Of a stretch of DNA of 64,000 bases, positions 1-64,000 are shown one piece after another. The notes under the pieces were generated by a model. It did not search any database, was not told the DNA's origin, and saw only the letters and a program-made list of their open reading frames with translations. The DNA comes from Promethearchaeia archaeon. Its GTDB lineage: Archaea; Asgardarchaeota; Lokiarchaeia; Sigyniarchaeales; SOKP01. The translations under genes and the position numbers were made by a program. The stretch spans positions 64,001 through 128,000 of the forward strand of contig JAHQWK010000008.1 of the NCBI GenBank assembly GCA_029856145.1, written 5' to 3'. The stretch's first letter is position 1; each line of letters starts with the position of its first letter.

Positions 1-178
1 AGACTGATTTCGGTGGAATCTTTGAATTCAAATAATCCAGAACAATATCCTTTGGATTTTCAATCTTCTCGAAAGCAACGTTTCCCTTTTTATTAATAGG
101 AGCAAAAAAGTTATACTCTCCTACAAACTCATTATATAATTTTCCAATTTGATCCTTTTTCAATATTTTTTGTTCCAT
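1..178 (-). CDS. FlxB/AsrA-like Fe-S subunit, 5' part (runs off the window)
   Basis: Manual translation from ATG at 178: MEQKILKKDQIGKLYNEFVGEYNFFAPINKKGNVAFEKIENPKDIVLDYLNSKIPPKS, the typical AsrA/HydB/FlxB N-terminus; AGGTGA SD upstream; follows the flxC-like gene. Confidence 0.65.
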   Translation of the reverse strand, partial: MEQKILKKDQIGKLYNEFVGEYNFFAPINKKGNVAFEKIENPKDIVLDYLNSKIPPKSV

Positions 179-194
179 TCTTTAATTCACCTTT

Positions 195-1205
195 TTAATC
201 TTCCTCCAACATAAACTCTTCTGCATCCTCCATTTTGAAATCCATCATTGGAGGAACGGTTTCCGCATTGAGTCCTGAAGTATAATCAAATCGTTCTTTC
301 ACGATTTTTTCCAATTTTCTTGTGATAATATTTAGGTCAATACCAACTGGACATACTGATGAACAAGCTCCACACGCTACACATCTACCCGCTAGATGTT
401 GTGCTCGAACTAAATGAAATACTAATATATCCCGGAACTCAGTAGTTTTACCAAACCATATAGGCTTATTTTGATCCACAAAACAAAGATTGCAATAACA
501 TGCTGGACAAGCTTGACGACAGCTGTAACATAGAGTACATACTTGTAAAGCATCTTTTATATATGTCCATTTCTCGTCAGCCGATTTTGATTCAAATTCA
601 GCAATATCTGAAAATTCATCATGAATTGAGTCTAATTCTTGGCATTCCCCAACACATGTCTCTTCAGTTGCAGAAGGAGATTTTATTTGACAAACTTTGC
701 ATAGTTCATTAATATATTGATCATAGGGAAATTTTTTCTCCCAATTTTTCCCTTTTACAATGATATCATCTCCAGATATAGAAACATCAAGAATCTCCTT
801 TTCGCCAATTTCCAGATCGATTTTACTTCTGTTGACAATTCCATTGCAATTAAACCCTATCATCTTTATTTTATCTAGATTCACTTGTTTCTCAGCAGCC
901 AAAAGGTTTACTGCCCTACCAACACAACCTTTCGCGACAATCCCAATTCTCAAAGAATTTCCTTCTGAATCACAAAGTTGAGGCATTAAAGGAGCTAAAT
1001 ATCTAGCCAAATTAATATAACATAAATTATTCCAGATTAATTTGTCTACATCTTCTTCTTTTCTAACAATAATTAGTGTAGAACTTAAAGGTATAGTGCC
1101 TTGAGAATAACCAATTACTATATCAACTTGATTTTCGCTAAGTAATTTTTTAGCATTTTCTCTTATTGAGTTTGTAATTTCCTTATTATCTGTTTCGATT
1201 ACCAT
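195..1205 (-). CDS. FlxC/FdhB-like 4Fe-4S protein of an Hdr-Flx complex
   Basis: CxxCxxCxxxCPxCYCxxC and GRCVACGACxxxCP motifs; directly downstream of mvhD; ATG at 1205 preferred to the ORF-track start at 1217. Confidence 0.8.
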   Translation of the reverse strand: MVIETDNKEITNSIRENAKKLLSENQVDIVIGYSQGTIPLSSTLIIVRKEEDVDKLIWNNLCYINLARYLAPLMPQLCDSEGNSLRIGIVAKGCVGRAVNLLAAEKQVNLDKIKMIGFNCNGIVNRSKIDLEIGEKEILDVSISGDDIIVKGKNWEKKFPYDQYINELCKVCQIKSPSATEETCVGECQELDSIHDEFSDIAEFESKSADEKWTYIKDALQVCTLCYSCRQACPACYCNLCFVDQNKPIWFGKTTEFRDILVFHLVRAQHLAGRCVACGACSSVCPVGIDLNIITRKLEKIVKERFDYTSGLNAETVPPMMDFKMEDAEEFMLEED

Positions 1206-1207
1206 TC

Positions 1208-1663
1208 TTAACACCACTCCTTTTGAAATTTAATATTTGGCCCTAATTCCTTAACAATCTTTGTAGCTTTCCTAATTAGCACAGCAAAACGTTCTCCTTC
1301 CGCAGCAGAGGCCCACATAAAATTAACCCTGCCTGGTTCAATCCCAAAAAATTCAAGAAGTTCCTTTAATATAGCAAATCGTCTCCTCGCTACGAGATTT
1401 CCACTTATATAGTGACAATCTCCTGGATGACATCCAGAAATAACGACACCATCCCAGCCATCTGTTAAACTTTTTATAATAAAATAGGGATTAACCCGTC
1501 CAGAACAAGGAACTCTTACGATTCTTATATTTGGAGGATATTGGATTCTACTAACTCCCGCTAAATCAGCTCCAGCATAAGAGCACCAATTACATAAAAA
1601 TGCAATTATTTTTGGTTCCCATTTCTTATCAACTTTCTTTTCTTCTAAAACAGTTTCTGTCAT
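1208..1663 (-). CDS. mvhD: MvhD/FlxD [2Fe-2S] subunit
   Basis: FLCNWCSYAGADLAG, PCSGRV and GCHPGDCHY signatures. Confidence 0.93.
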   Translation of the reverse strand: MTETVLEEKKVDKKWEPKIIAFLCNWCSYAGADLAGVSRIQYPPNIRIVRVPCSGRVNPYFIIKSLTDGWDGVVISGCHPGDCHYISGNLVARRRFAILKELLEFFGIEPGRVNFMWASAAEGERFAVLIRKATKIVKELGPNIKFQKEWC

Positions 1664-1667
1664 TTTT

Positions 1668-4600
1668 TTATAACCTAGCTGTTATCATTTGATATATTTG
1701 TTCACTTGTAAAGCCTAATATATCGATTGCACTACATCGACAATTCCCACTACAAGCTCCACATCCTTTACATAATACTTGATTAATTGATGCTACTAAT
1801 CCAAAACGTCTATCTTCAATTAACTCTATCGCATTATACGCACAATTATCTACACACATTCCACACCCTATACAACGAGACATATCAATTACTGCTGTTT
1901 TACCTTCCGCTTCAATTTCATCCTTTGAAAGAATTGTACATGCTCTTGAAACAGCAGCATTAGCTTGTGAAATTGAATCCTCAATAGTTTTTGGACAGTG
2001 AGCTAATCCCGCAACAAATACTCCTTCCGTAGCGAAGTCTACTGGACGAAGCTTGACATGGGCTTCTAAATAAAAATTATCATCATTTAAAGGTACTTTT
2101 AACATTTTAGCAAGTTCTTCATTTTCCTCGTGAGATGCTACAATTCCAGCACTTAATACTAATAAATCTGCGGGGATTGATAAGTTTCCCGCTTTTGCAG
2201 TCTTCACTTTTATATTTAATGAAGAATTCTCAGCAACAATTTCTGGAGGATTATCTTCATCATATCGAAGGAAAATGACTCCATCTTCTCTTGCTTTTCT
2301 ATAATATTTTTCTTTAAATCCATAAGTTCTAATATCTCGAAATAAAATAGTAACTTCCGTAGATGGATTTAATTTTTTAACTAGTAAAGCGTTTTTAATC
2401 GCTTCTGCGCAACACATTTTACTGCAATAAGGATGTTCATCGTTTCTTGAACCAACGCATTGAATCATAACAACTGATTTTTTATTCTTAATAACGCTAT
2501 CTGTGTTTAGCATTTCTTCAAACTTTGATTGAAGAACTACATTTTTATTTTGACCATAGAGAAACTCTTTTGGCTCATATTCTTTGGCTCCTGTAGCTAA
2601 AATAACGACTCCATGATCAAATTCTGCTCTTTCTTTTTTAGGACCGTGAATCACTGAAGTTTTAAAGTTCCCAATATATCCATCTAGACTTTCTATTTTA
2701 GCATTAGTATATACATGAACAAATTTATTAGACTTAACCTTTTCAATTAGGTTTTTTAAATAAGCTTGAACATCTCCTCCTTCAAGAGTATGATAAATAT
2801 GTATAGCAAAACCTCCTAATTCTGCTTCTTTTTCAACTAAATGAGTCTCAATTTCTTGACTTGCAATATTCAGAGCAGCAGTCATGCCGCTTATTCCACC
2901 ACCGATTACCATTGCCTTCTGTGTCACTCCTAACTTAATTCTGTCTATTGGTGCTATTCGCCTTGCTTTATTGACTGCCATTCTCACGAGATCTTTTGCT
3001 TTTTGCGTAGCCTCTTCTGGTTGGTTCATATGAACCCAAGAACACTGATCTCTGATATTAGCCATCTGAAATAGGTATCTATTCAATCCTGCTTCTCTAA
3101 TTGTTTCTTGGAATAAAGGTTCATGAGTTCTTGGTGTACACGATGCAACTATAACTCGATTAAGGTGATATTCTTCTATTTTTTCTTTTATTATCCCTTG
3201 AGTATCAGCAGAACATGTATATAAATTACGATCTGCCATAACAACATTTGGGAGAGTACTTGCATATCTAGTCACTTCTGGAACATCCACATATCCACCT
3301 ATATTAATTCCGCAATGACAAACAAATACACCAATTCTAGGAGGTTGTCCTGCCACGAAAATTTCTGGGGGTAATGTTTTTTCTGTAATTAATGTTCCTC
3401 TCTCTTCGTATAATATTTGATGGACACATCCAGCTGCGGCGCTTGCTTGAGTGACTGTTTCAGGGATATCTTTTGGTTGAGAAAAAGCACCACAAGCAAA
3501 GATACCGGGTCTTGAGGTTTGTACTGGATTAAAAACATCCGTTTTTGCAAATCCAAATTCGTTTAATTCAATTCCAAATTTCTCAGCAAGATATTTTGCA
3601 TCATCTGGTGGATTTAATCCAACACCTAAAACCACCATATTATAATCTTCTTCAATCACTTTCCCATCCTCAGTTTCATAACGGAGTCTTAAATCTTTTG
3701 TCTCAGAAACTTCTGTAATCGAAGAAATTCTGCTTCTAATATACCGGATACCGTATTCTTTTTGAGCTCTAATAATATATTTATCAAAATCTTTTCCATA
3801 AGCTCTTATATCCATACTGAAAATGGTAGGTTTTACTTCATGTTGGTGTTCATGAGCAATCACAGCTTCTTTTGCTGTATACATGCAACACACAGAAGAA
3901 CAATAAGGCTGCCCTTCTCCTGTATAATCCCGAGATCCTATACATTGAAGGAAAGCAACTTTTTCTGGAATATCACCATCGGAGGGTCTGAGAACTCTTC
4001 CAGCATAAGGGCCACTTGCACTTAATATACGTTCAAACTCTATACTCGTGACCACATTCTTATATTTCCCATAACCATATTTATTAGCTGCTTGAGGGAC
4101 AAATTCATCAAATCCCGGCGCAAGAACTATTGACCCTACATTAATATCTACTTCTTCATCTTCTCGTTCATATTCTACTGCTTTTGCTTTACAAACTCCA
4201 GCACACACTCCACAACCAATACAAAAATCCTTATTAATTGCATATACGAGTGGAACAGCTTGAGGATATTTTACAAATGTAGCAGCATATTTAGCTATAC
4301 CCTCATTAAAAATATCAATCGCTTCCACAGGACAATTTCTGCCACAAACCCCACATCCAGTACATATATCTGGATTGATATATAAAGATTTTTTTTTAAC
4401 TTTAACTGTAAAATTTCCTGCTTCTCCTGAAACATCTAAAATTTCACAATTAATACTTAAATCAATATTTTGATGACGTCCAGTTTCAACTAATTTTGGG
4501 CTTACTATACACATTGCACAGTCATTAGTAGGAAATGTTTTGTCTAATTGAGCCATTACACCGCCTATACTTGTTGTGGACTCAATTAAATAAACTCTAT

Positions 4601-4682
4601 AACCAGAATCTCCTAAATCTAGTGCTGTTTGGGAGCCCCCTATTCCAGCACCTACAACCATTACAGCTCCAACTTTTTCCAT
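1668..4682 (-). CDS. hdrA: Heterodisulfide reductase subunit A, large double-FAD-domain form (1004 aa)
   Basis: GAGIGG, MAQLDKTFPTNDC, CSSVCCMY, GVFVCHCGIN, CTPRTHEPLF, NIRDQCSWVH, second GGGISG and C-terminal ferredoxin. Confidence 0.93.
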   Translation of the reverse strand: MEKVGAVMVVGAGIGGSQTALDLGDSGYRVYLIESTTSIGGVMAQLDKTFPTNDCAMCIVSPKLVETGRHQNIDLSINCEILDVSGEAGNFTVKVKKKSLYINPDICTGCGVCGRNCPVEAIDIFNEGIAKYAATFVKYPQAVPLVYAINKDFCIGCGVCAGVCKAKAVEYEREDEEVDINVGSIVLAPGFDEFVPQAANKYGYGKYKNVVTSIEFERILSASGPYAGRVLRPSDGDIPEKVAFLQCIGSRDYTGEGQPYCSSVCCMYTAKEAVIAHEHQHEVKPTIFSMDIRAYGKDFDKYIIRAQKEYGIRYIRSRISSITEVSETKDLRLRYETEDGKVIEEDYNMVVLGVGLNPPDDAKYLAEKFGIELNEFGFAKTDVFNPVQTSRPGIFACGAFSQPKDIPETVTQASAAAGCVHQILYEERGTLITEKTLPPEIFVAGQPPRIGVFVCHCGINIGGYVDVPEVTRYASTLPNVVMADRNLYTCSADTQGIIKEKIEEYHLNRVIVASCTPRTHEPLFQETIREAGLNRYLFQMANIRDQCSWVHMNQPEEATQKAKDLVRMAVNKARRIAPIDRIKLGVTQKAMVIGGGISGMTAALNIASQEIETHLVEKEAELGGFAIHIYHTLEGGDVQAYLKNLIEKVKSNKFVHVYTNAKIESLDGYIGNFKTSVIHGPKKERAEFDHGVVILATGAKEYEPKEFLYGQNKNVVLQSKFEEMLNTDSVIKNKKSVVMIQCVGSRNDEHPYCSKMCCAEAIKNALLVKKLNPSTEVTILFRDIRTYGFKEKYYRKAREDGVIFLRYDEDNPPEIVAENSSLNIKVKTAKAGNLSIPADLLVLSAGIVASHEENEELAKMLKVPLNDDNFYLEAHVKLRPVDFATEGVFVAGLAHCPKTIEDSISQANAAVSRACTILSKDEIEAEGKTAVIDMSRCIGCGMCVDNCAYNAIELIEDRRFGLVASINQVLCKGCGACSGNCRCSAIDILGFTSEQIYQMITARL

Positions 4683-4695
4683 TTTTTTATCTCCT

Positions 4696-5457
4696 CTATA
4701 ATTTGTGAAACGTTGGTGTAATTCCTAATAATTCTCCGAAATCAACTTGACCTCGACTTTTTAAAGTTACCATATGTTCTAATACAATACTTGAATCTAT
4801 TTTTAATTCTTTTGCTAAGTCTTTTACAGACTTAGACTCTTTTTCCAATAATCCTAAAATTCTATGCCGATTATATTCATCTTTGATTGCTAGATCAAAA
4901 ATTTCATTAAATTTATCAAGTGATACAGTTTCTCCATACACATTTTCTTGTTCTGTAATTTTTCTTTCTCTTCCAACAAGTGCCCTCATTCGATCGCCTC
5001 CCGCAGCTTCTTCAATAGCTTTTAATTTCTCAAGAGTTTCATCATCTGGATTATCTTTTCCCGCAGGAGATGGCCCAAGTGTTTTAATATGATCTGTAAA
5101 TTCTGTTATCATTGAAGCATATCTGGCACCTTCTGAGGCAGACACCCAATCCAATCTTACTCTATCGTCAAAATCAATAAGTTTAAGGAATCTTTTTACC
5201 ATATCAAATTTCTTCTCTGCCTCGTAATTTCCTTCAAGATAATGACAGTCTCCTAAATGGCATCCTAAAACAATTACACCATCAGCCCCAACTCGGAGCG
5301 CTTCAAAAATAAATTTTGGGTCTACTCGACCACTACACATAACCCTTATTACTCTAATATTTGGGGGGTATTGCATTCTGCTAACTCCAGCTAAATCTGC
5401 TCCCGCATAAGAACACCAATTACATAAAAATCCTAAAATTTTCGGTTCAAAACTCAT
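4696..5457 (-). CDS. mvhD: MvhD-domain protein with C-terminal extension ending in a winged HTH
   Basis: CNWCSYAGADLAG/CSGRV/GCHLGDCHY; C-terminus SVKDLAKELKIDSSIVLEHMVTLKSRGQV; start MSFEPK at 5457 just after the upstream stop. Confidence 0.85.
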   Translation of the reverse strand: MSFEPKILGFLCNWCSYAGADLAGVSRMQYPPNIRVIRVMCSGRVDPKFIFEALRVGADGVIVLGCHLGDCHYLEGNYEAEKKFDMVKRFLKLIDFDDRVRLDWVSASEGARYASMITEFTDHIKTLGPSPAGKDNPDDETLEKLKAIEEAAGGDRMRALVGRERKITEQENVYGETVSLDKFNEIFDLAIKDEYNRHRILGLLEKESKSVKDLAKELKIDSSIVLEHMVTLKSRGQVDFGELLGITPTFHKL

Positions 5458-5461
5458 GATA

Positions 5462-7144
5462 TTAAATACCTCCAAATGCATATATTTCAGATAAAATTTG
5501 CTCATCTGTAAAATGCCTTATTATTATAGCATGACTAGTACAAGTTGCTCCACAAACCCCGCAACCCTTACAAAGTACTTGAGTTATTTCAATCTCGTCA
5601 TTCTCATTCTTGCTTATGGCTTTATATGGACAAACCGTTATACAGATTTCACATCCTGTACATAGACTTTTATTATATTCAGGTAGAAACGATGTGGCAC
5701 CCTCTACTTCTATAGTATCATGAGAAATAATTGTACTTGCCCTTGCAGATGCAGCATAACCTTGAGTTATGGATTCTGTAATATCTACAGGCCATTTTGC
5801 TGCTCCACATATGAAAATCCCATCTGTTGCGAAATCCATAGGGCGTAGTTTTACGTGAGCTTCTAAAAAGAATTTATTTTCTTCTAATGGAACTTTTAGC
5901 ATTTGAGCTAATTCCTTATTGTCATCATTTGCGATTAAAGGTGTTGATAAAACAAGGAGATCGTAGGAAATACTTATCTCTTCTCCAATATATTCATTAA
6001 ATACTTTTATTGTATTCTCTTCTACAATAGGCTCTTTCTCGAGCTTATAACTCATAAAAACAATTCCTGCTTCTCTTGCTCTTCTATAATATTCTTCATA
6101 ATAAGTTCCAGGAGTATACAAATCTCTAAATAATATTGTTATATTTGCTTCAGGATTTTTCTCTTTAATGATTAAGGCGTTTTTCAAAGCAGTCATACAA
6201 CATACATTCGAGCAGTAAACTCTCTCATCATTACGAGCGCCTACACATTGTATCATTACAATGTCTTTAGCATTTACTTCATTATTTCTTAATTTATCTT
6301 CTAATTCATATTGAGTAATTCTAATATTACCATCATAACCAAATTTTCCAGTTGGGGTTAATAAAGAAGCTCCAACAGCAACGACAATAACACCTATAGT
6401 TAAGTCGATATTTTTATCTTTTTGATCAACCTCAATCTCAAAATTACCTACAAAACCTTCAATATTCTTTACTTTTGCTGAAGTATAAACAGTTAAATTA
6501 GGATTGCTCTCAACTCTTTTCTTCAAACTTGCTAAAAGTTCAGAGGCATCTTGGCTTGTAGGGAATAATTTATTAATAATATTAAGTTTTCCACCTAATT
6601 CATTTGCTTTTTCTACTAAATGAGTTTCAAATCCTTGATTCGCTAAGCTAAGAGCAGCAGTCATCCCGGCGACACCTCCACCTATAACCATTGCGGTAGG
6701 AGTTGCATCAACTACTATATTTTCGAGCGCTTCAAGTTTAGCAGCTTTTGCCACACCCATTCGAATAACCTCTTTCGCTTTTTCAAGAGCTTCTTTAGGG
6801 TGTTTCATATGAACCCAAGTACATTGGTCACGAATATTTACAAATTGAAAAAGATACTCGTTAAGCCCCTCAGCTTTGACACAATCACGAAAAAGAGGCT
6901 CGTGGGTTCTTGGAGTGCATGAAGCAACAACTACACGATTTAGATTATGCTCTTTAATTCCATTTTTAATCTGTGTTAATCCTGTTTCTGAACAAGTATA
7001 CAAATTATCTTCAGTAAACACAACATTGGGTAAATTTTTAGCATATTCTGCTACTTCTTTAACATCTATAAGGCCTCCTATATTTGAGCCACAGGAACAA
7101 ACAAAAACTCCAATACGGACATCTTCCTCTATTTTTTCAGACAT
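5462..7144 (-). CDS. hdrA: HdrA-like protein corresponding to the C-terminal half of the large HdrA
   Basis: RIGVFVCSCGSNI, CTPRTHEPLF, GGGVAG, CSNVCCM, EAHVKLRP. Confidence 0.9.
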   Translation of the reverse strand: MSEKIEEDVRIGVFVCSCGSNIGGLIDVKEVAEYAKNLPNVVFTEDNLYTCSETGLTQIKNGIKEHNLNRVVVASCTPRTHEPLFRDCVKAEGLNEYLFQFVNIRDQCTWVHMKHPKEALEKAKEVIRMGVAKAAKLEALENIVVDATPTAMVIGGGVAGMTAALSLANQGFETHLVEKANELGGKLNIINKLFPTSQDASELLASLKKRVESNPNLTVYTSAKVKNIEGFVGNFEIEVDQKDKNIDLTIGVIVVAVGASLLTPTGKFGYDGNIRITQYELEDKLRNNEVNAKDIVMIQCVGARNDERVYCSNVCCMTALKNALIIKEKNPEANITILFRDLYTPGTYYEEYYRRAREAGIVFMSYKLEKEPIVEENTIKVFNEYIGEEISISYDLLVLSTPLIANDDNKELAQMLKVPLEENKFFLEAHVKLRPMDFATDGIFICGAAKWPVDITESITQGYAASARASTIISHDTIEVEGATSFLPEYNKSLCTGCEICITVCPYKAISKNENDEIEITQVLCKGCGVCGATCTSHAIIIRHFTDEQILSEIYAFGGI

Positions 7145-7151
7145 ATTATTT

Positions 7152-8456
7152 TTATCCTCCTTTAATTACTTCCGCTGCTTTTGCTGCTGCCCCACTTGCC
7201 TCAGCAACAGAACGAGGTATATCCATTGGTTCACGAGCACAACCACATGTGAAAATACCTTCTACACTCGTTTCTACCGGAAAAAATGGATCAGTTTTTA
7301 TAAAATTATATTTATTTAATTCAATTCCTAACACATCTGCTAATTTATCAATCCCCTCTGATGGGATAATACACGTTGCTAAAACAGCTAAATCTACTTT
7401 AATCTGTTTTATTTCTGATGTATCAAGATCTTCATAAGTGATAATAGGACTTTCATCCTCATCTATATCAATATGTGAAACTTTACTTTTAATATATTTA
7501 ATATTATATTCATCCTCTCCTCTATGGAGAAAAGATTGAAATCCTTTCCCTCCCGCTCTCATATCAATATAAAAAGCATATGATTCTAAATCATTATTAT
7601 GTTCATATGCTATCATTGCTGCTTTTGTACAATACATGCAACATATAGAAGAACAGTACTTTTGATCTCTATCTGAACGTGAACCTATGCATTGTAGAAA
7701 AGCAATTTTTTTAGGGTCCTCCCCATCAGATAACCTTCTCAAATGCCCATCAAGTGGACCAGAAGCACAAATTAACCGTTCAAATTCTAAGGAAGTCACT
7801 ACATTTCTATATTTCTTATAACCATATTTTGTTAGAGGATTGACATCTTCCATCAAACCATATCCTGGTGCAACAATTATACAACCAACATTTTCAAATT
7901 CTAAAATTTCATCTTTTTGTGTAAGATCAATTGCTTCTGCACCGCAATTCGTAGCACATAGCCCACAAATTCCATAATTTAGATATACACATGAATTTTT
8001 ATCAACAATATAAACAGGAGGAACTGCTGCAGGGAAGGGGATATATACAGCTGCCATATTTTTCAAATTAGCATCAAAATAATTTGGAACGCCTCGTACA
8101 GGGCAAATTGTAGCACAATCTCCACAATTTGTACAAACATCCTCCTTTACATAACGGGCACGTTTAAGAACTTCTACTGTGAAATCCCCACTTATACCCT
8201 CTATCTTTTGTACTTCTGAAAGAGTATAAAGACTAATATTTGGATGCCTATAACATTCTGATAATTTTGGTGCCAAAATACAAATTGAACAGTCTAAGGT
8301 GGGAAATGTCTTATCTAATTGTGCCATTTTTCCTCCAATAACAGGACTTTTTTCTATTAAATGGACTTTTATTCCCATATCTCCCAAATCCAAAGCTGCT
8401 TGAATACCTGCAATACCTGCTCCAATAATAAGAGCACTTTTAGAATTATCTACCAT
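7152..8456 (-). CDS. hdrA: HdrA-like protein corresponding to the N-terminal half of the large HdrA
   Basis: GAGIAG, MAQLDKTFPTLDCSICI, inserted ferredoxin, CSSICCMY, PMDIPRSV. Confidence 0.9.
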   Translation of the reverse strand: MVDNSKSALIIGAGIAGIQAALDLGDMGIKVHLIEKSPVIGGKMAQLDKTFPTLDCSICILAPKLSECYRHPNISLYTLSEVQKIEGISGDFTVEVLKRARYVKEDVCTNCGDCATICPVRGVPNYFDANLKNMAAVYIPFPAAVPPVYIVDKNSCVYLNYGICGLCATNCGAEAIDLTQKDEILEFENVGCIIVAPGYGLMEDVNPLTKYGYKKYRNVVTSLEFERLICASGPLDGHLRRLSDGEDPKKIAFLQCIGSRSDRDQKYCSSICCMYCTKAAMIAYEHNNDLESYAFYIDMRAGGKGFQSFLHRGEDEYNIKYIKSKVSHIDIDEDESPIITYEDLDTSEIKQIKVDLAVLATCIIPSEGIDKLADVLGIELNKYNFIKTDPFFPVETSVEGIFTCGCAREPMDIPRSVAEASGAAAKAAEVIKGG

Positions 8457-8473
8457 TCAAACCACTATTTTAT

Positions 8474-9568
8474 TTATTTCTTCACTTTTAGTGAAGTCAT
8501 TTTTTTTAACCAATTAATTTTTTTAGGTTGCCATTCGGAAATCTGATCTGCTGGAATAATATATCTTTCAATATACCCTGTTGCGAGTAAAGAATCTATT
8601 AAACTATGCCCCTTTTCATTTCGAGTAAGAATCATTGAATAACCAGTAGGAGCTCCAGATGCTCCAATACTAAGATCTGAAAATCTACCTACAAATTCAT
8701 CACATTCGTGGCAATGATTTCTAACTGCTTCATCAAGATCTTTAATACTAACTTCTTTTACCGTGTCCTCTTTTGACGTGACAAAGAAATTCTTCTTAAT
8801 ATTTGTTTTCTTAATATTTGAAGGGTTTATTTGTGTTTTAGACTTTAAAATTTCTATCAATTTATTATAATCAAAATTTTCAAAACAAAATAGGCCAATT
8901 ATTACACTTATAACATGGGCAGGTTTAATATGTAAAAGTTTCATCTTACTAATTGCCCTACATTGGCACGGGGTCCCAACAAATGCAATACGTAATTGAT
9001 CGCTATCATAAATTCTTTTCTTGTGAGAAATTATTTCTTCTGCAACTTGAGTTAAATCTTTTAAAGGCAAGATATTGGATGATATTGAATACCGTGTACC
9101 TGCGGATTTTGCTAATTCATCTTTACTATATATTATTTTAGGTATTGGTTTAAAATTATCGTCATATTCAGATACAATTGCCGCGTCTATATTATTAGTA
9201 TCAAACAAATACGTTAAAATAGTCGAGACAATACCCCCATCTTGTCCAACTTCTTGTATTTTTGCATTTGTTGTTTTCGCAGCAAAAATATCAATAATAT
9301 TCCCAAGTTCATCTTTAACGAGATGAGCTTCTTTTAATCTGTCTAATAAGGGTTCAGTTTGAGGACAAATATAATAACAATATCCACATTCTTTACAATT
9401 CTCAACACTTTTATCGGATTTAAACTTTGGAGTATAATTATCCATCTCGATAACATTAAATGCTTGATTTTCACAATATGCAATACAAGCGCCGCAAGCA
9501 CAACATCTATTAACTGAGATTACATCTTTCTGTAGATTTTCAAATGTTTTTATATCTGCTAATCCCAT
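8474..9568 (-). CDS. FrhB/FdhB-family F420-binding subunit with N-terminal ferredoxin
   Basis: QDGGIVS, AGTRYS, FVGTPCQ, IGLFCFENF and DLSIGASG motifs; two CxxCxxCxxxC motifs. Confidence 0.88.
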   Translation of the reverse strand: MGLADIKTFENLQKDVISVNRCCACGACIAYCENQAFNVIEMDNYTPKFKSDKSVENCKECGYCYYICPQTEPLLDRLKEAHLVKDELGNIIDIFAAKTTNAKIQEVGQDGGIVSTILTYLFDTNNIDAAIVSEYDDNFKPIPKIIYSKDELAKSAGTRYSISSNILPLKDLTQVAEEIISHKKRIYDSDQLRIAFVGTPCQCRAISKMKLLHIKPAHVISVIIGLFCFENFDYNKLIEILKSKTQINPSNIKKTNIKKNFFVTSKEDTVKEVSIKDLDEAVRNHCHECDEFVGRFSDLSIGASGAPTGYSMILTRNEKGHSLIDSLLATGYIERYIIPADQISEWQPKKINWLKKMTSLKVKK

Positions 9569-9624
9569 TTTTTACCAAATCTTTTTTTTAAGTTTAATAA
9601 TTAATTGTATATTTTATTGAAATT

Positions 9625-10488
9625 TTAAAATCCTTCTAATAATTTTGTAGCTCGAACTCGATGAAAATTCAATCCTAATTCTTCAGGTTTAAACCCAAAT
9701 GCGAGTGCTATTAATTCTGAGAGATAAAAAACTGGGAAATTATAACCATTTTCTTTTCCTTTACTCAGTTCTCGTTGATTGAAATCAAATTGTTGAAAGC
9801 ATGCAGGGCATACTAAGGTAATACAATTCGCTCCAGATTCTTGAATTGATTTGAATTTATTATCAATCATTTGAAGAGAAATTTCTTTATCTGATTTATC
9901 AAGAGGATTTCCACAACATTCCATCTTCAACTCATACTCTATAGAGTCTGCTCCTATTGCTTTAACTATTTCATCAATAGTTACTGGATTAAAAGGATCA
10001 TCCCAATTAATAATCTCAGAAGGTCTTAAATAATGACATCCATAATGAACCGCTACTTTAAATCCATTTAAAGGATGAACCACATTCTCTCTCACTTTAT
10101 CAAGATTTTCATAAAGAACCTGAGCAAAATGTTTTACTTCTGTGTTTCCGTCATATTTTTTTCCTACTTTTTTTAAAACTTTATTTACTTCATCCTTTAC
10201 ATCTGGATCTTTTCTAATAAAATGATTCACTCCTTTTAGTGTTTCGACACAACCAGAACAAAAAGATATAATTCCACCATTATCATTTGATAAGCTTAAA
10301 TTTCTTGCTCCTAAAGCTAACCAAGTTTTATGATCTATAAGCTCTATTCCTGTAGGATCAGGACAACAACTAAATCCATCAACATCATTCAATTTAATAT
10401 CAAGCTTTTCAAATACCTTTCTTGATGATGCTTCTAAGAACGGAAGCCTAGCTGGGATTACACACCCTAAAAATAAATCATAAGACAT
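9625..10488 (-). CDS. hdrB: Heterodisulfide reductase subunit B
   Basis: CCG-domain motifs FLGC, SCCP, HYGCHYLRP, ECCG and CPACFQQFD. Confidence 0.93.
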   Translation of the reverse strand: MSYDLFLGCVIPARLPFLEASSRKVFEKLDIKLNDVDGFSCCPDPTGIELIDHKTWLALGARNLSLSNDNGGIISFCSGCVETLKGVNHFIRKDPDVKDEVNKVLKKVGKKYDGNTEVKHFAQVLYENLDKVRENVVHPLNGFKVAVHYGCHYLRPSEIINWDDPFNPVTIDEIVKAIGADSIEYELKMECCGNPLDKSDKEISLQMIDNKFKSIQESGANCITLVCPACFQQFDFNQRELSKGKENGYNFPVFYLSELIALAFGFKPEELGLNFHRVRATKLLEGF

Positions 10489-10491
10489 ACT

Positions 10492-10989
10492 TTATGCCTC
10501 CTCCTTTGGAATGTTGCTTTCAAAATTAGTTTCCTTTAAAATTTTCTTTATTTCATCAACCGGTGCTGTTTTTATCGATGGAAGTCCTAATTTCTCTCGT
10601 CTGGCTATAATGGCTTTTGAATATGGAAGTGCAACTCCATTCTCTAAAACAGCCCTCCCCTGTGAAATAAAAGCTTCAGGAACATTGCCAGTAAGAAAAC
10701 ACTTATTTTTTATCAATGTAAAAATTTCGGTAATCTCAACCTTTTGAGGACATAGCTCAACACAAGTCTGACAAGTGGAACAAAGCCAAGGATTAGGATC
10801 TTGCTTTTCTATCAACTTATCTTTTAAACCCAAAATTGCTTCTTCAATAATTTTTCTAGGATTATAACTTCCTTGAGTTATCAGAGCAACAGGGCACCCA
10901 CCACTACAAGTACTACACTGATAGCAGTAGCTTAAAGAAGCATTATGTTTTAATACTTCATTTCGAAACTCAAAATTTATTACAGACAT
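10492..10989 (-). CDS. hdrC: Heterodisulfide reductase subunit C
   Basis: CYQCSTCSGGCP and WLCSTCQTCVELCPQ; first gene of the operon. Confidence 0.92.
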   Translation of the reverse strand: MSVINFEFRNEVLKHNASLSYCYQCSTCSGGCPVALITQGSYNPRKIIEEAILGLKDKLIEKQDPNPWLCSTCQTCVELCPQKVEITEIFTLIKNKCFLTGNVPEAFISQGRAVLENGVALPYSKAIIARREKLGLPSIKTAPVDEIKKILKETNFESNIPKEEA

Positions 10990-11220
10990 GTCTAAAAGTT
11001 TTATTATCCATCTACTAGATGATTAGAAAAATAATAGAGATTTAATAAATTTTTTAGAAAATTTCAATAACCAAATGCTTTAAATTTGTTATATATTATC
11101 AAAATTATAAAATTGGCGGTGCATTTTGACCACCTAATTCCCCTTATTGTGTATTTCTTCTAATCTTAGTAATTTTTTATAGGTAATTTTTTGGAACATT
11201 GAATAAAAGATAGATTTAGT

Positions 11221-11406
11221 GATCGAGAGCGATCAAAAACCCCCAAAATTGTTTAATTCTTTTAGTCATTTTTTTAACGATCGATTATAAAAATAATTCT
11301 GATCTATTTCAGTAATTTGGATTATTATTTTTGGATAAAAATATCTTTTTGCACTATGGATGGTCAATATTGATCGCATGGATCGAATAATGTTCATCAC
11401 ATGATC
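11221..11406. promoter_or_regulatory. GATC-rich divergent intergenic region upstream of the hdr operon
   Basis: Seven GATC tetramers in about 190 bp of very AT-rich DNA. Confidence 0.35.
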
Positions 11407-11566
11407 TATTTTTTCATAAATCGCTGTTTTCGAAACATAAAATGTCGAAAAGCGGTAATATTTAAATATGAAAAGTGATAATAGTATTTTAGTGATAAAT
11501 AATAATTAATAATATCAGAAGTTTTATAAAAAATTAATATACAATTTATAAGAAGTGATAAAAAAA

Positions 11567-11824
11567 ATGTGTAATAGTTGTAATTGCGACGCATATGACC
11601 AATGCTCGATAGTTGGTTACATGCCTGTTGGATTCTGTTGTACTAAATGTTATCTTTATAACGAGATGCACACGTGTTTAAAATCCACTGTGAAGGAGAA
11701 AGTGTCTAAGATTGAACCTGTGAGTGCTACGATTGAAGATGGTGTTTTAAAAGTCGTAGTTAGGAAAGATGAAAAAGAAGTTCCATTAGTGATTGACTTA
11801 GATAAACAGTTTGGCTCTGAATAG
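11567..11824 (+). CDS. Small Cys-rich, probably metal-binding protein
   Basis: MCNSCNCDAYDQC...FCCTKC...HTC followed by a short beta-rich tail. Confidence 0.65.
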   Translation: MCNSCNCDAYDQCSIVGYMPVGFCCTKCYLYNEMHTCLKSTVKEKVSKIEPVSATIEDGVLKVVVRKDEKEVPLVIDLDKQFGSE

Positions 11825-11873
11825 AATTTTCTAAATTTATTTTATTTTTCATCGAAGTCTAGGCATTACGAGA

Positions 11874-11933
11874 AAAAGTAAAAGGGTCAGTTCCCCAGCA
11901 AGTCCTTGAATAAAACGAGCGGGTGAGGTGAGT
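11874..11933 (+). repeat. Hairpin repeat copy A (left part only, truncated after the GAGGTGAGT loop)
   Basis: AAAAGTAAAAGGGTCAGTTCCCCAGCAAGTCCTTGAATAAAACGAGCGGGTGAGGTGAGT matches copies D-H. Confidence 0.9.
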
Positions 11934-11938
11934 TTCTC

Positions 11939-12160
11939 TTATTCCCATGCGGAATGATCTAAAATTGCGTTTGTTGGACACACATCTTGACACGCCATAC
12001 AATCAGTACACTCTCCAATATTCTCTGCTATGATTTTTCCATTAACTAATTTATAAACTTCTACAGGACACGCAATGATACAGTCCTCTGCACCAATGCA
12101 TCTGTCCAAGTCAATTTCAACCCAATGATCTTGATCTTCCCATTTTTTAATATTTACCAT
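11939..12160 (-). CDS. 2[4Fe-4S]-type ferredoxin
   Basis: CIGAEDCIIACP and CTDCMACQDVCP. Confidence 0.9.
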   Translation of the reverse strand: MVNIKKWEDQDHWVEIDLDRCIGAEDCIIACPVEVYKLVNGKIIAENIGECTDCMACQDVCPTNAILDHSAWE

Positions 12161-12293
12161 TTTTAGAATTCTCTTAGAATATTTAAGTTAAAATCAATTC
12201 ATTTTCTCTTTTTCTTCTTAAGGGTTGTTAAAATCTATTTAAATTTATAATTTATTCTTATTTTTCTAAAGCTTCTTTATTACCGTCGGAAAT

Positions 12294-13343
12294 CTAGTAT
12301 AAACGTAGAAAATTGAGAAATACTAATAAAAATCCTAATATAATGGTTAGTAAAAACAAATAAAAAGAATATACATTCCATTTATAGTGCCAAGTTCTTT
12401 TTTTGAGATCCCTCTTTCTTGATTTTTTGAAGCCAGTAATAGCTCCGGGTATGACAAGAATGATAGAAATTAAAGCTATTATACCATGAATAGTATAAAG
12501 TATGGCTCCTCTGTTTAAGAAGGTAGAGATAATCCAATATAAGAAAACACTTAAAGAAGTGAGAAAATAGCCAATACCAACGGTAATATGGAATTTCCTA
12601 TTTACAAATTTAGGAAGATCGTGAAAAAATTCAGTTACTGGAGACCTTTTTAATCCTGTCATAATAGCAACCCCTCCGAAAAGTAAAGAAATCGACAATA
12701 ACACAGCATGCCAAATCCAATCTGAGAAAGGTGTAATTGAAGCATCATCACTCCATCCTCGACTTTCCCAAAAACCTATATAATCATAATTTACAATCTC
12801 CATCCTAACGACCCATTTCACCCATTTATACCCTAGATGGTTTGGAGCAACAACTCTAACAGGAAATCCTTGTTCGACGGGAAGAACTTCACCATTCATT
12901 TCATATGCTAAAAGAACATTAGCCATACGTGCTTCTTCAATTGTCAAAGAGGAAGAATAATTATCTGCAGCATAAAAAACAACATCTATGGCCCCAGGTT
13001 TTACTTCCGCTAAATCTAGTAAATCCTTAACGGGAATTCCCTTCCATATTGCTGTAGCATATGGTCCATCAACACATTTTAGTGTAGCTAAAACCTCTTG
13101 TGAAGGTTGAGAAGTAAAGTTGGAATACGTAAAAGTCAAATTATTGTTGATATGTCCATTAATCGTTAATGTCCAATTATTTATCTCAATATGGGGAATT
13201 TCCCCCTTGCTTACTACAAAAAATTGATCATTAGGAGTAATAATAGCTCTACTAATTACGACTCCAGTCAATCCAATTAACGGAAGACATAACAAAATAA
13301 GAATTCCAATGTATTTTAAAAATATCTTTCTTTTTCTGTTCAT
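12294..13343 (-). CDS. Sulfite-oxidase-family molybdopterin oxidoreductase with C-terminal membrane domain
   Basis: TPNDQFF, Mo-ligand Cys in LKCVDG, LLAYEMNGEVLP..QGFPVR, GYKWVKW, GFWESRGW; about 4 C-terminal TM helices. Confidence 0.88.
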   Translation of the reverse strand: MNRKRKIFLKYIGILILLCLPLIGLTGVVISRAIITPNDQFFVVSKGEIPHIEINNWTLTINGHINNNLTFTYSNFTSQPSQEVLATLKCVDGPYATAIWKGIPVKDLLDLAEVKPGAIDVVFYAADNYSSSLTIEEARMANVLLAYEMNGEVLPVEQGFPVRVVAPNHLGYKWVKWVVRMEIVNYDYIGFWESRGWSDDASITPFSDWIWHAVLLSISLLFGGVAIMTGLKRSPVTEFFHDLPKFVNRKFHITVGIGYFLTSLSVFLYWIISTFLNRGAILYTIHGIIALISIILVIPGAITGFKKSRKRDLKKRTWHYKWNVYSFYLFLLTIILGFLLVFLNFLRLY

Positions 13344-13502
13344 AGAATATTCTTCAAATCTGAAATATATAATATTTTATAAGAGAATTAAAGAGTTATG
13401 ATAATCGCTTACAATTAAATCAATTAAGATTCCCTAATTTTAAAATTTCCTTGCTATAAATTATAAGATTCATATTTAAAATTATGTATTTTAAAAAAAA
13501 TG

Positions 13503-13543
13503 AAAAGGGTCAGTTAATGCGGTTTTTTTTAGTAAATAAGGAA
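13503..13543 (+). repeat. Collapsed hairpin-repeat remnant B (left-end and right-flank motifs only)
   Basis: AAAAGGGTCAGTT (13503-13515) and AGTAAATAAGGAA (13531-13543, as at the right flank of copy D) are separated by only 15 bp. Confidence 0.6.
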
Positions 13544-13604
13544 GATCTATAGTGAATTTTATTAAAATTAATACAATTAGATAATGAATAAAAATTAAAA
13601 AAAA

Positions 13605-15335
13605 TTATTTATATTTCTTATAAAATACGAGTCCTATTACTGCTATGGCTAGATATATTAGGTAATAATTACCGAAAGGAATTATATTCGGTTCTTCTTT
13701 AGCAATTCCAACTATTGCGAAAATACCCAAGTGATCTACACTGATTAGAACTTTTCCATCTCCAAGATCTATAAAATCTATTTTTTCCCACACTAAAGTA
13801 TCCATACTGAACCACCAAACTTCTATAGCCTTATATTTATTTACGTCGAAGTCAATGGTGATAGTTACAGGACCTTCCAAATTACTGGATTTGTTTATTA
13901 ATAAGTCAATGTACAGCAGACCATTTTTAAGGGATGCATATGTTGGATTATCAACCAACCCAGCAAAGAGTAAATGGGTAGCTTCAGAAACTGAAATCTC
14001 TACATTGATATCAAACTCTGTTGTACCATATGGGATGATGTTGAAATTATACCTTCCCTCGATTATTGTTGAATTTTTATAATATAAGAACCCCTGGTCA
14101 AAATTTGTTAAAGAAATACTATTATTCATGTATTTTATAATTCCATTTGGGAAATATTCTAAGTAATACACAATTTCTTGAGTTGATTTACGGATAATTT
14201 TTATCCAGTATTCACCATAAATTATCCTGTATTCTAAATCAAAATCCGGATCATACATTCTTATATTATCAAGCAGGTGATATAGATCAATACCCTTAGT
14301 TCCTTTTGGAACTAACAATGGCTGTCCACTCATGAAATATTCACCCGTCCTCATCAATAAATCTTCATTGGCAACAGCAATGGTAATATTTGAAGAGTCT
14401 AAAATCCAAGTTTCTGTTGGCCAATTCCATATAAAAATGTCTGCTCTGACTTCTTGAAATCCAGTTAATCCAAAATATGAGGATTTTGTAGAATTGATAA
14501 AGTCTATGATTTCTATTTTGTATTCCATTTTAAATAGGGATTTTCCCCCTGTATAAAAGATATCTCCAATATCTACGGCCCATTCAATGTCATCAAGAGG
14601 ATTAAAATCAAATATCCTAGTGAAATTAAGAGTAATACTATATGGAACCGTTCCTTGAATAGTAGTGTAAATTTCCCCAGTTTTTAATGTACCATTATTA
14701 TAATATTCTAATTTTACATATTCCCCGGATCCTGTACTGTTTTCAAGTAATATCGTATTAGGATCTGGAAATGATATGATTGGGGTTATATCGCCTCCTA
14801 AAAACATTATACAATCATCCTTCATTCTTTCAGCACACCATTGTATCATTAAACCATTGGTTCCATTTATTGGAATAAAAGGAGATGGGATTAGAGACAT
14901 GTAGGGATCAAATCCCAAGAAATCACCAACTCCCCCGTATGTAAAATTGACTAAAGAACAATTTACTATACCATAAGGCATTTCTTCTAATGAGTTGGTA
15001 GTTGTATTAAAAAATAAGTTTTTTAATTGGATTCCATAATAGTCGACACCAGTTCCTTTATAATTATTGAAATAAGTAATATCTGAGATATTATAGATAA
15101 CTCTAAATGGTCCAAAGAGAAGTTCAGTGCCATTATAATATCTAAGTTCCCAACCAACAACCGTACCCTCATCAAAATCCCAATAAATATTATCATTTGG
15201 AGGATCCAGAGGGGGATCGAAAGGTGTCGAAGCTACAGTATTTCTGATATTCAAATTTATCATTGAGAACAACAATATTAATGTAAATATTACTGACAAT
15301 ATTAAAACTCTATTTTTAACCATTTTGGATTTCAC
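13605..15335 (-). CDS. Secreted, C-terminally anchored cell-surface glycoprotein (Loki-CTERM-like tail)
   Basis: Signal peptide, many N-x-S/T sequons, C-terminus IPFGNYY + TM helix + KKYK. Confidence 0.75.
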   Translation of the reverse strand: MKSKMVKNRVLILSVIFTLILLFSMINLNIRNTVASTPFDPPLDPPNDNIYWDFDEGTVVGWELRYYNGTELLFGPFRVIYNISDITYFNNYKGTGVDYYGIQLKNLFFNTTTNSLEEMPYGIVNCSLVNFTYGGVGDFLGFDPYMSLIPSPFIPINGTNGLMIQWCAERMKDDCIMFLGGDITPIISFPDPNTILLENSTGSGEYVKLEYYNNGTLKTGEIYTTIQGTVPYSITLNFTRIFDFNPLDDIEWAVDIGDIFYTGGKSLFKMEYKIEIIDFINSTKSSYFGLTGFQEVRADIFIWNWPTETWILDSSNITIAVANEDLLMRTGEYFMSGQPLLVPKGTKGIDLYHLLDNIRMYDPDFDLEYRIIYGEYWIKIIRKSTQEIVYYLEYFPNGIIKYMNNSISLTNFDQGFLYYKNSTIIEGRYNFNIIPYGTTEFDINVEISVSEATHLLFAGLVDNPTYASLKNGLLYIDLLINKSSNLEGPVTITIDFDVNKYKAIEVWWFSMDTLVWEKIDFIDLGDGKVLISVDHLGIFAIVGIAKEEPNIIPFGNYYLIYLAIAVIGLVFYKKYK

Positions 15336-15500
15336 TAAATTTATTTATAAGGTATTAGGAATAATAGAATATTTAAATGTTTCTCACACCCCGAATTAAA
15401 TTGAATTTTTCATATTCCAGTAAGAAAACTGATTTCTGTTAAATTTGCTTAATTGGTACATTTTATAGTCTGAAAATTAGATTTAAATTTAACTGTTCCA

Positions 15501-15521
15501 GAAAAAGTAAAAGAGTCAGTT
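15501..15521 (+). repeat. Hairpin-repeat left-end remnant C
   Basis: GAAAAAGTAAAAGAGTCAGTT, one mismatch to the left end of copy A. Confidence 0.6.
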
Positions 15522-15613
15522 TATTATTTACAACAAATATTTATAGTTCGATATAAAAGGTCATCTTATTAATTTTGATGATCATAAAAAAAAAAAATAA
15601 AAAAAAATTGTAT

Positions 15614-15712
15614 CTAATAATATATTTTACCAACAAACGCTCTTTTAGCGTCAAACTGGGCCTTAACATTTTTGTAATATTCATAACCATTTTCCATTTT
15701 TTTTTCCACCAT
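15614..15712 (-). CDS. Possible 32-aa small ORF
   Basis: MVEKKMENGYEYYKNVKAQFDAKRAFVGKIYY*, downstream of repeated AAGTGTGTATTA boxes. Confidence 0.3.
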   Translation of the reverse strand: MVEKKMENGYEYYKNVKAQFDAKRAFVGKIYY

Positions 15713-15735
15713 TTTTTTTGTTTAATTTTTTTTTG

Positions 15736-15891
15736 AGTGTGTATAATTTTTTATTCTCTGATCATAAAGTGTGTATTATCATATTTAAATGTTGTGGATC
15801 GAAGTGTGTATTACAAATCACAGAAAATGTGAATATTGTGAAAAGCAATGTTTTAATTATGTTCTATTATCTTTTTTAAAAGTGTGTATTA
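15736..15891. promoter_or_regulatory. Direct-repeat boxes AAGTGTGTATTA (3 perfect, 1 partial)
   Basis: 15767-15778, 15802-15813, 15880-15891; partial AGTGTGTAT at 15736-15744. Confidence 0.55.
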
Positions 15892-16098
15892 TAAAAATGA
15901 ATTACACAAAAAAATTCTTAAAAAGTCTAATAATTGCTGATTTGATTCTTTGTTTCTTTAAAAACACTCAATATTATTTTTGATAAATTGACCTATTTAG
16001 GCATTTCTTATGAAATATAAAATTGCAGAAGAAGATCGAGAGAAAAAAAATAGAAAAGAGTCTATAAAAAAGACAATAAAACATTTGGTAGTTCAATA

Positions 16099-16216
16099 TA
16101 AAGGGTCAGTTCCCCGACAAGTCCTTTAATAGAATGAGTGGGTGAGGTGAGTATTCAAAGGAATAAATCAGGGAACTGGTGGTATAATTGTGTGTTCAGT
16201 TCAGTAAATAAGGAAA
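16099..16216 (+). repeat. Hairpin repeat copy D (full)
   Basis: AAAGGGTCAGTTCCCC...GGTGAGGTGAGTATTCAAAGGA...GGGAACTG...AATTGTGTGTTCAG. Confidence 0.95.
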
Positions 16217-16274
16217 ATATTGATATTTTCTTTGAATTATTGACTTTAAGAAATTAAGATTGAGAGAAGAAGCT

Positions 16275-17372
16275 TTAATATGATTTAAATTCCCATTTAT
16301 CTAAATGCATATACATCGACCTTAGAATACTTGTTGTGTATGGCTCTCCGGATATTTCTTTAATATCTAGGAAAGCTTTTGTTATGTGTTTACAGAACTT
16401 CATACTCTTCATTCTTTTATTTATATAATTAGGACAGTCATGCTTAATAATTCTATTTTTTAAATCAATAAGTAAATTGTAATCTTGTCTCGATCCTGCA
16501 ATAACACTAAAAATTGTTTCACTGTTTACCATACCCCGAGTTTTCAGTTTAACATTCTTAATTTTTCGATTTTCGCGATCTACGTCTAATCTCGAGAAAT
16601 ACGTGATTAAATCCTCAAAACATAATTCTTTTGAACTCATTAATTCAGGGATAGGCCATTTGTCAAAAAGCATGTGCCTTCCAGCGACTAAAATATTAAT
16701 CTCTCCTGCATTTATTTCTTTAAGTGCTCTTGATAGATCCCATACCGTGGACCCAACTGTGAACACATCATCTATTATTAATACATCTTTTTCTTGGAGA
16801 TCATTAACATCTATTTTGTGAACCCCTTGGATATCATTAAATCGTTCTTCTAGTGTTTTTCCTTTATTTTTTCCTGTATCTTTCAATTTAAATGTTTTTT
16901 CAATAATACTTTCTAAATTAAATCCCAATTTTTTCAATTTTTTTAAAAAGGGATTAACAAGGTAAATGCATTGATTTTTCTCGTCTCTATTATACTTAGG
17001 GGGTATCGTTATATATGCTGTATTTTCAAATAAATCAATATTTTGGGTAAAGATGTAGGATAACCCATCTGCTAACAGTTTTCCCGCATATTTTTTAAAT
17101 TTTTCTCCTTTTTTAAATTTTAAAAGAGAAATAAGTTCAGAAAGAATGTTAATCGGGATTTTATAATTACCAATTTCATAAGCATGATATATACCTAATG
17201 TTTTGACTTTGTTAAAATACCATTCCTTAACTATATCGGGTGGAAGTGAGCAATTCAAGCATAAATCTAGACCTTTTTCCACTTGATTCATACACTTTAA
17301 GCAGAAAGGTTCTTGAATTAATCTTATTGGAATTTTCCCCTCGAGATAATAGGTATCCTTAAGATTTGTCAT
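16275..17372 (-). CDS. ComF-family phosphoribosyltransferase-like protein with N-terminal Zn ribbon and C-terminal SWIM-like finger
   Basis: CLKC..CLNC; VLIIDDVFTVGSTV PRT motif; HDCPN...FCKHI; adjacent to dprA. Confidence 0.8.
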   Translation of the reverse strand: MTNLKDTYYLEGKIPIRLIQEPFCLKCMNQVEKGLDLCLNCSLPPDIVKEWYFNKVKTLGIYHAYEIGNYKIPINILSELISLLKFKKGEKFKKYAGKLLADGLSYIFTQNIDLFENTAYITIPPKYNRDEKNQCIYLVNPFLKKLKKLGFNLESIIEKTFKLKDTGKNKGKTLEERFNDIQGVHKIDVNDLQEKDVLIIDDVFTVGSTVWDLSRALKEINAGEINILVAGRHMLFDKWPIPELMSSKELCFEDLITYFSRLDVDRENRKIKNVKLKTRGMVNSETIFSVIAGSRQDYNLLIDLKNRIIKHDCPNYINKRMKSMKFCKHITKAFLDIKEISGEPYTTSILRSMYMHLDKWEFKSY

Positions 17373-17397
17373 TTATGTTTCAAGAAAAAGAAAGTTA

Positions 17398-18408
17398 CTA
17401 ATATTTAAAAAGATTAGTTTGAACAACTGAATCTTTTTCTTTAGATTTTATTTGCTCTCTTTCTTCATATTCGAATAAGAGCATTTCTGCTATATAATCA
17501 ACATCATTTACATTACTAATTTTAGCTCCCCCCTTCTCCTTGATGATTTTGTTAGGAACATAAGCTTGCTCACATTCTTCAATTGGTTCTACTGCGATTG
17601 CTGGTTTTCCTTGTTCATCCCCAAAGCGTAACTGCCATTGAGTTCCACTAAACTTGTTTCCTTCCACAACAATATTTCCTAACCCTAATCCGCTTGTAAT
17701 TCGGTTCCTTATCTGCAATGCGCGTTTAGTTACGCTTTTGTAAGGGAATCTTTCAGATATTAAAGCTCCATTTGTCACAAGTTCCTTCACTAGTCTTTGA
17801 TTTTCTTTAGGATAAAGATTTAATATTCCGGAGGCAATAACACCTATAGCTCTCCCCCCGTTTTCAAGAGCACTCTCTATTGCGATTGTGTCGATACCTC
17901 TTGCGAATCCGCTGACAACCGTAAATCCTAATTCTGAGAATCTTTTTGCTATTGATCTTGCCATTTCTTTTCCATATTTTGTTGGATTTCTGGAGCCAAT
18001 AATTGCAACTGCTTTAAAATCTTGAGGATTAATTTCACCTTTTATAAATATTAGTTTTGGAGGTTGCTTAAGGAATTTTAAAATGGGAGGGTATCCTGTA
18101 TCAAAATAACTGAAACATTTTATTTGATTACTTTCACAAATTCTTAAATCTTGTTCTATTCTGTTAAAAACCTTGTTACTTTTTCTTTTTCCGAATTTGG
18201 TTATTTTCTCATCAAGCCCTCTAATTTGGGCGTTAAAATTGGTTTTTAAGCTTAGAAGGAATGACTTAAACTTATTTTCAGAAAAAGAAACAATTTCATT
18301 AAAGGAAAAGTCGTTCTTCTTAATGATTTTCAGGACAGATAACGGGAGTGATACTTCTCTACTTAAAAAAATGTAATCAATTAAATTTGACTGTTCCAGA
18401 ATTATCAC
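17398..18408 (-). CDS. dprA: DNA-processing protein DprA/Smf
   Basis: YP..LK....PP.L, VAIIGSRN, VSGFARGIDT, RNRITSG motifs. Confidence 0.93.
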   Translation of the reverse strand: MIILEQSNLIDYIFLSREVSLPLSVLKIIKKNDFSFNEIVSFSENKFKSFLLSLKTNFNAQIRGLDEKITKFGKRKSNKVFNRIEQDLRICESNQIKCFSYFDTGYPPILKFLKQPPKLIFIKGEINPQDFKAVAIIGSRNPTKYGKEMARSIAKRFSELGFTVVSGFARGIDTIAIESALENGGRAIGVIASGILNLYPKENQRLVKELVTNGALISERFPYKSVTKRALQIRNRITSGLGLGNIVVEGNKFSGTQWQLRFGDEQGKPAIAVEPIEECEQAYVPNKIIKEKGGAKISNVNDVDYIAEMLLFEYEEREQIKSKEKDSVVQTNLFKY

Positions 18409-18646
18409 ACTATTTGGAAGCTAAAAATTGTATAAAACTATATACAGAGAGTAAGTTTTTTAATCTTCTTATTCATTAATGATTAATTTTCAATATAAGA
18501 TTAATCATTAATCTTTTTAAATTGTTTTTCTTTACCGAATCTTCTTTTTAATTTATACTTATAAAAATTAATTGAACAAAAAGCTTATCATTTTCTTTTA
18601 TACACATAGTTCCAGATATTATGTTGTATAATAAATTAGACAAGAG

Positions 18647-18758
18647 AAAAGTAAAAGGGTCAGTTCCCCGACAAGTCCTTTAATAGAATGAGTAGGTGAG
18701 GTGAGTATTCGAAGGAATGAATCAGGGAACTGATGGTAGAATTGTGTGTTCAGTAAAT
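18647..18758 (+). repeat. Hairpin repeat copy E (full)
   Basis: Near-identical to copies D and G. Confidence 0.95.
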
Positions 18759-18792
18759 GTGATTTTATTAGAAAAAATAAAAGTAAGATTTT

Positions 18793-18810
18793 TTACGCAT
18801 TGGCTAAATT
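18793..18810 (-). pseudogene. 3' stub (..LANA*) of the 88-aa gene at 21425-21691
   Basis: TTACGCATTGGCTAAAT and flank AGAAAAAATAAAAGTAAGATT match 21402-21440. Confidence 0.75.
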
Positions 18811-18819
18811 CTACATATA

Positions 18820-19878
18820 TTATTCTTTTGAAGATGGATAATCACACTTAGTAGTTGGTTTAGTTTTCAATGCCAAGCGTTCTCGTTTCCAATCTTCTAT
18901 TCCCACGACTTTAAGGTTTTTTAAGAGTTCAAGTCCCTCAAAATTTTCAACAGGATTATCCCATAAACTTAGTTCCCTTAAATTAACTAAATTCTCAACA
19001 TTTTGCGTCTGCATTATTTTATTGTTGCTTAAATCTAAGTCTTCTAATTTCCATAACGAATCTAACCCCTCAATCTCAGAAATTTTGTTTTGTGCTAAGC
19101 TCAATCGCTTTAAATTTAGCAGACTTTCCAATCCTTTTATCTTAGAAATTTCATTTGCATCCAAATACAAATATTCCAAATTCTTAAGACTTTCTAGACC
19201 TTGTATTTCTTTAATTTTATTAGCACCAAGAATTAATTCTTTTAAATTACGTAAATTCTCAAGACCTTTTATCTTAGAAATTTCATTTCTATCTAAATAC
19301 AGATATTCTAAGTTCCTGAGACTCTCTAAACCTTCTAGTTCTTTAATTTTATTAGAACTGAGAATTAATTTCTTCAAATTATTTAAATTCTCAAGACCTT
19401 TGATTTCTGTAATATTATTCTCGTGAATGTTTAAAATCTCTAATTTTCTGAGCTCCTCCAGCCCTTTTATCTCAGTAATTTCATTTTGAGTGAGAATTAA
19501 CTTTTTTAAGCTAATTAAAGTGCCAAGCCCTTCTATATTTTTGATGGGATTACCATGATAATTAGCATCTCCAAAGTATAAACCTTCTAATTTCCTAAGG
19601 TTCGCTATTCCTTCAACCTTGGTAACGTAGTTCCCACTTATGTTTAAGAATTTTAGGTCTGTAAGATTCTCAAGATTCTCAAGTTTATCAATAATATTTC
19701 CCATAAGATACAATACTTCTAAATTATTCAATGTATCCAACCCCTCAACCTCAGAAAGACTACACGGAATAGTTATAAGCTCTAACTTATTATTATGAGC
19801 AAAATATTTTTTTCCTCGAATAATAGCATACTCTTCAGAATTTTTATCTGCCATCTCCAAGATATTTTTACGAAACAT
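18820..19878 (-). CDS. SDS22-like leucine-rich repeat protein, tandem copy 1
   Basis: About 12 22-aa repeats LxxLxxLxLxxNxIxxIxGL. Confidence 0.95.
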   Translation of the reverse strand: MFRKNILEMADKNSEEYAIIRGKKYFAHNNKLELITIPCSLSEVEGLDTLNNLEVLYLMGNIIDKLENLENLTDLKFLNISGNYVTKVEGIANLRKLEGLYFGDANYHGNPIKNIEGLGTLISLKKLILTQNEITEIKGLEELRKLEILNIHENNITEIKGLENLNNLKKLILSSNKIKELEGLESLRNLEYLYLDRNEISKIKGLENLRNLKELILGANKIKEIQGLESLKNLEYLYLDANEISKIKGLESLLNLKRLSLAQNKISEIEGLDSLWKLEDLDLSNNKIMQTQNVENLVNLRELSLWDNPVENFEGLELLKNLKVVGIEDWKRERLALKTKPTTKCDYPSSKE

Positions 19879-19958
19879 ACCTATATATATTTATGGGCAG
19901 TGATAACTATGAGAGTTCCATAAAAATAAAGAAATTAATTATTTCTAATATTCTTTAA

Positions 19959-20063
19959 AAAAGTAAAGGGTCAGTTCCCCGAAAAGTCCTTGAATAAAAC
20001 GAGTGGATGAGGTGAGTATTCAACGGAAAGGCGCAGGGAACTGGTGATAGAATTGTGTGTTCA
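19959..20063 (+). repeat. Hairpin repeat copy F (full, most diverged)
   Basis: TCAGTTCCCC..TCCTTGAATA..TATTCAACGGA..GGGAACTG..AATTGTGTGTTCA. Confidence 0.95.
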
Positions 20064-20108
20064 TGTTATCAAATTTAATTTTACTAGAAAAAATAAAAGT
20101 AAGATTAC

Positions 20109-20126
20109 TTACGCATTAGCTAAATT
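20109..20126 (-). pseudogene. 3' stub (..LANA*) of the 88-aa gene
   Basis: TTACGCATTAGCTAAAT directly abutting the LRR copy 2 stop codon. Confidence 0.75.
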
Positions 20127-21194
20127 TTACGTATAATATTCTTTTGAAGATGGATAATCACACTTAGTAGTTGGTTTAGTTTTCAATGCCAAACGCTCTC
20201 GTTTCCAATCTTCTATTCCCACGAATCGAAGATTTTTCAAGGAATTAAGCCCTCCAAACTCTTCAATAGGATTTTTCTCTAAAGTGATTACTTCTAAATT
20301 TGCTAAATTCTCAAGACCTTGAATTTGGGTTATGTTGTTCTCATCTAGCGCTAGACTTTCTAACTTCCATAACGAATCTAACCCCTCAATCTCAGAAATC
20401 TTGTTTTGTGTTAAACTCAATCGCTTCAAATTTAGTAGACCTTCCAACCCTTTTATCTTAGAAATTTGATTTCGTTCTAATTCTAAATGCTGCAAATTCC
20501 TGAGGTTATTTAAACCTTTGATTTCTTTAATTTTATTAGATTCAAGAACTAATTGTTTTAGATTGCTTAATTTATCAAGACCTTTGATCTCTGAAATTTT
20601 ATTCATGCCTAAATCTAATAATTCCAATTTTTTAAGGTTATCTAAACCTTTTATTTCCCTAATTTCATTAAGACCGAGATATAATTCTCTCAAATTGCTT
20701 AGTTTATCAAGACCTTTAATTTCTGTTATTTTATTTTGATCTAATTGTAAGATCTCTAAATTTCTAAGGTATTCTAACCCCTTTATCTCAAATATTTCAT
20801 TTTGAAAGAAAGAAAGCTTCTTTAAGTTGGTTAACGTGTTTAATCCTTTAATTTCTGAAATGGGATTGCCATGATTATTACCGTCTCCAAACCATAAAGT
20901 CTCTAGATTCGTTAAATTTTCTAAACCTTCGATATCAGTAATATAATTTCCACTTAAAATCAAAAGCTTTAAGTTCGTGAGGGCCTTTAGATTTTCAAGT
21001 CTCTCAATGCTATTAGTATTGAGAACCAATGTTCTTAAATTTTCTAAATTCTCGAGGCCTTCAATTTCAGAAAGACTACATGTGACATCAATGAGCTCTA
21101 ATACATTATCACAAATAAAATGTTTCTTTCCACGAATAAGAACATATTCCTCAGAATTTTTGTCTGCCATCTCTAAGATATTTTTACGAAGCAC
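20127..21194 (-). CDS. SDS22-like leucine-rich repeat protein, tandem copy 2
   Basis: Same architecture as copy 1; termini nearly identical. Confidence 0.95.
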   Translation of the reverse strand: MLRKNILEMADKNSEEYVLIRGKKHFICDNVLELIDVTCSLSEIEGLENLENLRTLVLNTNSIERLENLKALTNLKLLILSGNYITDIEGLENLTNLETLWFGDGNNHGNPISEIKGLNTLTNLKKLSFFQNEIFEIKGLEYLRNLEILQLDQNKITEIKGLDKLSNLRELYLGLNEIREIKGLDNLKKLELLDLGMNKISEIKGLDKLSNLKQLVLESNKIKEIKGLNNLRNLQHLELERNQISKIKGLEGLLNLKRLSLTQNKISEIEGLDSLWKLESLALDENNITQIQGLENLANLEVITLEKNPIEEFGGLNSLKNLRFVGIEDWKRERLALKTKPTTKCDYPSSKEYYT

Positions 21195-21274
21195 ACCTAT
21201 ATATATTTATGGGCAGTGATAACTATGAGAATTCCATAAAAATAAGGAAATTAATCATTTCTAATATTCTTTTA

Positions 21275-21387
21275 AAAAGTAGAAGGTCAGTTCCCCGACA
21301 AGTCCTTTAATAGAATGAGTGGGTGAGGTGAGTATTCAAAGGAATGAATCAGGGAACTGATGATAGAATTGTGTGTTCAGCTCAGTA
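21275..21387 (+). repeat. Hairpin repeat copy G (full; hairpin 21287-21360)
   Basis: TCAGTTCCC/GGGAACTGA outer stem, TCCTTTAATA/TATTCAAAGGA inner stem. Confidence 0.95.
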
Positions 21388-21424
21388 ATTTTGAATTTAC
21401 CAGAAAAAATAAAAGTAAGATTAC

Positions 21425-21691
21425 TTACGCATTAGCCAAATATTCGTTTAGCACGATGTTTAATTCTACTTCTGAGTTTTGGATCTTCTTCAACAGATTC
21501 CTCAGTCCATACTCATTTAATAGTAGCTCGATGAGATTCTTATAAACTGCGGTAATATTATCTTTACCAGCTTCATAATAAAATTTATCATCACTAAGGG
21601 TAAGATCTAAAAGATCATATAAACCTTTCAAGGCGTCCTTTATATTTTCAAAATTCCTTACTGCTTTTTCTTTCGTTTTTGAACTATTCAT
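21425..21691 (-). CDS. Hypothetical 88-aa helical protein (anchor gene of the left array)
   Basis: Clean ORF with strong SD (GAGGTGA); diverged copies of its tail conserve the amino acids. Confidence 0.85.
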   Translation of the reverse strand: MNSSKTKEKAVRNFENIKDALKGLYDLLDLTLSDDKFYYEAGKDNITAVYKNLIELLLNEYGLRNLLKKIQNSEVELNIVLNEYLANA

Positions 21692-21964
21692 TTAACTTAC
21701 TCACCTCAATATTATTATGTAAATGATCATATATAAAGATGATCATTATGCATAATTTTTCCGTCGTAGAACATATATCAGTATAGTGGGATTGATCACC
21801 CCTCGTCGATCTCAATTATATTTTTTTTACTAATTTAATCATTGAAGGAAATCTCAATTATAATGATGTCAATATACATTAATTTCGATAGCGAAGATTG
21901 ATCATTAATAACGAAAATCATTAATTGATATTGATTTTTGATTGAAAAACAAAATTAAAAAAAA

Positions 21965-22198
21965 GAATTAATTTCTGTATTATTCTCTTTAGGTTCTGGT
22001 TTAATAGCATTATTACTTGCGAAATATACTGTATTATATCTCGGAGGTCATGGGAAAACACCAAAAAATCAACCTACAGGGAATCTAAAAGGTTTTAAAC
22101 AGGATGATAAAAGCACTGCTGCACTATTATTTGGCATTGGGAGTTTATTGATGGGAATGTTATTTCTAGAACTAGGTTGTGCCTTGGCTGACGAATAA
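21965..22198 (+). pseudogene. Start-less C-terminal stub of a membrane protein resembling the end of the 436-aa ORF
   Basis: 77 open codons ELISVLFSLGSGLIALLLAKYTVLYLGG...TAALLFGIGSLLMGMLFLELGCALADE*. Confidence 0.5.
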
Positions 22199-22361
22199 AA
22201 AATCTCAAAAAATAATTTATAAAAAACATTTTTTTTATATATAAATATAAGTCTCTTAATTTTCAATTTATAAATAAAGACACAAACAAATTGATCTAAT
22301 TTAAGATTGAAAAACCTTTATGAAAATAAATCATAATCATTAAAAATTAAAAATTAGAAGC

Positions 22362-23339
22362 ATGAAAATAAAAATAAGAACAGCAAAATATAAACATAGT
22401 GGAGAACCTTTACAATTTAAAAAAATTGATATAGAATGTAAAGGCGCAGGAGTAAAAGAGGATCCATTTATATTGGATTCTTCTTCAGATATCCCTAATG
22501 ATTTTGAAATATTAGAATCTAAAGTACACATAATTATAAAAAATTGTCATGTTAACTCTTTAGTGTTAGGATATTCTAAGAACATCACTATAAAAGAGTG
22601 TTCTTTTAGAGCTGTATTTTTATACCATTGTGCTGATATAACAATAAATAAATGTCATATTAATTTTATGACTCTCAATGTATGTCGAAATTGCTTATTA
22701 AAGAATTCAAAATTCGATACAGAATTCAAGATATTTAAATGTTATAACAACACATTTAAAGCATGTGAATGGGATATATTTTTTGATTCAAATGACTTAA
22801 GTAGAGGAAATATCCTTGAAAGTATTGATGATCCTTTTATTGAAGATATCTTAGAAATACAAAAACCTTTAGTAAAAACAACAGATTCGTTTGCTATTTC
22901 AACATCTACTTTTTGGCATGGCGTTATTTTAAAAGATATCGAATGTCAAGGAACTGGAACAGTAAAGGATCCCATTATAATTGATAATTCAAATGTAAAA
23001 AAAATTGACCTAAAAGATATTGTAATATACCATAATAGACATCATGTTATCTTTAGAAACTTAACATTAAAAAAAATAAAGATATATGACAGTAAACATG
23101 TGACACTTGAAGGTTGTGATATTTCAAAGTCAATTCATCTAAAATTTTGTTCAGATATTAAAATTAGATCAATTTCAATGAAATTATTAAAATTTGGTGC
23201 ATGTCAAGATACATTCGTAGAAAACTCTGAAATTAAAGAACTTGATATATATAAAGGATATGAAGGATTTGTAAATTTAAGTAAATGTACTTTTAATAAA
23301 ACAAACGAAAACACTATTAAACATATCATATTTTCTTAG
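22362..23339 (+). CDS. Parallel beta-helix (NosD/pectin-lyase-like) protein with two GxGTxxDPxII modules
   Basis: ECKGAGVKEDPFIL and ECQGTGTVKDPIII, each followed by xxIxxC beta-helix turns. Confidence 0.7.
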   Translation: MKIKIRTAKYKHSGEPLQFKKIDIECKGAGVKEDPFILDSSSDIPNDFEILESKVHIIIKNCHVNSLVLGYSKNITIKECSFRAVFLYHCADITINKCHINFMTLNVCRNCLLKNSKFDTEFKIFKCYNNTFKACEWDIFFDSNDLSRGNILESIDDPFIEDILEIQKPLVKTTDSFAISTSTFWHGVILKDIECQGTGTVKDPIIIDNSNVKKIDLKDIVIYHNRHHVIFRNLTLKKIKIYDSKHVTLEGCDISKSIHLKFCSDIKIRSISMKLLKFGACQDTFVENSEIKELDIYKGYEGFVNLSKCTFNKTNENTIKHIIFS

Positions 23340-23364
23340 AGAGATACAAAGGTTCATTTTTTTT

Positions 23365-23619
23365 TTAAATCTTAGCTACTATTTCCGAATCTCTTTTTTT
23401 CAATTTTTCACTGACAATTTCTATATAGTATAAAAATAAACGTCCAGTTAAATTAATGATAAATGAGGAAATTGTTAGATAACTTAGATTATTAGCTCCT
23501 CTGCCTTCCCCTCTAATACCGATAAAATTAAAGTTCCAATCATATAAAACATCACTGTTATTAGCTTCTATTATAATAATAATTGATATAGTTGTAAGAA
23601 TTATACAAGAAAGTGATGC
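23365..23619 (-). pseudogene. Start-less 3' stub of a membrane protein
   Basis: 84 open codons ASLSCIILTTISIIIII...GIRGEGRGANNLSYLTISSFIINLTG...KKRDSEIVAKI*, no ATG. Confidence 0.4.
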
Positions 23620-23706
23620 CTAGTTAATCAAAAATAATATTTTCGTCAAGGAAAAATTACAATATCTAAATATAATGCTAAATATTTTAATTTCAAAACA
23701 AGAGAC

Positions 23707-25017
23707 GTGTCTACCAAATTGAACGGCACTTCCGCGGTCATGATGAACTTACCGATTTCTGTGCTCCAATATGTCCCCTGGTTCTGTGACTTCTCTAATT
23801 CTCCGATGGGCGCAAAGCCCGAAACCTTCGGAGAATGGTTCTGGAAACCGCTGGTCGCTCTAGCGAAAGCAATTGTCGGCGTCTTTGTCACCATAGTAAT
23901 GGCTATCGTAGAACTTGTAAAGTTGATCATCGATTTCTTTATCCAAATTTTCATGGACATCTTACCAATTCTAGGATATATACTATGGCTAATAATTCGC
24001 ACATTAATATTAATTTTCATTTGGATAATGTTTGTATTTACACTTTTAACAATATTAATTTTGTTGGTATCAACAATCGGATTAGGTCTTATCTTAGATA
24101 TATTTATGAATCTTGATATTAAGACTTCTTCAAATAGCGTAATTATAAGTGGTGATCTTTATTTATCCTTCAATTACAATATAGCTATAGAATATAATGA
24201 TTTTCTTTGTTTTTATATCCCTTCAATTAAGGCTTATCTTAATACTACTGATTTTGTTCTTGAATATTCTTTTAATTTTGGCTCAACAGATTTAAATATT
24301 ATAGAATTTAACAACTCACTGTTTGATGATTTATCTGAAAGTGGGCCAAATCAATCTTCAGAATCACTTCCAAAAATAAGTGGTATTTCATCGGTATTTA
24401 GCAATGGATTTGAATTTCTCTCTGGTTTAGGTTTTACAATGTCAGCGCTAGGAATACTTGTTGGTTTACAAGCAGGTATTTTAGCATTTAACTCAAATGA
24501 TCTTTATAACAACATAATATTTATCGTAGGAATTGCTTTATTCATAGCCAGTGTAATATTATTAGTTATTAAAATTTTGATTGATCCAGAAGAATTTTCA
24601 CAATGGATGCTTTGGGGTATGGGAGTAGGATGTATTATTTCTGCAATTAGGTTTTTCAAAACGAAAGATTACATTGATGATACCTTTCAATATAAAGCTT
24701 GGCATAGAAAAAAAGCCGGAGATAAAGATTTCTTTTCTATGCTCAAAAATATAAAGCTCATATGTGGTGGTGTTGGGTTTGGTTTAAGTATTGCAGAAAT
24801 GTTTGGTGATTGGGATGATAATGAAATATATAAGGTATGTTCAGCAATATTTTCGGTAATAGCAGGTTGTTTATCTCTAAAACTTGCAAATCATGCTTTG
24901 ATTATGTTAAAGGGGAAAAATAGAACTTACAAAACTAGAATTGCAGGTATTTATGGAGGAGGAAGTCTTATCCTAGCAGCAATCCTCTTTTCAATTGCGG
25001 CATGGAGTAATAATTAA
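23707..25017 (+). CDS. Multi-TM membrane protein, probably the 5'-truncated C-terminal part of a larger protein
   Basis: No convincing start or SD; GC-rich 5' segment; many hydrophobic Gly-rich helices. Confidence 0.55.
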   Translation: MSTKLNGTSAVMMNLPISVLQYVPWFCDFSNSPMGAKPETFGEWFWKPLVALAKAIVGVFVTIVMAIVELVKLIIDFFIQIFMDILPILGYILWLIIRTLILIFIWIMFVFTLLTILILLVSTIGLGLILDIFMNLDIKTSSNSVIISGDLYLSFNYNIAIEYNDFLCFYIPSIKAYLNTTDFVLEYSFNFGSTDLNIIEFNNSLFDDLSESGPNQSSESLPKISGISSVFSNGFEFLSGLGFTMSALGILVGLQAGILAFNSNDLYNNIIFIVGIALFIASVILLVIKILIDPEEFSQWMLWGMGVGCIISAIRFFKTKDYIDDTFQYKAWHRKKAGDKDFFSMLKNIKLICGGVGFGLSIAEMFGDWDDNEIYKVCSAIFSVIAGCLSLKLANHALIMLKGKNRTYKTRIAGIYGGGSLILAAILFSIAAWSNN

Positions 25018-25144
25018 AAATAAATTTATAACAAATTTTTTTTTATAATATTATAGAAATTGCATTATTAGAACTTAATTAACAGGACATAATATTTATA
25101 AATTATAAAATAATCATCCAAATAGTTTTAAAGTAAAGTGGAGT

Positions 25145-25783
25145 TTGATGGAGGAAAAATTTAAAAACTTCCTTGAGGAGGATGAAAAAATTTTATGGAT
25201 ACGAAAACAAAAAAAGAATTTATTGTTGATTATACCATTTGGTATTAAAGTAGGAATAATTTCTTCTTTCATTTTCTTAATTTTAATTTTGATAACAATA
25301 ATCTTAGAAACGATTTTAGGGATTGTAATTATTATATCAATTTTTGTGATTATAATTTGGTGGATAATCTTGTACATCAACCATCATATTAATAGAATGA
25401 AAAAAATATTACAATTATCTTCAAATGAATTAAGACAATATGATTTTATTGAAATTATTACGAGTAAGCGCTATATTCGGAAGAGTTATTTATTAAATTA
25501 TTTTAAAGATTTTTTAAAATATCCTAAAAATGTAATAGAACAAATTGGCGACATCGTATTTATAAAGCTAGATTTTATTGAAAAAGTTATTGTGGAATAT
25601 AAGTTTAGAAGGATAGGGTTATTTCTAAAAGGCTATAAACCAAAATTTTTTAATGATACAGATTTTTTCATAGAATTTACTGAAAACGACTTTGATGAGC
25701 TTTTAAAAATATTAATAAATACTCTAAATTTGGAAAAGAAAGAATCAAATCCCATTTTTGAGGAATATTTCAAAAAAAAGTAA
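25145..25783 (+). CDS. Hypothetical 2-TM membrane protein
   Basis: LEEDEKILW N-terminus, two TM helices, IITSKRYI motif typical of bPH-like domains. Confidence 0.65.
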   Translation: MMEEKFKNFLEEDEKILWIRKQKKNLLLIIPFGIKVGIISSFIFLILILITIILETILGIVIIISIFVIIIWWIILYINHHINRMKKILQLSSNELRQYDFIEIITSKRYIRKSYLLNYFKDFLKYPKNVIEQIGDIVFIKLDFIEKVIVEYKFRRIGLFLKGYKPKFFNDTDFFIEFTENDFDELLKILINTLNLEKKESNPIFEEYFKKK

Positions 25784-25787
25784 TATG

Positions 25788-26027
25788 TTATTGATTTGAA
25801 TAAGCTTCTTTTAATCCAATATATTTATTCCAGGAGTTAAAGAAAGCATGCATATATATATAAGAATTAATGAGTTCAATTACATAGGATTTTCCTTCAT
25901 CCGTTATTTCTATCGCATATCTTGGTCTAAAACGTTTATCCTTAAAATTTAATTTTTGTAGGATAAAAATATGACCACATTTATCACACAAATCAGGCAA
26001 ATGACAAAAGGGATTTAGCTGTTTCAA
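25788..26027 (-). pseudogene. Probable 3' gene fragment (PadR/wHTH-like end)
   Basis: R..Y.IEITDEGK motif, no credible 5' part. Confidence 0.3.
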
Positions 26028-26244
26028 AATATCAAATGAATTTACAAGAGCTCCATGGCACAGGATATTATAGTTCTAAACGAAATAGTTAATAGAAAAT
26101 TCAATACAGATTAGGAGGTAACTAAAATGTTTAAAAGAAATAAAGGATTTAGGATCTCTGAATTTCTTATCCAAAATATTACTATTAATAAAATTATTCA
26201 AAATTTGCTTAACGACAATAACTAGATCCATAGAACATATTATT

Positions 26245-26925
26245 ATGAAATTTACAATTTATAGGAATTATAATTTTGGAAGATTGCTCTTAACTGAGGA
26301 TATTGATATAGAATGTGAAGGAGAAGGGACAGAGGAAGATCCACTTATAATTATACCCTCAGAGAAAATCCCTACAAATTTCTTTCTAAAAAACTCCAAA
26401 ATTCGAGTAATTTTAAAAAATTTTAATACACACAATATCAGTTTAATTTCTTGTTTGAATGTAACGATTGAAAAATGTAAATTAAATAAATTTTTTATAT
26501 TAGAAAGTCATGACATTGAAATTAAAAGTACATCCTGTCATTATTTAAAAATATTAAAATCCTCGTATATTAATATTGAAAATTCCTTTTTTGAGAGGGT
26601 AAAAGTGAAGAATTCAATAAATAAAATATTATTAAGAGATTGTACTATTAATCGAATTAAAAGAAACCATTTTAATAATATTCAATTTGATAAATGTAAA
26701 ATTTTAAATCCATATTCGTTTAAATCAATAAATTTTCTATTAAAAGACAATAAAAGAGCAATACTTATAGTTGCAGTTATTACTATTATTATAATAGTAG
26801 GAGTAATTTTAGCACTATATAACTTTGTATTATTATTAATATTTATCCCAGTTTTAATATTCATTAAATGGTATTTTAGTTTTAAGGAAGAAAGAGAAGT
26901 GAGAAAAAGAAAAAAGTTAGAATAA
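26245..26925 (+). CDS. Beta-helix protein paralogous to 22362-23339, with C-terminal TM hairpin
   Basis: DIECEGEGTEEDPLII, beta-helix turns, 2 TM helices. Confidence 0.7.
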   Translation: MKFTIYRNYNFGRLLLTEDIDIECEGEGTEEDPLIIIPSEKIPTNFFLKNSKIRVILKNFNTHNISLISCLNVTIEKCKLNKFFILESHDIEIKSTSCHYLKILKSSYINIENSFFERVKVKNSINKILLRDCTINRIKRNHFNNIQFDKCKILNPYSFKSINFLLKDNKRAILIVAVITIIIIVGVILALYNFVLLLIFIPVLIFIKWYFSFKEEREVRKRKKLE

Positions 26926-26979
26926 TATATATTGTAAGAAAAAATTCATTAATGTAACTTTAAATATTCTTAATTATAG

Positions 26980-27090
26980 AAACAAAAAGCTAGAGATGTA
27001 ATCGCGGGGGGGCTAATTTTAATGTTTTTAGCATCTGGTTTTAGCTTCTTTTGTGCTTTCTCTCCTATATTTCGACGTATAGTAGAATGA
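26980..27090 (+). pseudogene. Possible short start-less C-terminal membrane-protein stub
   Basis: KQKARDVIAGGLILMFLASGFSFFCAFSPIFRRIVE*. Confidence 0.3.
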
Positions 27091-27194
27091 TGTAGAAAAT
27101 TATATTTTTAATTTTTAATTCTTTATTATATAAAGAATCCGAAAATATACGCAAAGGTAAATTAATAAATGGAGCTACTCCACGAGTTTATAAA

Positions 27195-27528
27195 TTAACC
27201 AATTTAGAATTACGGAAAGATAATTTACTAGATCAAGATTTTTGATTGTAAATAAAAGATAAGATATAAAAAAAGAAATATTATTATTAGTTTAATGATG
27301 AATAGGGCGTCCTTTCTTATGGATAGATTTACCTACTACAGCTTCACTACCTTCGAGTACCATTTCTGAAATTGTAGGGTGGCTATGGATGGTCTCTCCA
27401 ATATCATGAATGGTTAACCCATGTTGCATTGCTAGTGCTATTTCAGCTATCAATTCGGGGGCTTCAGTTCCAATACAGGAAGCACCGAGAATTTTATGTG
27501 TAGTTTTATCAGCAAGAACCATAAAGAA
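27195..27528 (-). pseudogene. lpdA 3' stub 1 (last 78 codons) plus about 95 bp of downstream flank
   Basis: FFMVLADKTTHKILGASCIG...HSHPTISE...GRPIHH*; flank shared with stub 2. Confidence 0.92.
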
Positions 27529-27695
27529 CAAATATCAGATTTCAAAATTCAAGGCCTTCAAACTTTTCAATAGGATTTGAAATCAAATTTCCCCTTAAAT
27601 TTAGTCTTTTTAAATTTATATTTGAATCAACGCTTTTATCTTTGAAATCTCATTTCAATTATATTAACAATTAATATGATAAAAAAGAAAAAAAG

Positions 27696-28244
27696 TTAAA
27701 AATTTATTACTTCCGGATTGCTTTTAAAGAATTTTTTAAAAGATTTTCCATTCGTAACATACATTCCAGAAAGTTTTTCTCCAATTAATTTTCTTGATTC
27801 GGGTAATTTCTTTTTAATAGCAGCAGGTATACCTACTGCCAAAGATCTACGTGGAAGTTCTTGATTTATTAAAACAGCTCCAGCAGCAATTTGAGATCCT
27901 TCTTCAACTTTAGTTCTATGTAAAACATTAGATCCAATGCCTATTACACACCCATTTTCTATTGTACAAGGGCCGTGTATCATTGCATGGTGTCCTATTA
28001 TACAATTATCGCCAATGTCAACAAAAGAACCTACCTCCATATGAATAGTAACATTTTCTTGAATGCTGGTGTTTTTTCCAATTTTAATAGGACCGAAATC
28101 TCCACGTAAAACTACTCCAAACCAAATATTACTTCCCTCGTCAATTGAGACATCTCCAACTATTACAGCAGTAGGAGCAATATAAACAGATTCATGTATT
28201 TGGGGTTTTTTTCCTGTTCTCGGACTTGCCATAATTATTGGCAA
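27696..28244 (-). CDS. Gamma-carbonic-anhydrase-family hexapeptide-repeat protein
   Basis: IWFGVVLRGD, IQENVTIH, IGHHAMIHG. Confidence 0.9.
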   Translation of the reverse strand: MPIIMASPRTGKKPQIHESVYIAPTAVIVGDVSIDEGSNIWFGVVLRGDFGPIKIGKNTSIQENVTIHMEVGSFVDIGDNCIIGHHAMIHGPCTIENGCVIGIGSNVLHRTKVEEGSQIAAGAVLINQELPRRSLAVGIPAAIKKKLPESRKLIGEKLSGMYVTNGKSFKKFFKSNPEVINF

Positions 28245-28330
28245 AATTAATCACCTTAAACAATTTACTAAATTATTAAAAATTAGAACGCTCTTTTATT
28301 GATAAAAATACGTAGTGATATTTAACATTA

Positions 28331-28620
28331 TTGTCAAAGGTCAACAATATTAATCAGAAAGATTTTCCTGCAAACACTACATTTATCTCTAACGGAACAA
28401 TTAATGTAGATTTATGGAATAATGCCTTAGAGGGATTAATAACTATTGTCTTCTATGCAAATGATACATCAGGGAATATTGGATCTGCATCCGTTCTTAT
28501 AACAAAGAAGATTCCCTCTAAAGCAATAATTCTAGGATAAAACACATTTTGGATGATTGGAGCGATTTTTGGAGGGGTGTAGCTCTGATAAGAAAGTTTA
28601 AAGAAAAAGCAAAAAATTAA
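28331..28620 (+). pseudogene. Decayed C-terminal stub of an Ig-like/Loki-CTERM surface protein
   Basis: ITIVFYANDTSGNIG followed by AIILG* (degenerate IPGY), a broken TM helix and a basic tail. Confidence 0.6.
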
Positions 28621-28654
28621 TCTTTCTTAAATATAATTTGAAATAATAAGAAAT

Positions 28655-28989
28655 ATACCAATTTAGGATTACAGAAAGGTAAATTACTAGATCAAGATTT
28701 TAGATTGAGCACAAAAGATAAGATATGAAAAAAGAAATATTATTTTTAGTTTATTGATGAATAGGACGTCCTTTTTTGTGTATAGCTTTTCCTACAACCG
28801 ATTCTGCTGCTTCAAGTACCATCTCCGAAATGGTCGGATGAGAGTGAATTGTCTCTGCAATGTCATGTATCGTTAACCCATGTTGCATTGCTAATGCTAT
28901 TTCAGCTATCAATTCGGGGGCTTCAGTTCCAATACAAGATGCTCCTAAGATTTTATGGGAGCTTTTATCAGCTAAAATCATTAAGAAAC
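28655..28989 (-). pseudogene. lpdA 3' stub 2 (last 78 codons) plus about 95 bp of downstream flank
   Basis: FLMILADKSSHKILGASCIG...HSHPTISE...GRPIHQ*. Confidence 0.92.
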
Positions 28990-29019
28990 GTTCTTAATGA
29001 ATATTTAGCAAATGCGTAA
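28990..29019 (+). pseudogene. 3' stub VLNEYLANA* of the 88-aa gene, inverted orientation
   Basis: GTT CTT AAT GAA TAT TTA GCA AAT GCG TAA; amino-acid identical, synonymous differences only. Confidence 0.85.
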
Positions 29020-29072
29020 GAATCCTTTTTTCTGATTTTACATTTTCTCTTAAATTTAATTTAATGCCCTAA

Positions 29073-29176
29073 ACTGAACACACAATTCTATCATCAGTTC
29101 CCTGATTCATTCCTTTGAATACTCACCTCACACACTCATTTTATTCAAGGGTTTGCCGGGGAACTGACCCTTTTAC
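29073..29176 (-). repeat. Hairpin repeat copy H (full, inverted)
   Basis: Reverse complement of copies D-G; its left-end motif overlaps the TAA of the 78-aa gene. Confidence 0.95.
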
Positions 29177-29409
29177 CTTAATTTGTAAAATCTTTTACCA
29201 TCTTTAATTTCCGTTTCGACTAAACCCTGTTTTTCTAACATCCTTAATTTAAAATTCACATAATAGTAATCCATGGTATCTTTAGCTTCTTTTAGGTTAA
29301 ATATAATATCGTTTACACTTTGAAATTCCCTAGTTAAAGATTTTAAAATAATTTCTTCTGTAACTATTTCTATATCAGATTCTTGGTGAAGATTTTTAAC
29401 TTTCTTCAT
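29173..29409 (-). CDS. Small winged-helix protein
   Basis: ILKSL...SVNDII...KLRMLEKQGLVETEIKDGKRFYKL. Confidence 0.75.
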   Translation of the reverse strand: MKKVKNLHQESDIEIVTEEIILKSLTREFQSVNDIIFNLKEAKDTMDYYYVNFKLRMLEKQGLVETEIKDGKRFYKLR

Positions 29410-29516
29410 ACAAATAGTAATTAACGATTTCTTTCTTTTATTAAATTTTGATTCCTTTTAATTATTTTTCAACTTTTTGTTCTTAATAAGTAAAATATAA
29501 ATTAAAAAAATAGGCT

Positions 29517-30998
29517 TTAATGATGAATAGGGCGTCCTTTCTTATGGATAGATTTGCCGACTACGGCTTCACAACCTTCCAGTACTAATTCTGAAATTGT
29601 GGGATGACTGTGAATCGTTTCTGTTACCTCGTGAATGGTTAGACCATGTTTCATCGCTAAAGCTATTTCTGCTATTAATTCGGAGGCTTCAGCTCCGATA
29701 CAAGATGCACCGAGAATTTTATGTGTAGTTTTATCAGCCAGTACCATAATGAAACCTTCTTCTTCTCCCATACATTTAGCTTTACTGAGTGATTGATATG
29801 GAAATTGTCCCATTAACACATCAAAACCCAGATTCTTTGCTATCTTCCTTCTATATCCAACAGAACCGATATTAGGAGAAGTAAAAATGGTTGCTGGTAC
29901 GACAGTATAATCTGTTTTCATTTCTTCTGAAGGAAAACCTCCAATACTTGTTAAGGAATTAGCTACCGCAACATCTGCTTCGTGATAAGCAACATGAGCA
30001 AGCATAATTCCACCCGTCACATCACCTATTGCGTATACTCCCTTCACTGCGGTTTCTAAAGTTTTCGGATTTACTTTAATAGCTCCTCTTTCTGTTTCAA
30101 TACCTACCACCTCAAGTCCTATATTTTTGGATTCTTTTGCACGTCCTATTGATACTAAGCACAAATCTGCTTCAAATATATCTTTTTCAGCATTTTCTGT
30201 TTGATCACGAGGAACATCAGCGGAACAAGTTGTCGCCTTTACACCATTTCCTGTATTTTCTACAGATAGCACGTTTTTTGCTGTATGAATATCTATGCCA
30301 AGATTTTCAAATTTTTTTTGAAGTACTTTAACAATCATTGGTTCTTCAGTAGCAATAGGAGAGGAAAGATATTCTAACATAGTAACCTTACTTCCAAAAG
30401 TTGCAAAGATATTAGCAAATTCACAACCTATAACTCCAGCACCTATAATTAATAATCGTTTTGGAATTATCTTAAAATTAGGATCTAGAATATCGTCACT
30501 CGTTAAAATTCTTTCATGATCGATATTGAAAGCAGGAATTAAAGCTGGAGATGATCCAGTAGCAATAATTATTCTTTTTGCTTTAATAGTTGTATTTTTT
30601 TCACCTTCAATTGAGATTTCGAATCCAGTATCAATATTTCCTCCGATTATCTTCCCAAATCCATTATAAATATCGTTTTTCCAACCCTTCTCTAAAGCTT
30701 CAATTCCATCTACTAATTCTTTTACCACCTGATTTTTCCGTTCTACAGCTTTAGAAAAAGAGAGTTTGAAATCAGAAACTTCTATTCCAAATTCATCAGC
30801 TTCTTTAATTTTTTCGATTAAATGAGAAGATGCATATAAAGCTTTTGTAGGAATACAACCTCTATTAAGACATGTACCTCCCAGTTTATCTTTTTCAATT
30901 AAAGCAACTTTTGCACCGTATTGTGCCGCTCTAATAGCTGAATGATAGCCTCCAGGCCCTGCTCCGATAATAGCTAAATCATATTGGTTTTCACTCAT
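29517..30998 (-). CDS. lpdA: Dihydrolipoamide dehydrogenase
   Basis: GAGPGG, GGTCLNRGCIPTK, GAGVIG, HPTISE. Confidence 0.96.
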   Translation of the reverse strand: MSENQYDLAIIGAGPGGYHSAIRAAQYGAKVALIEKDKLGGTCLNRGCIPTKALYASSHLIEKIKEADEFGIEVSDFKLSFSKAVERKNQVVKELVDGIEALEKGWKNDIYNGFGKIIGGNIDTGFEISIEGEKNTTIKAKRIIIATGSSPALIPAFNIDHERILTSDDILDPNFKIIPKRLLIIGAGVIGCEFANIFATFGSKVTMLEYLSSPIATEEPMIVKVLQKKFENLGIDIHTAKNVLSVENTGNGVKATTCSADVPRDQTENAEKDIFEADLCLVSIGRAKESKNIGLEVVGIETERGAIKVNPKTLETAVKGVYAIGDVTGGIMLAHVAYHEADVAVANSLTSIGGFPSEEMKTDYTVVPATIFTSPNIGSVGYRRKIAKNLGFDVLMGQFPYQSLSKAKCMGEEEGFIMVLADKTTHKILGASCIGAEASELIAEIALAMKHGLTIHEVTETIHSHPTISELVLEGCEAVVGKSIHKKGRPIHH

Positions 30999-31388
30999 TT
31001 TTTCATCATATCATATTTATTAAATTAGGTTCAGAAATAAAATTTTTAACGTTAATATTTAATTTAAATTCTTCTGTGATAGTAAAAATCTTCAAAATAT
31101 TAATTATTTTTTAAAAAAGAAACAATAGACTTATCGATATTAGTCATAAAAATGATTGTAAAACGTACATGATCTCATTAGATCTTTAACATATTATTAT
31201 GAAAAAGGGGAATATACATAAAAAAAGGCACTAATATTATGAAAACACTGTAATTAATTATAAATAGTAAAAAGATTTGTTCCTCTGCTCTTTTGATGTA
31301 TGAATTAATAAACAAGTTATCATATTTTACTAGTAGAGCAAATAAAGTTTTATTGAATTTTTATCAAATTACTCAAAATTTCAAAATT

Positions 31389-31808
31389 ATGGATATAATT
31401 GATCAGAAAATATTAGAACTACTTAAAGAAAATAGTAGAATCTCATTCAATAAGATATCTGAAAATATAAATAAAACAGAAGCAACTGTTAGAAGAAGAG
31501 TAAAAAGACTGAAAGACGAAGGAATAATACAAAAATTTACTATTGATTATGATATCGATACTGGACAAAAAATTTATGCAACTATAAAAATTGAGCCTGA
31601 CTTTAAGGACGTTAAACGAATATTGAAAGAATTACTCAGCATTGAAGAAGTTTCTAATATATGGCGTTTATCAGGTGATTGTGGTTTACTTTTGAAGGTG
31701 GATCTTGACTCAATTGAAAAATTTAACCCTTTGATTGAGGATAAAATATCACAAATTACTGGAATAAAGATTATCGAAACTTGCTTCATCACTGATGTTA
31801 TTAAGTAA
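31389..31808 (+). CDS. Lrp/AsnC family regulator
   Basis: MDIIDQKILELLKENSRISF...TVRRRVKRLKDEGII; RAM domain. Confidence 0.92.
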   Translation: MDIIDQKILELLKENSRISFNKISENINKTEATVRRRVKRLKDEGIIQKFTIDYDIDTGQKIYATIKIEPDFKDVKRILKELLSIEEVSNIWRLSGDCGLLLKVDLDSIEKFNPLIEDKISQITGIKIIETCFITDVIK

Positions 31809-32045
31809 TGTTTATTTAAGCTTTTTTTAAGTCTTATAAATTATTATCATTAAAAATCTAATTTTCTCTATATAAATTTCAATCAATTTTTAATAAAATG
31901 AAGTAGAAACAGTATGATGTACAGAAAGAACGCAAAAAATAAATAACATAAATAATAAATCTTAAATCAATTTAGTAAAAAAAAAAGTATTTAAAGATTA
32001 TAACAGATAATTTAGAAAAGGGAATGTTTTTCGATTTAATATAAG

Positions 32046-32585
32046 GTGTTAAACATAGAAGAGAAGCTAGCGTTCAAATTGTGCATATTTGGCACGGGAG
32101 GTGTTGGTAAGACAACGCTAATAAGAAGATTTATGACAAAGATATTTGAGGAAGATATAAAGATGACAATCGGTGCAGATTTTAGCATTAAAAACGTAAA
32201 ACTTGATGATAGAACTGTAACACTTCGGATATGGGATTTTGCGGGAGAAGAACGTTTCAGAGTGCTTTTACCTAGCTTTGCTAAAGGAGCAGACGGAGGT
32301 ATTTTCATGTTTGACACAACTAGATATTCAAGTATACGAGATATTGATGATTGGCTCGCTATTTTTGAATATTTTATCTCTGAATCAAAAGCAACAATAC
32401 CTATTATTATGGTTGGAGGAAAAATAGATCTTGTAGATAAGAAATCTATAGAAACCGAAGAAGCCATGGAATTATCGAATAAATATGGTTTATATGGCTA
32501 TTTTGAGTGTTCTTCTAAGACAGGAGAAAATATAGAAGAAATTTTCAAATTTATTGCAAATAAGATGATTGAACGTTCAAAATAA
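32046..32585 (+). CDS. Rab/Ras-like small GTPase (eukaryotic signature protein)
   Basis: GTGGVGKTT, TIGADF, WDFAGEERF, GKID, CSSK. Confidence 0.93.
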   Translation: MLNIEEKLAFKLCIFGTGGVGKTTLIRRFMTKIFEEDIKMTIGADFSIKNVKLDDRTVTLRIWDFAGEERFRVLLPSFAKGADGGIFMFDTTRYSSIRDIDDWLAIFEYFISESKATIPIIMVGGKIDLVDKKSIETEEAMELSNKYGLYGYFECSSKTGENIEEIFKFIANKMIERSK

Positions 32586-32656
32586 GGTTATAACCATTTA
32601 GTAAAAGGAATAAACTCAAAAATATCATTAATATAATAAGATATAATATAATTTTT

Positions 32657-33187
32657 TTATGTTCTTTTAATAACTTTTACCAATCCTTTTTTTCTGAGCT
32701 CTTCCATCATTTTTTCTATTTCATCTGTACTTATCTGTGCTATCTCCGCAACTTGTTCAATAGTATTCATTCCATCGCATATTTTTAGTACTTTGAATTG
32801 TTCTTTATTTAGCATTCCTAATTGTACGGCCATAGGTGAAATATCTTTTACAACGATAGGAATTCTAATTTCAGTTCCTTCTTGAATAGCTTCTGCTCCA
32901 ATTTCTTCTGTGGTAGGAGACTCTCCAAAAAAGGATTTAACCCCTGTTACATCAAAACTATCATTTATATAGACATAAATCGTGTGTTCTTGTCCAGAAA
33001 GGTCATCAAGATCTTCTGGATCAGGAATTTGGTTGGAATGTTTGAATTCTTTGGTGTAGATACCCATTTTTAATCCGTCGATAATTTCTTTCTTATCGAC
33101 CCTTAAAGCAACCATATCCTCACATATATCGCACCATGCCCATGCTTCTATTAATGAGAAATATTTCTTTACTTTATTTTCTGGCAT
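32657..33187 (-). CDS. Hypothetical protein with CxxC and C-terminal winged HTH
   Basis: WCDIC; CDGMNTIEQVAEIAQI...LRKKGLV. Confidence 0.7.
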   Translation of the reverse strand: MPENKVKKYFSLIEAWAWCDICEDMVALRVDKKEIIDGLKMGIYTKEFKHSNQIPDPEDLDDLSGQEHTIYVYINDSFDVTGVKSFFGESPTTEEIGAEAIQEGTEIRIPIVVKDISPMAVQLGMLNKEQFKVLKICDGMNTIEQVAEIAQISTDEIEKMMEELRKKGLVKVIKRT

Positions 33188-33417
33188 CTCAGTTCTCTTT
33201 ATAAATTAGTTCTATGCAAATTAAGATGTTTATCAATTAAAAATTTAATTTACTTGTTTGTTCTATAATGAATAAATCAATTTAAATCAACCAGTAAATC
33301 AATTAAAAGAACATAATTTTTATCTAATCGGCGCAATTTTAAAACCAAAAATAATTAAAGTTATAATATATTCTATTATCTAAGTTTCGATTTTGATAAT
33401 GTACAGAGGATATATCA

Positions 33418-33594
33418 ATGACAACATACAAACGCAATGTTTGCTTTGGCTGTGGACGTCCTATAACACCGTATGAAGCAGCAGTTCATTTTCCATGTCC
33501 TTCCTGTGGAGACGTAACAATTTGGCGATGTGAGCGCTGCAGGGAAATGGGAAAAGAGTATCGTTGTTTGAAATGTGAATTTTCTGGGCCTTAA
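33418..33594 (+). CDS. Archaeal double Zn-ribbon protein (DUF1610/HVO_2753-like), missed by the ORF track
   Basis: CFGC..FPCPSCG..IWRCERCR..YRCLKCEFSGP; conserved position upstream of aEF-1beta. Confidence 0.9.
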   Translation: MTTYKRNVCFGCGRPITPYEAAVHFPCPSCGDVTIWRCERCREMGKEYRCLKCEFSGP

Positions 33595-33619
33595 AATGAA
33601 TATTAAGGGTGAGTCTTTA

Positions 33620-33886
33620 ATGGGAGAATTTGTTGCACTAATTGATGTTGTTCCAGAGGATACTGATATAAATTTTGAAGGTTTTGTTGGGAAGCTGAAA
33701 GATGTATTGCCTGATACTTGTTTTATTGAACATTATGAGATATTACCTGTTGCATTTGGTTTGAAGAAAGCGAGAGTAAGAGTAAGATATCCAGAAGACT
33801 GGGGTGGAACAGATAAACTCGAAGAATTATTTAAGCAAGTTGATGGGATACAAGGTATTGAAGGTATTGCTTTCTCAAAAGCTTAA
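33620..33886 (+). CDS. ef1b: Translation elongation factor aEF-1beta
   Basis: PVAFGLKK motif, GGTDKLEE; ATG at 33620. Confidence 0.9.
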   Translation: MGEFVALIDVVPEDTDINFEGFVGKLKDVLPDTCFIEHYEILPVAFGLKKARVRVRYPEDWGGTDKLEELFKQVDGIQGIEGIAFSKA

Positions 33887-33920
33887 AAAATGAGCCATTA
33901 TACCTAATTTAAAATAAAAA

Positions 33921-34478
33921 TTATCTTGTTTTTAGAAATCTTTGTAGATCATCTACAAGATCCTTTTCTTCCTTTTCATCCACACCTTCCTTCTCAAGAT
34001 CTTCTCTTATTGAGGAAGAATATTTTATCCATTCTCGTTTATCCTTCATAATAAGTTCCTGAACCAAGGGAATTGACTCGAAATCCGGAAATTCTTCATA
34101 TTTTTTCTGAAAGTTTTTTACAATCGCATGAGCTTTTTCAATATTTTCTAATTCAATTAATTTATCATAATTTTCTAGTATTTTTGTAGCAGTATTCTTA
34201 ATTTCTGAAAGTTGGTATTTTTTTTGAAGTTTATCAGCAATAATATTAATAAATTTTTCTTGTTCCTTTACATACGATTGTAGATCTACTTGAACTGCTA
34301 ATTTAATTATTTTTTCTGCATAGTCAATTGCTTCAGAATAATTACCACTTAAATAGCTATTTTGTGCTAAGGATTTTAACTCTTCAATCTTAGAATTTAT
34401 TTCAAACCTGCGATCTATTTCAGAAATATCCACTTTCTTTTTTTCTGTTTTCTTTTCTTTTTTATCTTTTTTTTTCAT
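33921..34478 (-). CDS. Hypothetical charged helical (TPR-like) protein
   Basis: YLSGNYSEAIDYAEKII. Confidence 0.6.
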   Translation of the reverse strand: MKKKDKKEKKTEKKKVDISEIDRRFEINSKIEELKSLAQNSYLSGNYSEAIDYAEKIIKLAVQVDLQSYVKEQEKFINIIADKLQKKYQLSEIKNTATKILENYDKLIELENIEKAHAIVKNFQKKYEEFPDFESIPLVQELIMKDKREWIKYSSSIREDLEKEGVDEKEEKDLVDDLQRFLKTR

Positions 34479-34528
34479 TTTACATACTCACTTTTTATCT
34501 CGAATTTTATTTTAAACTGCTTATTATT

Positions 34529-36394
34529 TCAAACTATTCTCTTAAATAATTTATCTAATTCCTTAAAAGAAAAAAATCTTAAGGTTGGTCTTCCATGAGC
34601 ACAATGATAAGAATCTTTGCATTTCCCTAATTCAACTAATAATTTCCTTATATCTTTTAAGGAGAGTTCATCTCCTCCTCTAATACTTTTATGGCATGAC
34701 AAATAATTGATTATTTCTTTTTTGACTTCTTTAAAACTTTTATCTTTTCCTATTTTCGATATGTCGCTGATAATTTCTTTTATGATATTTATTTTTGGTA
34801 CTTTCCCCATGATGGTGGGTATTTCTCTTAAAATGAACGTATTTCCTCCAAAGTGCTCGAAATTAAATCCTAATTTTTTAATTTCATGTAGATTAGCCTC
34901 TAAAAATATTTTCTCACTAGGAGATACATCAATTTTCAAAGCAGATATTAATTTCTGTTTACCCATTTTTGAAGTTTCATATGCTTTTAGAAACTTTTCT
35001 TTATTTATTCTTTCGCTAGCTGCGTGCTGGTCTAAAATAAATAATCCTTCATCATTATTTTCGTTGATCCCCTCTAAAACAATATATGTATTATTACTTA
35101 ATTGACCCGTATGAGAGATTAGTCGTAGTTTTGGAAAATTATTGGCAATTATATATTTTCTTCGTAAAAAAGTTTCAGGCGGAAGTAGCTGATTTGATTT
35201 GTTTTCAATTATTTGATCTTCTAAGCTTAATTGAACGCTTTCTTCGGGAATAAAAAGTTGTTCTTGGGCTTTTTCTTCATCTTCAAGTTCTCCTTCAGGA
35301 ATTTCTTTTATTAGTTTTATAAAATTTTTTGATAATTTCTCTTCTTTCGGTATAAAAACCTCTAATTCAGTAGATAAATATTTTGCCTCCTTGAATATGA
35401 ATTTATCTTCTACAAAACTCTGGATCACATTATATACTTTGTTATAAATAGTATCTTCTCTCTCAAATCTCACATGAAGTTTCTTTGGATGAACATTAAA
35501 ATCAATCACAGAAGGGTCAAGCTCAAGAAAAACAATGAAAAAAGGGTATTTACTTACCATTAATGTTCCTTCATACGCTTCACTAATAGCTCTAAATAAT
35601 ACATCACTAATGATATAGCGCCGATTTATAAATAAGCTTGAGTAAGCTCTGTTTTTTTTAGAAATTTGAGGATGTCCTAATAAACCCTTTATTTGGAATT
35701 TAGTCTCATCTTCTTTGAAATCAAATGGTTCCATAAATTTCGCAATCTTTTTTCCATATATATGAAATACCGTCGTTTTTAAATCATTCGAGGCGGGGCA
35801 ATTGATTATATCTAACTCATTATGACGATATATGAAATGGAGTTCTGGGTATGCTAAAGAATATCTCTGGACAATATCTGTAATATGACTCAATTCTGTT
35901 GCATCAGTCTTAAGAAATTTTTGCCTTGCTGGAAGGTTATAAAAAATATTTTTGACTTGAATTTTTGTCCCAATTGGACAAGAAATTTTTTTCTTCTCTA
36001 CAATTTTTCCTCCTTCAATACATAAGTGCACCCCTTTCTCTTCAGACTCAACTCTAGAGATAATTTCAACCATACTTACAGCTGCAATACTTGCTAGTGC
36101 TTCTCCTCTAAAGCCTAAAGTAGAAAGATCCTCTAAATCTTTGATACTTCTAATTTTACTACTTGTATGTCTTTCAAAAGCCTTTTCGATATCTTCAGAG
36201 GGAATCCCAATACCATTATCTATTACCTGGATTAAGGATTTTCCAGCTCTTTTCACAATAACTCTTATTTCTGATGCTTCTGCATCTATACTATTCTCAA
36301 TAAGCTCTTTTACAATATTAACAGGTCTGTCAACTACTTCTCCTGCCGCAATTTTCGATGCCTCAATAATTTTCTTAATTTTCCTTACTTTCAA
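34529..36394 (-). CDS. mutL: DNA mismatch repair endonuclease MutL
   Basis: IAAGEVV, KELIENSIDA, GFRGEAL, DQHAASER, CAHGRP. Confidence 0.97.
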   Translation of the reverse strand: MKVRKIKKIIEASKIAAGEVVDRPVNIVKELIENSIDAEASEIRVIVKRAGKSLIQVIDNGIGIPSEDIEKAFERHTSSKIRSIKDLEDLSTLGFRGEALASIAAVSMVEIISRVESEEKGVHLCIEGGKIVEKKKISCPIGTKIQVKNIFYNLPARQKFLKTDATELSHITDIVQRYSLAYPELHFIYRHNELDIINCPASNDLKTTVFHIYGKKIAKFMEPFDFKEDETKFQIKGLLGHPQISKKNRAYSSLFINRRYIISDVLFRAISEAYEGTLMVSKYPFFIVFLELDPSVIDFNVHPKKLHVRFEREDTIYNKVYNVIQSFVEDKFIFKEAKYLSTELEVFIPKEEKLSKNFIKLIKEIPEGELEDEEKAQEQLFIPEESVQLSLEDQIIENKSNQLLPPETFLRRKYIIANNFPKLRLISHTGQLSNNTYIVLEGINENNDEGLFILDQHAASERINKEKFLKAYETSKMGKQKLISALKIDVSPSEKIFLEANLHEIKKLGFNFEHFGGNTFILREIPTIMGKVPKINIIKEIISDISKIGKDKSFKEVKKEIINYLSCHKSIRGGDELSLKDIRKLLVELGKCKDSYHCAHGRPTLRFFSFKELDKLFKRIV

Positions 36395-36603
36395 AATTTT
36401 CTAACAATTTTCAGAATTTTTTTCAATGATAAGATAAGATTTTCAAGCTAATATATTTCTCATTACAATCAAATTTAAAATAGTACACTATTAAAGTTTA
36501 AATAAATTTAGATCTAAGAGTGTTTCTATTTTAACTATTAAATCGAAGATAAGTCTTTTAAATTTCTTTTAATACTTTATTATAATTCTATTGAGTGTAA
36601 ATT

Positions 36604-37533
36604 ATGAGTATTCAAAATACAATGAAACAAGAGGAAAAATCTTCAATTCATTTGTATTTTATATATTTATTCGTAATTATCACAATTACTCTCATTATTT
36701 TAAGAATATTTCTATATTTCTTTGAAATATCTGAATGGATACAAGACACTAAGGATCTTGATTTTAAAATTCTTATTGAGGGCATGGATAATGGTTTGAT
36801 TGATTTTTATAACCCAGTTGCTATTTCAGATTGGCCTCCTTATTATCTTTATTTTTGGTATTTTATATTTTATCCCATTTATATAATACCTTTCAATAGC
36901 ATAATAGGAGTTTATGTTTGGGATATTTTACGATTGGTATTAACAATTTTAATTATTAGAGAATCACCAAAAGTCTTTAAGAATAGAAAAGATTTACTTA
37001 TTTTTTATATATTGAGTATTATCGGCTATAACATAGACGCATATTATAACAATGTCAATTTTTTAATCTCATTCTTTCTATTTTATTCGTTTGTGTTTTT
37101 GGAAAAAGATAAAAAATGGATTTCTGGTATATTGTTCACACTTTCTACGTTTAAAATAACAGCATTACTATTTCTTCCCGTTTTACTTATTGCTAGAAAA
37201 ATAAAGTGGAAAGATCTTCTCTATTATTTGGTTCCTTTTTTAATTATATGTGTTCCCTATATAATTTTCCCTAATTATTTCTTGCAAATGTTCAGTAATT
37301 GGCTTCATAGTGACCAGGGAATTCAGGGGATATTGATTTTCGATTCAATAATGTGGAAGGCTTTACAGCCCTCACATTTAATGTTTATTGGCTTATTATT
37401 GATAATATTTTTAGAGAATATAAAAAATGAAGATCGAAAAAATTTATACCGGCTTATCCTTGTCTCAATAATAACATTATATTACGTTTATTTAACCACT
37501 ATAGTCTTTATTATTCCCATTGTTCTTGGCTAG
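36604..37533 (+). CDS. GT87/DUF2029-like membrane glycosyltransferase
   Basis: Multi-TM; PPYYLYFW, NNVN and TFKI pattern. Confidence 0.6.
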   Translation: MSIQNTMKQEEKSSIHLYFIYLFVIITITLIILRIFLYFFEISEWIQDTKDLDFKILIEGMDNGLIDFYNPVAISDWPPYYLYFWYFIFYPIYIIPFNSIIGVYVWDILRLVLTILIIRESPKVFKNRKDLLIFYILSIIGYNIDAYYNNVNFLISFFLFYSFVFLEKDKKWISGILFTLSTFKITALLFLPVLLIARKIKWKDLLYYLVPFLIICVPYIIFPNYFLQMFSNWLHSDQGIQGILIFDSIMWKALQPSHLMFIGLLLIIFLENIKNEDRKNLYRLILVSIITLYYVYLTTIVFIIPIVLG

Positions 37534-40385
37534 CCGAGTTTTTCTATTTTATTTTTTAGTTCAAATAATTGTTCTTTTATTTTTTCTGGAATATCTGATT
37601 TTAAATCAATTTTATTAATGAAATTGAGTAAATCTGTAATTTTTTCTTTATTTCTAATAGGTTCAAATAAACTTGTCTGAACATACTTTTTCTTTTTAGG
37701 AATTTTAACGTTTTTAGTCTCAATATCCATTTCTAATACTTTAATTTCTCTCTTTCTTTTTCCAAGATCTTTTTCTGTTCTACTTAGATCTTCACTACAT
37801 TCGCTCAGTAGTTCTTTAACATTTTTTAACTCAGAGTTTAATTTTTCAAGCTCAACCTTTTTTCCATTAATAATTTTATCATGATACTTACTTAATGATG
37901 CTACTTCACCATTTTCTCTCACAGTTGTTCTAAAAGGGTCTTTTTCTTCTATTTGTTCAAGAATTTCAAATGCTCTTATTATCACATCATCAGGAATCCC
38001 TGCTAATTTCGCCACATGGATACCATAGGATTTATCTGTACTCCCTTGTTTTAATGTTCTGACAAAATTGATACTCCCATCCTCATTTTCAATAATATCT
38101 AAATGATAATTTTTAACGCCTGGTAGATTAATCTCTGTTAATTGATGATAGTGGGTGCTGAATAAAGTTTTGACTTTTAATTCATGCAATTTTTCAAGAG
38201 TAGCCATTGCAATACTCTGTCCATCACTAGTACTAGTCCCCCTCCCTAATTCGTCTATGATTATAAGACTTTTTGGTGTAGCATAATTTAGAATTTTAGC
38301 TGTTTCAGTCATTTCAATCATAAAAGTACTCAATTTTCTAGCAAGATCATCTGAAGCTCCTATTCGAGTGAAGATTTGATCAATTATTCCAATTGTGGCA
38401 GATTTAGCTGGAACAAAACATCCCATTTGCGCGATAATACATATTAATGCTACTTGTCTAAGATATGTGCTTTTACCTGCCATATTTGGACCAGTAATAA
38501 TTAATAATTGGTCGTTTTCATTATCTAAGTAACAATCATTAGGTATAAATTGTTCATCTATATTTATTTGCTCAACTACGGGATGTCTACCTGCTTTAAT
38601 TAGAATTTTATTATCCTTATTTATCTTAGGTCTACAATAATTATATCGTTCTGCAATTTCAGCAAAACATGCAAGAACATCAATGATTGCGATATTTTGT
38701 GCAGTTTCAAGGACATTTTTAGTTTCTTTTTCAACATTTTCTCGAATAGTATTGAAAATTTCATATTCTAAATCATTGATTTTTTCTTCTGCATTAACAA
38801 TTTTTTCTTCAAGTTCTTTTAATCTTTCAGTTGTATATCTTTTAGCATTTTTTAGGGTTGCTCTCTCAACATATTCTTCAGGGACATTTCGGATAATCTT
38901 AAGCGTTCTTAATGTAATTTCGATATAATAACCAAGGATATTATTAAATCCAACTTTTAATCCTGTTGTTAAGTTCCACTTATTTTTTTGCTCTTGTTCA
39001 TATGCAAGTACATATTTTTTACCGTTATGAATTATATCTCGAAGTTCATCAACATCATTGTTAAACCCATCCTTAATAATATTACCTTCCCTAATAGTAG
39101 TTGGGGGATTATCTTTAATTGATATATTTATTAAGTCTTTTATTTCACTGAAAGTTTTAATATTTTCAATAAAATTTGAAATTTCTGGAATATCTGCCTT
39201 TTCTAATAATTCTTTGATTATTGGAACTTTTTCTAAAGAGTTTTTAATATTTATTAAATCTCGAGCATTTGTGCGACCTGTATAATTAATCCTATTAATA
39301 AACCTTTCGAGATCACCTATTATTCCTAACTCTTCCCTTAAATCAGATCTTAAAAAGATATCGTCCTTAAACTTTTGAATTATATTTAGTCTCTGATTTA
39401 TTTCTTCAATATCAGTTAGAGGTTGGAGAATAAACTTCTTTAATAAACGAGCACCCATAGGTGTTCGCGTATGGTTAAAAATAGAATACAAGGTAGCATC
39501 TTTTCCTCTTTCCCATAAAGAATTAATTAGCTCTAAATTCCTTTGTGTAATATAGTCCAAGTGGAGTATGTTATTTTCTTGGATGACTTTTATTTTAAAA
39601 ATGTTTGGAATTACATCTCGTTGGGTGTCTTTTAAAAATGCTAAAAGCCCTCCAGCTGCTTGAACTGCCATTTTTTTATCTTCTAATCCATAACTTTTTA
39701 AATTTGAAATTTTAAAATGACGAGAAATTAATGTGTGAGCCTCCTCATATAAAAAGACATGTTCTTCATAGGATTTAATGATAGCTTTTGTTAAATCCGC
39801 TAATATGATAAAAAGTCTCTCATCTTTTTTCAGTTCAGGTGGAATAATTAATTCTACAGGATCATATTGAGAAAATAAACTTAGTAATTTTTCCTGTGGA
39901 TCTTGCTCTTTGTTTGAAAATTCAGTTGCTACAAAGTCTCCTGTAGATATATCTGCGAAAGCAACACCGAATCCACTTCTCTCTTTTACCATAGAGGCAA
40001 TATAATTATTCTCATTGGATTTTAACAAGTTTGGTTCTATAATTGTTCCTGGAGAAAGTATCCGAGTAACTCCTCGTTTGACAATTCTTCCCTTTACTGT
40101 TGCTGGATCTTCTAATTGATCAACTATAACTACAGTTTGATTAAGATTCATAAGATTATTGAAGTAATTATGACCAGCGTGATGTGGAATTCCCGCTAAA
40201 GGGACATCTCCCCTTTTTGTTAATGTTATACCTAAAAGTTTTGAAATTCTTTCAGCGTCATTAAAAAAGAATTCATAAAAGTCACCCATACGGTATGAAA
40301 TGAGGAAATCTGAAGGAAACCTTTTACGAATTGAGTACCAATGTTTTAACATAGGAGTTAGTTTCTTTACGTTTATTTCCTCCAT
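37530..40385 (-). CDS. mutS: DNA mismatch repair protein MutS1
   Basis: TPM, RMGDFYEFF, ITGPNMAGKSTY, DELGRGTS. Confidence 0.97.
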   Translation of the reverse strand: MEEINVKKLTPMLKHWYSIRKRFPSDFLISYRMGDFYEFFFNDAERISKLLGITLTKRGDVPLAGIPHHAGHNYFNNLMNLNQTVVIVDQLEDPATVKGRIVKRGVTRILSPGTIIEPNLLKSNENNYIASMVKERSGFGVAFADISTGDFVATEFSNKEQDPQEKLLSLFSQYDPVELIIPPELKKDERLFIILADLTKAIIKSYEEHVFLYEEAHTLISRHFKISNLKSYGLEDKKMAVQAAGGLLAFLKDTQRDVIPNIFKIKVIQENNILHLDYITQRNLELINSLWERGKDATLYSIFNHTRTPMGARLLKKFILQPLTDIEEINQRLNIIQKFKDDIFLRSDLREELGIIGDLERFINRINYTGRTNARDLINIKNSLEKVPIIKELLEKADIPEISNFIENIKTFSEIKDLINISIKDNPPTTIREGNIIKDGFNNDVDELRDIIHNGKKYVLAYEQEQKNKWNLTTGLKVGFNNILGYYIEITLRTLKIIRNVPEEYVERATLKNAKRYTTERLKELEEKIVNAEEKINDLEYEIFNTIRENVEKETKNVLETAQNIAIIDVLACFAEIAERYNYCRPKINKDNKILIKAGRHPVVEQINIDEQFIPNDCYLDNENDQLLIITGPNMAGKSTYLRQVALICIIAQMGCFVPAKSATIGIIDQIFTRIGASDDLARKLSTFMIEMTETAKILNYATPKSLIIIDELGRGTSTSDGQSIAMATLEKLHELKVKTLFSTHYHQLTEINLPGVKNYHLDIIENEDGSINFVRTLKQGSTDKSYGIHVAKLAGIPDDVIIRAFEILEQIEEKDPFRTTVRENGEVASLSKYHDKIINGKKVELEKLNSELKNVKELLSECSEDLSRTEKDLGKRKREIKVLEMDIETKNVKIPKKKKYVQTSLFEPIRNKEKITDLLNFINKIDLKSDIPEKIKEQLFELKNKIEKLG

Positions 40386-40661
40386 AATTCACTCATTTGA
40401 AAGTTAAGTAAGAATAATAATCAATATAATCTATTATAACAGTAAATTTATATTAACTGCATTTGTTAAAATTTTAATAACAATTATAATGAAGATATTT
40501 AGATTTTTTATTATTTTTAAGAGGCCTCCAAAATACTAAGAAATCTAAAAAAAAATACTTTAGATTATTAAGACTATAAGGATAAAAATGATAGTATATA
40601 ATTTAATTAAATTCAATAAATAACGATGAACTTTTGCAATATTTATAACTTTATAAATATA

Positions 40662-41507
40662 TTATAAATGCTTCTCAAGCCATACATACATATCTTGGTA
40701 TACTTGGGCTCTACCTTTTTCATTCCATAATTCATGGAGAAAGCCATCATATTCTCGGAATAACTTATCTTTACTTCTGATTTGTTCGAAAAATTGTTTT
40801 GCCTTTTCTTTATCAACAATTTTATCATCACCAGCTTGCATAAGGAATATTGGACATAGTAGTTTTGATGCATTTTCCATTGCCCATTTTGAAAAATCAT
40901 CAATGTCAATAGCTGATTTTGCAGACATTACTTCTATTTTTTGTTTATCAGCAATATATTGTCTTAGTATTTTTAAATCGCTTGTTAATTGATTTTGATC
41001 AATGATATAGTCCAATATCTTATTAGGTGATAATTTACTAATAGTTTTTGATATAGATTTTATAACTTTTTTACCCATTGATAATTTTAAGAACATTCCT
41101 AATAATGGTGATGAGACCAGTACTCCTGGTAATTTAGGATGGTTTATAGCAAAAATTAAACTAATTAAACCACCAAAAGAATGACCCATTATAAATATTT
41201 TTTTATCTTGTGCAATTTTTTGGATGAAATCCATAAAAAGAAGAGTGTCCTTTAGGATATGATCTATACTATCTATATGTCCAGGCATATCCCCCGCATT
41301 TCTCCAATGCCCCCTTAAATCAAATGCATAAATAGCATATCCGTTTTCTGTAAGATTCTCCGCAACATTTTTTAATCTATCAGAATGAGTTCCCCATCCA
41401 TGAATTCCTATAATATATGCCTTAATTTTTCCGGAATCAGGTAACCAACATTGATAGAATAATTTTTTCAATTCTCTTCCTTCATAATACCCCGTCTCAT
41501 TTTTCAT
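40662..41507 (-). CDS. Lysophospholipase/monoglyceride-lipase-like alpha/beta hydrolase
   Basis: DLRGHW, GHSFGG, catalytic His in FLHEL. Confidence 0.88.
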   Translation of the reverse strand: MKNETGYYEGRELKKLFYQCWLPDSGKIKAYIIGIHGWGTHSDRLKNVAENLTENGYAIYAFDLRGHWRNAGDMPGHIDSIDHILKDTLLFMDFIQKIAQDKKIFIMGHSFGGLISLIFAINHPKLPGVLVSSPLLGMFLKLSMGKKVIKSISKTISKLSPNKILDYIIDQNQLTSDLKILRQYIADKQKIEVMSAKSAIDIDDFSKWAMENASKLLCPIFLMQAGDDKIVDKEKAKQFFEQIRSKDKLFREYDGFLHELWNEKGRAQVYQDMYVWLEKHL

Positions 41508-41715
41508 AATATCATCACATAGACTTTAGAATAGCTAATTATTGAGTTAATGATAAATTATAATCTCTTTTTCTTATAAATATTATTTCTTTTAATGAAT
41601 TGATAATTTAATTAACAATTTTTTTTATACTCCTTCAAGAAATTTAAAAAAATTTTATATTATTCGGTAAACTTCATAATAAATAATATTTATCCAATTT
41701 TCTTAGGTTTTAAAA

Positions 41716-42303
41716 ATGAGTGAAACAGAAAATATCGAAATCATTATCCATGGCAGGGGAGGTCAAGGTGCGGTAACCGCTTGTGAGATTATTGCAGAAG
41801 CCGCCTATTTAAGTGGAAATTTTGTTGATGTACATGCATATCCTTCATTTGGAGCGGAAAGACGAGGTGCTCCCGTTCAAGCATATACTAAACTGTCTCG
41901 AACAGATACTATATGGGATAGAGCACAAATAGAAAGTCCAAATGTCTTAATAATATTTGATGAAACTGTTTTAAATCAAGAAATTGCTTCTTCTCTCAGA
42001 CATGGTGGAATTTTTATTATTAATTCTGAAAAAGATCCAGAATTTTTTGTTAGTAAATTTAATTTAAGCGGGGATATAAAAATTGTTGTAGCAGATATAA
42101 GTCAACTAGCGATAGAGAAAGATCTAACTATTGATGGAAACCCAGTAATTAACACTCCCATTCTCGGTTTACTTTCAAAAGCATTACCCGATCTACATTT
42201 AGATAATTTAAAGTCTGTTGTTCTTAAACGAATGGGAGAAAAATTGGGTAAAATTAATTATGAATTAATCGAACAAGGATATAATTTAGCAAAAATTAAA
42301 TGA
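41716..42303 (+). CDS. porG: 2-oxoacid:ferredoxin oxidoreductase gamma subunit
   Basis: HGRGGQGAVT, FGAERRGAPV. Confidence 0.9.
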   Translation: MSETENIEIIIHGRGGQGAVTACEIIAEAAYLSGNFVDVHAYPSFGAERRGAPVQAYTKLSRTDTIWDRAQIESPNVLIIFDETVLNQEIASSLRHGGIFIINSEKDPEFFVSKFNLSGDIKIVVADISQLAIEKDLTIDGNPVINTPILGLLSKALPDLHLDNLKSVVLKRMGEKLGKINYELIEQGYNLAKIK

Positions 42304-42323
42304 TCTCGCTATTTAGAGTGTAA

Positions 42324-44603
42324 TTAATTCAGTGGTAATTTTACAATAAAAGTGCTACCCTTACTTCTACCTTCTGATTCTGCTCTAATAGTACCTTCAT
42401 GTAGATCTATTATTTCTTTAGAAATATATAATCCCAATCCAGTTCCTTGGATATCAATATATTCTAATCCGTCCCCATATCTTTCTATCTTACCAAATCG
42501 AGTAAATAGTTTGTCCATCTCTTCTTTAGTTAGACCAATTCCGGTGTCGCTTATTGATAATTCTACACAATTATCTTTTTGTAATGATTTTATTGTGATT
42601 TTTCCAGTAGGAGGTGTATTTTTTATTGCATTAGATAAGAGATTTACTATCACTTGTTCAATTCTTATCCTATCAATTTCTAAAAATAAATCATCCATAA
42701 GGTCAAGTTCTAAATTTAATTTTCGCATATTTATGAGATACATCAGTTCTCTTGTACAATCTCTTATTACTTGGCTGAAGTCAGTTGAATCTTTTTCTAA
42801 TTTAAATTTCTTATATTCTATTCTTGTAATATCAACCAAATTATCAACTAAGTATTTCAATCGTTTACCCCCCTTTTCAATCATTACAATTAGTTCTTTT
42901 GTTTCGTCTTTAAATTCTTCTATAAAAGAGTCTAAAAGAAGTTCAGCAGCCCCGCAAACAGAGACCAAAGGTGTTTTTAATTCATGTGAAACTCGAGAAA
43001 TTAAATCCTTTCTAATTTGATCTAATTCTTTTAATTTTATGATTTCTTCTTCAATAAGAAGGTCAGCCTGTTTTTGTTCAGTAATATCATTTATAACGGC
43101 TTGGATCAAAGCCTCATTACCTAATTTTACTAATGTTGTTTGATATCTTATCCAAATCAGACTACCATCTTTCCTATATAATTCTGTCTCTAATGGAGGT
43201 AAAATTTCACCTTTTAAAACTTTTTGAAATCTTTTGAGCATTAAAGGTACATATTTCGGATGAATTGCTGGAAGATTTTTGAATTCAATTCCAATTAATT
43301 CATCTTGACTATATCCAAGTAATCTTTCAATTGACGGATTACAATAATCGATTTTTCCTTGTTGATCAATTAAAGCAATTGAAAATGGCACAGATTCAAT
43401 CAGATTGCGATATCTTTCTTCAGATTCCTTTAATTTTCGTTCTAATTCGAATCTCTCAGTAATATCTGATATTAAACCCTGAATTATTTGGGACTTATCC
43501 TTGGGTCCTTCTATAATATGAGAATTTAATTGTACTACTATTTTTTCACCATTTTTCTTTTTTGCATAAACTAAATAATTCTTAACAAAACCTTTTTCTT
43601 CCAATTCTTTTAGATATATTCTCCGATCCGCAGGTTTTTGCCAAAAATCATGCACATCTCTATTTTCTAGATTTTCAGACGGATTATACCCTAATATCTC
43701 ACAAAATCTAGGATTATGATTCAGCAGCAAACCATCCCAGTTTAGTTGATAAAATCCCAAATCTAAATGATTGATCATATTACGATATTTTTCCTCAGAT
43801 TCCTTTAACCTTTTTTCTGTTAAAACCCGAACTGTAATATCGCGAACTACACCTTGAATCATTTGTTTTCCCCCTACGTCAACCAAACTCGATGAAACTT
43901 CAGCAAGGAAAATTTTACCATTTTTCTTTTTAAAACTTATTTCAAATCTTATATCTCCTTTTTGGGAAAGCTCTTCAAAAGCTTTCTTAGATGATTCCAG
44001 TTCGGTTGTTGGATGAAGTTCGGAAATTTTTAAATTTATTATTTCTGATCTTGTATATCCAAATTGTTCTAAAACTCTTTGATTAACATCTATGATTTGA
44101 CCTTCTAAATCATGAAGGAAAATCGCATCATTTGAATGTTGGAAGAGATTACTATATTTTTCTTCAGATTCTCTTAATTCTTGGGTTCTTAGATCCAAAA
44201 ATTCTTCTAATTCTTGTTTGAAACGTTCTTCCTCTTTTTTTCTCTTAGTTACGTCGCGAAATATCCCGTAAAAACCAATTTTATTGTCTTTAGAATCGTA
44301 TTTCAAATATACAGAGGTTTCACCGATAATCTTTTCTCCATTTTTATTTTTAAATTGATACTCAAAATCAGTCAATGGTTTACCTGTTTTATAAACAGTA
44401 TTAAAACCCTCAAATATATATTTTCTATTTTCTTCGTTAGTAATGTGTTTATAGTTTAATCCCAATAATTCTTCTTTTGAATATCCAGTAAGTTTACATA
44501 AAGATTCATTAAAATAGGTAAATATGCCATTTAAGTCAACTTCAAAATAACATTCTTTAATGCTCTCTATTATCTGTAAAAATTTATCTTTTGAAAATTC
44601 CAA
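42324..44603 (-). CDS. Cytoplasmic multi-PAS sensor histidine kinase
   Basis: 4 PAS domains, SHELKTPL H-box, NLLSNAIK, DTGIG, GTGLGL. Confidence 0.95.
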   Translation of the reverse strand: MEFSKDKFLQIIESIKECYFEVDLNGIFTYFNESLCKLTGYSKEELLGLNYKHITNEENRKYIFEGFNTVYKTGKPLTDFEYQFKNKNGEKIIGETSVYLKYDSKDNKIGFYGIFRDVTKRKKEEERFKQELEEFLDLRTQELRESEEKYSNLFQHSNDAIFLHDLEGQIIDVNQRVLEQFGYTRSEIINLKISELHPTTELESSKKAFEELSQKGDIRFEISFKKKNGKIFLAEVSSSLVDVGGKQMIQGVVRDITVRVLTEKRLKESEEKYRNMINHLDLGFYQLNWDGLLLNHNPRFCEILGYNPSENLENRDVHDFWQKPADRRIYLKELEEKGFVKNYLVYAKKKNGEKIVVQLNSHIIEGPKDKSQIIQGLISDITERFELERKLKESEERYRNLIESVPFSIALIDQQGKIDYCNPSIERLLGYSQDELIGIEFKNLPAIHPKYVPLMLKRFQKVLKGEILPPLETELYRKDGSLIWIRYQTTLVKLGNEALIQAVINDITEQKQADLLIEEEIIKLKELDQIRKDLISRVSHELKTPLVSVCGAAELLLDSFIEEFKDETKELIVMIEKGGKRLKYLVDNLVDITRIEYKKFKLEKDSTDFSQVIRDCTRELMYLINMRKLNLELDLMDDLFLEIDRIRIEQVIVNLLSNAIKNTPPTGKITIKSLQKDNCVELSISDTGIGLTKEEMDKLFTRFGKIERYGDGLEYIDIQGTGLGLYISKEIIDLHEGTIRAESEGRSKGSTFIVKLPLN

Positions 44604-44915
44604 TTTTTTCCTTAACCTGCTATTTGATTAATTGTTCTTAAAAAACTGCATAACTTTAGAAGATATGCAAAAATTCTCAAACTTTGTAACTTTTTACTAT
44701 AGGTCTAATGAAATATTAAGTATTTATTTTTTGTTTAAAAGCAAGTATTATTTTATTTTTAATACTCCTTAATTACCTTGATAATAATAATGCAATTCTT
44801 AACAAACTAAGTGAAATTTGACTCAATCTTTTATTTTTATAAATGGTAAGAATTAAAAACTTATATACGTTTGATTCCATACAGAATCTGATTTATAACT
44901 ATTTTTGATGTATAG

Positions 44916-45215
44916 ATGACTGACTCAAAAAAAGATTATCAAAAAATATTAGGTTCAGTTCAAAAACCCGTAATTGGCGAAGCAGGTAAAACTGGAACTT
45001 GGAGTCCAAAAAAGCCAATTATTGATTTAGATAAATGTATTCCAGTTAAATCTGGAAAACCTAGTTGTTTTAATTGCTGGCTTTATTGTCCCGAGGCTGT
45101 AGTGACGAGAACAATTCCTCCTAAGATCGATTTAGTATATTGTAAAGGATGTGGAATTTGTATGGAAGAATGCCCAGTCAAAGCTATTACAATGGAGGAG
45201 GTGAAATCTGAGTGA
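44916..45215 (+). CDS. porD: 2-oxoacid:ferredoxin oxidoreductase delta subunit
   Basis: KTGTW, CFNCWLYCP, YCKGCGICMEECP. Confidence 0.92.
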   Translation: MTDSKKDYQKILGSVQKPVIGEAGKTGTWSPKKPIIDLDKCIPVKSGKPSCFNCWLYCPEAVVTRTIPPKIDLVYCKGCGICMEECPVKAITMEEVKSE

Positions 45216-46504
45216 CTGTAATTGAATCAAAGAAAACTAAAATTGATGAAAACATAATGATTTTAACTGGAAATCATGCAGCCGCACATGCTTTTCGGCA
45301 AGTGAAAGTAGGCGTTGTGTCAGCGTATCCAATTACACCACAAAGTCCTGTGGTTGAAAAAATTGCTGAATTTATTTCAGAAGGAAAATTAAAAGCCAGA
45401 TTCGTTAAAGTTGAATCTGAACATTCGGCATTAGCCGTGTGTTGTGCCGCGTCTGCAACCGGATCGAGGGTTGGCACTGCAACATCTGCTCACGGTTTAG
45501 AATATATGTATGAAATGTTACCATGGGCAGCAGGAAATAGGTTACCTATTATAATTAATCTCGCAACAAGATCGCTTGGGGCTCCTTGGTCAGTTTGGAC
45601 GGATCACTCCGATTTCATTACAATAAGAGATGTTGGCTGGATTCAGTTTATGTGTGAAAATAACCAGGAAATTTATGATACTAATCTTCAAGCATTTAAG
45701 ATTGCAGAAGATCCGCGTGTTTTTCTACCTGCAATAGTTGCTTATGATGGATATATACTAAGTCATACAATGATGCCAGTCAAATTAGAAAATCAAGAAA
45801 GAATTGACCAATTTTTACCATCTCTTAAGCACCATATTAATTTATCTGACATTTCACAAGTAAAAGGTATCGATCCAGTAACTACACCTCACATTGTTAA
45901 GCGAGCAGAAGGAACTGCTCCCGGTTATTATGAATATAGATATTCCCTTCAAAGATCTTTAGAAAATTCAATTGATATAGTTAAAGAGGTTCATGATGAG
46001 TTTGCCACCAAATTTGGGAGATCTTATGGGAACGGTATATATAAAAAAGTTCAAACTGAGGATGCTGATACAATTATCTATGCTATGGGATCAGTTGCCT
46101 CACAAGCTAGAGTTGCAATTAAAAAGCTAAGAGCAGAAGGTTTAAAGATTGGAATATTAAGCCTTAAACTATTTAGACCTTATCCATACGAAGAAATGAA
46201 GGAATTTTTCAAAGATAAAAAAAATATTATAGTTTTTGACAGAGATATTGGATATGGATACGAAGGTGTTCTATCTTATGAATTAAAAGCTGCGCTTTAT
46301 GGATTAAAAAATAGACCAAACCTCAAGGGCTTTATTGTTGGGTTAGGTGGTAGAGATGTAAAAACAGAACATATCATTACCGGTGTTCATAAAGCTTTAG
46401 ATGAATTTAAAAAAGGAATATCTACTAATAAAACCGATTTTTTAGGTTTAAGATTAGAGGAATTGAAAGATTATGATGAATCAACATACTTTAAAAGTGA
46501 GTGA
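45212..46504 (+). CDS. porA: 2-oxoacid:ferredoxin oxidoreductase alpha subunit
   Basis: AYPITPQ, ESEHSA, GLGGRD. Confidence 0.93.
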   Translation: MTVIESKKTKIDENIMILTGNHAAAHAFRQVKVGVVSAYPITPQSPVVEKIAEFISEGKLKARFVKVESEHSALAVCCAASATGSRVGTATSAHGLEYMYEMLPWAAGNRLPIIINLATRSLGAPWSVWTDHSDFITIRDVGWIQFMCENNQEIYDTNLQAFKIAEDPRVFLPAIVAYDGYILSHTMMPVKLENQERIDQFLPSLKHHINLSDISQVKGIDPVTTPHIVKRAEGTAPGYYEYRYSLQRSLENSIDIVKEVHDEFATKFGRSYGNGIYKKVQTEDADTIIYAMGSVASQARVAIKKLRAEGLKIGILSLKLFRPYPYEEMKEFFKDKKNIIVFDRDIGYGYEGVLSYELKAALYGLKNRPNLKGFIVGLGGRDVKTEHIITGVHKALDEFKKGISTNKTDFLGLRLEELKDYDESTYFKSE

Positions 46505-47409
46505 AAAAAATGGTAAATGTGATGGATCTTCCTGAAGAGGAATTTATTTATCCAGGCACTCGTGCTTGTGCGGGATGTGGAATGGCGTTGATCTATAGAA
46601 TTGCTCTTAAAGCTTTGGGGGCTAAAACAATAGCAACGGTACCAGCATCATGTTTAACAGTACTACATGGAATGCAAGGATTCTGCTCAACAAAAATATC
46701 TGTTTATCATACACCTTTCGCAACAACTGGAGCTTCTGCATCTGGAATCTTAGCTTCATTAGAGGATAAAGGTTTAGCAGATGAAATTACTGTTCTTGCT
46801 TTTGCAGGAGATGGTGGAACAACAGATATAGGGATACAAGCTCTAAGTGGTGCCGTAGAAAGAGGAACTAACTTTATCTATGCATGTTATGATAATGAAG
46901 CATATATGAATACAGGAGTTCAGCGAAGTGGTTCAACCCCACTAGGCGTTCGAACGACTACTACTCCAGAGGGAAAGAAAGTTAATAAGAAAAATATGCC
47001 TAAGATATTAGAAGCACATGATATTCCATATGTCACTACTGCTAATGCTGCTTACCCTCTTGACTTATTTGAAAAATTCAAAAGAGCGAAAACTATAATC
47101 GGACCAAAATATTTCCATATATTATCACCTTGTCCTCCGGGATGGGGATATGAACCAAAAGATACAATTTTAATTGGTAGATTAGCAAACGAAACAGGAT
47201 TCTGGCCTCTTTATGAGGTTATTGACGGTAAATTTGAAGTATCAAGACCAAGTAAAAGATATTTAGACTCATCTAAAAGAAAACCAATTACAGAGTATCT
47301 GAAAATTCAAAAAAGATTTAAATCCATTGATAATGCAACAACAAAGATTTATGAAGAGTATATTGCCAATATGTGGAAAGAAATAAAAACTAGACTCGAA
47401 AATCAGTAA
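46501..47409 (+). CDS. porB: 2-oxoacid:ferredoxin oxidoreductase beta subunit
   Basis: ACAGCG, GDGG..DIG TPP motif, YDNEAYMNTG, PCPPGW. Confidence 0.93.
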   Translation: MKKMVNVMDLPEEEFIYPGTRACAGCGMALIYRIALKALGAKTIATVPASCLTVLHGMQGFCSTKISVYHTPFATTGASASGILASLEDKGLADEITVLAFAGDGGTTDIGIQALSGAVERGTNFIYACYDNEAYMNTGVQRSGSTPLGVRTTTTPEGKKVNKKNMPKILEAHDIPYVTTANAAYPLDLFEKFKRAKTIIGPKYFHILSPCPPGWGYEPKDTILIGRLANETGFWPLYEVIDGKFEVSRPSKRYLDSSKRKPITEYLKIQKRFKSIDNATTKIYEEYIANMWKEIKTRLENQ

Positions 47410-47523
47410 AGATTTAAATATTAAAGTATTGGTTGAAAATTGTTTATTTTTTTAGTTTTTATTAGTTTATCCTAAAGTTATAGTAAAAAATAAAAGCTAA
47501 ATTTAGTTAAGTTAAGTAGATAT

Positions 47524-48309
47524 TTGATGCTAAGAACATTCATATTTGATGAGTCTAAATCTCATTGGATCGACGAAGAACATCGTTTACTATCCCAAGA
47601 CATCTGTGCAATTTTAGATGAGGAAAATGATGTTATATATCTTTGGAATGGGCCAAAAAGCAAAAAAGCAAAATTTAGGAAAGGATTTAAACAATTAAAT
47701 CAATTAGTCTCCAGCTTTCCAGATTTAAATATCCAGTTTGTTATGACAAAGAAGAATTTTCCAATTCAGATTCAAAACAAAATTGATTCATTATTAGAAT
47801 CCATGAAATTAGGCAAGGGGAAAGTTTTAAAATTTAGTAGATTTACAACTATACGGATTTTCAGCATTTCCATAATGATTTCAGTGATTTTACCAATTTT
47901 TTCGTTTTTAAATTTAAGCACATCATTGTTTTGGCCAATGTTTAATGGGAATTATCAAGTGAATGACATAAACTATGCTGCTTGGATTAATAATTCAAAA
48001 ATATTCACTTTAATTACGCTAATATTTTTCTTTATCAATATTTTGATTGGGATAATTGAACATGAAAACCAAGTTATAATATTTTCAACAAACAGTATGA
48101 TTATTTCAATAGGATTGATTATGTACTTAAACCAAGGGATTTTTTTATTTTTATTTCAAGAAGGCTCAACACCAACTACTTATCTCATATTATCGAAAGA
48201 TATTCTCATCTTTTTGCTGTTGAATTCAATGGCTTTACTGATTTTTGAAATACCAAATATATATAAATTAATATCTTTTTTCAAAACATATCGAAAATTC
48301 ATTTTTTAG
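47524..48309 (+). CDS. Gelsolin-like domain fused to a 4-TM membrane domain
   Basis: LLSQDICAILDEENDVIYLWNGPKS matches the gelsolin L.S.D..ILD....IY.W.G..S pattern. Confidence 0.55.
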   Translation: MMLRTFIFDESKSHWIDEEHRLLSQDICAILDEENDVIYLWNGPKSKKAKFRKGFKQLNQLVSSFPDLNIQFVMTKKNFPIQIQNKIDSLLESMKLGKGKVLKFSRFTTIRIFSISIMISVILPIFSFLNLSTSLFWPMFNGNYQVNDINYAAWINNSKIFTLITLIFFFINILIGIIEHENQVIIFSTNSMIISIGLIMYLNQGIFLFLFQEGSTPTTYLILSKDILIFLLLNSMALLIFEIPNIYKLISFFKTYRKFIF

Positions 48310-48320
48310 CTGAAAAAAGT

Positions 48321-49196
48321 GTGCAAGTAGCAAACCTTCTTACTAAACTTGAAAAGGAAGATCTTAGAATACTTATGGCAATTGAAATTGGGATGAAAAG
48401 ATCAGAGTTTGTTACTATAAATAATATTAAATTCTATTCACGTTACAAGATGGAAGAGACTCTTTTCCGTCTAAAAAAAGTTCATAAACTTGATTTAATT
48501 ATTAGAGACGCTTCCAAACATGAAATTGCCTACACACTCAATTCTAAAGCATATGATTTACTTGCGTTGCATACTTTAGTCCAACAAAATATAATCAGTC
48601 AATTGGGACCTCCCATAGGTAAAGGTAAAGAATCAGATGTATATAGTTGCATGGATGATGATAAAAATATTTATGCGGCTAAATTTTATCGAATGGGGAG
48701 GACAAGCTTTAAAAGTATCAAACAATTAAGAGATATTATTGGAAATAGAGGACATCTCTCTTGGCTTTATGTAAATAGACTTGCTGCCAAAAAAGAATAT
48801 GAAGCTCTTGAAGAAATATATAAACTCAAACTAAATACTCCAAAGCCAATAGGATATAACAGACATATAATTATAATGTCATATTTGAGAGGAAAAGAAT
48901 TAGTTTACTATAAAAGTATTAAAAAACCTTTAAAAATTTTCAATAGAATTATAAAACAATATAAAGTAATATATAAAAAAGTAAACATGATACATGGGGA
49001 TTTAGGGGAATTTAACATTGTTTTGGATGAAAAAGGAAACATTTTAATAATTGATTGGCTACAGTGGGTTCCAACTGATCATCCCAATGCTAATTCACTT
49101 TTAGAAAGAGATGTTGAGAATATATGTAATTATTTCCGAAAAAAGTATAAAATTGAAAGTAATGTAGAAGAGATTCTTCAATCATTTCACAAATAG
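48321..49196 (+). CDS. rio2: RIO2 atypical kinase
   Basis: N-terminal wHTH, IGKGKESDVY, IHGDLGEFNI, IIDW. Confidence 0.93.
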   Translation: MQVANLLTKLEKEDLRILMAIEIGMKRSEFVTINNIKFYSRYKMEETLFRLKKVHKLDLIIRDASKHEIAYTLNSKAYDLLALHTLVQQNIISQLGPPIGKGKESDVYSCMDDDKNIYAAKFYRMGRTSFKSIKQLRDIIGNRGHLSWLYVNRLAAKKEYEALEEIYKLKLNTPKPIGYNRHIIIMSYLRGKELVYYKSIKKPLKIFNRIIKQYKVIYKKVNMIHGDLGEFNIVLDEKGNILIIDWLQWVPTDHPNANSLLERDVENICNYFRKKYKIESNVEEILQSFHK

Positions 49197-49210
49197 TAAA
49201 TTTAAAATCC

Positions 49211-49825
49211 TTATTCTTTCAATATTATCCCTTGAATCACAATATCCTCTAAATTTTCGTTGTTTATTATAAATAAATCTTTTATCTTAGTTTTTAATAT
49301 TTTTAACAATGATTCTAATTCTAATTTTTTCTTTAATATTGAAAATTTAAAATCAGCATTATTTTTACTAACCCTAAATGATTCATTAATTCCATCCTTA
49401 GTATGAGGTAAATTTTGGAAGGAAGTTAGTGCAAAAATTGAAAAGAATATATTCTCTCTAAAAGGTAAACAATCAATATCGGACAAAATTAAATTTGGAG
49501 TATAGTTACTGTAATTAAAATTAATAATTTTTGATTTGAATTCTAATAGCATTTTCCAAGAAATATCTACTCCTACATAATTTAATTTTATTGCTTCCTT
49601 ATATAATAAAGACTTTTTGATATATTCAAAAAATAATCCTGTACCACAGCCCAAGTCTAAAATAATTCTTCCATCTGCTCTGTAATTATTTAAAACAATT
49701 TCATATTTCTCTTCTTGTATCACTCGATATCTCTTATCGTAAAACTGAGAAGATGAATTGTATTTTTCGATTATCTTTTTCTTCTTATTGTGAATTCTAG
49801 AGTGCTCTTCCAAGATGATAACCAA
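49211..49825 (-). CDS. Class I SAM-dependent methyltransferase
   Basis: ILDLGCGTG, GVDISWKML, LPFR. Confidence 0.88.
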   Translation of the reverse strand: MVIILEEHSRIHNKKKKIIEKYNSSSQFYDKRYRVIQEEKYEIVLNNYRADGRIILDLGCGTGLFFEYIKKSLLYKEAIKLNYVGVDISWKMLLEFKSKIINFNYSNYTPNLILSDIDCLPFRENIFFSIFALTSFQNLPHTKDGINESFRVSKNNADFKFSILKKKLELESLLKILKTKIKDLFIINNENLEDIVIQGIILKE

Positions 49826-49936
49826 ACGAATTTTATCTTGTTTTTTTAATGCCGTAAGGTTTTAATTCAAAAAATTCTATCTTTAAATTATCTTTTCAAT
49901 AAATATAATAATAATTTTTTGATATAAAAATTAAAA

Positions 49937-50200
49937 ATGTCAAGTAAAAATAATAATGAACAGAGATCGAAAAACCCTTTACAAATTTTGCAAAATAGCC
50001 AAGGTTCAACAATTTTGCTCAGATTAAAAGATGGAACTGAATATAAAGGGTTATTAAAGGAAATAGATGCTTACATGAACATGATTCTAGAGGATGCTAC
50101 GGAAATGATTGATAATTTACCCGTGGCTAAATACAACGAGATATTCATTCGGGGCAATAATCTTCTATTCATAAAACCGGATGCTTCTCAGCTTACATAG
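49937..50200 (+). CDS. Sm/Lsm RNA-binding protein
   Basis: LKDGTEYKGLLKEIDAYMNMILEDA, IFIRGNN. Confidence 0.95.
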   Translation: MSSKNNNEQRSKNPLQILQNSQGSTILLRLKDGTEYKGLLKEIDAYMNMILEDATEMIDNLPVAKYNEIFIRGNNLLFIKPDASQLT

Positions 50201-50284
50201 GTATTATAATCACTTTTCATTAGTTTACCCTTACATTGAACCTTAGATTTCATAAAAAATCGAAATCATTATCTAGAATTAGTT

Positions 50285-51184
50285 TTATAACTCTAAGAGT
50301 TTTGGTATTATCTCATTATTTCTAATAATTGCATAAGACGCAGGATTTGGAGTATAATCTCCTCCATAATTCGCTGATGAGAATATTGATAATAATTTAT
50401 TATTAAAGAACCATCGATATCCCTCAGGAAAACATTCATGCGCTCTTATAAGATAAATTAGATTGTTATACTTCATAAAAACATCGAAAACATCGTTTCC
50501 AAAAAACTTAATGCCTACCCCTCTAAAACTATCGGAAAAACCTTGTAATCCCGACTTAGGGTCATTCCACATAATTTGATATATACTTTGAGCATTTGAG
50601 GTAAATACCACATTAAAATCCTTACATTTTTGACCTTGTAATTTCTTTAAAATTTCATTATCTTGTGGAATTCCTCCATGTAAGCATAAAATTATTTCAT
50701 TAATTAATGCACATATCGGGAGTGCGTTATAAACTTTTATTATTTCATTGAACTTACTTTGATCTTTGAATCTTAAAAGAAAATCTTGAAAAAAACCATA
50801 ATATTGATTCATTTCAAGAGTTTCATGATTTCCTCTTAATACGTAATACTTTAAAGGGAAAAGAATCTTTAAAGCAAAAATTATAAGTAGACATTCTAAT
50901 TGCTTAGATCCACGATCAACAATATCTCCTAAAAAAATTACTAACTTTGGGTTATCAATATTTATGATTTTGATTAATTCTATCAAGGTTTTTAAGTTTC
51001 CATGAATATCTCCTATTACATAAACTAATTCTGTTTTTTTATTAACTTTAAACTCTAAAAGTAGATTTTCTTCCTCAAATTTTTTTTTAACTGTCTTTAT
51101 TATTCTTGAAATATTATCAAACTTTAATTTAGAGATTTTTTGAGGATTTTTTATTAGATCAAGTAAAAATGAATTTTCAATCAA
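50285..51184 (-). CDS. PPP-family Ser/Thr protein phosphatase
   Basis: GDIHG, GDIVDRG, LRGNHE, HGGI, RAHE, FSSANY. Confidence 0.94.
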   Translation of the reverse strand: MIENSFLLDLIKNPQKISKLKFDNISRIIKTVKKKFEEENLLLEFKVNKKTELVYVIGDIHGNLKTLIELIKIINIDNPKLVIFLGDIVDRGSKQLECLLIIFALKILFPLKYYVLRGNHETLEMNQYYGFFQDFLLRFKDQSKFNEIIKVYNALPICALINEIILCLHGGIPQDNEILKKLQGQKCKDFNVVFTSNAQSIYQIMWNDPKSGLQGFSDSFRGVGIKFFGNDVFDVFMKYNNLIYLIRAHECFPEGYRWFFNNKLLSIFSSANYGGDYTPNPASYAIIRNNEIIPKLLEL

Positions 51185-51300
51185 ATTGAGACTTTATTTA
51201 AATGTTATATTTTAATTATTTTAAATTAGTTCTATTATTTTTAATATAGTTTCTAGCATTTTTATAAATAAAGAATTTTAAAATGAAAAGTTAAATTTTA

Positions 51301-53397
51301 ATGGATGAAATACTAGCTCAAAAGTTATTAAATTTTATTGGGAAGCAAATTGAGAGTTTTGAAAATGAAAAACTCCTTGGAAAAAATAAAAATCATAATC
51401 TTGGAATAGTTTATACCCCAAACCAAGTTGTAGATTATATAGTATCTAATATATTCAGAATTTATTTTCAAGAGTTTTTTAATTCTTTAGATGATTATCA
51501 AGTTAATTTCAATTTGAAAGAAACATTGAAAAAATTAATCAGAAATCAGGAAGTTAAAGAAAAATTAAGTAAAATCATTAAAAGTATAAGGGTTTTAGAT
51601 CCTTCATGTGGTTCTGGGAGATTTTTAATATCTGTTGCAGAAAAATTATATAAAATTTATCAAATAGTAGAACCTGAATTATCTAATTTCGATATTAAAA
51701 AAGTAATAATTCAGAAGAATCTTTATGGAATTGAAATTGAAAACTCTGCTATTTTTATTTCAAAGCTGAGATTAATTAAATGGCTTTTATCTACTAATGT
51801 AAACAACTTATTATTTCATAATATTAACTTTAAGGGTTTAAAACTCACAGATCTTGACCAAATCATCGAAAAACTAGATTTAAAATTTAACTTTTTCAAC
51901 TTAGACTTTCTTTTAGAATTTGACTCTGATAAATTCGATATTATAATTGGAAATCCTCCTTATGTAGAAAATAAAAAGATAAAGGATATAGAATTTAAAA
52001 AAAGATTGACTAAGAGATATAAAACAGCTTATCGTTTATTTGATCTTTCAATACTTTTTATTGAGAGATCTTTAGAATTATTAGAAAATAATGGATATCT
52101 CTCATTTATTTTACCTAATAAATTCTTATCGGCAGATTATGGTATCAAAGTCAGACTATTATTATTAAATGAATCCGAGATTAAAGAAATCATAAATATA
52201 TCATCTTTACCTATATTTCAAAACGCAGCTACATACCCTATTATTTTATCTCTGAAGAAAGCTAAACAAAGCAAGGAAAAAGAGGTAATTATTAAAATTT
52301 TTAATAATTTAAACGAGTTAACTGAAAATAATAGAATTAAGACTATAAAATTCCATCAAAATTTAATTAATAAATTTCCTTCAAAAGTAATTCCGATCTC
52401 AGGAAATATAGAATTAATCACATATTTATTTAGAAACTTTAAAACCTTTGCTGAAACCTTTCAAGATTTAAAAATTATATATCGACCTTATGGTTTTTTA
52501 AATTATAGCAAACATTTTGATAATATCAGCGATGAACCCCAGTCTGATAATGATTTGGTATTAATTGGAACAGGTAATATTGAAAAATATTTTATTAAAT
52601 TTAATAAAAGAATAAAAATTGCTGGTAAAGATATTAAAATTTCATATTTTAATTATCATACTATTTTTGAACATATTTGGAGCGATCTCAATAGCGAAAA
52701 ACTAATTTTCAGGGAAATCGCAAAAGACTTAACTTGTTGTTATGATCCCGGGGTATTTACAAATATAACAGGTCTTTATTTTATAAAAATTGCTTCATTC
52801 AAAACTGATCAATTATTCAGTCTTTTAACAATTTTAAATTCGAACTTATTGGATTTGGTGTTTAAAACATTATTTGGTACATTACATATGGCTGGAGGTT
52901 ATTTGCGATTTAATGGTAGTTTCATTAAAAGATTACCATTACCAAGAAAATTTCCTTTGTTTCTATCACAATTGGGAAAAATTCTTCACCTCCTTTCACA
53001 ATTAAAATATGATCTTGACTCAAAAGATCCTGAAATTATAAGAAATCCTGAAATCGAAAGATTCAATAACAAATACTATAATGAAATACAGACTTATCTT
53101 AAATTTTTTAAAAGATTGAGCAATTCTTTGGTGAACTTATTATTTTTAGATGATTTATATTTAGAGTCTAATTTAGATTATTATTTATTAAGAGATTTAT
53201 TCGATATAAAAATAGAACCACAAAAAGTTCCACACAAATTTTTAATTCCTCGATTCGATATTAATAATTATAAAATCTTTTCATTAAATGAATTAGATTC
53301 TATTTTAACTAAAATAAAAAAACTATATAGCCGATTACATAATAATGCAGGTTTATTAAATCAAATAGACGACCTAATGAAAAATAATTTCAGCTAA
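51301..53397 (+). CDS. Eco57I/TaqI-like N6-adenine DNA methyltransferase with C-terminal specificity domain
   Basis: YTP, VLDPSCGSGRFL, IIGNPPY, TaqI_C-like tail. Confidence 0.88.
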   Translation: MDEILAQKLLNFIGKQIESFENEKLLGKNKNHNLGIVYTPNQVVDYIVSNIFRIYFQEFFNSLDDYQVNFNLKETLKKLIRNQEVKEKLSKIIKSIRVLDPSCGSGRFLISVAEKLYKIYQIVEPELSNFDIKKVIIQKNLYGIEIENSAIFISKLRLIKWLLSTNVNNLLFHNINFKGLKLTDLDQIIEKLDLKFNFFNLDFLLEFDSDKFDIIIGNPPYVENKKIKDIEFKKRLTKRYKTAYRLFDLSILFIERSLELLENNGYLSFILPNKFLSADYGIKVRLLLLNESEIKEIINISSLPIFQNAATYPIILSLKKAKQSKEKEVIIKIFNNLNELTENNRIKTIKFHQNLINKFPSKVIPISGNIELITYLFRNFKTFAETFQDLKIIYRPYGFLNYSKHFDNISDEPQSDNDLVLIGTGNIEKYFIKFNKRIKIAGKDIKISYFNYHTIFEHIWSDLNSEKLIFREIAKDLTCCYDPGVFTNITGLYFIKIASFKTDQLFSLLTILNSNLLDLVFKTLFGTLHMAGGYLRFNGSFIKRLPLPRKFPLFLSQLGKILHLLSQLKYDLDSKDPEIIRNPEIERFNNKYYNEIQTYLKFFKRLSNSLVNLLFLDDLYLESNLDYYLLRDLFDIKIEPQKVPHKFLIPRFDINNYKIFSLNELDSILTKIKKLYSRLHNNAGLLNQIDDLMKNNFS

Positions 53398-53515
53398 AAG
53401 GCAATTTTAAAATAGTCATTCTTTAGGTACAATCGAATTAAAATTAAATTTTAACAAAGATTATATATTTAAAATATTAATTAGTAAAAATCAATTAAAA
53501 TTGTGAGTAAGAACT

Positions 53516-53830
53516 ATGGCTAAAAAAAAGAGTGCTCCAAGTGAAGATGAAGATCTTGAACTTCCAGGTGGAAAAGTAGATGAAGACGGAGACGAAATAC
53601 TAGATCTAACTGATTGGGAAGATGATTTAGAAGAAGATGTTGTTTATGAAATCCCTGGTGATGATGAAATGATCGCGGAGGAGACTGAGGATGAAGAACT
53701 TGGGATGGAAGTTGATGAAGTTGTCAAGATGTTACGAGATGTAAAATGTAATCCTTGTCCGGGTTTAAGAAGTAAACCAGATTGTAAAATTGCCCATGAT
53801 TATGGGTGCCCAAAACCAAAAAAGCCATAA
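53516..53830 (+). CDS. Highly acidic small protein with Cys-rich C-terminus
   Basis: D/E-rich core; CNPCPG....CKIAHDYGCP. Confidence 0.7.
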   Translation: MAKKKSAPSEDEDLELPGGKVDEDGDEILDLTDWEDDLEEDVVYEIPGDDEMIAEETEDEELGMEVDEVVKMLRDVKCNPCPGLRSKPDCKIAHDYGCPKPKKP

Positions 53831-53902
53831 AAATTATAATTTTTATTTTTTTATTATTTAAACGCTTAATTCATTTTTGATTATATTTCTTAGTGGAATA
53901 CG

Positions 53903-54901
53903 TTGCTTTCAAATACACACAAACGCATCATATTAATAATTATTGATGTTCTATTTAGCTGGTACATCTGGGAAGTAAATATTTCGTTAGGAAATCCGTG
54001 TTACACAACTGCTTTTTCAAGATGTTTCATCTTATCAATTACCACCTTTTTAATCATATATACCCCCTTTGAGATTTATTTTTCGTTTCGTGATCTCTGG
54101 TTTGATCGTTGGCCAAAACTTTATCAAAAAGATTTAGAAGTATCTTCCGTAAAAATAAATGTTTCTAATGGACTTTTATCAGCAAATCTGGTAAAGAATA
54201 AGAATCAAGCAAAAAGTAAATTAAAAAATACTTTAGTTATAGTCTGTCATGGGTTTTCTGACACGAAAGAAACACTTGAGTATTTCTATTATCCGCTTGC
54301 TTATCAAGGTTATGTTGTTTTAGCTTATGATGCTAGAGGTACGGGAAAATCTAAAAAAGCAGGAAAAAGAAGTGACTTTTTAGAAAGAATTGAGGATTTT
54401 AAAAAAATAATTGTGTGGGTTAAAAATCAAGAAGAATTTTCAAATATGAAAATCTTTTGTGTTGGTTTTAGTATAGGTGCTATTACAGTTTTATCTGGAG
54501 GTTTTGCAAATAGAGATATTGAAAAAATTATTGCGATTTCTTCAATGTCTCATTACAAACAAAATATATCAAAATATAATCCTGTTGTTCTGTTGAGTTA
54601 TTTAATTAAAGGTGTGAAATTATTCCCTAATATCGAAGAAAATAACCGGTTATCTCCTTATCTATTAATGAAAAAAGTAAAAAAAGAACTAAAATTAGAA
54701 CAATGGAAAATTTTCACTAAAAATGTTATGTTAATACATTGTAAAAATGATCGAGTAATAAAATTCAAAAATCTACAAGAGAATAAAATGATCTTAGAAT
54801 CTCCAGAGAGAAATGTGCTAATATTAAAGAGAGGAGGACACTCACAAAAGAAAAATGAATGTGTCTTAGTTGGCGCTGCTCTCAATTTTTTAAATTCATA
54901 G
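53903..54901 (+). CDS. Membrane-anchored alpha/beta hydrolase
   Basis: 2 N-terminal TM helices, CHGF, DARGTGKS, GFSIG, GGH. Confidence 0.85.
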   Translation: MLSNTHKRIILIIIDVLFSWYIWEVNISLGNPCYTTAFSRCFILSITTFLIIYTPFEIYFSFRDLWFDRWPKLYQKDLEVSSVKINVSNGLLSANLVKNKNQAKSKLKNTLVIVCHGFSDTKETLEYFYYPLAYQGYVVLAYDARGTGKSKKAGKRSDFLERIEDFKKIIVWVKNQEEFSNMKIFCVGFSIGAITVLSGGFANRDIEKIIAISSMSHYKQNISKYNPVVLLSYLIKGVKLFPNIEENNRLSPYLLMKKVKKELKLEQWKIFTKNVMLIHCKNDRVIKFKNLQENKMILESPERNVLILKRGGHSQKKNECVLVGAALNFLNS

Positions 54902-54978
54902 TTGTGTAAACTTGGTTTTTTTTTAGTTATTAACAGTTATAAAACTTAATTATTTCTTTTATAGTTTCAAGGTTCATT

Positions 54979-56424
54979 TCAATCAATAATTTTTCCCCAA
55001 TCTGAGAATTTGATGATTTTTTTATAATTTTTAACCATTCTTGTAAATAAAACGCAACCTATACAAAACATGTTTGCAAAATCTTCTTTTGTTAAGTTTA
55101 GTAGTCTACTGTTCTTGTCCGAGAAACCTATACCACGGTCAACTTCAATTTGGCCATCATAACCAGATAAATTTACTACAAATTCTTGCTTATTTAGTAT
55201 TTTTTTATTAATAAATACTTCTCGTGCAATTCTAGCTAATCCTCCAATGGGGATAACTTTACCTTCTCTTTGAGCTAAGTAAATTCGTAAATCAAATGTA
55301 TGTTTCCCCCCCTGCCAATCTATTAATGAGAAATCAGCCATCTCCTGAATGGTGTATGGAAAAGGATCACGATTTTTCATAAACTTACCAAAAAATTCCT
55401 TTTTACTTTCTTCAACAAGATTTTTAATATTAAGAAGATCCTCATCTTTAGAAACAGGAATAACTCCAGCCCCTCCAGAGCCCCCACTAGGTTTAATAAT
55501 AAAAGATTTCTTATATTCCTTTATAAGATACTTTAACTTGTCAGCTAACTCATTTTCATTAAACGCTTTTGTGAATAAGAGATATTTTAAATTATATTTT
55601 TTGAGAAGATCTTTACTAAAATAGCTTGCTAAATATGTTAAAGATTTATCGTCAGTTATATTAAATATAGGATTCACTAAAATTGATTTTATTTCACGAA
55701 AATCTTTTTTAATTAATTTTGAGAAGTTTTCATTCTTGAAACGTCTTATAATGCCATCTCCTATTAAAACACTAACTTCTTCCTCTTCAAATTTTATCCA
55801 ATTATTAGAAAATGAAAGAGATTTTGACAATTGTCTATAATCAGCTATCAAAAAAACTATTTCGGCTTGAAAGTCTTTATCATAATTATCAGTATTAAAG
55901 ATTTTTACTGAATGCCCATTAGCTTTAAGTTTTTTTCTAAAGTATTCTATCATTATTACTTTTTCATGAATTAAACCATCATTAACAGTTATACCAATTA
56001 TTACAAACACTTTATTGAGACTGGCCTTATTTCGATTGATTGCTTGATTAATAGCTTCTAAATATCCATCATATAAAAGAGCTTGTTGTTTTTCAGTAAT
56101 AATTGAAAGCCCTCGGTGAGATCCCCCATTGGTTTCTAAAAGAAAAAATTTTTTTCCTTCATATTCATCAGATACCATGAAATCAATACTACCAGCATAA
56201 AATGAATCAGTACTACTCAAAACATTATCCTTACCTTTTTCCATCCTTTCTAAAGCACGATTTCTTACTTCATCAGTGAATGTATCTTCTTGTGAGGCTC
56301 TCAAGTCGGCAAAAGATATTAAATCTAATCCTAAGGATTTTCCTAAATTGATTAATTCTAAATCTGAATCTGAAATTTTTGAGGACATTAGTTTTAGAAA
56401 TTTAGTGAGAAGATCTTCATCCAT
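54979..56424 (-). CDS. ATP-grasp ligase, circularly permuted motif order
   Basis: LLETNGG near the N-terminus; IIKPSGGSGGAGV, IQE and DLR later. Confidence 0.65.
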   Translation of the reverse strand: MDEDLLTKFLKLMSSKISDSDLELINLGKSLGLDLISFADLRASQEDTFTDEVRNRALERMEKGKDNVLSSTDSFYAGSIDFMVSDEYEGKKFFLLETNGGSHRGLSIITEKQQALLYDGYLEAINQAINRNKASLNKVFVIIGITVNDGLIHEKVIMIEYFRKKLKANGHSVKIFNTDNYDKDFQAEIVFLIADYRQLSKSLSFSNNWIKFEEEEVSVLIGDGIIRRFKNENFSKLIKKDFREIKSILVNPIFNITDDKSLTYLASYFSKDLLKKYNLKYLLFTKAFNENELADKLKYLIKEYKKSFIIKPSGGSGGAGVIPVSKDEDLLNIKNLVEESKKEFFGKFMKNRDPFPYTIQEMADFSLIDWQGGKHTFDLRIYLAQREGKVIPIGGLARIAREVFINKKILNKQEFVVNLSGYDGQIEVDRGIGFSDKNSRLLNLTKEDFANMFCIGCVLFTRMVKNYKKIIKFSDWGKIID

Positions 56425-56520
56425 AAATTATTATAATTATACCACAGTTTAAAAAAATTAGGCTTAATGCAATTTTTTAAGAATTGAAAATAGAAACATA
56501 TCTGGTAAGAAAATAAAAAA

Positions 56521-57741
56521 TTAGAGATATAAGTATCCTTGATGATTCCCTTTAATGCTCAACCTAAGGGAGCCGATTAAAATCTTCTTTACCTTAAGTT
56601 GTTCCTTATAAGTTAAATTTGAATATAGCAAAATATAATTTTTTTCAATATTTACAGTGAAAAGAAGTCCTATCTCTATCAACTCAGATTTTTCAGTCAT
56701 TAAACCAATTATTACATAATGATAAGGAAGATTAACAAGATTGTAAATGTCAATATCCTTTTCGAAAATTTGCTCTTTTTCCTTGTCATATTCTGTTTTT
56801 ATAAACTTCATCTTGTCTAAAGGAATTGAAATTTTTCTAAATTCCTCGAATTTCTTTGAAAATTGACTTTGACGCAAAAATCTTCTTTCTTCTTTATCTT
56901 TTTCATAAAAATATTTATTTTTCTCTTTAATTGAATAAATTTTTCTATCTTTTCTAGAACTTGAGGAAGTTTTTTCTATAGTTTGGAGTTCCTCAATAGT
57001 TTCATCATGAAAAATAATTAAAATGTCTGGATCAACTGTTTGGATAAAAAAGTTTTTATAAAGAATCCCCGCTTCAGTTTTAATCCAACCATCTGTATCA
57101 ATTAAAATAAAATCAATGGACTTATTTTTTGCGATGTAATCATCTATTAATCTTTTACATGAAAGAGAAACTATGAATTTATAATCTCCTTTTGGAAAAG
57201 TAGCGCCAATAAAAACCATTTTTTCAGAATTAATCTTCTCACTTGAAACAAAATAATCCTCGATCGAACCAATGTTTATCGTAGTAGGGATATATATTAT
57301 TTGTTGACCTAGATCAGAATCAAGATAACCCCCCTTTAATCCCTCTTTTAGGAAATTGTTTGCTAAATATTTGATAAAAGTTGTTTTTCCACTGCTGATT
57401 CCTAAAACCATGATCTTTAATGGTACGCCTGGATTTTGTTTCAATGCCTTTATGATGGAATCTTTAATTTCACTCCAATCAGGAGAAATCGAATTTTCTT
57501 CAATATTTATAAGATTGTCTTCAGTTCTTGTATATATTTCTAATTTTGATTTTTCTACAGCATAAATTGGATAACTTTGGGCACTTGGTACTATTAAAAC
57601 ATCATTTAAATTTGAGCTCTCTGATGGTGATTTTTCAGGAATAAAAATCTTCCCGAAAACTTCAACCTTTCCTTCTACCAAGGTTATTCTTGCTGGACCT
57701 TTTACTAATAAAGTGTGTCCCTTACTTACATCTTTAATCAT
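56521..57741 (-). CDS. Clp1/Grc3-like polynucleotide 5'-kinase
   Basis: GKTT, DSDLGQ, IDTDGW; N-terminal LVKGPA domain. Confidence 0.85.
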   Translation of the reverse strand: MIKDVSKGHTLLVKGPARITLVEGKVEVFGKIFIPEKSPSESSNLNDVLIVPSAQSYPIYAVEKSKLEIYTRTEDNLINIEENSISPDWSEIKDSIIKALKQNPGVPLKIMVLGISSGKTTFIKYLANNFLKEGLKGGYLDSDLGQQIIYIPTTINIGSIEDYFVSSEKINSEKMVFIGATFPKGDYKFIVSLSCKRLIDDYIAKNKSIDFILIDTDGWIKTEAGILYKNFFIQTVDPDILIIFHDETIEELQTIEKTSSSSRKDRKIYSIKEKNKYFYEKDKEERRFLRQSQFSKKFEEFRKISIPLDKMKFIKTEYDKEKEQIFEKDIDIYNLVNLPYHYVIIGLMTEKSELIEIGLLFTVNIEKNYILLYSNLTYKEQLKVKKILIGSLRLSIKGNHQGYLYL

Positions 57742-57959
57742 AAATAATTCATCCTATATATAAAGTAATTTGAATCTGTTATTCAATTATGATTTCCTTT
57801 AATTTTAGTAGTGTAAATTTTTGCATTTTTATAGAAATAAAGAATTGACATCCTATTAACATATTTAGTAAATTTTTTCTAATCATAATTTAAGTTTTTT
57901 ATAAAAATTTCAAATGTCCACTCTTGATATTTTTAGTAATTTATTTAAAAATAAATAAT

Positions 57960-58700
57960 TTAAGTACAAAATTCATTAATGAATTTTATGAGTTCTAATA
58001 CAATTTGTTTGTGATCTGGGCTATCTAAAATTGGGTGATCATTATTCTCTAACCAAATTTTCCTCTTTTTCTTAGATGCGATATTATCGTAAATATAATC
58101 TATGCTATTACTTTTAATTTCAGAATCCAATTTTCCTTGAAAAATTAATGCAGGGCACTTAATTTCACTTAAAGATTTCTTCATTTCTCTCATCAGTTTT
58201 TTTAGTTTTGTGGCAATATTTAATGGAATCTTATCATAACCGACCCATTTTCCATTTGTATCTTTTTTGAATTGTTCTGAATCAATAGTATGATATTTTA
58301 CAAAAATTTTGAACAATGGAACAAGATGAAATAAAAATCTTTGAACTCCGATCGGTGCACTAATAGTAAAAATACCATCTAAATTATAATTTGCCGCTAA
58401 TATTAATGTTAAAACACCACCCATAGAATGACCACCTACAATAACCTTATCACATTTATCTATTAATATAGATAATTCTCTATTTATAGCTGATTTCCAA
58501 TAATCAATACGAGTTTTTTTTAAATCCTTAGGTGTGGTCCCATATCCAGGAAGTAAAGGAATATTAATAGTATAACCTCCTTTCATATGCAAATCTTCTG
58601 CTAGAGGTTTTAAATCTGCACAGGTTCCACCGCCGCCGCCATGTATTAAAAGAATTCCAATATTGTTTCCTTCAAAATAAAATGGACCTGCACCAAGCAT
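57960..58700 (-). CDS. Carboxylesterase (alpha/beta hydrolase)
   Basis: LLIHG, LPGYG, GHSMGG. Confidence 0.88.
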   Translation of the reverse strand: MLGAGPFYFEGNNIGILLIHGGGGGTCADLKPLAEDLHMKGGYTINIPLLPGYGTTPKDLKKTRIDYWKSAINRELSILIDKCDKVIVGGHSMGGVLTLILAANYNLDGIFTISAPIGVQRFLFHLVPLFKIFVKYHTIDSEQFKKDTNGKWVGYDKIPLNIATKLKKLMREMKKSLSEIKCPALIFQGKLDSEIKSNSIDYIYDNIASKKKRKIWLENNDHPILDSPDHKQIVLELIKFINEFCT

Positions 58701-58835
58701 TATACTTAGACTATTGTTATTCTTTTTATTTTAAATTTATCTAAATGATTAATAAATAATAAAAATCTCAATATATTCATATTTCTTAGAGGAATTTATT
58801 CAAAAATATTAAATTTAAAAAAGTATTATCGCTGA

Positions 58836-59363
58836 CTAACCTCTTGTTATTTTATAGCAAGGAATACACATTTCAGCGCCGTTATAAGTCATAAGTCTAC
58901 TATTCATAGTAAGTTCTCCACATATCTCACAAGGTACTGAAAGTTCAACTTGCGCTAATCCTGGAGGATTATATTCGATTTCATATATCTTAAATACATC
59001 TTCTGGCTTTGATTTTAACAGTAACTGAATCTTTTCATCTCGAGATAACTTTTTATTATTAAATTTCCCACTTTTTATTGCTAATCTTATGCCTTTTTCG
59101 GTCCTTCTATCATAAAAGAAGTAATTATTCTTACCATAATCTTTATGGACAAGATTCCCCTTCCCAAATGTTGTACCTAATATTGCTTGAAGAGCATCAA
59201 CACTGCAATTATCATTCTCAACAATAGCAACTAACTCCTCATTTGGTGAATAATCATATCCATGTTCCAAAACATATTTTGCTACTAAAACACCAATCGC
59301 TAAACCAGGACAAATATGTCCATGAAACCTTACAGCTTTTTCCATTAAGTCTTTAGCTTCCAT
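58836..59363 (-). CDS. fmdE: FmdE-family protein with C-terminal Zn finger
   Basis: FHGHICPG, CSVDALQ, CEICGE..CIPC. Confidence 0.9.
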   Translation of the reverse strand: MEAKDLMEKAVRFHGHICPGLAIGVLVAKYVLEHGYDYSPNEELVAIVENDNCSVDALQAILGTTFGKGNLVHKDYGKNNYFFYDRRTEKGIRLAIKSGKFNNKKLSRDEKIQLLLKSKPEDVFKIYEIEYNPPGLAQVELSVPCEICGELTMNSRLMTYNGAEMCIPCYKITRG

Positions 59364-59472
59364 TTATATCCGTACGAATTTTTAATTTGATTAAATTTCA
59401 AATATATAATTTATTAGATGCTTTATATATATTTAATTTAGAATTACTTAATAAATGCTTAGCCTCTTTAAT

Positions 59473-59967
59473 ATGAAATTTTTAGTTGATTCAATGCTGG
59501 GCAAATTAACCCGGTTCTTGCGTATTTTTGGATATGACACAATATACGCAAATGATCTAATAAATTTTTTTAATATAAATCCCGTTCCTGATGAACTGTT
59601 AATTGATTATGCGAGTAAGGATAACAGAATTATCATTACAAAAGACTTTCCTTTGTATATGCGTTATAAAGATAAAAGTATATTTCTTAAGGGTGAAGGT
59701 ATATATAATTACCTTCATCAGCTCAATAAGCAGTTTGGGATAAAGTTTGAATTTAGCTTTAAACAAGCTAGATGTTCAATATGTAATTCACAGTTAGAAA
59801 GAGTTACAAATAAGATTTCAATAAAAAGTGATGTTTTAAAAGAAACATATAATCACTTCAATGAATTCTATCAATGTTCAAACCTTCAATGTAAAAAAGT
59901 GTACTGGCAAGGCTCTCATATTGAAGATATTCAATATAAATTAGGTAAAACTCTAGAATTTGATTAA
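59473..59967 (+). CDS. Mut7-C RNase domain protein
   Basis: FLVDSMLGKLTRFLRIFGYD, RCSICN, CKKVYWQGSH. Confidence 0.92.
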   Translation: MKFLVDSMLGKLTRFLRIFGYDTIYANDLINFFNINPVPDELLIDYASKDNRIIITKDFPLYMRYKDKSIFLKGEGIYNYLHQLNKQFGIKFEFSFKQARCSICNSQLERVTNKISIKSDVLKETYNHFNEFYQCSNLQCKKVYWQGSHIEDIQYKLGKTLEFD

Positions 59968-59972
59968 AATAT

Positions 59973-60200
59973 TTATTTTTTAAAATACTTTTCTTTGATT
60001 TCTAAGAATCTTTGTTTTGTCTTTTCAGCAAGTTCAGTATAATTCCCCTTCTTATACATTGCATAGGCTTGATTTAATAATTCAAGACATTTACGATATT
60101 CTATATTCTTGAAATGATTTTCAGAAAGAGACACTAAGTAGTCTCCTTTTTTTTTATAAAATTCGATAAATTGCTCCGATGTATCAATTTTCCTATCCAT
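59973..60200 (-). CDS. Small TPR-like hypothetical protein
   Basis: Helical ORF with ATG start. Confidence 0.6.
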   Translation of the reverse strand: MDRKIDTSEQFIEFYKKKGDYLVSLSENHFKNIEYRKCLELLNQAYAMYKKGNYTELAEKTKQRFLEIKEKYFKK

Positions 60201-60279
60201 TCTATTTTAACTATCCGAAATTTGAATTTAAATATATGATATCTTATATTGTTAATCATAATAAATTAACTATTGAAGA

Positions 60280-60698
60280 TAGTTAAAAAAATCAGCATAC
60301 CTTAAAACATGGCTTACCTCCAGAATTCTACCTGGCTCCTCTACTTTCTGCACTATTTTAATACAATCAGTTAACCTATTTGCCATCGGATTTTCTAACA
60401 AAACATGATATCCTTTTTCTAATGTTAATAAAGTATGCTCTGTGTGCATCTGGTCACGAGTAAAAATAAATGCAACATCAACGAACTTTTTCTTAGAAAG
60501 TAAATTCTCCCAACTTTCAAAATATCTTTCAGAAGGGATGTAATGTAATTTTGCAAAATTCTCACGTCTATTTTTTATAGGTTCTGCTACAGCAACAATT
60601 TTCAGTTTTTTTTTATTTTTTATAGCATAATTTCCATAGACATAAAATCTTCTTCTTCCAGTTCACAATAAAACTGCTGTAACTGGCAATCTCATCAT
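60280..60698 (-). pseudogene. Gfo/Idh/MocA oxidoreductase pseudogene
   Basis: MMRLPVTAVLL*TGRR, frameshift in an A-run, then KIVAVAEP...GYHVLLENPMA...HVLRY; 3' half absent. Confidence 0.8.
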
Positions 60699-60792
60699 AA
60701 AAACCAAAAGAATTAACTTAATAGATAGTAGAATTGAGTTTAAAAATATAATATATTTAATTTAATCGATTAAATTCTGATTTTATACTTTA

Positions 60793-61044
60793 TTAATCAA
60801 TCTCTCTCTTACTTTTAAGATTTTCAAGTTGTTCTCTATAAGTAAAAACAGTTTTGGCTATCTCTCCCAAATATTCAGCGGGATTCATAGTTTTTCCACA
60901 TTTGCTACATTTGAAGTCAAGCATTCCATCGATTGAAATTAGTGTTCCATTTTCACAATGAGCACATTGTTCAAATGACCATCTGTCTATAATTTTTATA
61001 ATATCTTCGATGAATTTTTCTTGGTTTAGTTTAGGCATGATCAT
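60793..61044 (-). CDS. Small Zn-ribbon protein
   Basis: CAHC...CSKCG. Confidence 0.7.
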   Translation of the reverse strand: MIMPKLNQEKFIEDIIKIIDRWSFEQCAHCENGTLISIDGMLDFKCSKCGKTMNPAEYLGEIAKTVFTYREQLENLKSKREID

Positions 61045-61119
61045 TCACTTATTATTACACTCCAAATTATTAGTATTTTTAATTTTTTATTTTGGATTTT
61101 CATGATTGTAAATATCCCT

Positions 61120-62235
61120 TTAAGATTTTAAAACCCTGGGAATGAATCCTTCAAGCAGTAAAATGTCAAGTAAAACATTCGCAATCATAGCCTCTATAAC
61201 TGGGATCACTCTAGGTACTATACATGGGTCGTGTCGTCCTGAAAATTCAATTTCTACATTTTTCTTCGTTTCAATATTAACAGTTTTCTGAAGAATACCT
61301 ATAGAAGCAGTTGGTTTAACTGCAACAGTAAATTCAATTGGCATGCCTGTTGAAATTCCCCCGATAATTCCGCCAGCATCATTCTTAGTGGTTTGGACTT
61401 TCCCGTCCTTTATAATCCACGGGTCATTATGTTCAGAACCTTTCATTTTAGCCGCTTTAAAGCCAGCACCAAACTCTATCGCTTTTATCGCAGGAATCGC
61501 AAAAATCGCCTTACTAATGTTTGACTCAATACTATTGAATATAGGACCTCCCTTCCCCACGGGAAAATTTATAACTATACATTTTATAGTTCCGCCGATA
61601 GAATCTCTTTGTTTTTTAACCGTTTCGATTAATAACTCCATTGATTTTGATTTTTCCTGGTCAATTGCTCCAATAAGAGATTTTTCTCTTAACTCAAATG
61701 ATTTTTTAATCTCTTTTAGAGAATATTCTCTTTTATCAATAATGTTTCCAATACTTTTAGTATAAGCAAAAATCATGATTTCATATTTTTTTAAAATTTG
61801 TTTAGCGATAGCCCCTGCCATTACAAACCCTGCTGTAATTCTCCCAGAAAAACGGCCTGATCCACGTGGATCAGAGAATCCACGATATTTTCTTAATGCA
61901 GTATAATCAATATGTGATGGACGTAAAAAATTTCGATATTTTTCATATACTGATGAATCGATGTCTTTATTTTCAATTATTAAACAGAGAGGGGCTCCTG
62001 TTGTTTTATTTTCGAAAACACCTGACAACACTTTAACTTGTTCTTCTTCAAGACGAGGAGTTGTTAAATGTGATTGGCCTGGTTTTCTTCTATCAATTTC
62101 CCTTTGGATAAATTTTAAATCAAACTCTAATCCAGCGGGTACTCCATCTATTATAATTCCTACTAATTCTCCATGACTTTCTCCAAATGAAGTTATTCTA
62201 AAGATAGAACCAAATGAATTATCCAAATTTTTCAC
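61120..62235 (-). CDS. aroC: Chorismate synthase
   Basis: FGESHG, RPSHID, SGRFSGR, GRHDPC. Confidence 0.96.
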   Translation of the reverse strand: MKNLDNSFGSIFRITSFGESHGELVGIIIDGVPAGLEFDLKFIQREIDRRKPGQSHLTTPRLEEEQVKVLSGVFENKTTGAPLCLIIENKDIDSSVYEKYRNFLRPSHIDYTALRKYRGFSDPRGSGRFSGRITAGFVMAGAIAKQILKKYEIMIFAYTKSIGNIIDKREYSLKEIKKSFELREKSLIGAIDQEKSKSMELLIETVKKQRDSIGGTIKCIVINFPVGKGGPIFNSIESNISKAIFAIPAIKAIEFGAGFKAAKMKGSEHNDPWIIKDGKVQTTKNDAGGIIGGISTGMPIEFTVAVKPTASIGILQKTVNIETKKNVEIEFSGRHDPCIVPRVIPVIEAMIANVLLDILLLEGFIPRVLKS

Positions 62236-62316
62236 GTCTATTGTGGATTAATAATACAATAGTCTTTCTTGATTATTTAATTAATATTATATCTATTACT
62301 TTCTATTTATTACTTA

Positions 62317-63633
62317 ATGAATTTTAAAATTAATCCAATAACTAACAGTTTAAATGGTGAGATCACAGCACCCGGATCTAAAAGCTATTCACATAGAGCC
62401 TTTATTGCCGCTAGTCTAGCTGAGGGTATTTCAATAATTAAAAAGCCCTTAACGAGTGGAGATGTCGCGTTTACCGTAAATATCTTAAAATCATTAGGAG
62501 TAAGAATTCTAAGAAGAAGCGATAATACATATATTATCAAGCGTGATAAAGATGCGTACAAACCCCTCAAAAAACCTTTTGATTGTGGAAATTCAGGTAC
62601 AACTCTAAGGATCTTCAGTGCTTTAAGTTTAATAATCGAAGGAGGACTTACACTGAAAGGAGATTTTTTAAGTCTTCAAAGACCAATAATACCTCTACTA
62701 AATTCATTACAACAATTAGGTGCGGATTTCAATTTATCAAAAAAGAAACTTAAAATTAAACGAATTAGTGAAGGATGTAATAAAGTTAAGATTCAAGGAG
62801 ATTTGAGTTCCCAGTTTTTAACTGCATTGCTCATATTATGTCCTCAATTAAAATGCAAAAAGCAAGATTATATCGAAATCGAACTTACATCTCCATTAGT
62901 CTCTAAACCTTTTGTAGAAATCACATTAGACGTATTAGATGTGTTCGGAATAAATATTCAAGCTAATTTCGAAACTAGAAAATTTTACATCACGAATGAA
63001 CAAAATTATCGTTCCCAGTCTTACGATATACCCGGAGATTTCTCTTCTGCAGCAAATATTATTGCTGCAGCAGTCTTGTCCAAAAAGCCATCATCAGTGA
63101 TTATTAATAATCTTACTTTTAAAAATAAACAAGGAGACAAAAAAATAGTTGAGATTCTAGAAAAAATGGGAGCAAATATCAAAATTAATAAAGATAATCA
63201 TCAGGTTATCATAAATGGGGAATTAACAGACAATCAATTAAAAGGAATTGAACTTGATTGCACTGACGTTCCAGATTTGTTTCCAATATTATCTGTTATT
63301 GGTGCTTTTGCCAAGGGAAAAACCATTCTTCATAATGCATCTAATCTACGATTAAAAGAAACTGATAGAATAACTACCATGGCTAGAGAATTAAAGAAGA
63401 TGGGAGTTAAAGTTATTGAAGAAGATGATAAATTGACAATATTTCATTGTGATAAACTTAACGGAACTACAATAAATCATAATAATGATCACAGAATTGC
63501 AATGGCATGCACTATAGCAGCTTTATATGCAGATTCTAGTTCATATATACAAAGTAGCGAAATTGTAAAAGATTCATATCCTTCTTTTTTTGAAGATTTG
63601 AAAGAATTAGGCGTCCAATTAGAAGCAGTTTGA
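62317..63633 (+). CDS. aroA: EPSP synthase
   Basis: PGSKSYSHR, GNSGTT, SSQF, LRLKETDRI, DHRIAM. Confidence 0.96.
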   Translation: MNFKINPITNSLNGEITAPGSKSYSHRAFIAASLAEGISIIKKPLTSGDVAFTVNILKSLGVRILRRSDNTYIIKRDKDAYKPLKKPFDCGNSGTTLRIFSALSLIIEGGLTLKGDFLSLQRPIIPLLNSLQQLGADFNLSKKKLKIKRISEGCNKVKIQGDLSSQFLTALLILCPQLKCKKQDYIEIELTSPLVSKPFVEITLDVLDVFGINIQANFETRKFYITNEQNYRSQSYDIPGDFSSAANIIAAAVLSKKPSSVIINNLTFKNKQGDKKIVEILEKMGANIKINKDNHQVIINGELTDNQLKGIELDCTDVPDLFPILSVIGAFAKGKTILHNASNLRLKETDRITTMARELKKMGVKVIEEDDKLTIFHCDKLNGTTINHNNDHRIAMACTIAALYADSSSYIQSSEIVKDSYPSFFEDLKELGVQLEAV

Positions 63634-63644
63634 GCGTTTATAAC

Positions 63645-64000
63645 TTATCTAAACGACTTTTGACGTCGAGCCCTAGCTTTTTTGCCTCCAAATTTTTTTG
63701 GCTCTGTCCTTCTAGAATCACCAGATAATAGAGAATCATCATATTCTCTAAGGGTTTTCTCAATTGTTTTTGTACCAATAAACTTATTAATAGATTTAGC
63801 TATTGCTATCCGAACTGCATCTGTTTGACCCATGATCCCACCACCCTTAACCTTGACATTGATATCACATTTTTCAAGCTTAGGATGATTAATAATTTCT
63901 AGGACTTCTTGAATTCTCAATCTTGCAATTTCAGGTTCATATAATTGTAAAAGAACATTATTTATCTTTACTTGGCCTTTTGCGGGATGTTTTAAAATAG
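63645..64000 (-). CDS. rps9: 30S ribosomal protein uS9, 3' part (start lies outside the window)
   Basis: VKGGGIMGQTDAVRIAIAK, RRTEPKKFGGKKARARRQKSFR. Confidence 0.95.
   Translation of the reverse strand, partial: ILKHPAKGQVKINNVLLQLYEPEIARLRIQEVLEIINHPKLEKCDINVKVKGGGIMGQTDAVRIAIAKSINKFIGTKTIEKTLREYDDSLLSGDSRRTEPKKFGGKKARARRQKSFR

Follow-up and report, generated by a model that had tools for sequence, protein, structure and literature searches.

How did accessory genes come to accumulate behind two conserved genes of an Asgard archaeon? In the 64,000-nt window analyzed here (the whole stretch of DNA, from the genome designated G000), unrelated cargo genes form two arrays, one behind a gene for an 88-aa protein (the anchor gene) and one behind lpdA, and the cargo blocks are delimited by repeated gene ends and copies of a hairpin. 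The initial annotation proposed repeated, additive insertion of small non-autonomous units from related lineages at fixed intragenic sites, catalyzed in trans. The empty and filled alleles and the foreign restored gene ends described below bear out additive insertion from related lineages; the fixed sites and the site-specific enzyme do not find such support.

Organization of the two arrays

The hairpin and gene-end repeats are all present in the sequence as first described (Table 1). Full hairpin copies are ~82-93% identical among themselves, fold on the gene strand with z-scores of -3.7 to -5.4 versus shuffles, and strong copies are confined to this one locus within the 3.55-Mb genome. As for the short remnants, a 21-mer of the one at ~15490-15521 is unique in the genome, and the 13-mer at ~13503-13515 is found only there and in hairpin copies. 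All six cargo ORFs of at least 100 aa are co-oriented here.

In the right array, the tail of lpdA is indeed repeated twice, but the copies do not break at the same codon: they start 233-237 nt (outer) and 245 nt (inner) before the end of the stop codon, i.e., 3-4 codons apart, with 25/36 and 38/59 of their mismatches at third codon positions. The two arrays are linked, as originally noted, by the 766-nt module next to lpdA, which extends from the lpdA break as far as a tail of the 88-aa gene and a hairpin, both in inverted orientation. Microhomology was assessed at the joints for which both parents are known, namely the one at 28990-28995, with an overlap of 5 nt (AAGAA), and one in a relative (G072), with 2-4 nt. 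The variable genes that separate the anchor gene from the outer lpdA tail have no DNA match in the relatives compared.

Table 1. Features of the two arrays and their flanks (window coordinates)
Feature	Position	Strand	Remarks
Conserved 89-aa Cys-rich gene	11555..11824	+	Distal flank of left array; adjoins the lone hairpin of empty alleles
Displaced hairpin 3' half	11873..11933	-	Begins at anti-RBS core; same ferredoxin/hairpin junction in G016, L082
Cargo: 73-aa 4Fe-4S dicluster ferredoxin	11939..12160	-	
Cargo: molybdopterin oxidoreductase with membrane domain	12294..13343	-	PF00174
Probable hairpin 3'-arm remnant, 13 nt	13503..13515	-	
Cargo: 576-aa secreted/surface-type protein	13605..15335	-	79% nt to G016 copies
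Hairpin 3'-arm remnant and empty-site flank	15490..15521	-	
Displaced full hairpin copy without gene tail	16093..16208	-	Start ~+36 from stop
Cargo: DprA-like and PRTase pair, ShosTA-like defence module	16275..18408	-	ShosA E 1e-56, ShosT E 4e-7
Displaced 88-aa-gene tail (17 nt) and hairpin	18646..18809	-	
Cargo: LRR protein 1	18820..19878	-	
Displaced 88-aa-gene tail (last 17 nt) and hairpin	19957..20125	-	Junction homologous to that at 18809
Cargo: LRR protein 2	20127..21194	-	
Primary conserved RNA hairpin, 3' region of 88-aa gene	21286..21360	-	No Rfam family
Anti-RBS loop motif	21324..21334	-	Covaries with 21698-21708, to which it is complementary
88-aa anchor gene, three-helix protein	21425..21691	-	Family not known; Promethearchaeota
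Anchor-gene ribosome-binding site	21698..21708	-	11-mer elsewhere in genome only in hairpin copies
Variable genes from outer lpdA tail to anchor gene: two DUF3737-like paralogues, membrane proteins	22362..26925	+	
Outer displaced lpdA tail (27291-27528) and ~100 nt of ancestral 3' flank	27192..27528	-	85% nt
Cargo: hexapeptide-repeat (gamma-carbonic-anhydrase-like) gene	27696..28244	-	91% nt to copy behind hairpin in L083
Inner displaced lpdA tail (28750-28995) and 3' flank	28651..28995	-	76% nt
Inverted anchor tail and hairpin	28990..29188	+	Best matches are genomes with anchor gene natively facing lpdA
Cargo: 78-aa gene	29173..29409	-	Homologous stretch directly behind hairpin in G015
Intact lpdA-like flavoprotein disulfide reductase	29517..30998	-	Right-array target

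The hairpin as part of the anchor gene

The model of the anchor protein comprises three helices (pLDDT 78) and matches only generic helical hairpins; searches returned no family, no informative fold match and no Atlas match. In all orthologues, an anti-SD stretch downstream of the gene matches its SD over 11-13 nt. Compensatory changes that maintain this pairing occurred twice independently (in G033 and in the L092/L094/L096/G083/G101 group), and G-U intermediates are seen. The pairing is present in the MFE structure of the transcript, with a predicted probability of ~0.4. By this covariation evidence, the hairpin functions within the transcript of the 88-aa gene, pairing with the gene's own RBS, and is probably not a recombinase target; its loop may silence translation of the gene; the hairpin would be kept intact behind the gene because it is a regulatory RNA of this kind. 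The hairpin belongs to no Rfam family, and ARAGORN detects no tRNA in it. A small ORF within the repeat was rejected because its start codon is not conserved, and dif-like, hammerhead and C/D-box elements were rejected on inspection. A DNA-level reading of the RBS and loop as terminal inverted repeats (MITE-like) is disfavoured because internal variants permit G-U pairing on the sense strand.

Occlusion of the RBS through a long-distance 5'-3' interaction is established for the hok and aapA type I toxin mRNAs (PMC6733600). There, as here, the SD pairs with an anti-SD located well downstream of a short ORF, and alternative folds are predicted; the present case differs in being archaeal and in encoding a soluble-looking three-helix 88-mer for which no toxicity or antitoxin RNA is known.

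Empty and filled alleles in relatives

The empty allele has the order lpdA, 88-aa gene, one hairpin, next gene, and is present in G033, L091-093, L096-098 and three genomes of a sister genus. In ~20 filled alleles the cargo differs, and a displaced hairpin adjoins the 89-aa gene in each. Comparison of the locus across genomes, as the initial annotation had suggested, thus reveals the expected variation in module number but not the constant breakpoints. Nor are all modules small (0.5-2.5 kb), as those of relatives reach 11-23 kb, and the integron-like promoter orientation of the cargo is not general, being mixed in relatives (4/3, 2/4, 7/4, 0/1). Defence genes recur among the cargo of relatives (TIR, Csm6, Cas6), and the ferredoxin/hairpin junction is common to G000, G016 and L082. 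No single closest relative of G000 could be fixed, the locus being mosaic, and no very close donor (>92%) was found for the modules of the window.

Breakpoints and polarity

The hairpin-side copies have more than 15 different starts, from -100 to ~+135 relative to the stop codon (a spread of ~230 nt), those at the hairpin stem being upper bounds because the AT-rich spacer is unalignable across lineages; the 3' part is common to all fragments and the 5' end varies. Among eight independent lpdA events, four start between -247 and -233 (two in G000, one each in G011 and G034) and the others are scattered at -207, -189, -120 and -60, with none beyond -247. Fixed intragenic sites are not borne out on the hairpin side, and at lpdA only half of the events cluster. 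The clustered starts fall just past positions -297 to -252, the 45-nt window in which lpdA is best conserved (0.86 vs a median of 0.77), and foreign tracts in intact lpdA genes begin near -265 to -245.

The claim that incoming DNA restores the 3' end stands. In both G023 and G036, the displaced tail of lpdA shares 89-91% identity with the intact genes of relatives, whereas the last 240 nt of the intact gene share only 77-78%; in G011, the displaced tail is 92% identical to G029/G063 and the last 120 nt of the intact gene are foreign. By these identities, the displaced lpdA tails are host-like and the restored tails foreign. Fragments also erode, since G023 and G036 share one event yet start at -207 and -177, respectively. 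The distal hairpin of G064 is chimeric: its 5' half is of G000 type and its 3' half of host type, with the switch in the conserved core.

Gene ends displaced throughout the genome

The same signature, in which a diverged gene end recurs on the far side of unrelated cargo, is detected at 17 genes of G000. In the genome scan, 20 gene tails are repeated downstream vs 1 upstream, and 7 heads upstream vs 1 downstream; removal of paralogues leaves 19 fragments at the 17 genes. These fragments are 74-90% identical to the respective gene ends (tails of 65-483 nt), with 55% of mismatches at third codon positions; the cargo on the two sides of most of them is unrelated, and inspection by eye revealed no motif shared by the fragment starts. 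For thyA and idh, the displaced tail and its neighbour match the native gene end of a relative (G007, G017); the intact idh, replaced over its whole length, is 93% identical to that of G001, which has the same cargo behind it. Among relatives, G023 has 6 such fragments per 400 kb with none in the wrong configuration, and the signature is weak in G005; a 400-kb sample of G044, from another family, has 1 in the right and 2 in the wrong configuration. Among the papers searched, none was found to report this gene-end signature in Asgard archaea.

Searches for an enzyme

As the initial annotation stated, the window contains no recombinase, and the search of the genome that it called for is negative as well: profiles PF00589, PF00239, PF07508, PF02371, PF00078, PF01797 and PF01867 all return nothing in G000, so that no tyrosine or serine recombinase, IS110, RT, Y1 (HUH) transposase or Cas1 was found. 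A PF00589 match is present in 51 of 53 genus genomes, most of which have a single XerA-like recombinase; it was not found in G000, probably owing to an assembly gap. No PF00589 match lies on an array-bearing contig among 54 genus genomes (incomplete assemblies), no recombinase family appears among the large cargo proteins of relatives, and the hairpin pattern has no match in IMG/VR. Cutting by the NucS/EndoMS mismatch nuclease at the edge of the conserved block is unsupported, with no NucS match in G000.

Origin of the arrays

These observations are probably best explained by additive, homology-anchored recombination at a hotspot that has no dedicated enzyme, receives DNA from congeneric species and is later reshuffled between copies. 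A chromosome fragment of a related species, consisting of the end of lpdA or of the 88-aa gene with its hairpin and of downstream DNA, would pair with the resident gene via homologous (RadA-type) recombination, and its far end would join the recipient by microhomology or a blunt joint, either directly (HFIR-like) or after circularization and single-crossover integration. Entry of the new end would restore the gene and displace the resident end, whose 5' start is variable, to a position behind the cargo. Each extra hairpin or tail copy would become a new landing pad, so that modules could pile up, be exchanged between lineages through crossovers in the conserved core of the hairpin, and decay. 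Accessory genes would thus accumulate behind two conserved genes because DNA of related species recombines in and leaves a spare gene end. A RadA family protein is present in G000, where the process may depend on it, and the intermediate may be linear or circular; ComEC was not found in G000, which counts against the scheme as regards DNA entry.

Against this scheme, 4 of the 8 independent lpdA tails start within ~15 nt and the foreign tracts begin near the same place, which a site-specific crossover followed by erosion also predicts; the rarity of HFIR and the absence of a very close donor among the genomes compared count against it as well. A recombinase acting in trans (XerA or an integrase brought in by a passing element) that inserts elements at fixed sites within lpdA and the 88-aa gene, with later deletions removing the enzyme and eroding fragments as in ICE/CIME tandem accretion, would account for this clustering as well as for the foreign restored tails and the observed erosion, and the XerA-like gene widespread in the genus means that an enzyme exists in the lineage. 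We nevertheless consider it unlikely: the hairpin site has more than 15 different starts, no PF00589 match was found on array-bearing contigs in the incomplete assemblies of the genus, the hairpin has no match in IMG/VR, the chimeric hairpin switches inside the repeat instead of at its 5' edge, idh is replaced along its full length, and the signature marks 17 genes of one genome that are unrelated to each other and whose fragment starts show no common motif by eye, which leaves site-specific catalysis in trans unsupported. Tandem duplication in place through illegitimate recombination, after which the copies would diverge and one copy of the cargo would be lost, needs no foreign DNA and is rather unlikely too, although it predicts the same configuration of tails downstream and heads upstream. 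The two LRR units (1316 nt), whose first 300 nt are 84-90% identical and whose last 100 nt are 95% identical, share one junction and fit it, as do displaced copies that match their own genome best (G007, G061, G062). It does not fit the unrelated cargo on the two sides of most fragments, the excess of third-position mismatches, as between functional alleles, the foreign intact tails in G023, G036 and G011, the inverted module, which matches the native arrangement of other lineages, or the hexapeptide gene, for which another species has a donor allele with the same cargo at 91%, above core genes.

Three further explanations are very improbable. In integrons, the attC site carries RYYYAAC ahead of GTTRRRY, and the junction is fixed at G/TT. 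A cassette array of the integron type (CALIN), with the hairpin as an atypical attC, is suggested by the presence of one repeat per module and by the co-oriented cargo of G000; integrons are enriched in Asgard genomes, mostly without intI (PMC9668308). This explanation is largely refuted, and the initial view that the repeat is no canonical attC is upheld, given that GTT and AAC lie on the 5' and 3' arms of the stem, respectively, an order opposite to that of attC, and that junctions scatter; furthermore, coding tails occur within the copies, relatives have cargo in both orientations, empty alleles conserve the repeat as a single copy, and no hairpin accompanies the lpdA tails. Misassembly of haplotypes from several strains, conceivable in a metagenome-assembled genome with an estimated contamination of 5.4%, is hardly compatible with copies that differ by 7-25%, an architecture that recurs in ~20 independent assemblies, and a ferredoxin/hairpin junction seen also in G016 and L082. 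RNA-templated (retro-type) insertion would yield 5'-truncated copies with a common 3' end, which the hairpin fragments resemble, but displacement explains the shared 3' end simply, no RT was found in G000, modules hold promoters and genes on both strands and reach up to 23 kb, and displaced 5' heads occur too.

Comparison with known systems

Homology-anchored displacement as proposed here resembles the gene-end displacement put forward for Rhs loci, where an incoming gene end pushes the resident C-terminal end downstream (PMC2935791), and for the sequentially displaced effector-immunity arrays of the Vibrio T6SS (PMC5361080). Those systems likewise display strings of variable-length fragments and lack an integrase, and homologous recombination with a circle or HFIR has been proposed for them; there, however, the swapped tip is the selected function, whereas here the tail appears to be only an anchor for unrelated cargo, and the targets are housekeeping or regulatory, with the signature at ≥17 genes of the genome. 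Recircularized linear DNA in E. coli generates gene-end duplications of 109-950 bp (PMC3240628), compared with 55-480 nt here, and the combination of one homologous anchor with one microhomology or blunt joint may be common to HFIR and the present arrays; these are low-frequency laboratory events in bacteria, and HFIR is described as rare and as usually deleting recipient DNA rather than duplicating it (PMC3240628). No case in Asgard archaea was found in the literature searched. As in additive recombination, the ends vary in length without a sequence-specific site, and the donated allele of the locus comes from a related lineage.

Integrase-driven islands detected by Islander (PMC4383910) have the same polarity, with a 3' fragment downstream or a 5' fragment upstream, a regenerated target gene, a displaced fragment beyond the insert, and stacking. 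In contrast, no integrase is found here, no fixed crossover subsite is seen on the hairpin side (at lpdA, 4 of 8 starts cluster), and many protein genes and one regulatory hairpin are targeted rather than tRNA or tmRNA. Archaeal integrons and CALINs (PMC9668308) also consist of small hairpin-bounded cargo units without an enzyme in cis, but here the attC architecture and fixed junction are missing, orientation is mixed, and the repeat belongs to a host gene.

Implications

The locus provides a clean series of empty vs filled alleles over ~30 genomes, with defence cargo that is ShosTA-like in G000, and the hairpin is a new conserved RNA motif, with covariation pointing to 5'-3' control of translation in an Asgard archaeon. 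A broader and more tentative possibility is that additive interspecies recombination at gene ends is a main route of accessory-gene acquisition in this genus of Promethearchaeota (~5 to 15 scars per Mb), driven by a host pathway that promotes the joining of ends next to a homologous anchor or by a recombinase of low specificity, for instance the XerA of the genus, and that its strongest hotspot is an undescribed archaeal gene whose 3' RNA hairpin silences its own RBS like type I toxin mRNAs. Such scars bear on how Asgard archaea acquire their large accessory gene sets: they are countable, polarized and genome-wide, and therefore rates, donors and the order of acquisition may be read from existing assemblies without a mobile-element enzyme.

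Repeated gene ends at the lpdA locus

The 3.55-Mb assembly that includes the window (G000; 97% complete) carries the array region between the hdr operon and an lpdA-like gene, and strong copies of the hairpin and tails are restricted to this single locus of the genome. All repeat and hairpin elements listed in the initial annotation are found in the sequence, and the module adjoining lpdA indeed terminates in an inverted 88-aa-gene tail with its hairpin, which meets the next lpdA tail via a 5-nt overlap. The displaced lpdA tails, described there as breaking at the same codon, start within a few codons of each other (233–237 and 245 nt before the gene end), not at one exact codon. Both are open from an in-frame ATG (76–77 aa), as is that of the relative G011, and might encode a putative dimerisation-domain fragment.

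Features of the window and of related loci (G, genome; L, fetched locus; C7, a contig of G000)
Feature	Position	Remark
89-aa gene	11555-11824	distal flank of left array
Cargo: two LRR genes		left array
Cargo: DprA/PRTase pair	16275-18408	matches ShosTA models
Cargo: molybdopterin oxidoreductase		
Cargo: ferredoxin		
Cargo: hexapeptide-repeat gene		
Hairpin	21286-21360	loop 21324-21334
88-aa gene	21425-21691	minus strand; RBS 21698-21708
Displaced lpdA tails	27292-27528, 28751-28981	
69-codon fragment	28331-28540	in second lpdA module; resembles part of secreted surface protein
lpdA	29517-30998	minus strand
Insert behind lpdA, G011	L047:1558-20000 + L048:1-6279	23 kb
Large unknown protein family	L038:2191-4083, L043:2081-6088, L047:1558-5169	convergent to lpdA
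lpdA directly adjoining 89-aa gene, G005	L126:533-3206	neither 88-aa gene nor hairpin
Distant paralogue of 88-aa protein	G000:C7:166795-166986 (L113)	without hairpin

The PRTase of the ShosTA-like defence pair is extended at its C terminus, where a SWIM-like Cys/His pattern is seen by eye.

Genome-wide signature

When G000 was scanned for gene ends that recur within 40 kb, excluding paralogous ORFs, displaced 3' ends (tails) lay downstream of the gene in 20 cases versus 1 upstream, and displaced 5' ends (heads) lay upstream in 7 cases versus 1 downstream. Removal of paralogous domains leaves 19 fragments at 17 genes (configuration p about 2e-4); these are 74–90% identical and enclose 0.6–9.3 kb, third codon positions account for 348 of the 632 mismatches, and no motif is visible by eye at the starts. 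In this genome, at least 17 genes have a diverged duplicate of one end, 3' or 5', on the far side of unrelated cargo, e.g., idh (L108), thyA (L109), an amidohydrolase with two stacked tails (L110), and the heads of HisRS (L111) and a pyrophosphatase (L112). In G007 and G017, the native gene ends match the displaced tails of thyA and idh together with their neighbours; intact idh of G000 shares 93% identity with that of G001, which carries the same cargo behind idh. The signature is sporadic at thyA and idh (2 of 38 and 2 of 50 genomes, respectively), which makes the hairpin site a genuine hotspot within a general process. The same scan finds six fragments, all correctly configured, in a 400-kb sample of G023, a weak signal in G005 and no clear pattern in G044, from another family.

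Alleles and donors in relatives

An empty allele, with lpdA, the 88-aa gene, one hairpin and the 89-aa gene and nothing between, is present in G033, G083, G101, G119 and loci L091–L093 and L096–L098. Some 20 other genomes have filled alleles with differing cargo behind the hairpin (0.4 to >14 kb) and a displaced copy of the hairpin adjoins the 89-aa gene in every one whose sequence extends that far. Displaced lpdA tails also occur in G011, G023, G029, G034, G036, G072 and G075, and the ferredoxin/hairpin junction of the window is common to G016 and L082. Given these alleles and the shared junction in other genomes, misassembly is an unlikely source of the arrays. The G011 insert encodes orphan Cas6, Csm6 (CARF-HEPN) and large unknown proteins, and has no integrase matches. 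In the three genomes with the large unknown protein family (630–1335 aa) beside lpdA, the lpdA tail is foreign.

In G023 and G036, the displaced lpdA tail is host-like (89–91% to relatives) and the last 240 nt of the intact gene are foreign (77–78%); G011 has the same polarity and a 75–90 nt tract identical between both copies. In G064, the distal hairpin is a composite whose 5' half is of G000 type and whose 3' half is of host type, with the switch at the conserved core, the outcome predicted by a single crossover. The 88-aa gene is natively inverted, facing lpdA, in G006, G010, G016, G028 and L081 (the inverted gene with its hairpin is seen in loci L031–L034 and L081), and such lineages provide the best matches (76–83%) to the inverted tail of the window. 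The 766-nt module thus looks like a fragment of a chromosome so arranged, which accounts for the link between the left and right arrays. In L083, a copy of the hexapeptide gene behind the hairpin is 91% identical to that of the window, a higher identity than most core genes show.

Mechanism

The gene-end repeats are real and the comparative evidence is strong; from these we infer the mechanism, which is probably homology-anchored additive recombination with congeneric DNA. Joining would proceed through a joint like that of homology-facilitated illegitimate recombination, or through a single crossover of a recircularised fragment, a route that yields gene-end duplications of 109–950 bp in E. 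coli (PMC3240628); the same logic has been put forward to explain Rhs tip arrays (PMC2935791) and T6SS immunity arrays in Vibrio (PMC5361080). The configuration alone is compatible with in-place duplication too, but this is disfavoured, mostly because of the unrelated cargo, the third-position bias and the foreign tails. The LRR pair, with one junction in common, may be an old duplication or unequal exchange.

Integrase islands leave the same footprint (PMC4383910), but no integrase was found with the arrays and the hairpin shows no fixed site: there, fragments begin at about -100, -68, -63, -44, -31, -20, -17, +31 and +36 nt from the stop of the 88-aa gene, at or before the stem, inside the hairpin (+13 to +30, +45, +51) and at its 3' arm. 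A site-specific enzyme acting at lpdA is improbable. Among independent lpdA tails, four begin between -247 and -233 and four others at -207, -189, -120 and -60; the cluster coincides with the 3' edge of the best-conserved 45-nt stretch of the gene (33 sequences), a point at which diverged alleles would be expected to stop pairing. Displaced tails also erode, as starts 30 nt apart in G023 and G036, which share one event, show. Searches of the incomplete G000 assembly detect none of the recombinase, transposase, RT or Cas1 families sought; RadA is present. Most genomes of the genus have one XerA-like gene (PF00589 match in 51 of 53), and array-bearing contigs in these incomplete assemblies have no PF00589 match. 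Neither XerA nor any other PF00589 protein was found in G000, which reflects an assembly gap or loss. Identity with CALINs, integron cassette arrays without intI (PMC9668308), was rejected.

The hairpin and the 88-aa gene

In each of the first 17 true orthologues examined, the hairpin lies 55–75 nt 3' of the stop codon. It matches neither an Rfam family nor a tRNA, and has stem variants largely G-U compatible on the strand of the 88-aa gene. Its loop is the reverse complement of the RBS of the 88-aa gene itself, and this 11-mer is otherwise absent from G000. The two covary (U-A to C-G in G033; G-C to A-U in L092, L094, L096, G083 and G101), with G-U intermediates in G001, L081 and L093. All 35 primary copies and 21 of 33 displaced ones retain an intact loop, counts that include kin and so are not independent. 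Two folds are predicted for the transcript, one with the RBS-loop pairing (probability ~0.4). Hence we infer that the repeat does not serve as a dedicated recombination site but represents a regulated gene's displaced end.

The protein is a predicted three-helix one for which searches gave no informative match; its homologues are labelled Promethearchaeota/Lokiarchaeota, and distant paralogues (92–125 aa, 21–54% identity), which lack the hairpin, occur in most genomes of the genus. Gene and hairpin are found together in part of the genus and in three sister-genus genomes, and may themselves be an old insertion confined to a subclade. The pairing resembles the 5'-3' RBS occlusion of type I toxin mRNAs (PMC6733600), and hairpin and RBS together are a candidate for 5'-3' control of translation, or for a toxin-like module, in this Asgard archaeon. 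What stands out is the genome-wide scale of the process and a new RNA motif, rather than a new enzyme or site.

Follow-up and report, generated by a model that had tools for sequence, protein, structure and literature searches.

We questioned whether a ~115-nt hairpin repeat that recurs in a 64,000-nt stretch of a Promethearchaeota genome (the window, meaning the whole stretch analysed) is a recombination site, the end of a mobile element or a structured RNA. The window holds five full copies, one 3' half copy and two short 3' remnants, all eight of which are present where the original prediction had placed them, and each full copy does lie directly 3' of a gene or gene stub. The conserved gene F2 and the copies are as follows:

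21425-21691, minus strand: F2, conserved gene for an 88-aa all-helical protein, with the element downstream of it in every element-bearing genome
21268-21383, minus strand: EL1, the master copy, beginning 41 nt past the F2 stop codon, with the loop 11-mer at 21324-21334
19952-20067, minus strand: EL2, internal full copy 3' of LRR gene 2, with the final F2 codons ahead of it (to 20128)
18641-18756, minus strand: EL3, internal full copy 3' of LRR gene 1, with the final F2 codons ahead of it (to 18809)
16087-16202, minus strand: EL4, internal full copy 3' of the ShosA/ShosT-like pair, in which homology begins at the element itself
15489-15521, minus strand: short 3'-terminal remnant, with weaker support than the remnant at 13483-13515
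13483-13515, minus strand: short 3'-terminal remnant (3' arm end and U tract), 3' of the 576-aa gene
11868-11979, minus strand: distal 3' half copy (loop, 3' arms and U tract), with real homology at 11873-11933
29071-29186, plus strand: full copy in inverted orientation, following an inverted remnant of the final ~13 F2 codons (28980-29039)

Within the window the full copies are 84-95% identical and score 111-121 bits in a covariance model, and the 8-mer of the outer stem occurs 11 times compared to 0.67 expected. The remnant at 13503 is real because its 12-mer, present six times in the genome, always falls in an element copy, while the remnant at 15501 is weaker because its 12-mer is also present at two unrelated loci. 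The distal half copy has kept its original flank beside the bordering gene F6, and its upstream side overlaps the end of a ferredoxin gene. The repeat had been described as dispersed, which proved wrong: a whole-genome search confined the family to one 18-kb stretch of the 3.55-Mb genome, and each of 27 genomes has a single syntenic element locus.

The hairpin is built from a lower stem of 11-13 bp, a variable internal loop and an upper stem of ~10 bp with one bulge; its apex is a pyrimidine-rich loop, and its 3' end is a U-rich tail. The structured strand is the minus strand of the window, because one-sided changes give U-G or U-A pairs on that strand and C.A mismatches on the plus strand. 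Fold z-scores ranged from -3.7 to -4.9 on the minus strand compared to -0.6 to -2.3 on the plus strand. The claim that variation among the copies preserves the structure was borne out in that pairing is kept, and the bulge shift described for the copy at 19959 was correct, but the structure had been read on the wrong strand and true covariation within the hairpin is modest. Double changes were found at seven hairpin pairs compared to 2.5 ± 1.4 in shuffles, with the stems being mostly invariant.

The hairpin structure of the copy alignment was supplied by hand; RNAalifold did not recover the hairpin from a first MAFFT alignment of the copies because the rows were misaligned and degenerate. Among 20 F2-adjacent copies compared across species, the stems and loop core were 0.79-0.93 identical, while the internal loops and flanks of the same copies were 0.35-0.56 identical and F2 third codon positions 0.60. 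Judged from these alignments, conservation of the stems and loop core far exceeds that of neutral sites. The good preservation of the internal full copies may indicate that they are functional instead of scars. The original prediction had warned of a match to a known Rfam family; none was found in a permissive search of Rfam 15 at E values up to 1, and ARAGORN detected no tRNA or tmRNA at the element. H/ACA, C/D-box and K-turn readings were dropped because the internal loops vary between species and there are no conserved box motifs.

The element was found in 24 of the 54 genomes of the genus, at 1-4 copies each (six in this genome) and nearly always on one contig, and also in three genomes of a sister genus, which are exactly those with a close F2 orthologue. 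At least 60 copies are known in total. Beside the element, the F2 homologues of these 24 and three genomes are 88-92 aa long, and F2 paralogues at ≤63% identity lack the element. Pattern scans of IMG/VR for attP returned no element-bearing viral contigs, and the metagenome matches to the element were all chromosomal F2 loci. Pfam, PADLOC, ESM Atlas, a PDB profile search and AlphaFold with Foldseek gave nothing usable on the function of F2, whose AlphaFold model has a mean pLDDT of 72. The PDB profile search did match F2 to a PUF protein (E = 0.009), which we regard as a lead only.

The loop core, UACUCACCUCA, is the perfect 11-nt complement of the ribosome-binding motif of F2, a target encoded ~375 nt upstream on the same strand:

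21698-21708, minus strand: F2 leader motif UGAGGUGAGUA, 6 nt ahead of the ATG and the sole occurrence of the 11-mer in the genome outside the element

The 11-mer occurs six times in the 3.55 Mb, namely in five element loops and, in complementary orientation, in the F2 leader. The leader motif is invariant at 15 loci and absent from other genes. Positions 1-10 of loop and leader are paired in all 29 distinct F2-element pairs, which include three G-U intermediates and two independent compensatory changes in few lineages (G-C to A-U at position 2 and U-A to C-G at position 10). The minimum-energy fold of a 468-nt model of the F2 mRNA includes this long-range helix; a second helix predicted in this genome, which joins the region of the F2 start codon to the internal loop of the hairpin, was dropped because it is not conserved. 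Element loops matched the leaders of their own cargo genes no better than chance. Taken together, the strand-specific tolerance of G-U pairs, the conserved stems and loop core, and the ribosome-binding-site pairing with compensatory changes support the structured ncRNA or 3' UTR alternative of the original prediction. A U tract directly follows the F2 stop codon ahead of the hairpin and could end the mRNA there. Alternatively, the 11-bp inverted repeat flanking F2 could represent two DNA sites for one protein, since compensatory changes in an inverted repeat alone cannot tell RNA pairing from paired DNA sites.

Small RNAs of the RNAIII/RsaE type in Staphylococcus aureus bind Shine-Dalgarno regions through a C/U-rich seed in a hairpin loop. 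The element likewise has a stable stem topped by a pyrimidine-rich loop that is the complement of a purine-rich ribosome-binding site, although its single perfect target in the genome is encoded ~375 nt upstream of it, on its own strand, and any separate promoter is hypothetical. Base pairing between the 5' and 3' UTRs masks the Shine-Dalgarno region of the icaR mRNA in S. aureus (PMC3868564) and of the hbs mRNA in Bacillus subtilis (PMC5737220). Similar to these mRNAs, F2 has a pyrimidine-rich, anti-Shine-Dalgarno-like motif past its coding region that is complementary to its own ribosome-binding region, with a long-range mRNA helix being predicted, and the complementarity has been kept by compensatory change, as expected of an icaR-like anti-RBS motif. 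In contrast with icaR and hbs, the host is an archaeon, the motif occupies the loop of a hairpin that is long and conserved and whose co-transcription with F2 and effect are putative, the complementarity runs 4 nt past the generic Shine-Dalgarno core, and the element is also duplicated along a cassette array.

At 16 loci, F1 and F2 come first, followed by an element, by variable cargo interspersed with internal copies, by a further element that is often just the 3' half, and lastly by the convergent F6. In the window, the remaining features of this arrangement are:

29517-30998, minus strand: F1, lpdA-like oxidoreductase, conserved gene upstream of F2
11939-21194, minus strand: cargo modules, from the master to the distal copy
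20127-21194, minus strand: cargo, LRR2
18820-19878, minus strand: cargo, LRR1
17398-18408, minus strand: cargo, ShosA
16275-17372, minus strand: cargo, ShosT-like PRTase
13605-15335, minus strand: cargo, 576-aa hypothetical protein
12294-13343, minus strand: cargo, Mo-oxidoreductase
11939-12160, minus strand: cargo, ferredoxin
11555-11824, plus strand: F6, conserved gene for a Cys-rich protein of 89 aa, which runs convergent to the element and bounds the hotspot on its far side

The two LRR modules form a tandem duplication of 1316 bp, with the element lying within the duplicated unit. Across loci, the cargo includes ShosTA, pAgo, TIR, SIR2-TPR and LRR genes, several of them anti-virus. Empty sites, in which a single element lies between F2 and F6, were found on five contigs, while at occupied sites each cargo module terminates in a full or 5'-truncated element copy. 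The repeat units share a common 3' boundary just past the U tract, but their 5' boundaries fall at six places, ranging from 13 codons within F2 to the final 20 nt. Direct repeats of the 3' part of the F2 unit flank the inserted DNA, as at the att sites of integrative islands of the tRNA-gene type. The distal copy retains the flank found in empty sites, and distal copies are decayed, in contrast with F2-adjacent copies. The 3' end of F1 is also duplicated (27292-27531 and 28751-28981), without any hairpin.

This arrangement resembles tandem islands at the 3' ends of tRNA and tmRNA genes, which likewise have a full proximal copy, 3'-anchored partial direct repeats after each block, a single copy in empty sites and a displaced distal copy that decays. 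It differs from them in that the target is the end of a protein gene plus a hairpin instead of a tRNA, the modules are only 1-4 kb long, and no integrase was found in the islands examined or anywhere in this genome.

With moderate confidence, we consider the element to be a regulatory 3' RNA hairpin of F2 whose extra copies arose as a by-product when cassettes inserted next to it, at the 3' end of F2. The hairpin would belong to the F2 transcription unit, read from the minus strand as a 3' UTR or else as a small RNA closely linked to F2. Its loop core would pair with UGAGGUGAGUA, located at the 5' end of the F2 mRNA or close to it, and so control the translation of F2 or the stability of its mRNA, acting in cis through a 5'-3' fold-back or in trans. 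The F2-hairpin unit would also have an insertion hotspot for gene cassettes at its 3' end, and the extra copies would not be independent genes. Each insertion would duplicate a 3'-anchored piece of the unit, as happens when islands integrate into the end of a tRNA gene on its 3' side, and under this proposal every cargo module would therefore end in a full or 5'-truncated copy. Recombination could occur via an unrecognised recombinase acting in trans or by homologous, Campbell-type integration of circles.

The 97%-complete genome contained no match to PF00589 (tyrosine recombinase), PF00239 (serine recombinase) or PF01797 (Y1 transposase). In five relatives, integrase genes with PF00589 matches were all located on contigs other than that of the element. 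None of the 25 Pfam families listed for 84 cargo proteins, each with more than one member, is an integrase or transposase family, and no integrase or transposase was detected when twenty larger cargo proteins were scanned singly. None of the islands examined yielded a recombinase or mobile-element gene.

The original prediction had pointed to integron integrases and HUH transposases (REP/IS200) as enzymes that recognise such hairpins. An integron attC site is not supported because no IntI was found, the sequence is conserved besides the structure, and neither strand of the five full copies has the core sites R'' (RYYYAAC) and R' (GTTRRRY) at the feet of the hairpin, apart from one off-position match in copy 2. 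A REP/RAYT or IS200/IS605 hairpin end was rejected given the lack of a PF01797 match and the presence of the copies at one locus, and a MITE because there is one syntenic locus per genome (27 genomes) and conserved flanks reach past the stem; the element itself shows neither terminal inverted repeats nor target duplications. The observation as a whole was confirmed, and the interpretation first given to it is partly supported.

Chromosomal integrons have cargo rich in defence genes. The defence-rich cargo here, the co-oriented arrays with a copy at the end of each module, the empty and filled sites, the precise 3' boundary common to all repeats and the good preservation of internal copies would all fit a hairpin that is itself an integron-attC-like or structured att site, at which an unrecognised recombinase acting in trans stacks cassettes and RNA pairing is secondary or coincidental. 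We nevertheless consider this unlikely: no tyrosine or serine recombinase or Y1 enzyme was found in this genome or in the relatives' islands, attC core sites are missing from a repeat that is conserved in sequence, unlike attC, the 5' boundaries fall at six different places, the F1 3' end was duplicated likewise without a hairpin, and the loop-leader covariation would need a separate explanation. Archaeal integrons with attC cassette arrays have been described (PMC9668308), and the present arrays share with them their co-orientation, an imperfect hairpin of ~60-120 nt at the end of each module and cargo of the defence type. Apart from lacking R''/R' sites and IntI, they differ from integron arrays in that the repeat, conserved in sequence besides structure, is 5'-truncated to varying extents and is part of the 3' end of a resident gene. 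A more speculative reading, which we consider unlikely, is that in Loki-type Asgard archaea the F2-hairpin unit anchors integrase-less or unrecognised-recombinase cassette capture, a functional analogue of a chromosomal integron for defence stacking in which each cassette would add a copy of an anti-F2-RBS RNA, coupling array content to F2 level.

It is rather improbable that the element is a mere terminator or insulator, a hairpin plus U tract copied with its neighbours by unequal crossing-over and tandem duplication. The U-rich tail does follow a hairpin 3' of same-strand genes, the 1316-bp LRR duplication takes in the element, and the U tract is all that the shortest remnants retain. However, oligo-U suffices for archaeal termination and F2 already has a U tract ahead of the hairpin; a terminator would leave unexplained why the loop core is invariant and uniquely complementary to the leader of F2, as well as the compensatory changes, and unequal crossing-over does not account for empty sites or for unrelated cargo between copies. 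Finally, although a nested set with variable 5' ends and a common 3' end at the terminator is the pattern of retrocopies, we give very little credence to 5'-truncated cDNA copies of an F2-hairpin transcript, or to a MITE/REP-type mobile repeat, since the copies are confined to a single locus in the genome, where nearly all share one orientation and each coincides exactly with the boundary of a cargo module, and since they show no terminal inverted repeats or target duplications of their own and no Y1 transposase was found.

Almost nothing is known about RNA-based regulation and accessory-gene gain in Asgard archaea. This locus provides a concrete, testable RNA-RNA interaction, a predicted 11-bp helix with natural compensatory variants, at a genus-wide hotspot that swaps defence genes (ShosTA, pAgo, TIR, SIR2-TPR and LRR). 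Since no recombinase is recognisable, it also raises the question of how the cassettes move, and the repeat can be used as a marker to find such cassettes in metagenomes.

Repeat searching, pattern counting and alignment recovered the copies of the hairpin element that the original prediction had listed, with agreeing coordinates: five are full, one is a half copy and two are short matches to the left end. The 8-mer of the outer stem occurred 11 times versus 0.67 expected by pattern count. The element had also been described as dispersed, but when the entire genome (3.55 Mb) was searched, its copies were confined to one 18-kb stretch, so they are clustered. The element had no match in Rfam, no tRNA or tmRNA was detected at it, and the element was found on no virus contig.

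A covariance model of the element, made from homologues gathered in relatives, detected it in 24 of 54 genomes of the genus, at 1-4 copies each (6 in this genome) and nearly always on a single contig, and in 3 genomes of a sister genus. These three are exactly the ones there with a close orthologue (88-92 aa) of F2, the 88-aa gene at 21425-21691 (minus strand) that directly precedes the master copy of the element (21268-21383); distant F2 paralogues, common across the family, have no element 3' of them. The small helical proteins to which F2 belongs form a multi-copy family, present in 117 of the 134 genomes of the host's family and absent from the other searched families of the same order. 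F2 had no Pfam or fold match, and a PDB profile search gave a candidate match to a PUF-repeat protein (E = 0.009). The sole 16S rRNA match in this genome is a 5' fragment broken off at a contig end (contig C20, 147429-148119), which stops short of the anti-SD sequence.

Both strands of the element are foldable, the minus strand better (z of -3.7 to -4.9 versus -0.6 to -2.3 for the plus strand). The stems were almost invariant across 41 copies, and their changes were mainly one-sided, giving U-G or U-A pairs on the window's minus strand and C.A mismatches if the plus strand is read. Double compensatory changes within the hairpin were scarce (7 pairs versus 2.5 in shuffles), and the upper stem was preserved through bulge and register shifts, as had been predicted. 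Among 20 F2-following copies from different species, identity was 0.79-0.93 in the stems and loop core, versus 0.35-0.56 in the internal loops, remaining loop and flanks and 0.60 at F2 third codon positions. Since the stems and loop core are more alike than all of these, the element is under selection, and its conservation pattern is what one sees in structured RNAs whose loop is sequence-specific.

A search with the loop 10-mer gave a single additional match, which is complementary to the loop and lies on the F2 strand, 6-7 nt ahead of the F2 start codon; the 11-mer occurred six times genome-wide, in five element loops and the F2 leader. This leader motif was unchanged in 15 species, lies ~20 nt past a TATA-like box and is not in the leaders of F1 (the lpdA-like oxidoreductase gene), F6 (the convergent Cys-rich 89-aa gene) or the LRR genes, nor did any element copy match the leader of its own cargo gene. 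Helix positions 1-10 were paired in all 29 distinct F2-element pairs, with G-U in 3 of them and compensatory changes from G-C to A-U in one clade and from U-A to C-G in one genome, and modelling of the 468-nt mRNA gave a minimum-energy fold that contains this long-range helix. The original suggestion of a structured ncRNA or 3' UTR element is thus supported by selection and loop-leader pairing, with covariation inside the hairpin being modest. The leader motif resembles the consensus of eukaryotic 5' splice sites, as the loop does the U1 snRNA 5' end; since no intron is in evidence, the likeness is very probably coincidental and due to an extended SD/anti-SD pair.

Mapping the ORFs at 16 loci revealed one syntenic site, in the order F1, F2, element, variable cargo with extra copies, a final copy, convergent F6 and an Hdr-like cluster. 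On 5 contigs the site is empty: one element copy stands between F2 and F6, all inside ~200 nt. Cargo varies by species, with abundant defence-type genes (ShosA and a ShosT-like PRTase in the window; short pAgo, TIR, Ank-TIR, SIR2-TPR and LRR proteins) alongside odd metabolic genes:

16275-18408, minus strand: ShosTA-like two-gene module, element copies on both sides
18820-21194, minus strand: two tandem LRR genes (352 and 355 aa) made of 66-nt (22-aa) repeats
L058 10442-13149 (G045), L059 4759-15634 (G023), L068 7383-8633 (G047): cargo of relatives at the same hotspot

The DprA-like protein of the two-gene module is a PADLOC ShosA match (E = 1e-56) and its PRTase-domain protein a weak ShosT/PsyrT match (E = 4e-7); the module is a predicted ShosTA-like defence or toxin-antitoxin pair in an Asgard genome. 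The LRR genes are a 1316-bp tandem duplication, which takes in the element as well as the initial portion of the coding sequence. The three loci of relatives have as cargo, among others, a short pAgo (PADLOC E = 6e-63) and its 435-aa partner, as well as 1010-aa TIR, 1449-aa lectin-domain, SIR2-TPR and Ank-TIR proteins.

When the master region was compared with the window by BLAST, all copies shared a 3' end directly past the U tract, and their 5' starts differed, lying 13, 6 or 5 codons within F2, or else at the element or its loop. Two remnants retain just the last ~20 nt of the element, and behind each LRR gene the sequence reads as the final four codons of F2 plus its stop. F2-adjacent copies scored 86-116 bits; the F6-adjacent copy is frequently the 3' part only, with a mutated loop. 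In two species, proximal copies were 95-96% identical between species, as were distal ones, versus 65-69% between proximal and distal; because each is orthologous yet so unlike the other, the distal copy decays. The flank of the distal copy is that of the empty sites, and cargo comes after the master copy. As with tRNA-gene islands, the boundary pattern is the one that successive insertions into a gene's 3' end leave behind.

The 3' end of F1 is duplicated likewise, its last 76-79 codons occurring three times in 27192-29716, separated by cargo genes:

29517-30998, minus strand: intact F1
28751-28981: orphan F1 3' end
27292-27531: orphan F1 3' end

This is a putative second 3'-end stacking hotspot, and its lack of a hairpin speaks against the hairpin being the recombination signal itself. 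The stretch that separates F2 from the F1 orphans (22362-26925, plus strand) contains 4 genes without assigned function, one with weak beta-helix matches.

No match to tyrosine recombinase (PF00589), serine recombinase (PF00239) or Y1 transposase (PF01797) domains was found in the 97%-complete genome, an absence that may reflect an assembly gap. Integrase or transposase families were lacking among those listed for 84 cargo proteins and in 20 cargo proteins scanned one by one; in five relatives, integrase genes lie on contigs other than the element's. Five relatives each have a Xer-like gene of 311-315 aa. The proposed recognition of the hairpin by HUH (REP/IS200) transposases found no backing, given the missing PF01797 match, and neither did the integron attC proposal, as core sites are absent from the element and PF00589 had no match in the genome.

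The most likely role of the hairpin is that of a regulatory RNA element for F2, with a loop that would mask the F2 ribosome-binding region (21698-21708, minus strand) through a proposed pairing comparable to the 5'-3' UTR pairing of icaR (PMC3868564). The extra element copies, in turn, would most likely have arisen as a by-product when cassettes inserted at the 3' end of F2.
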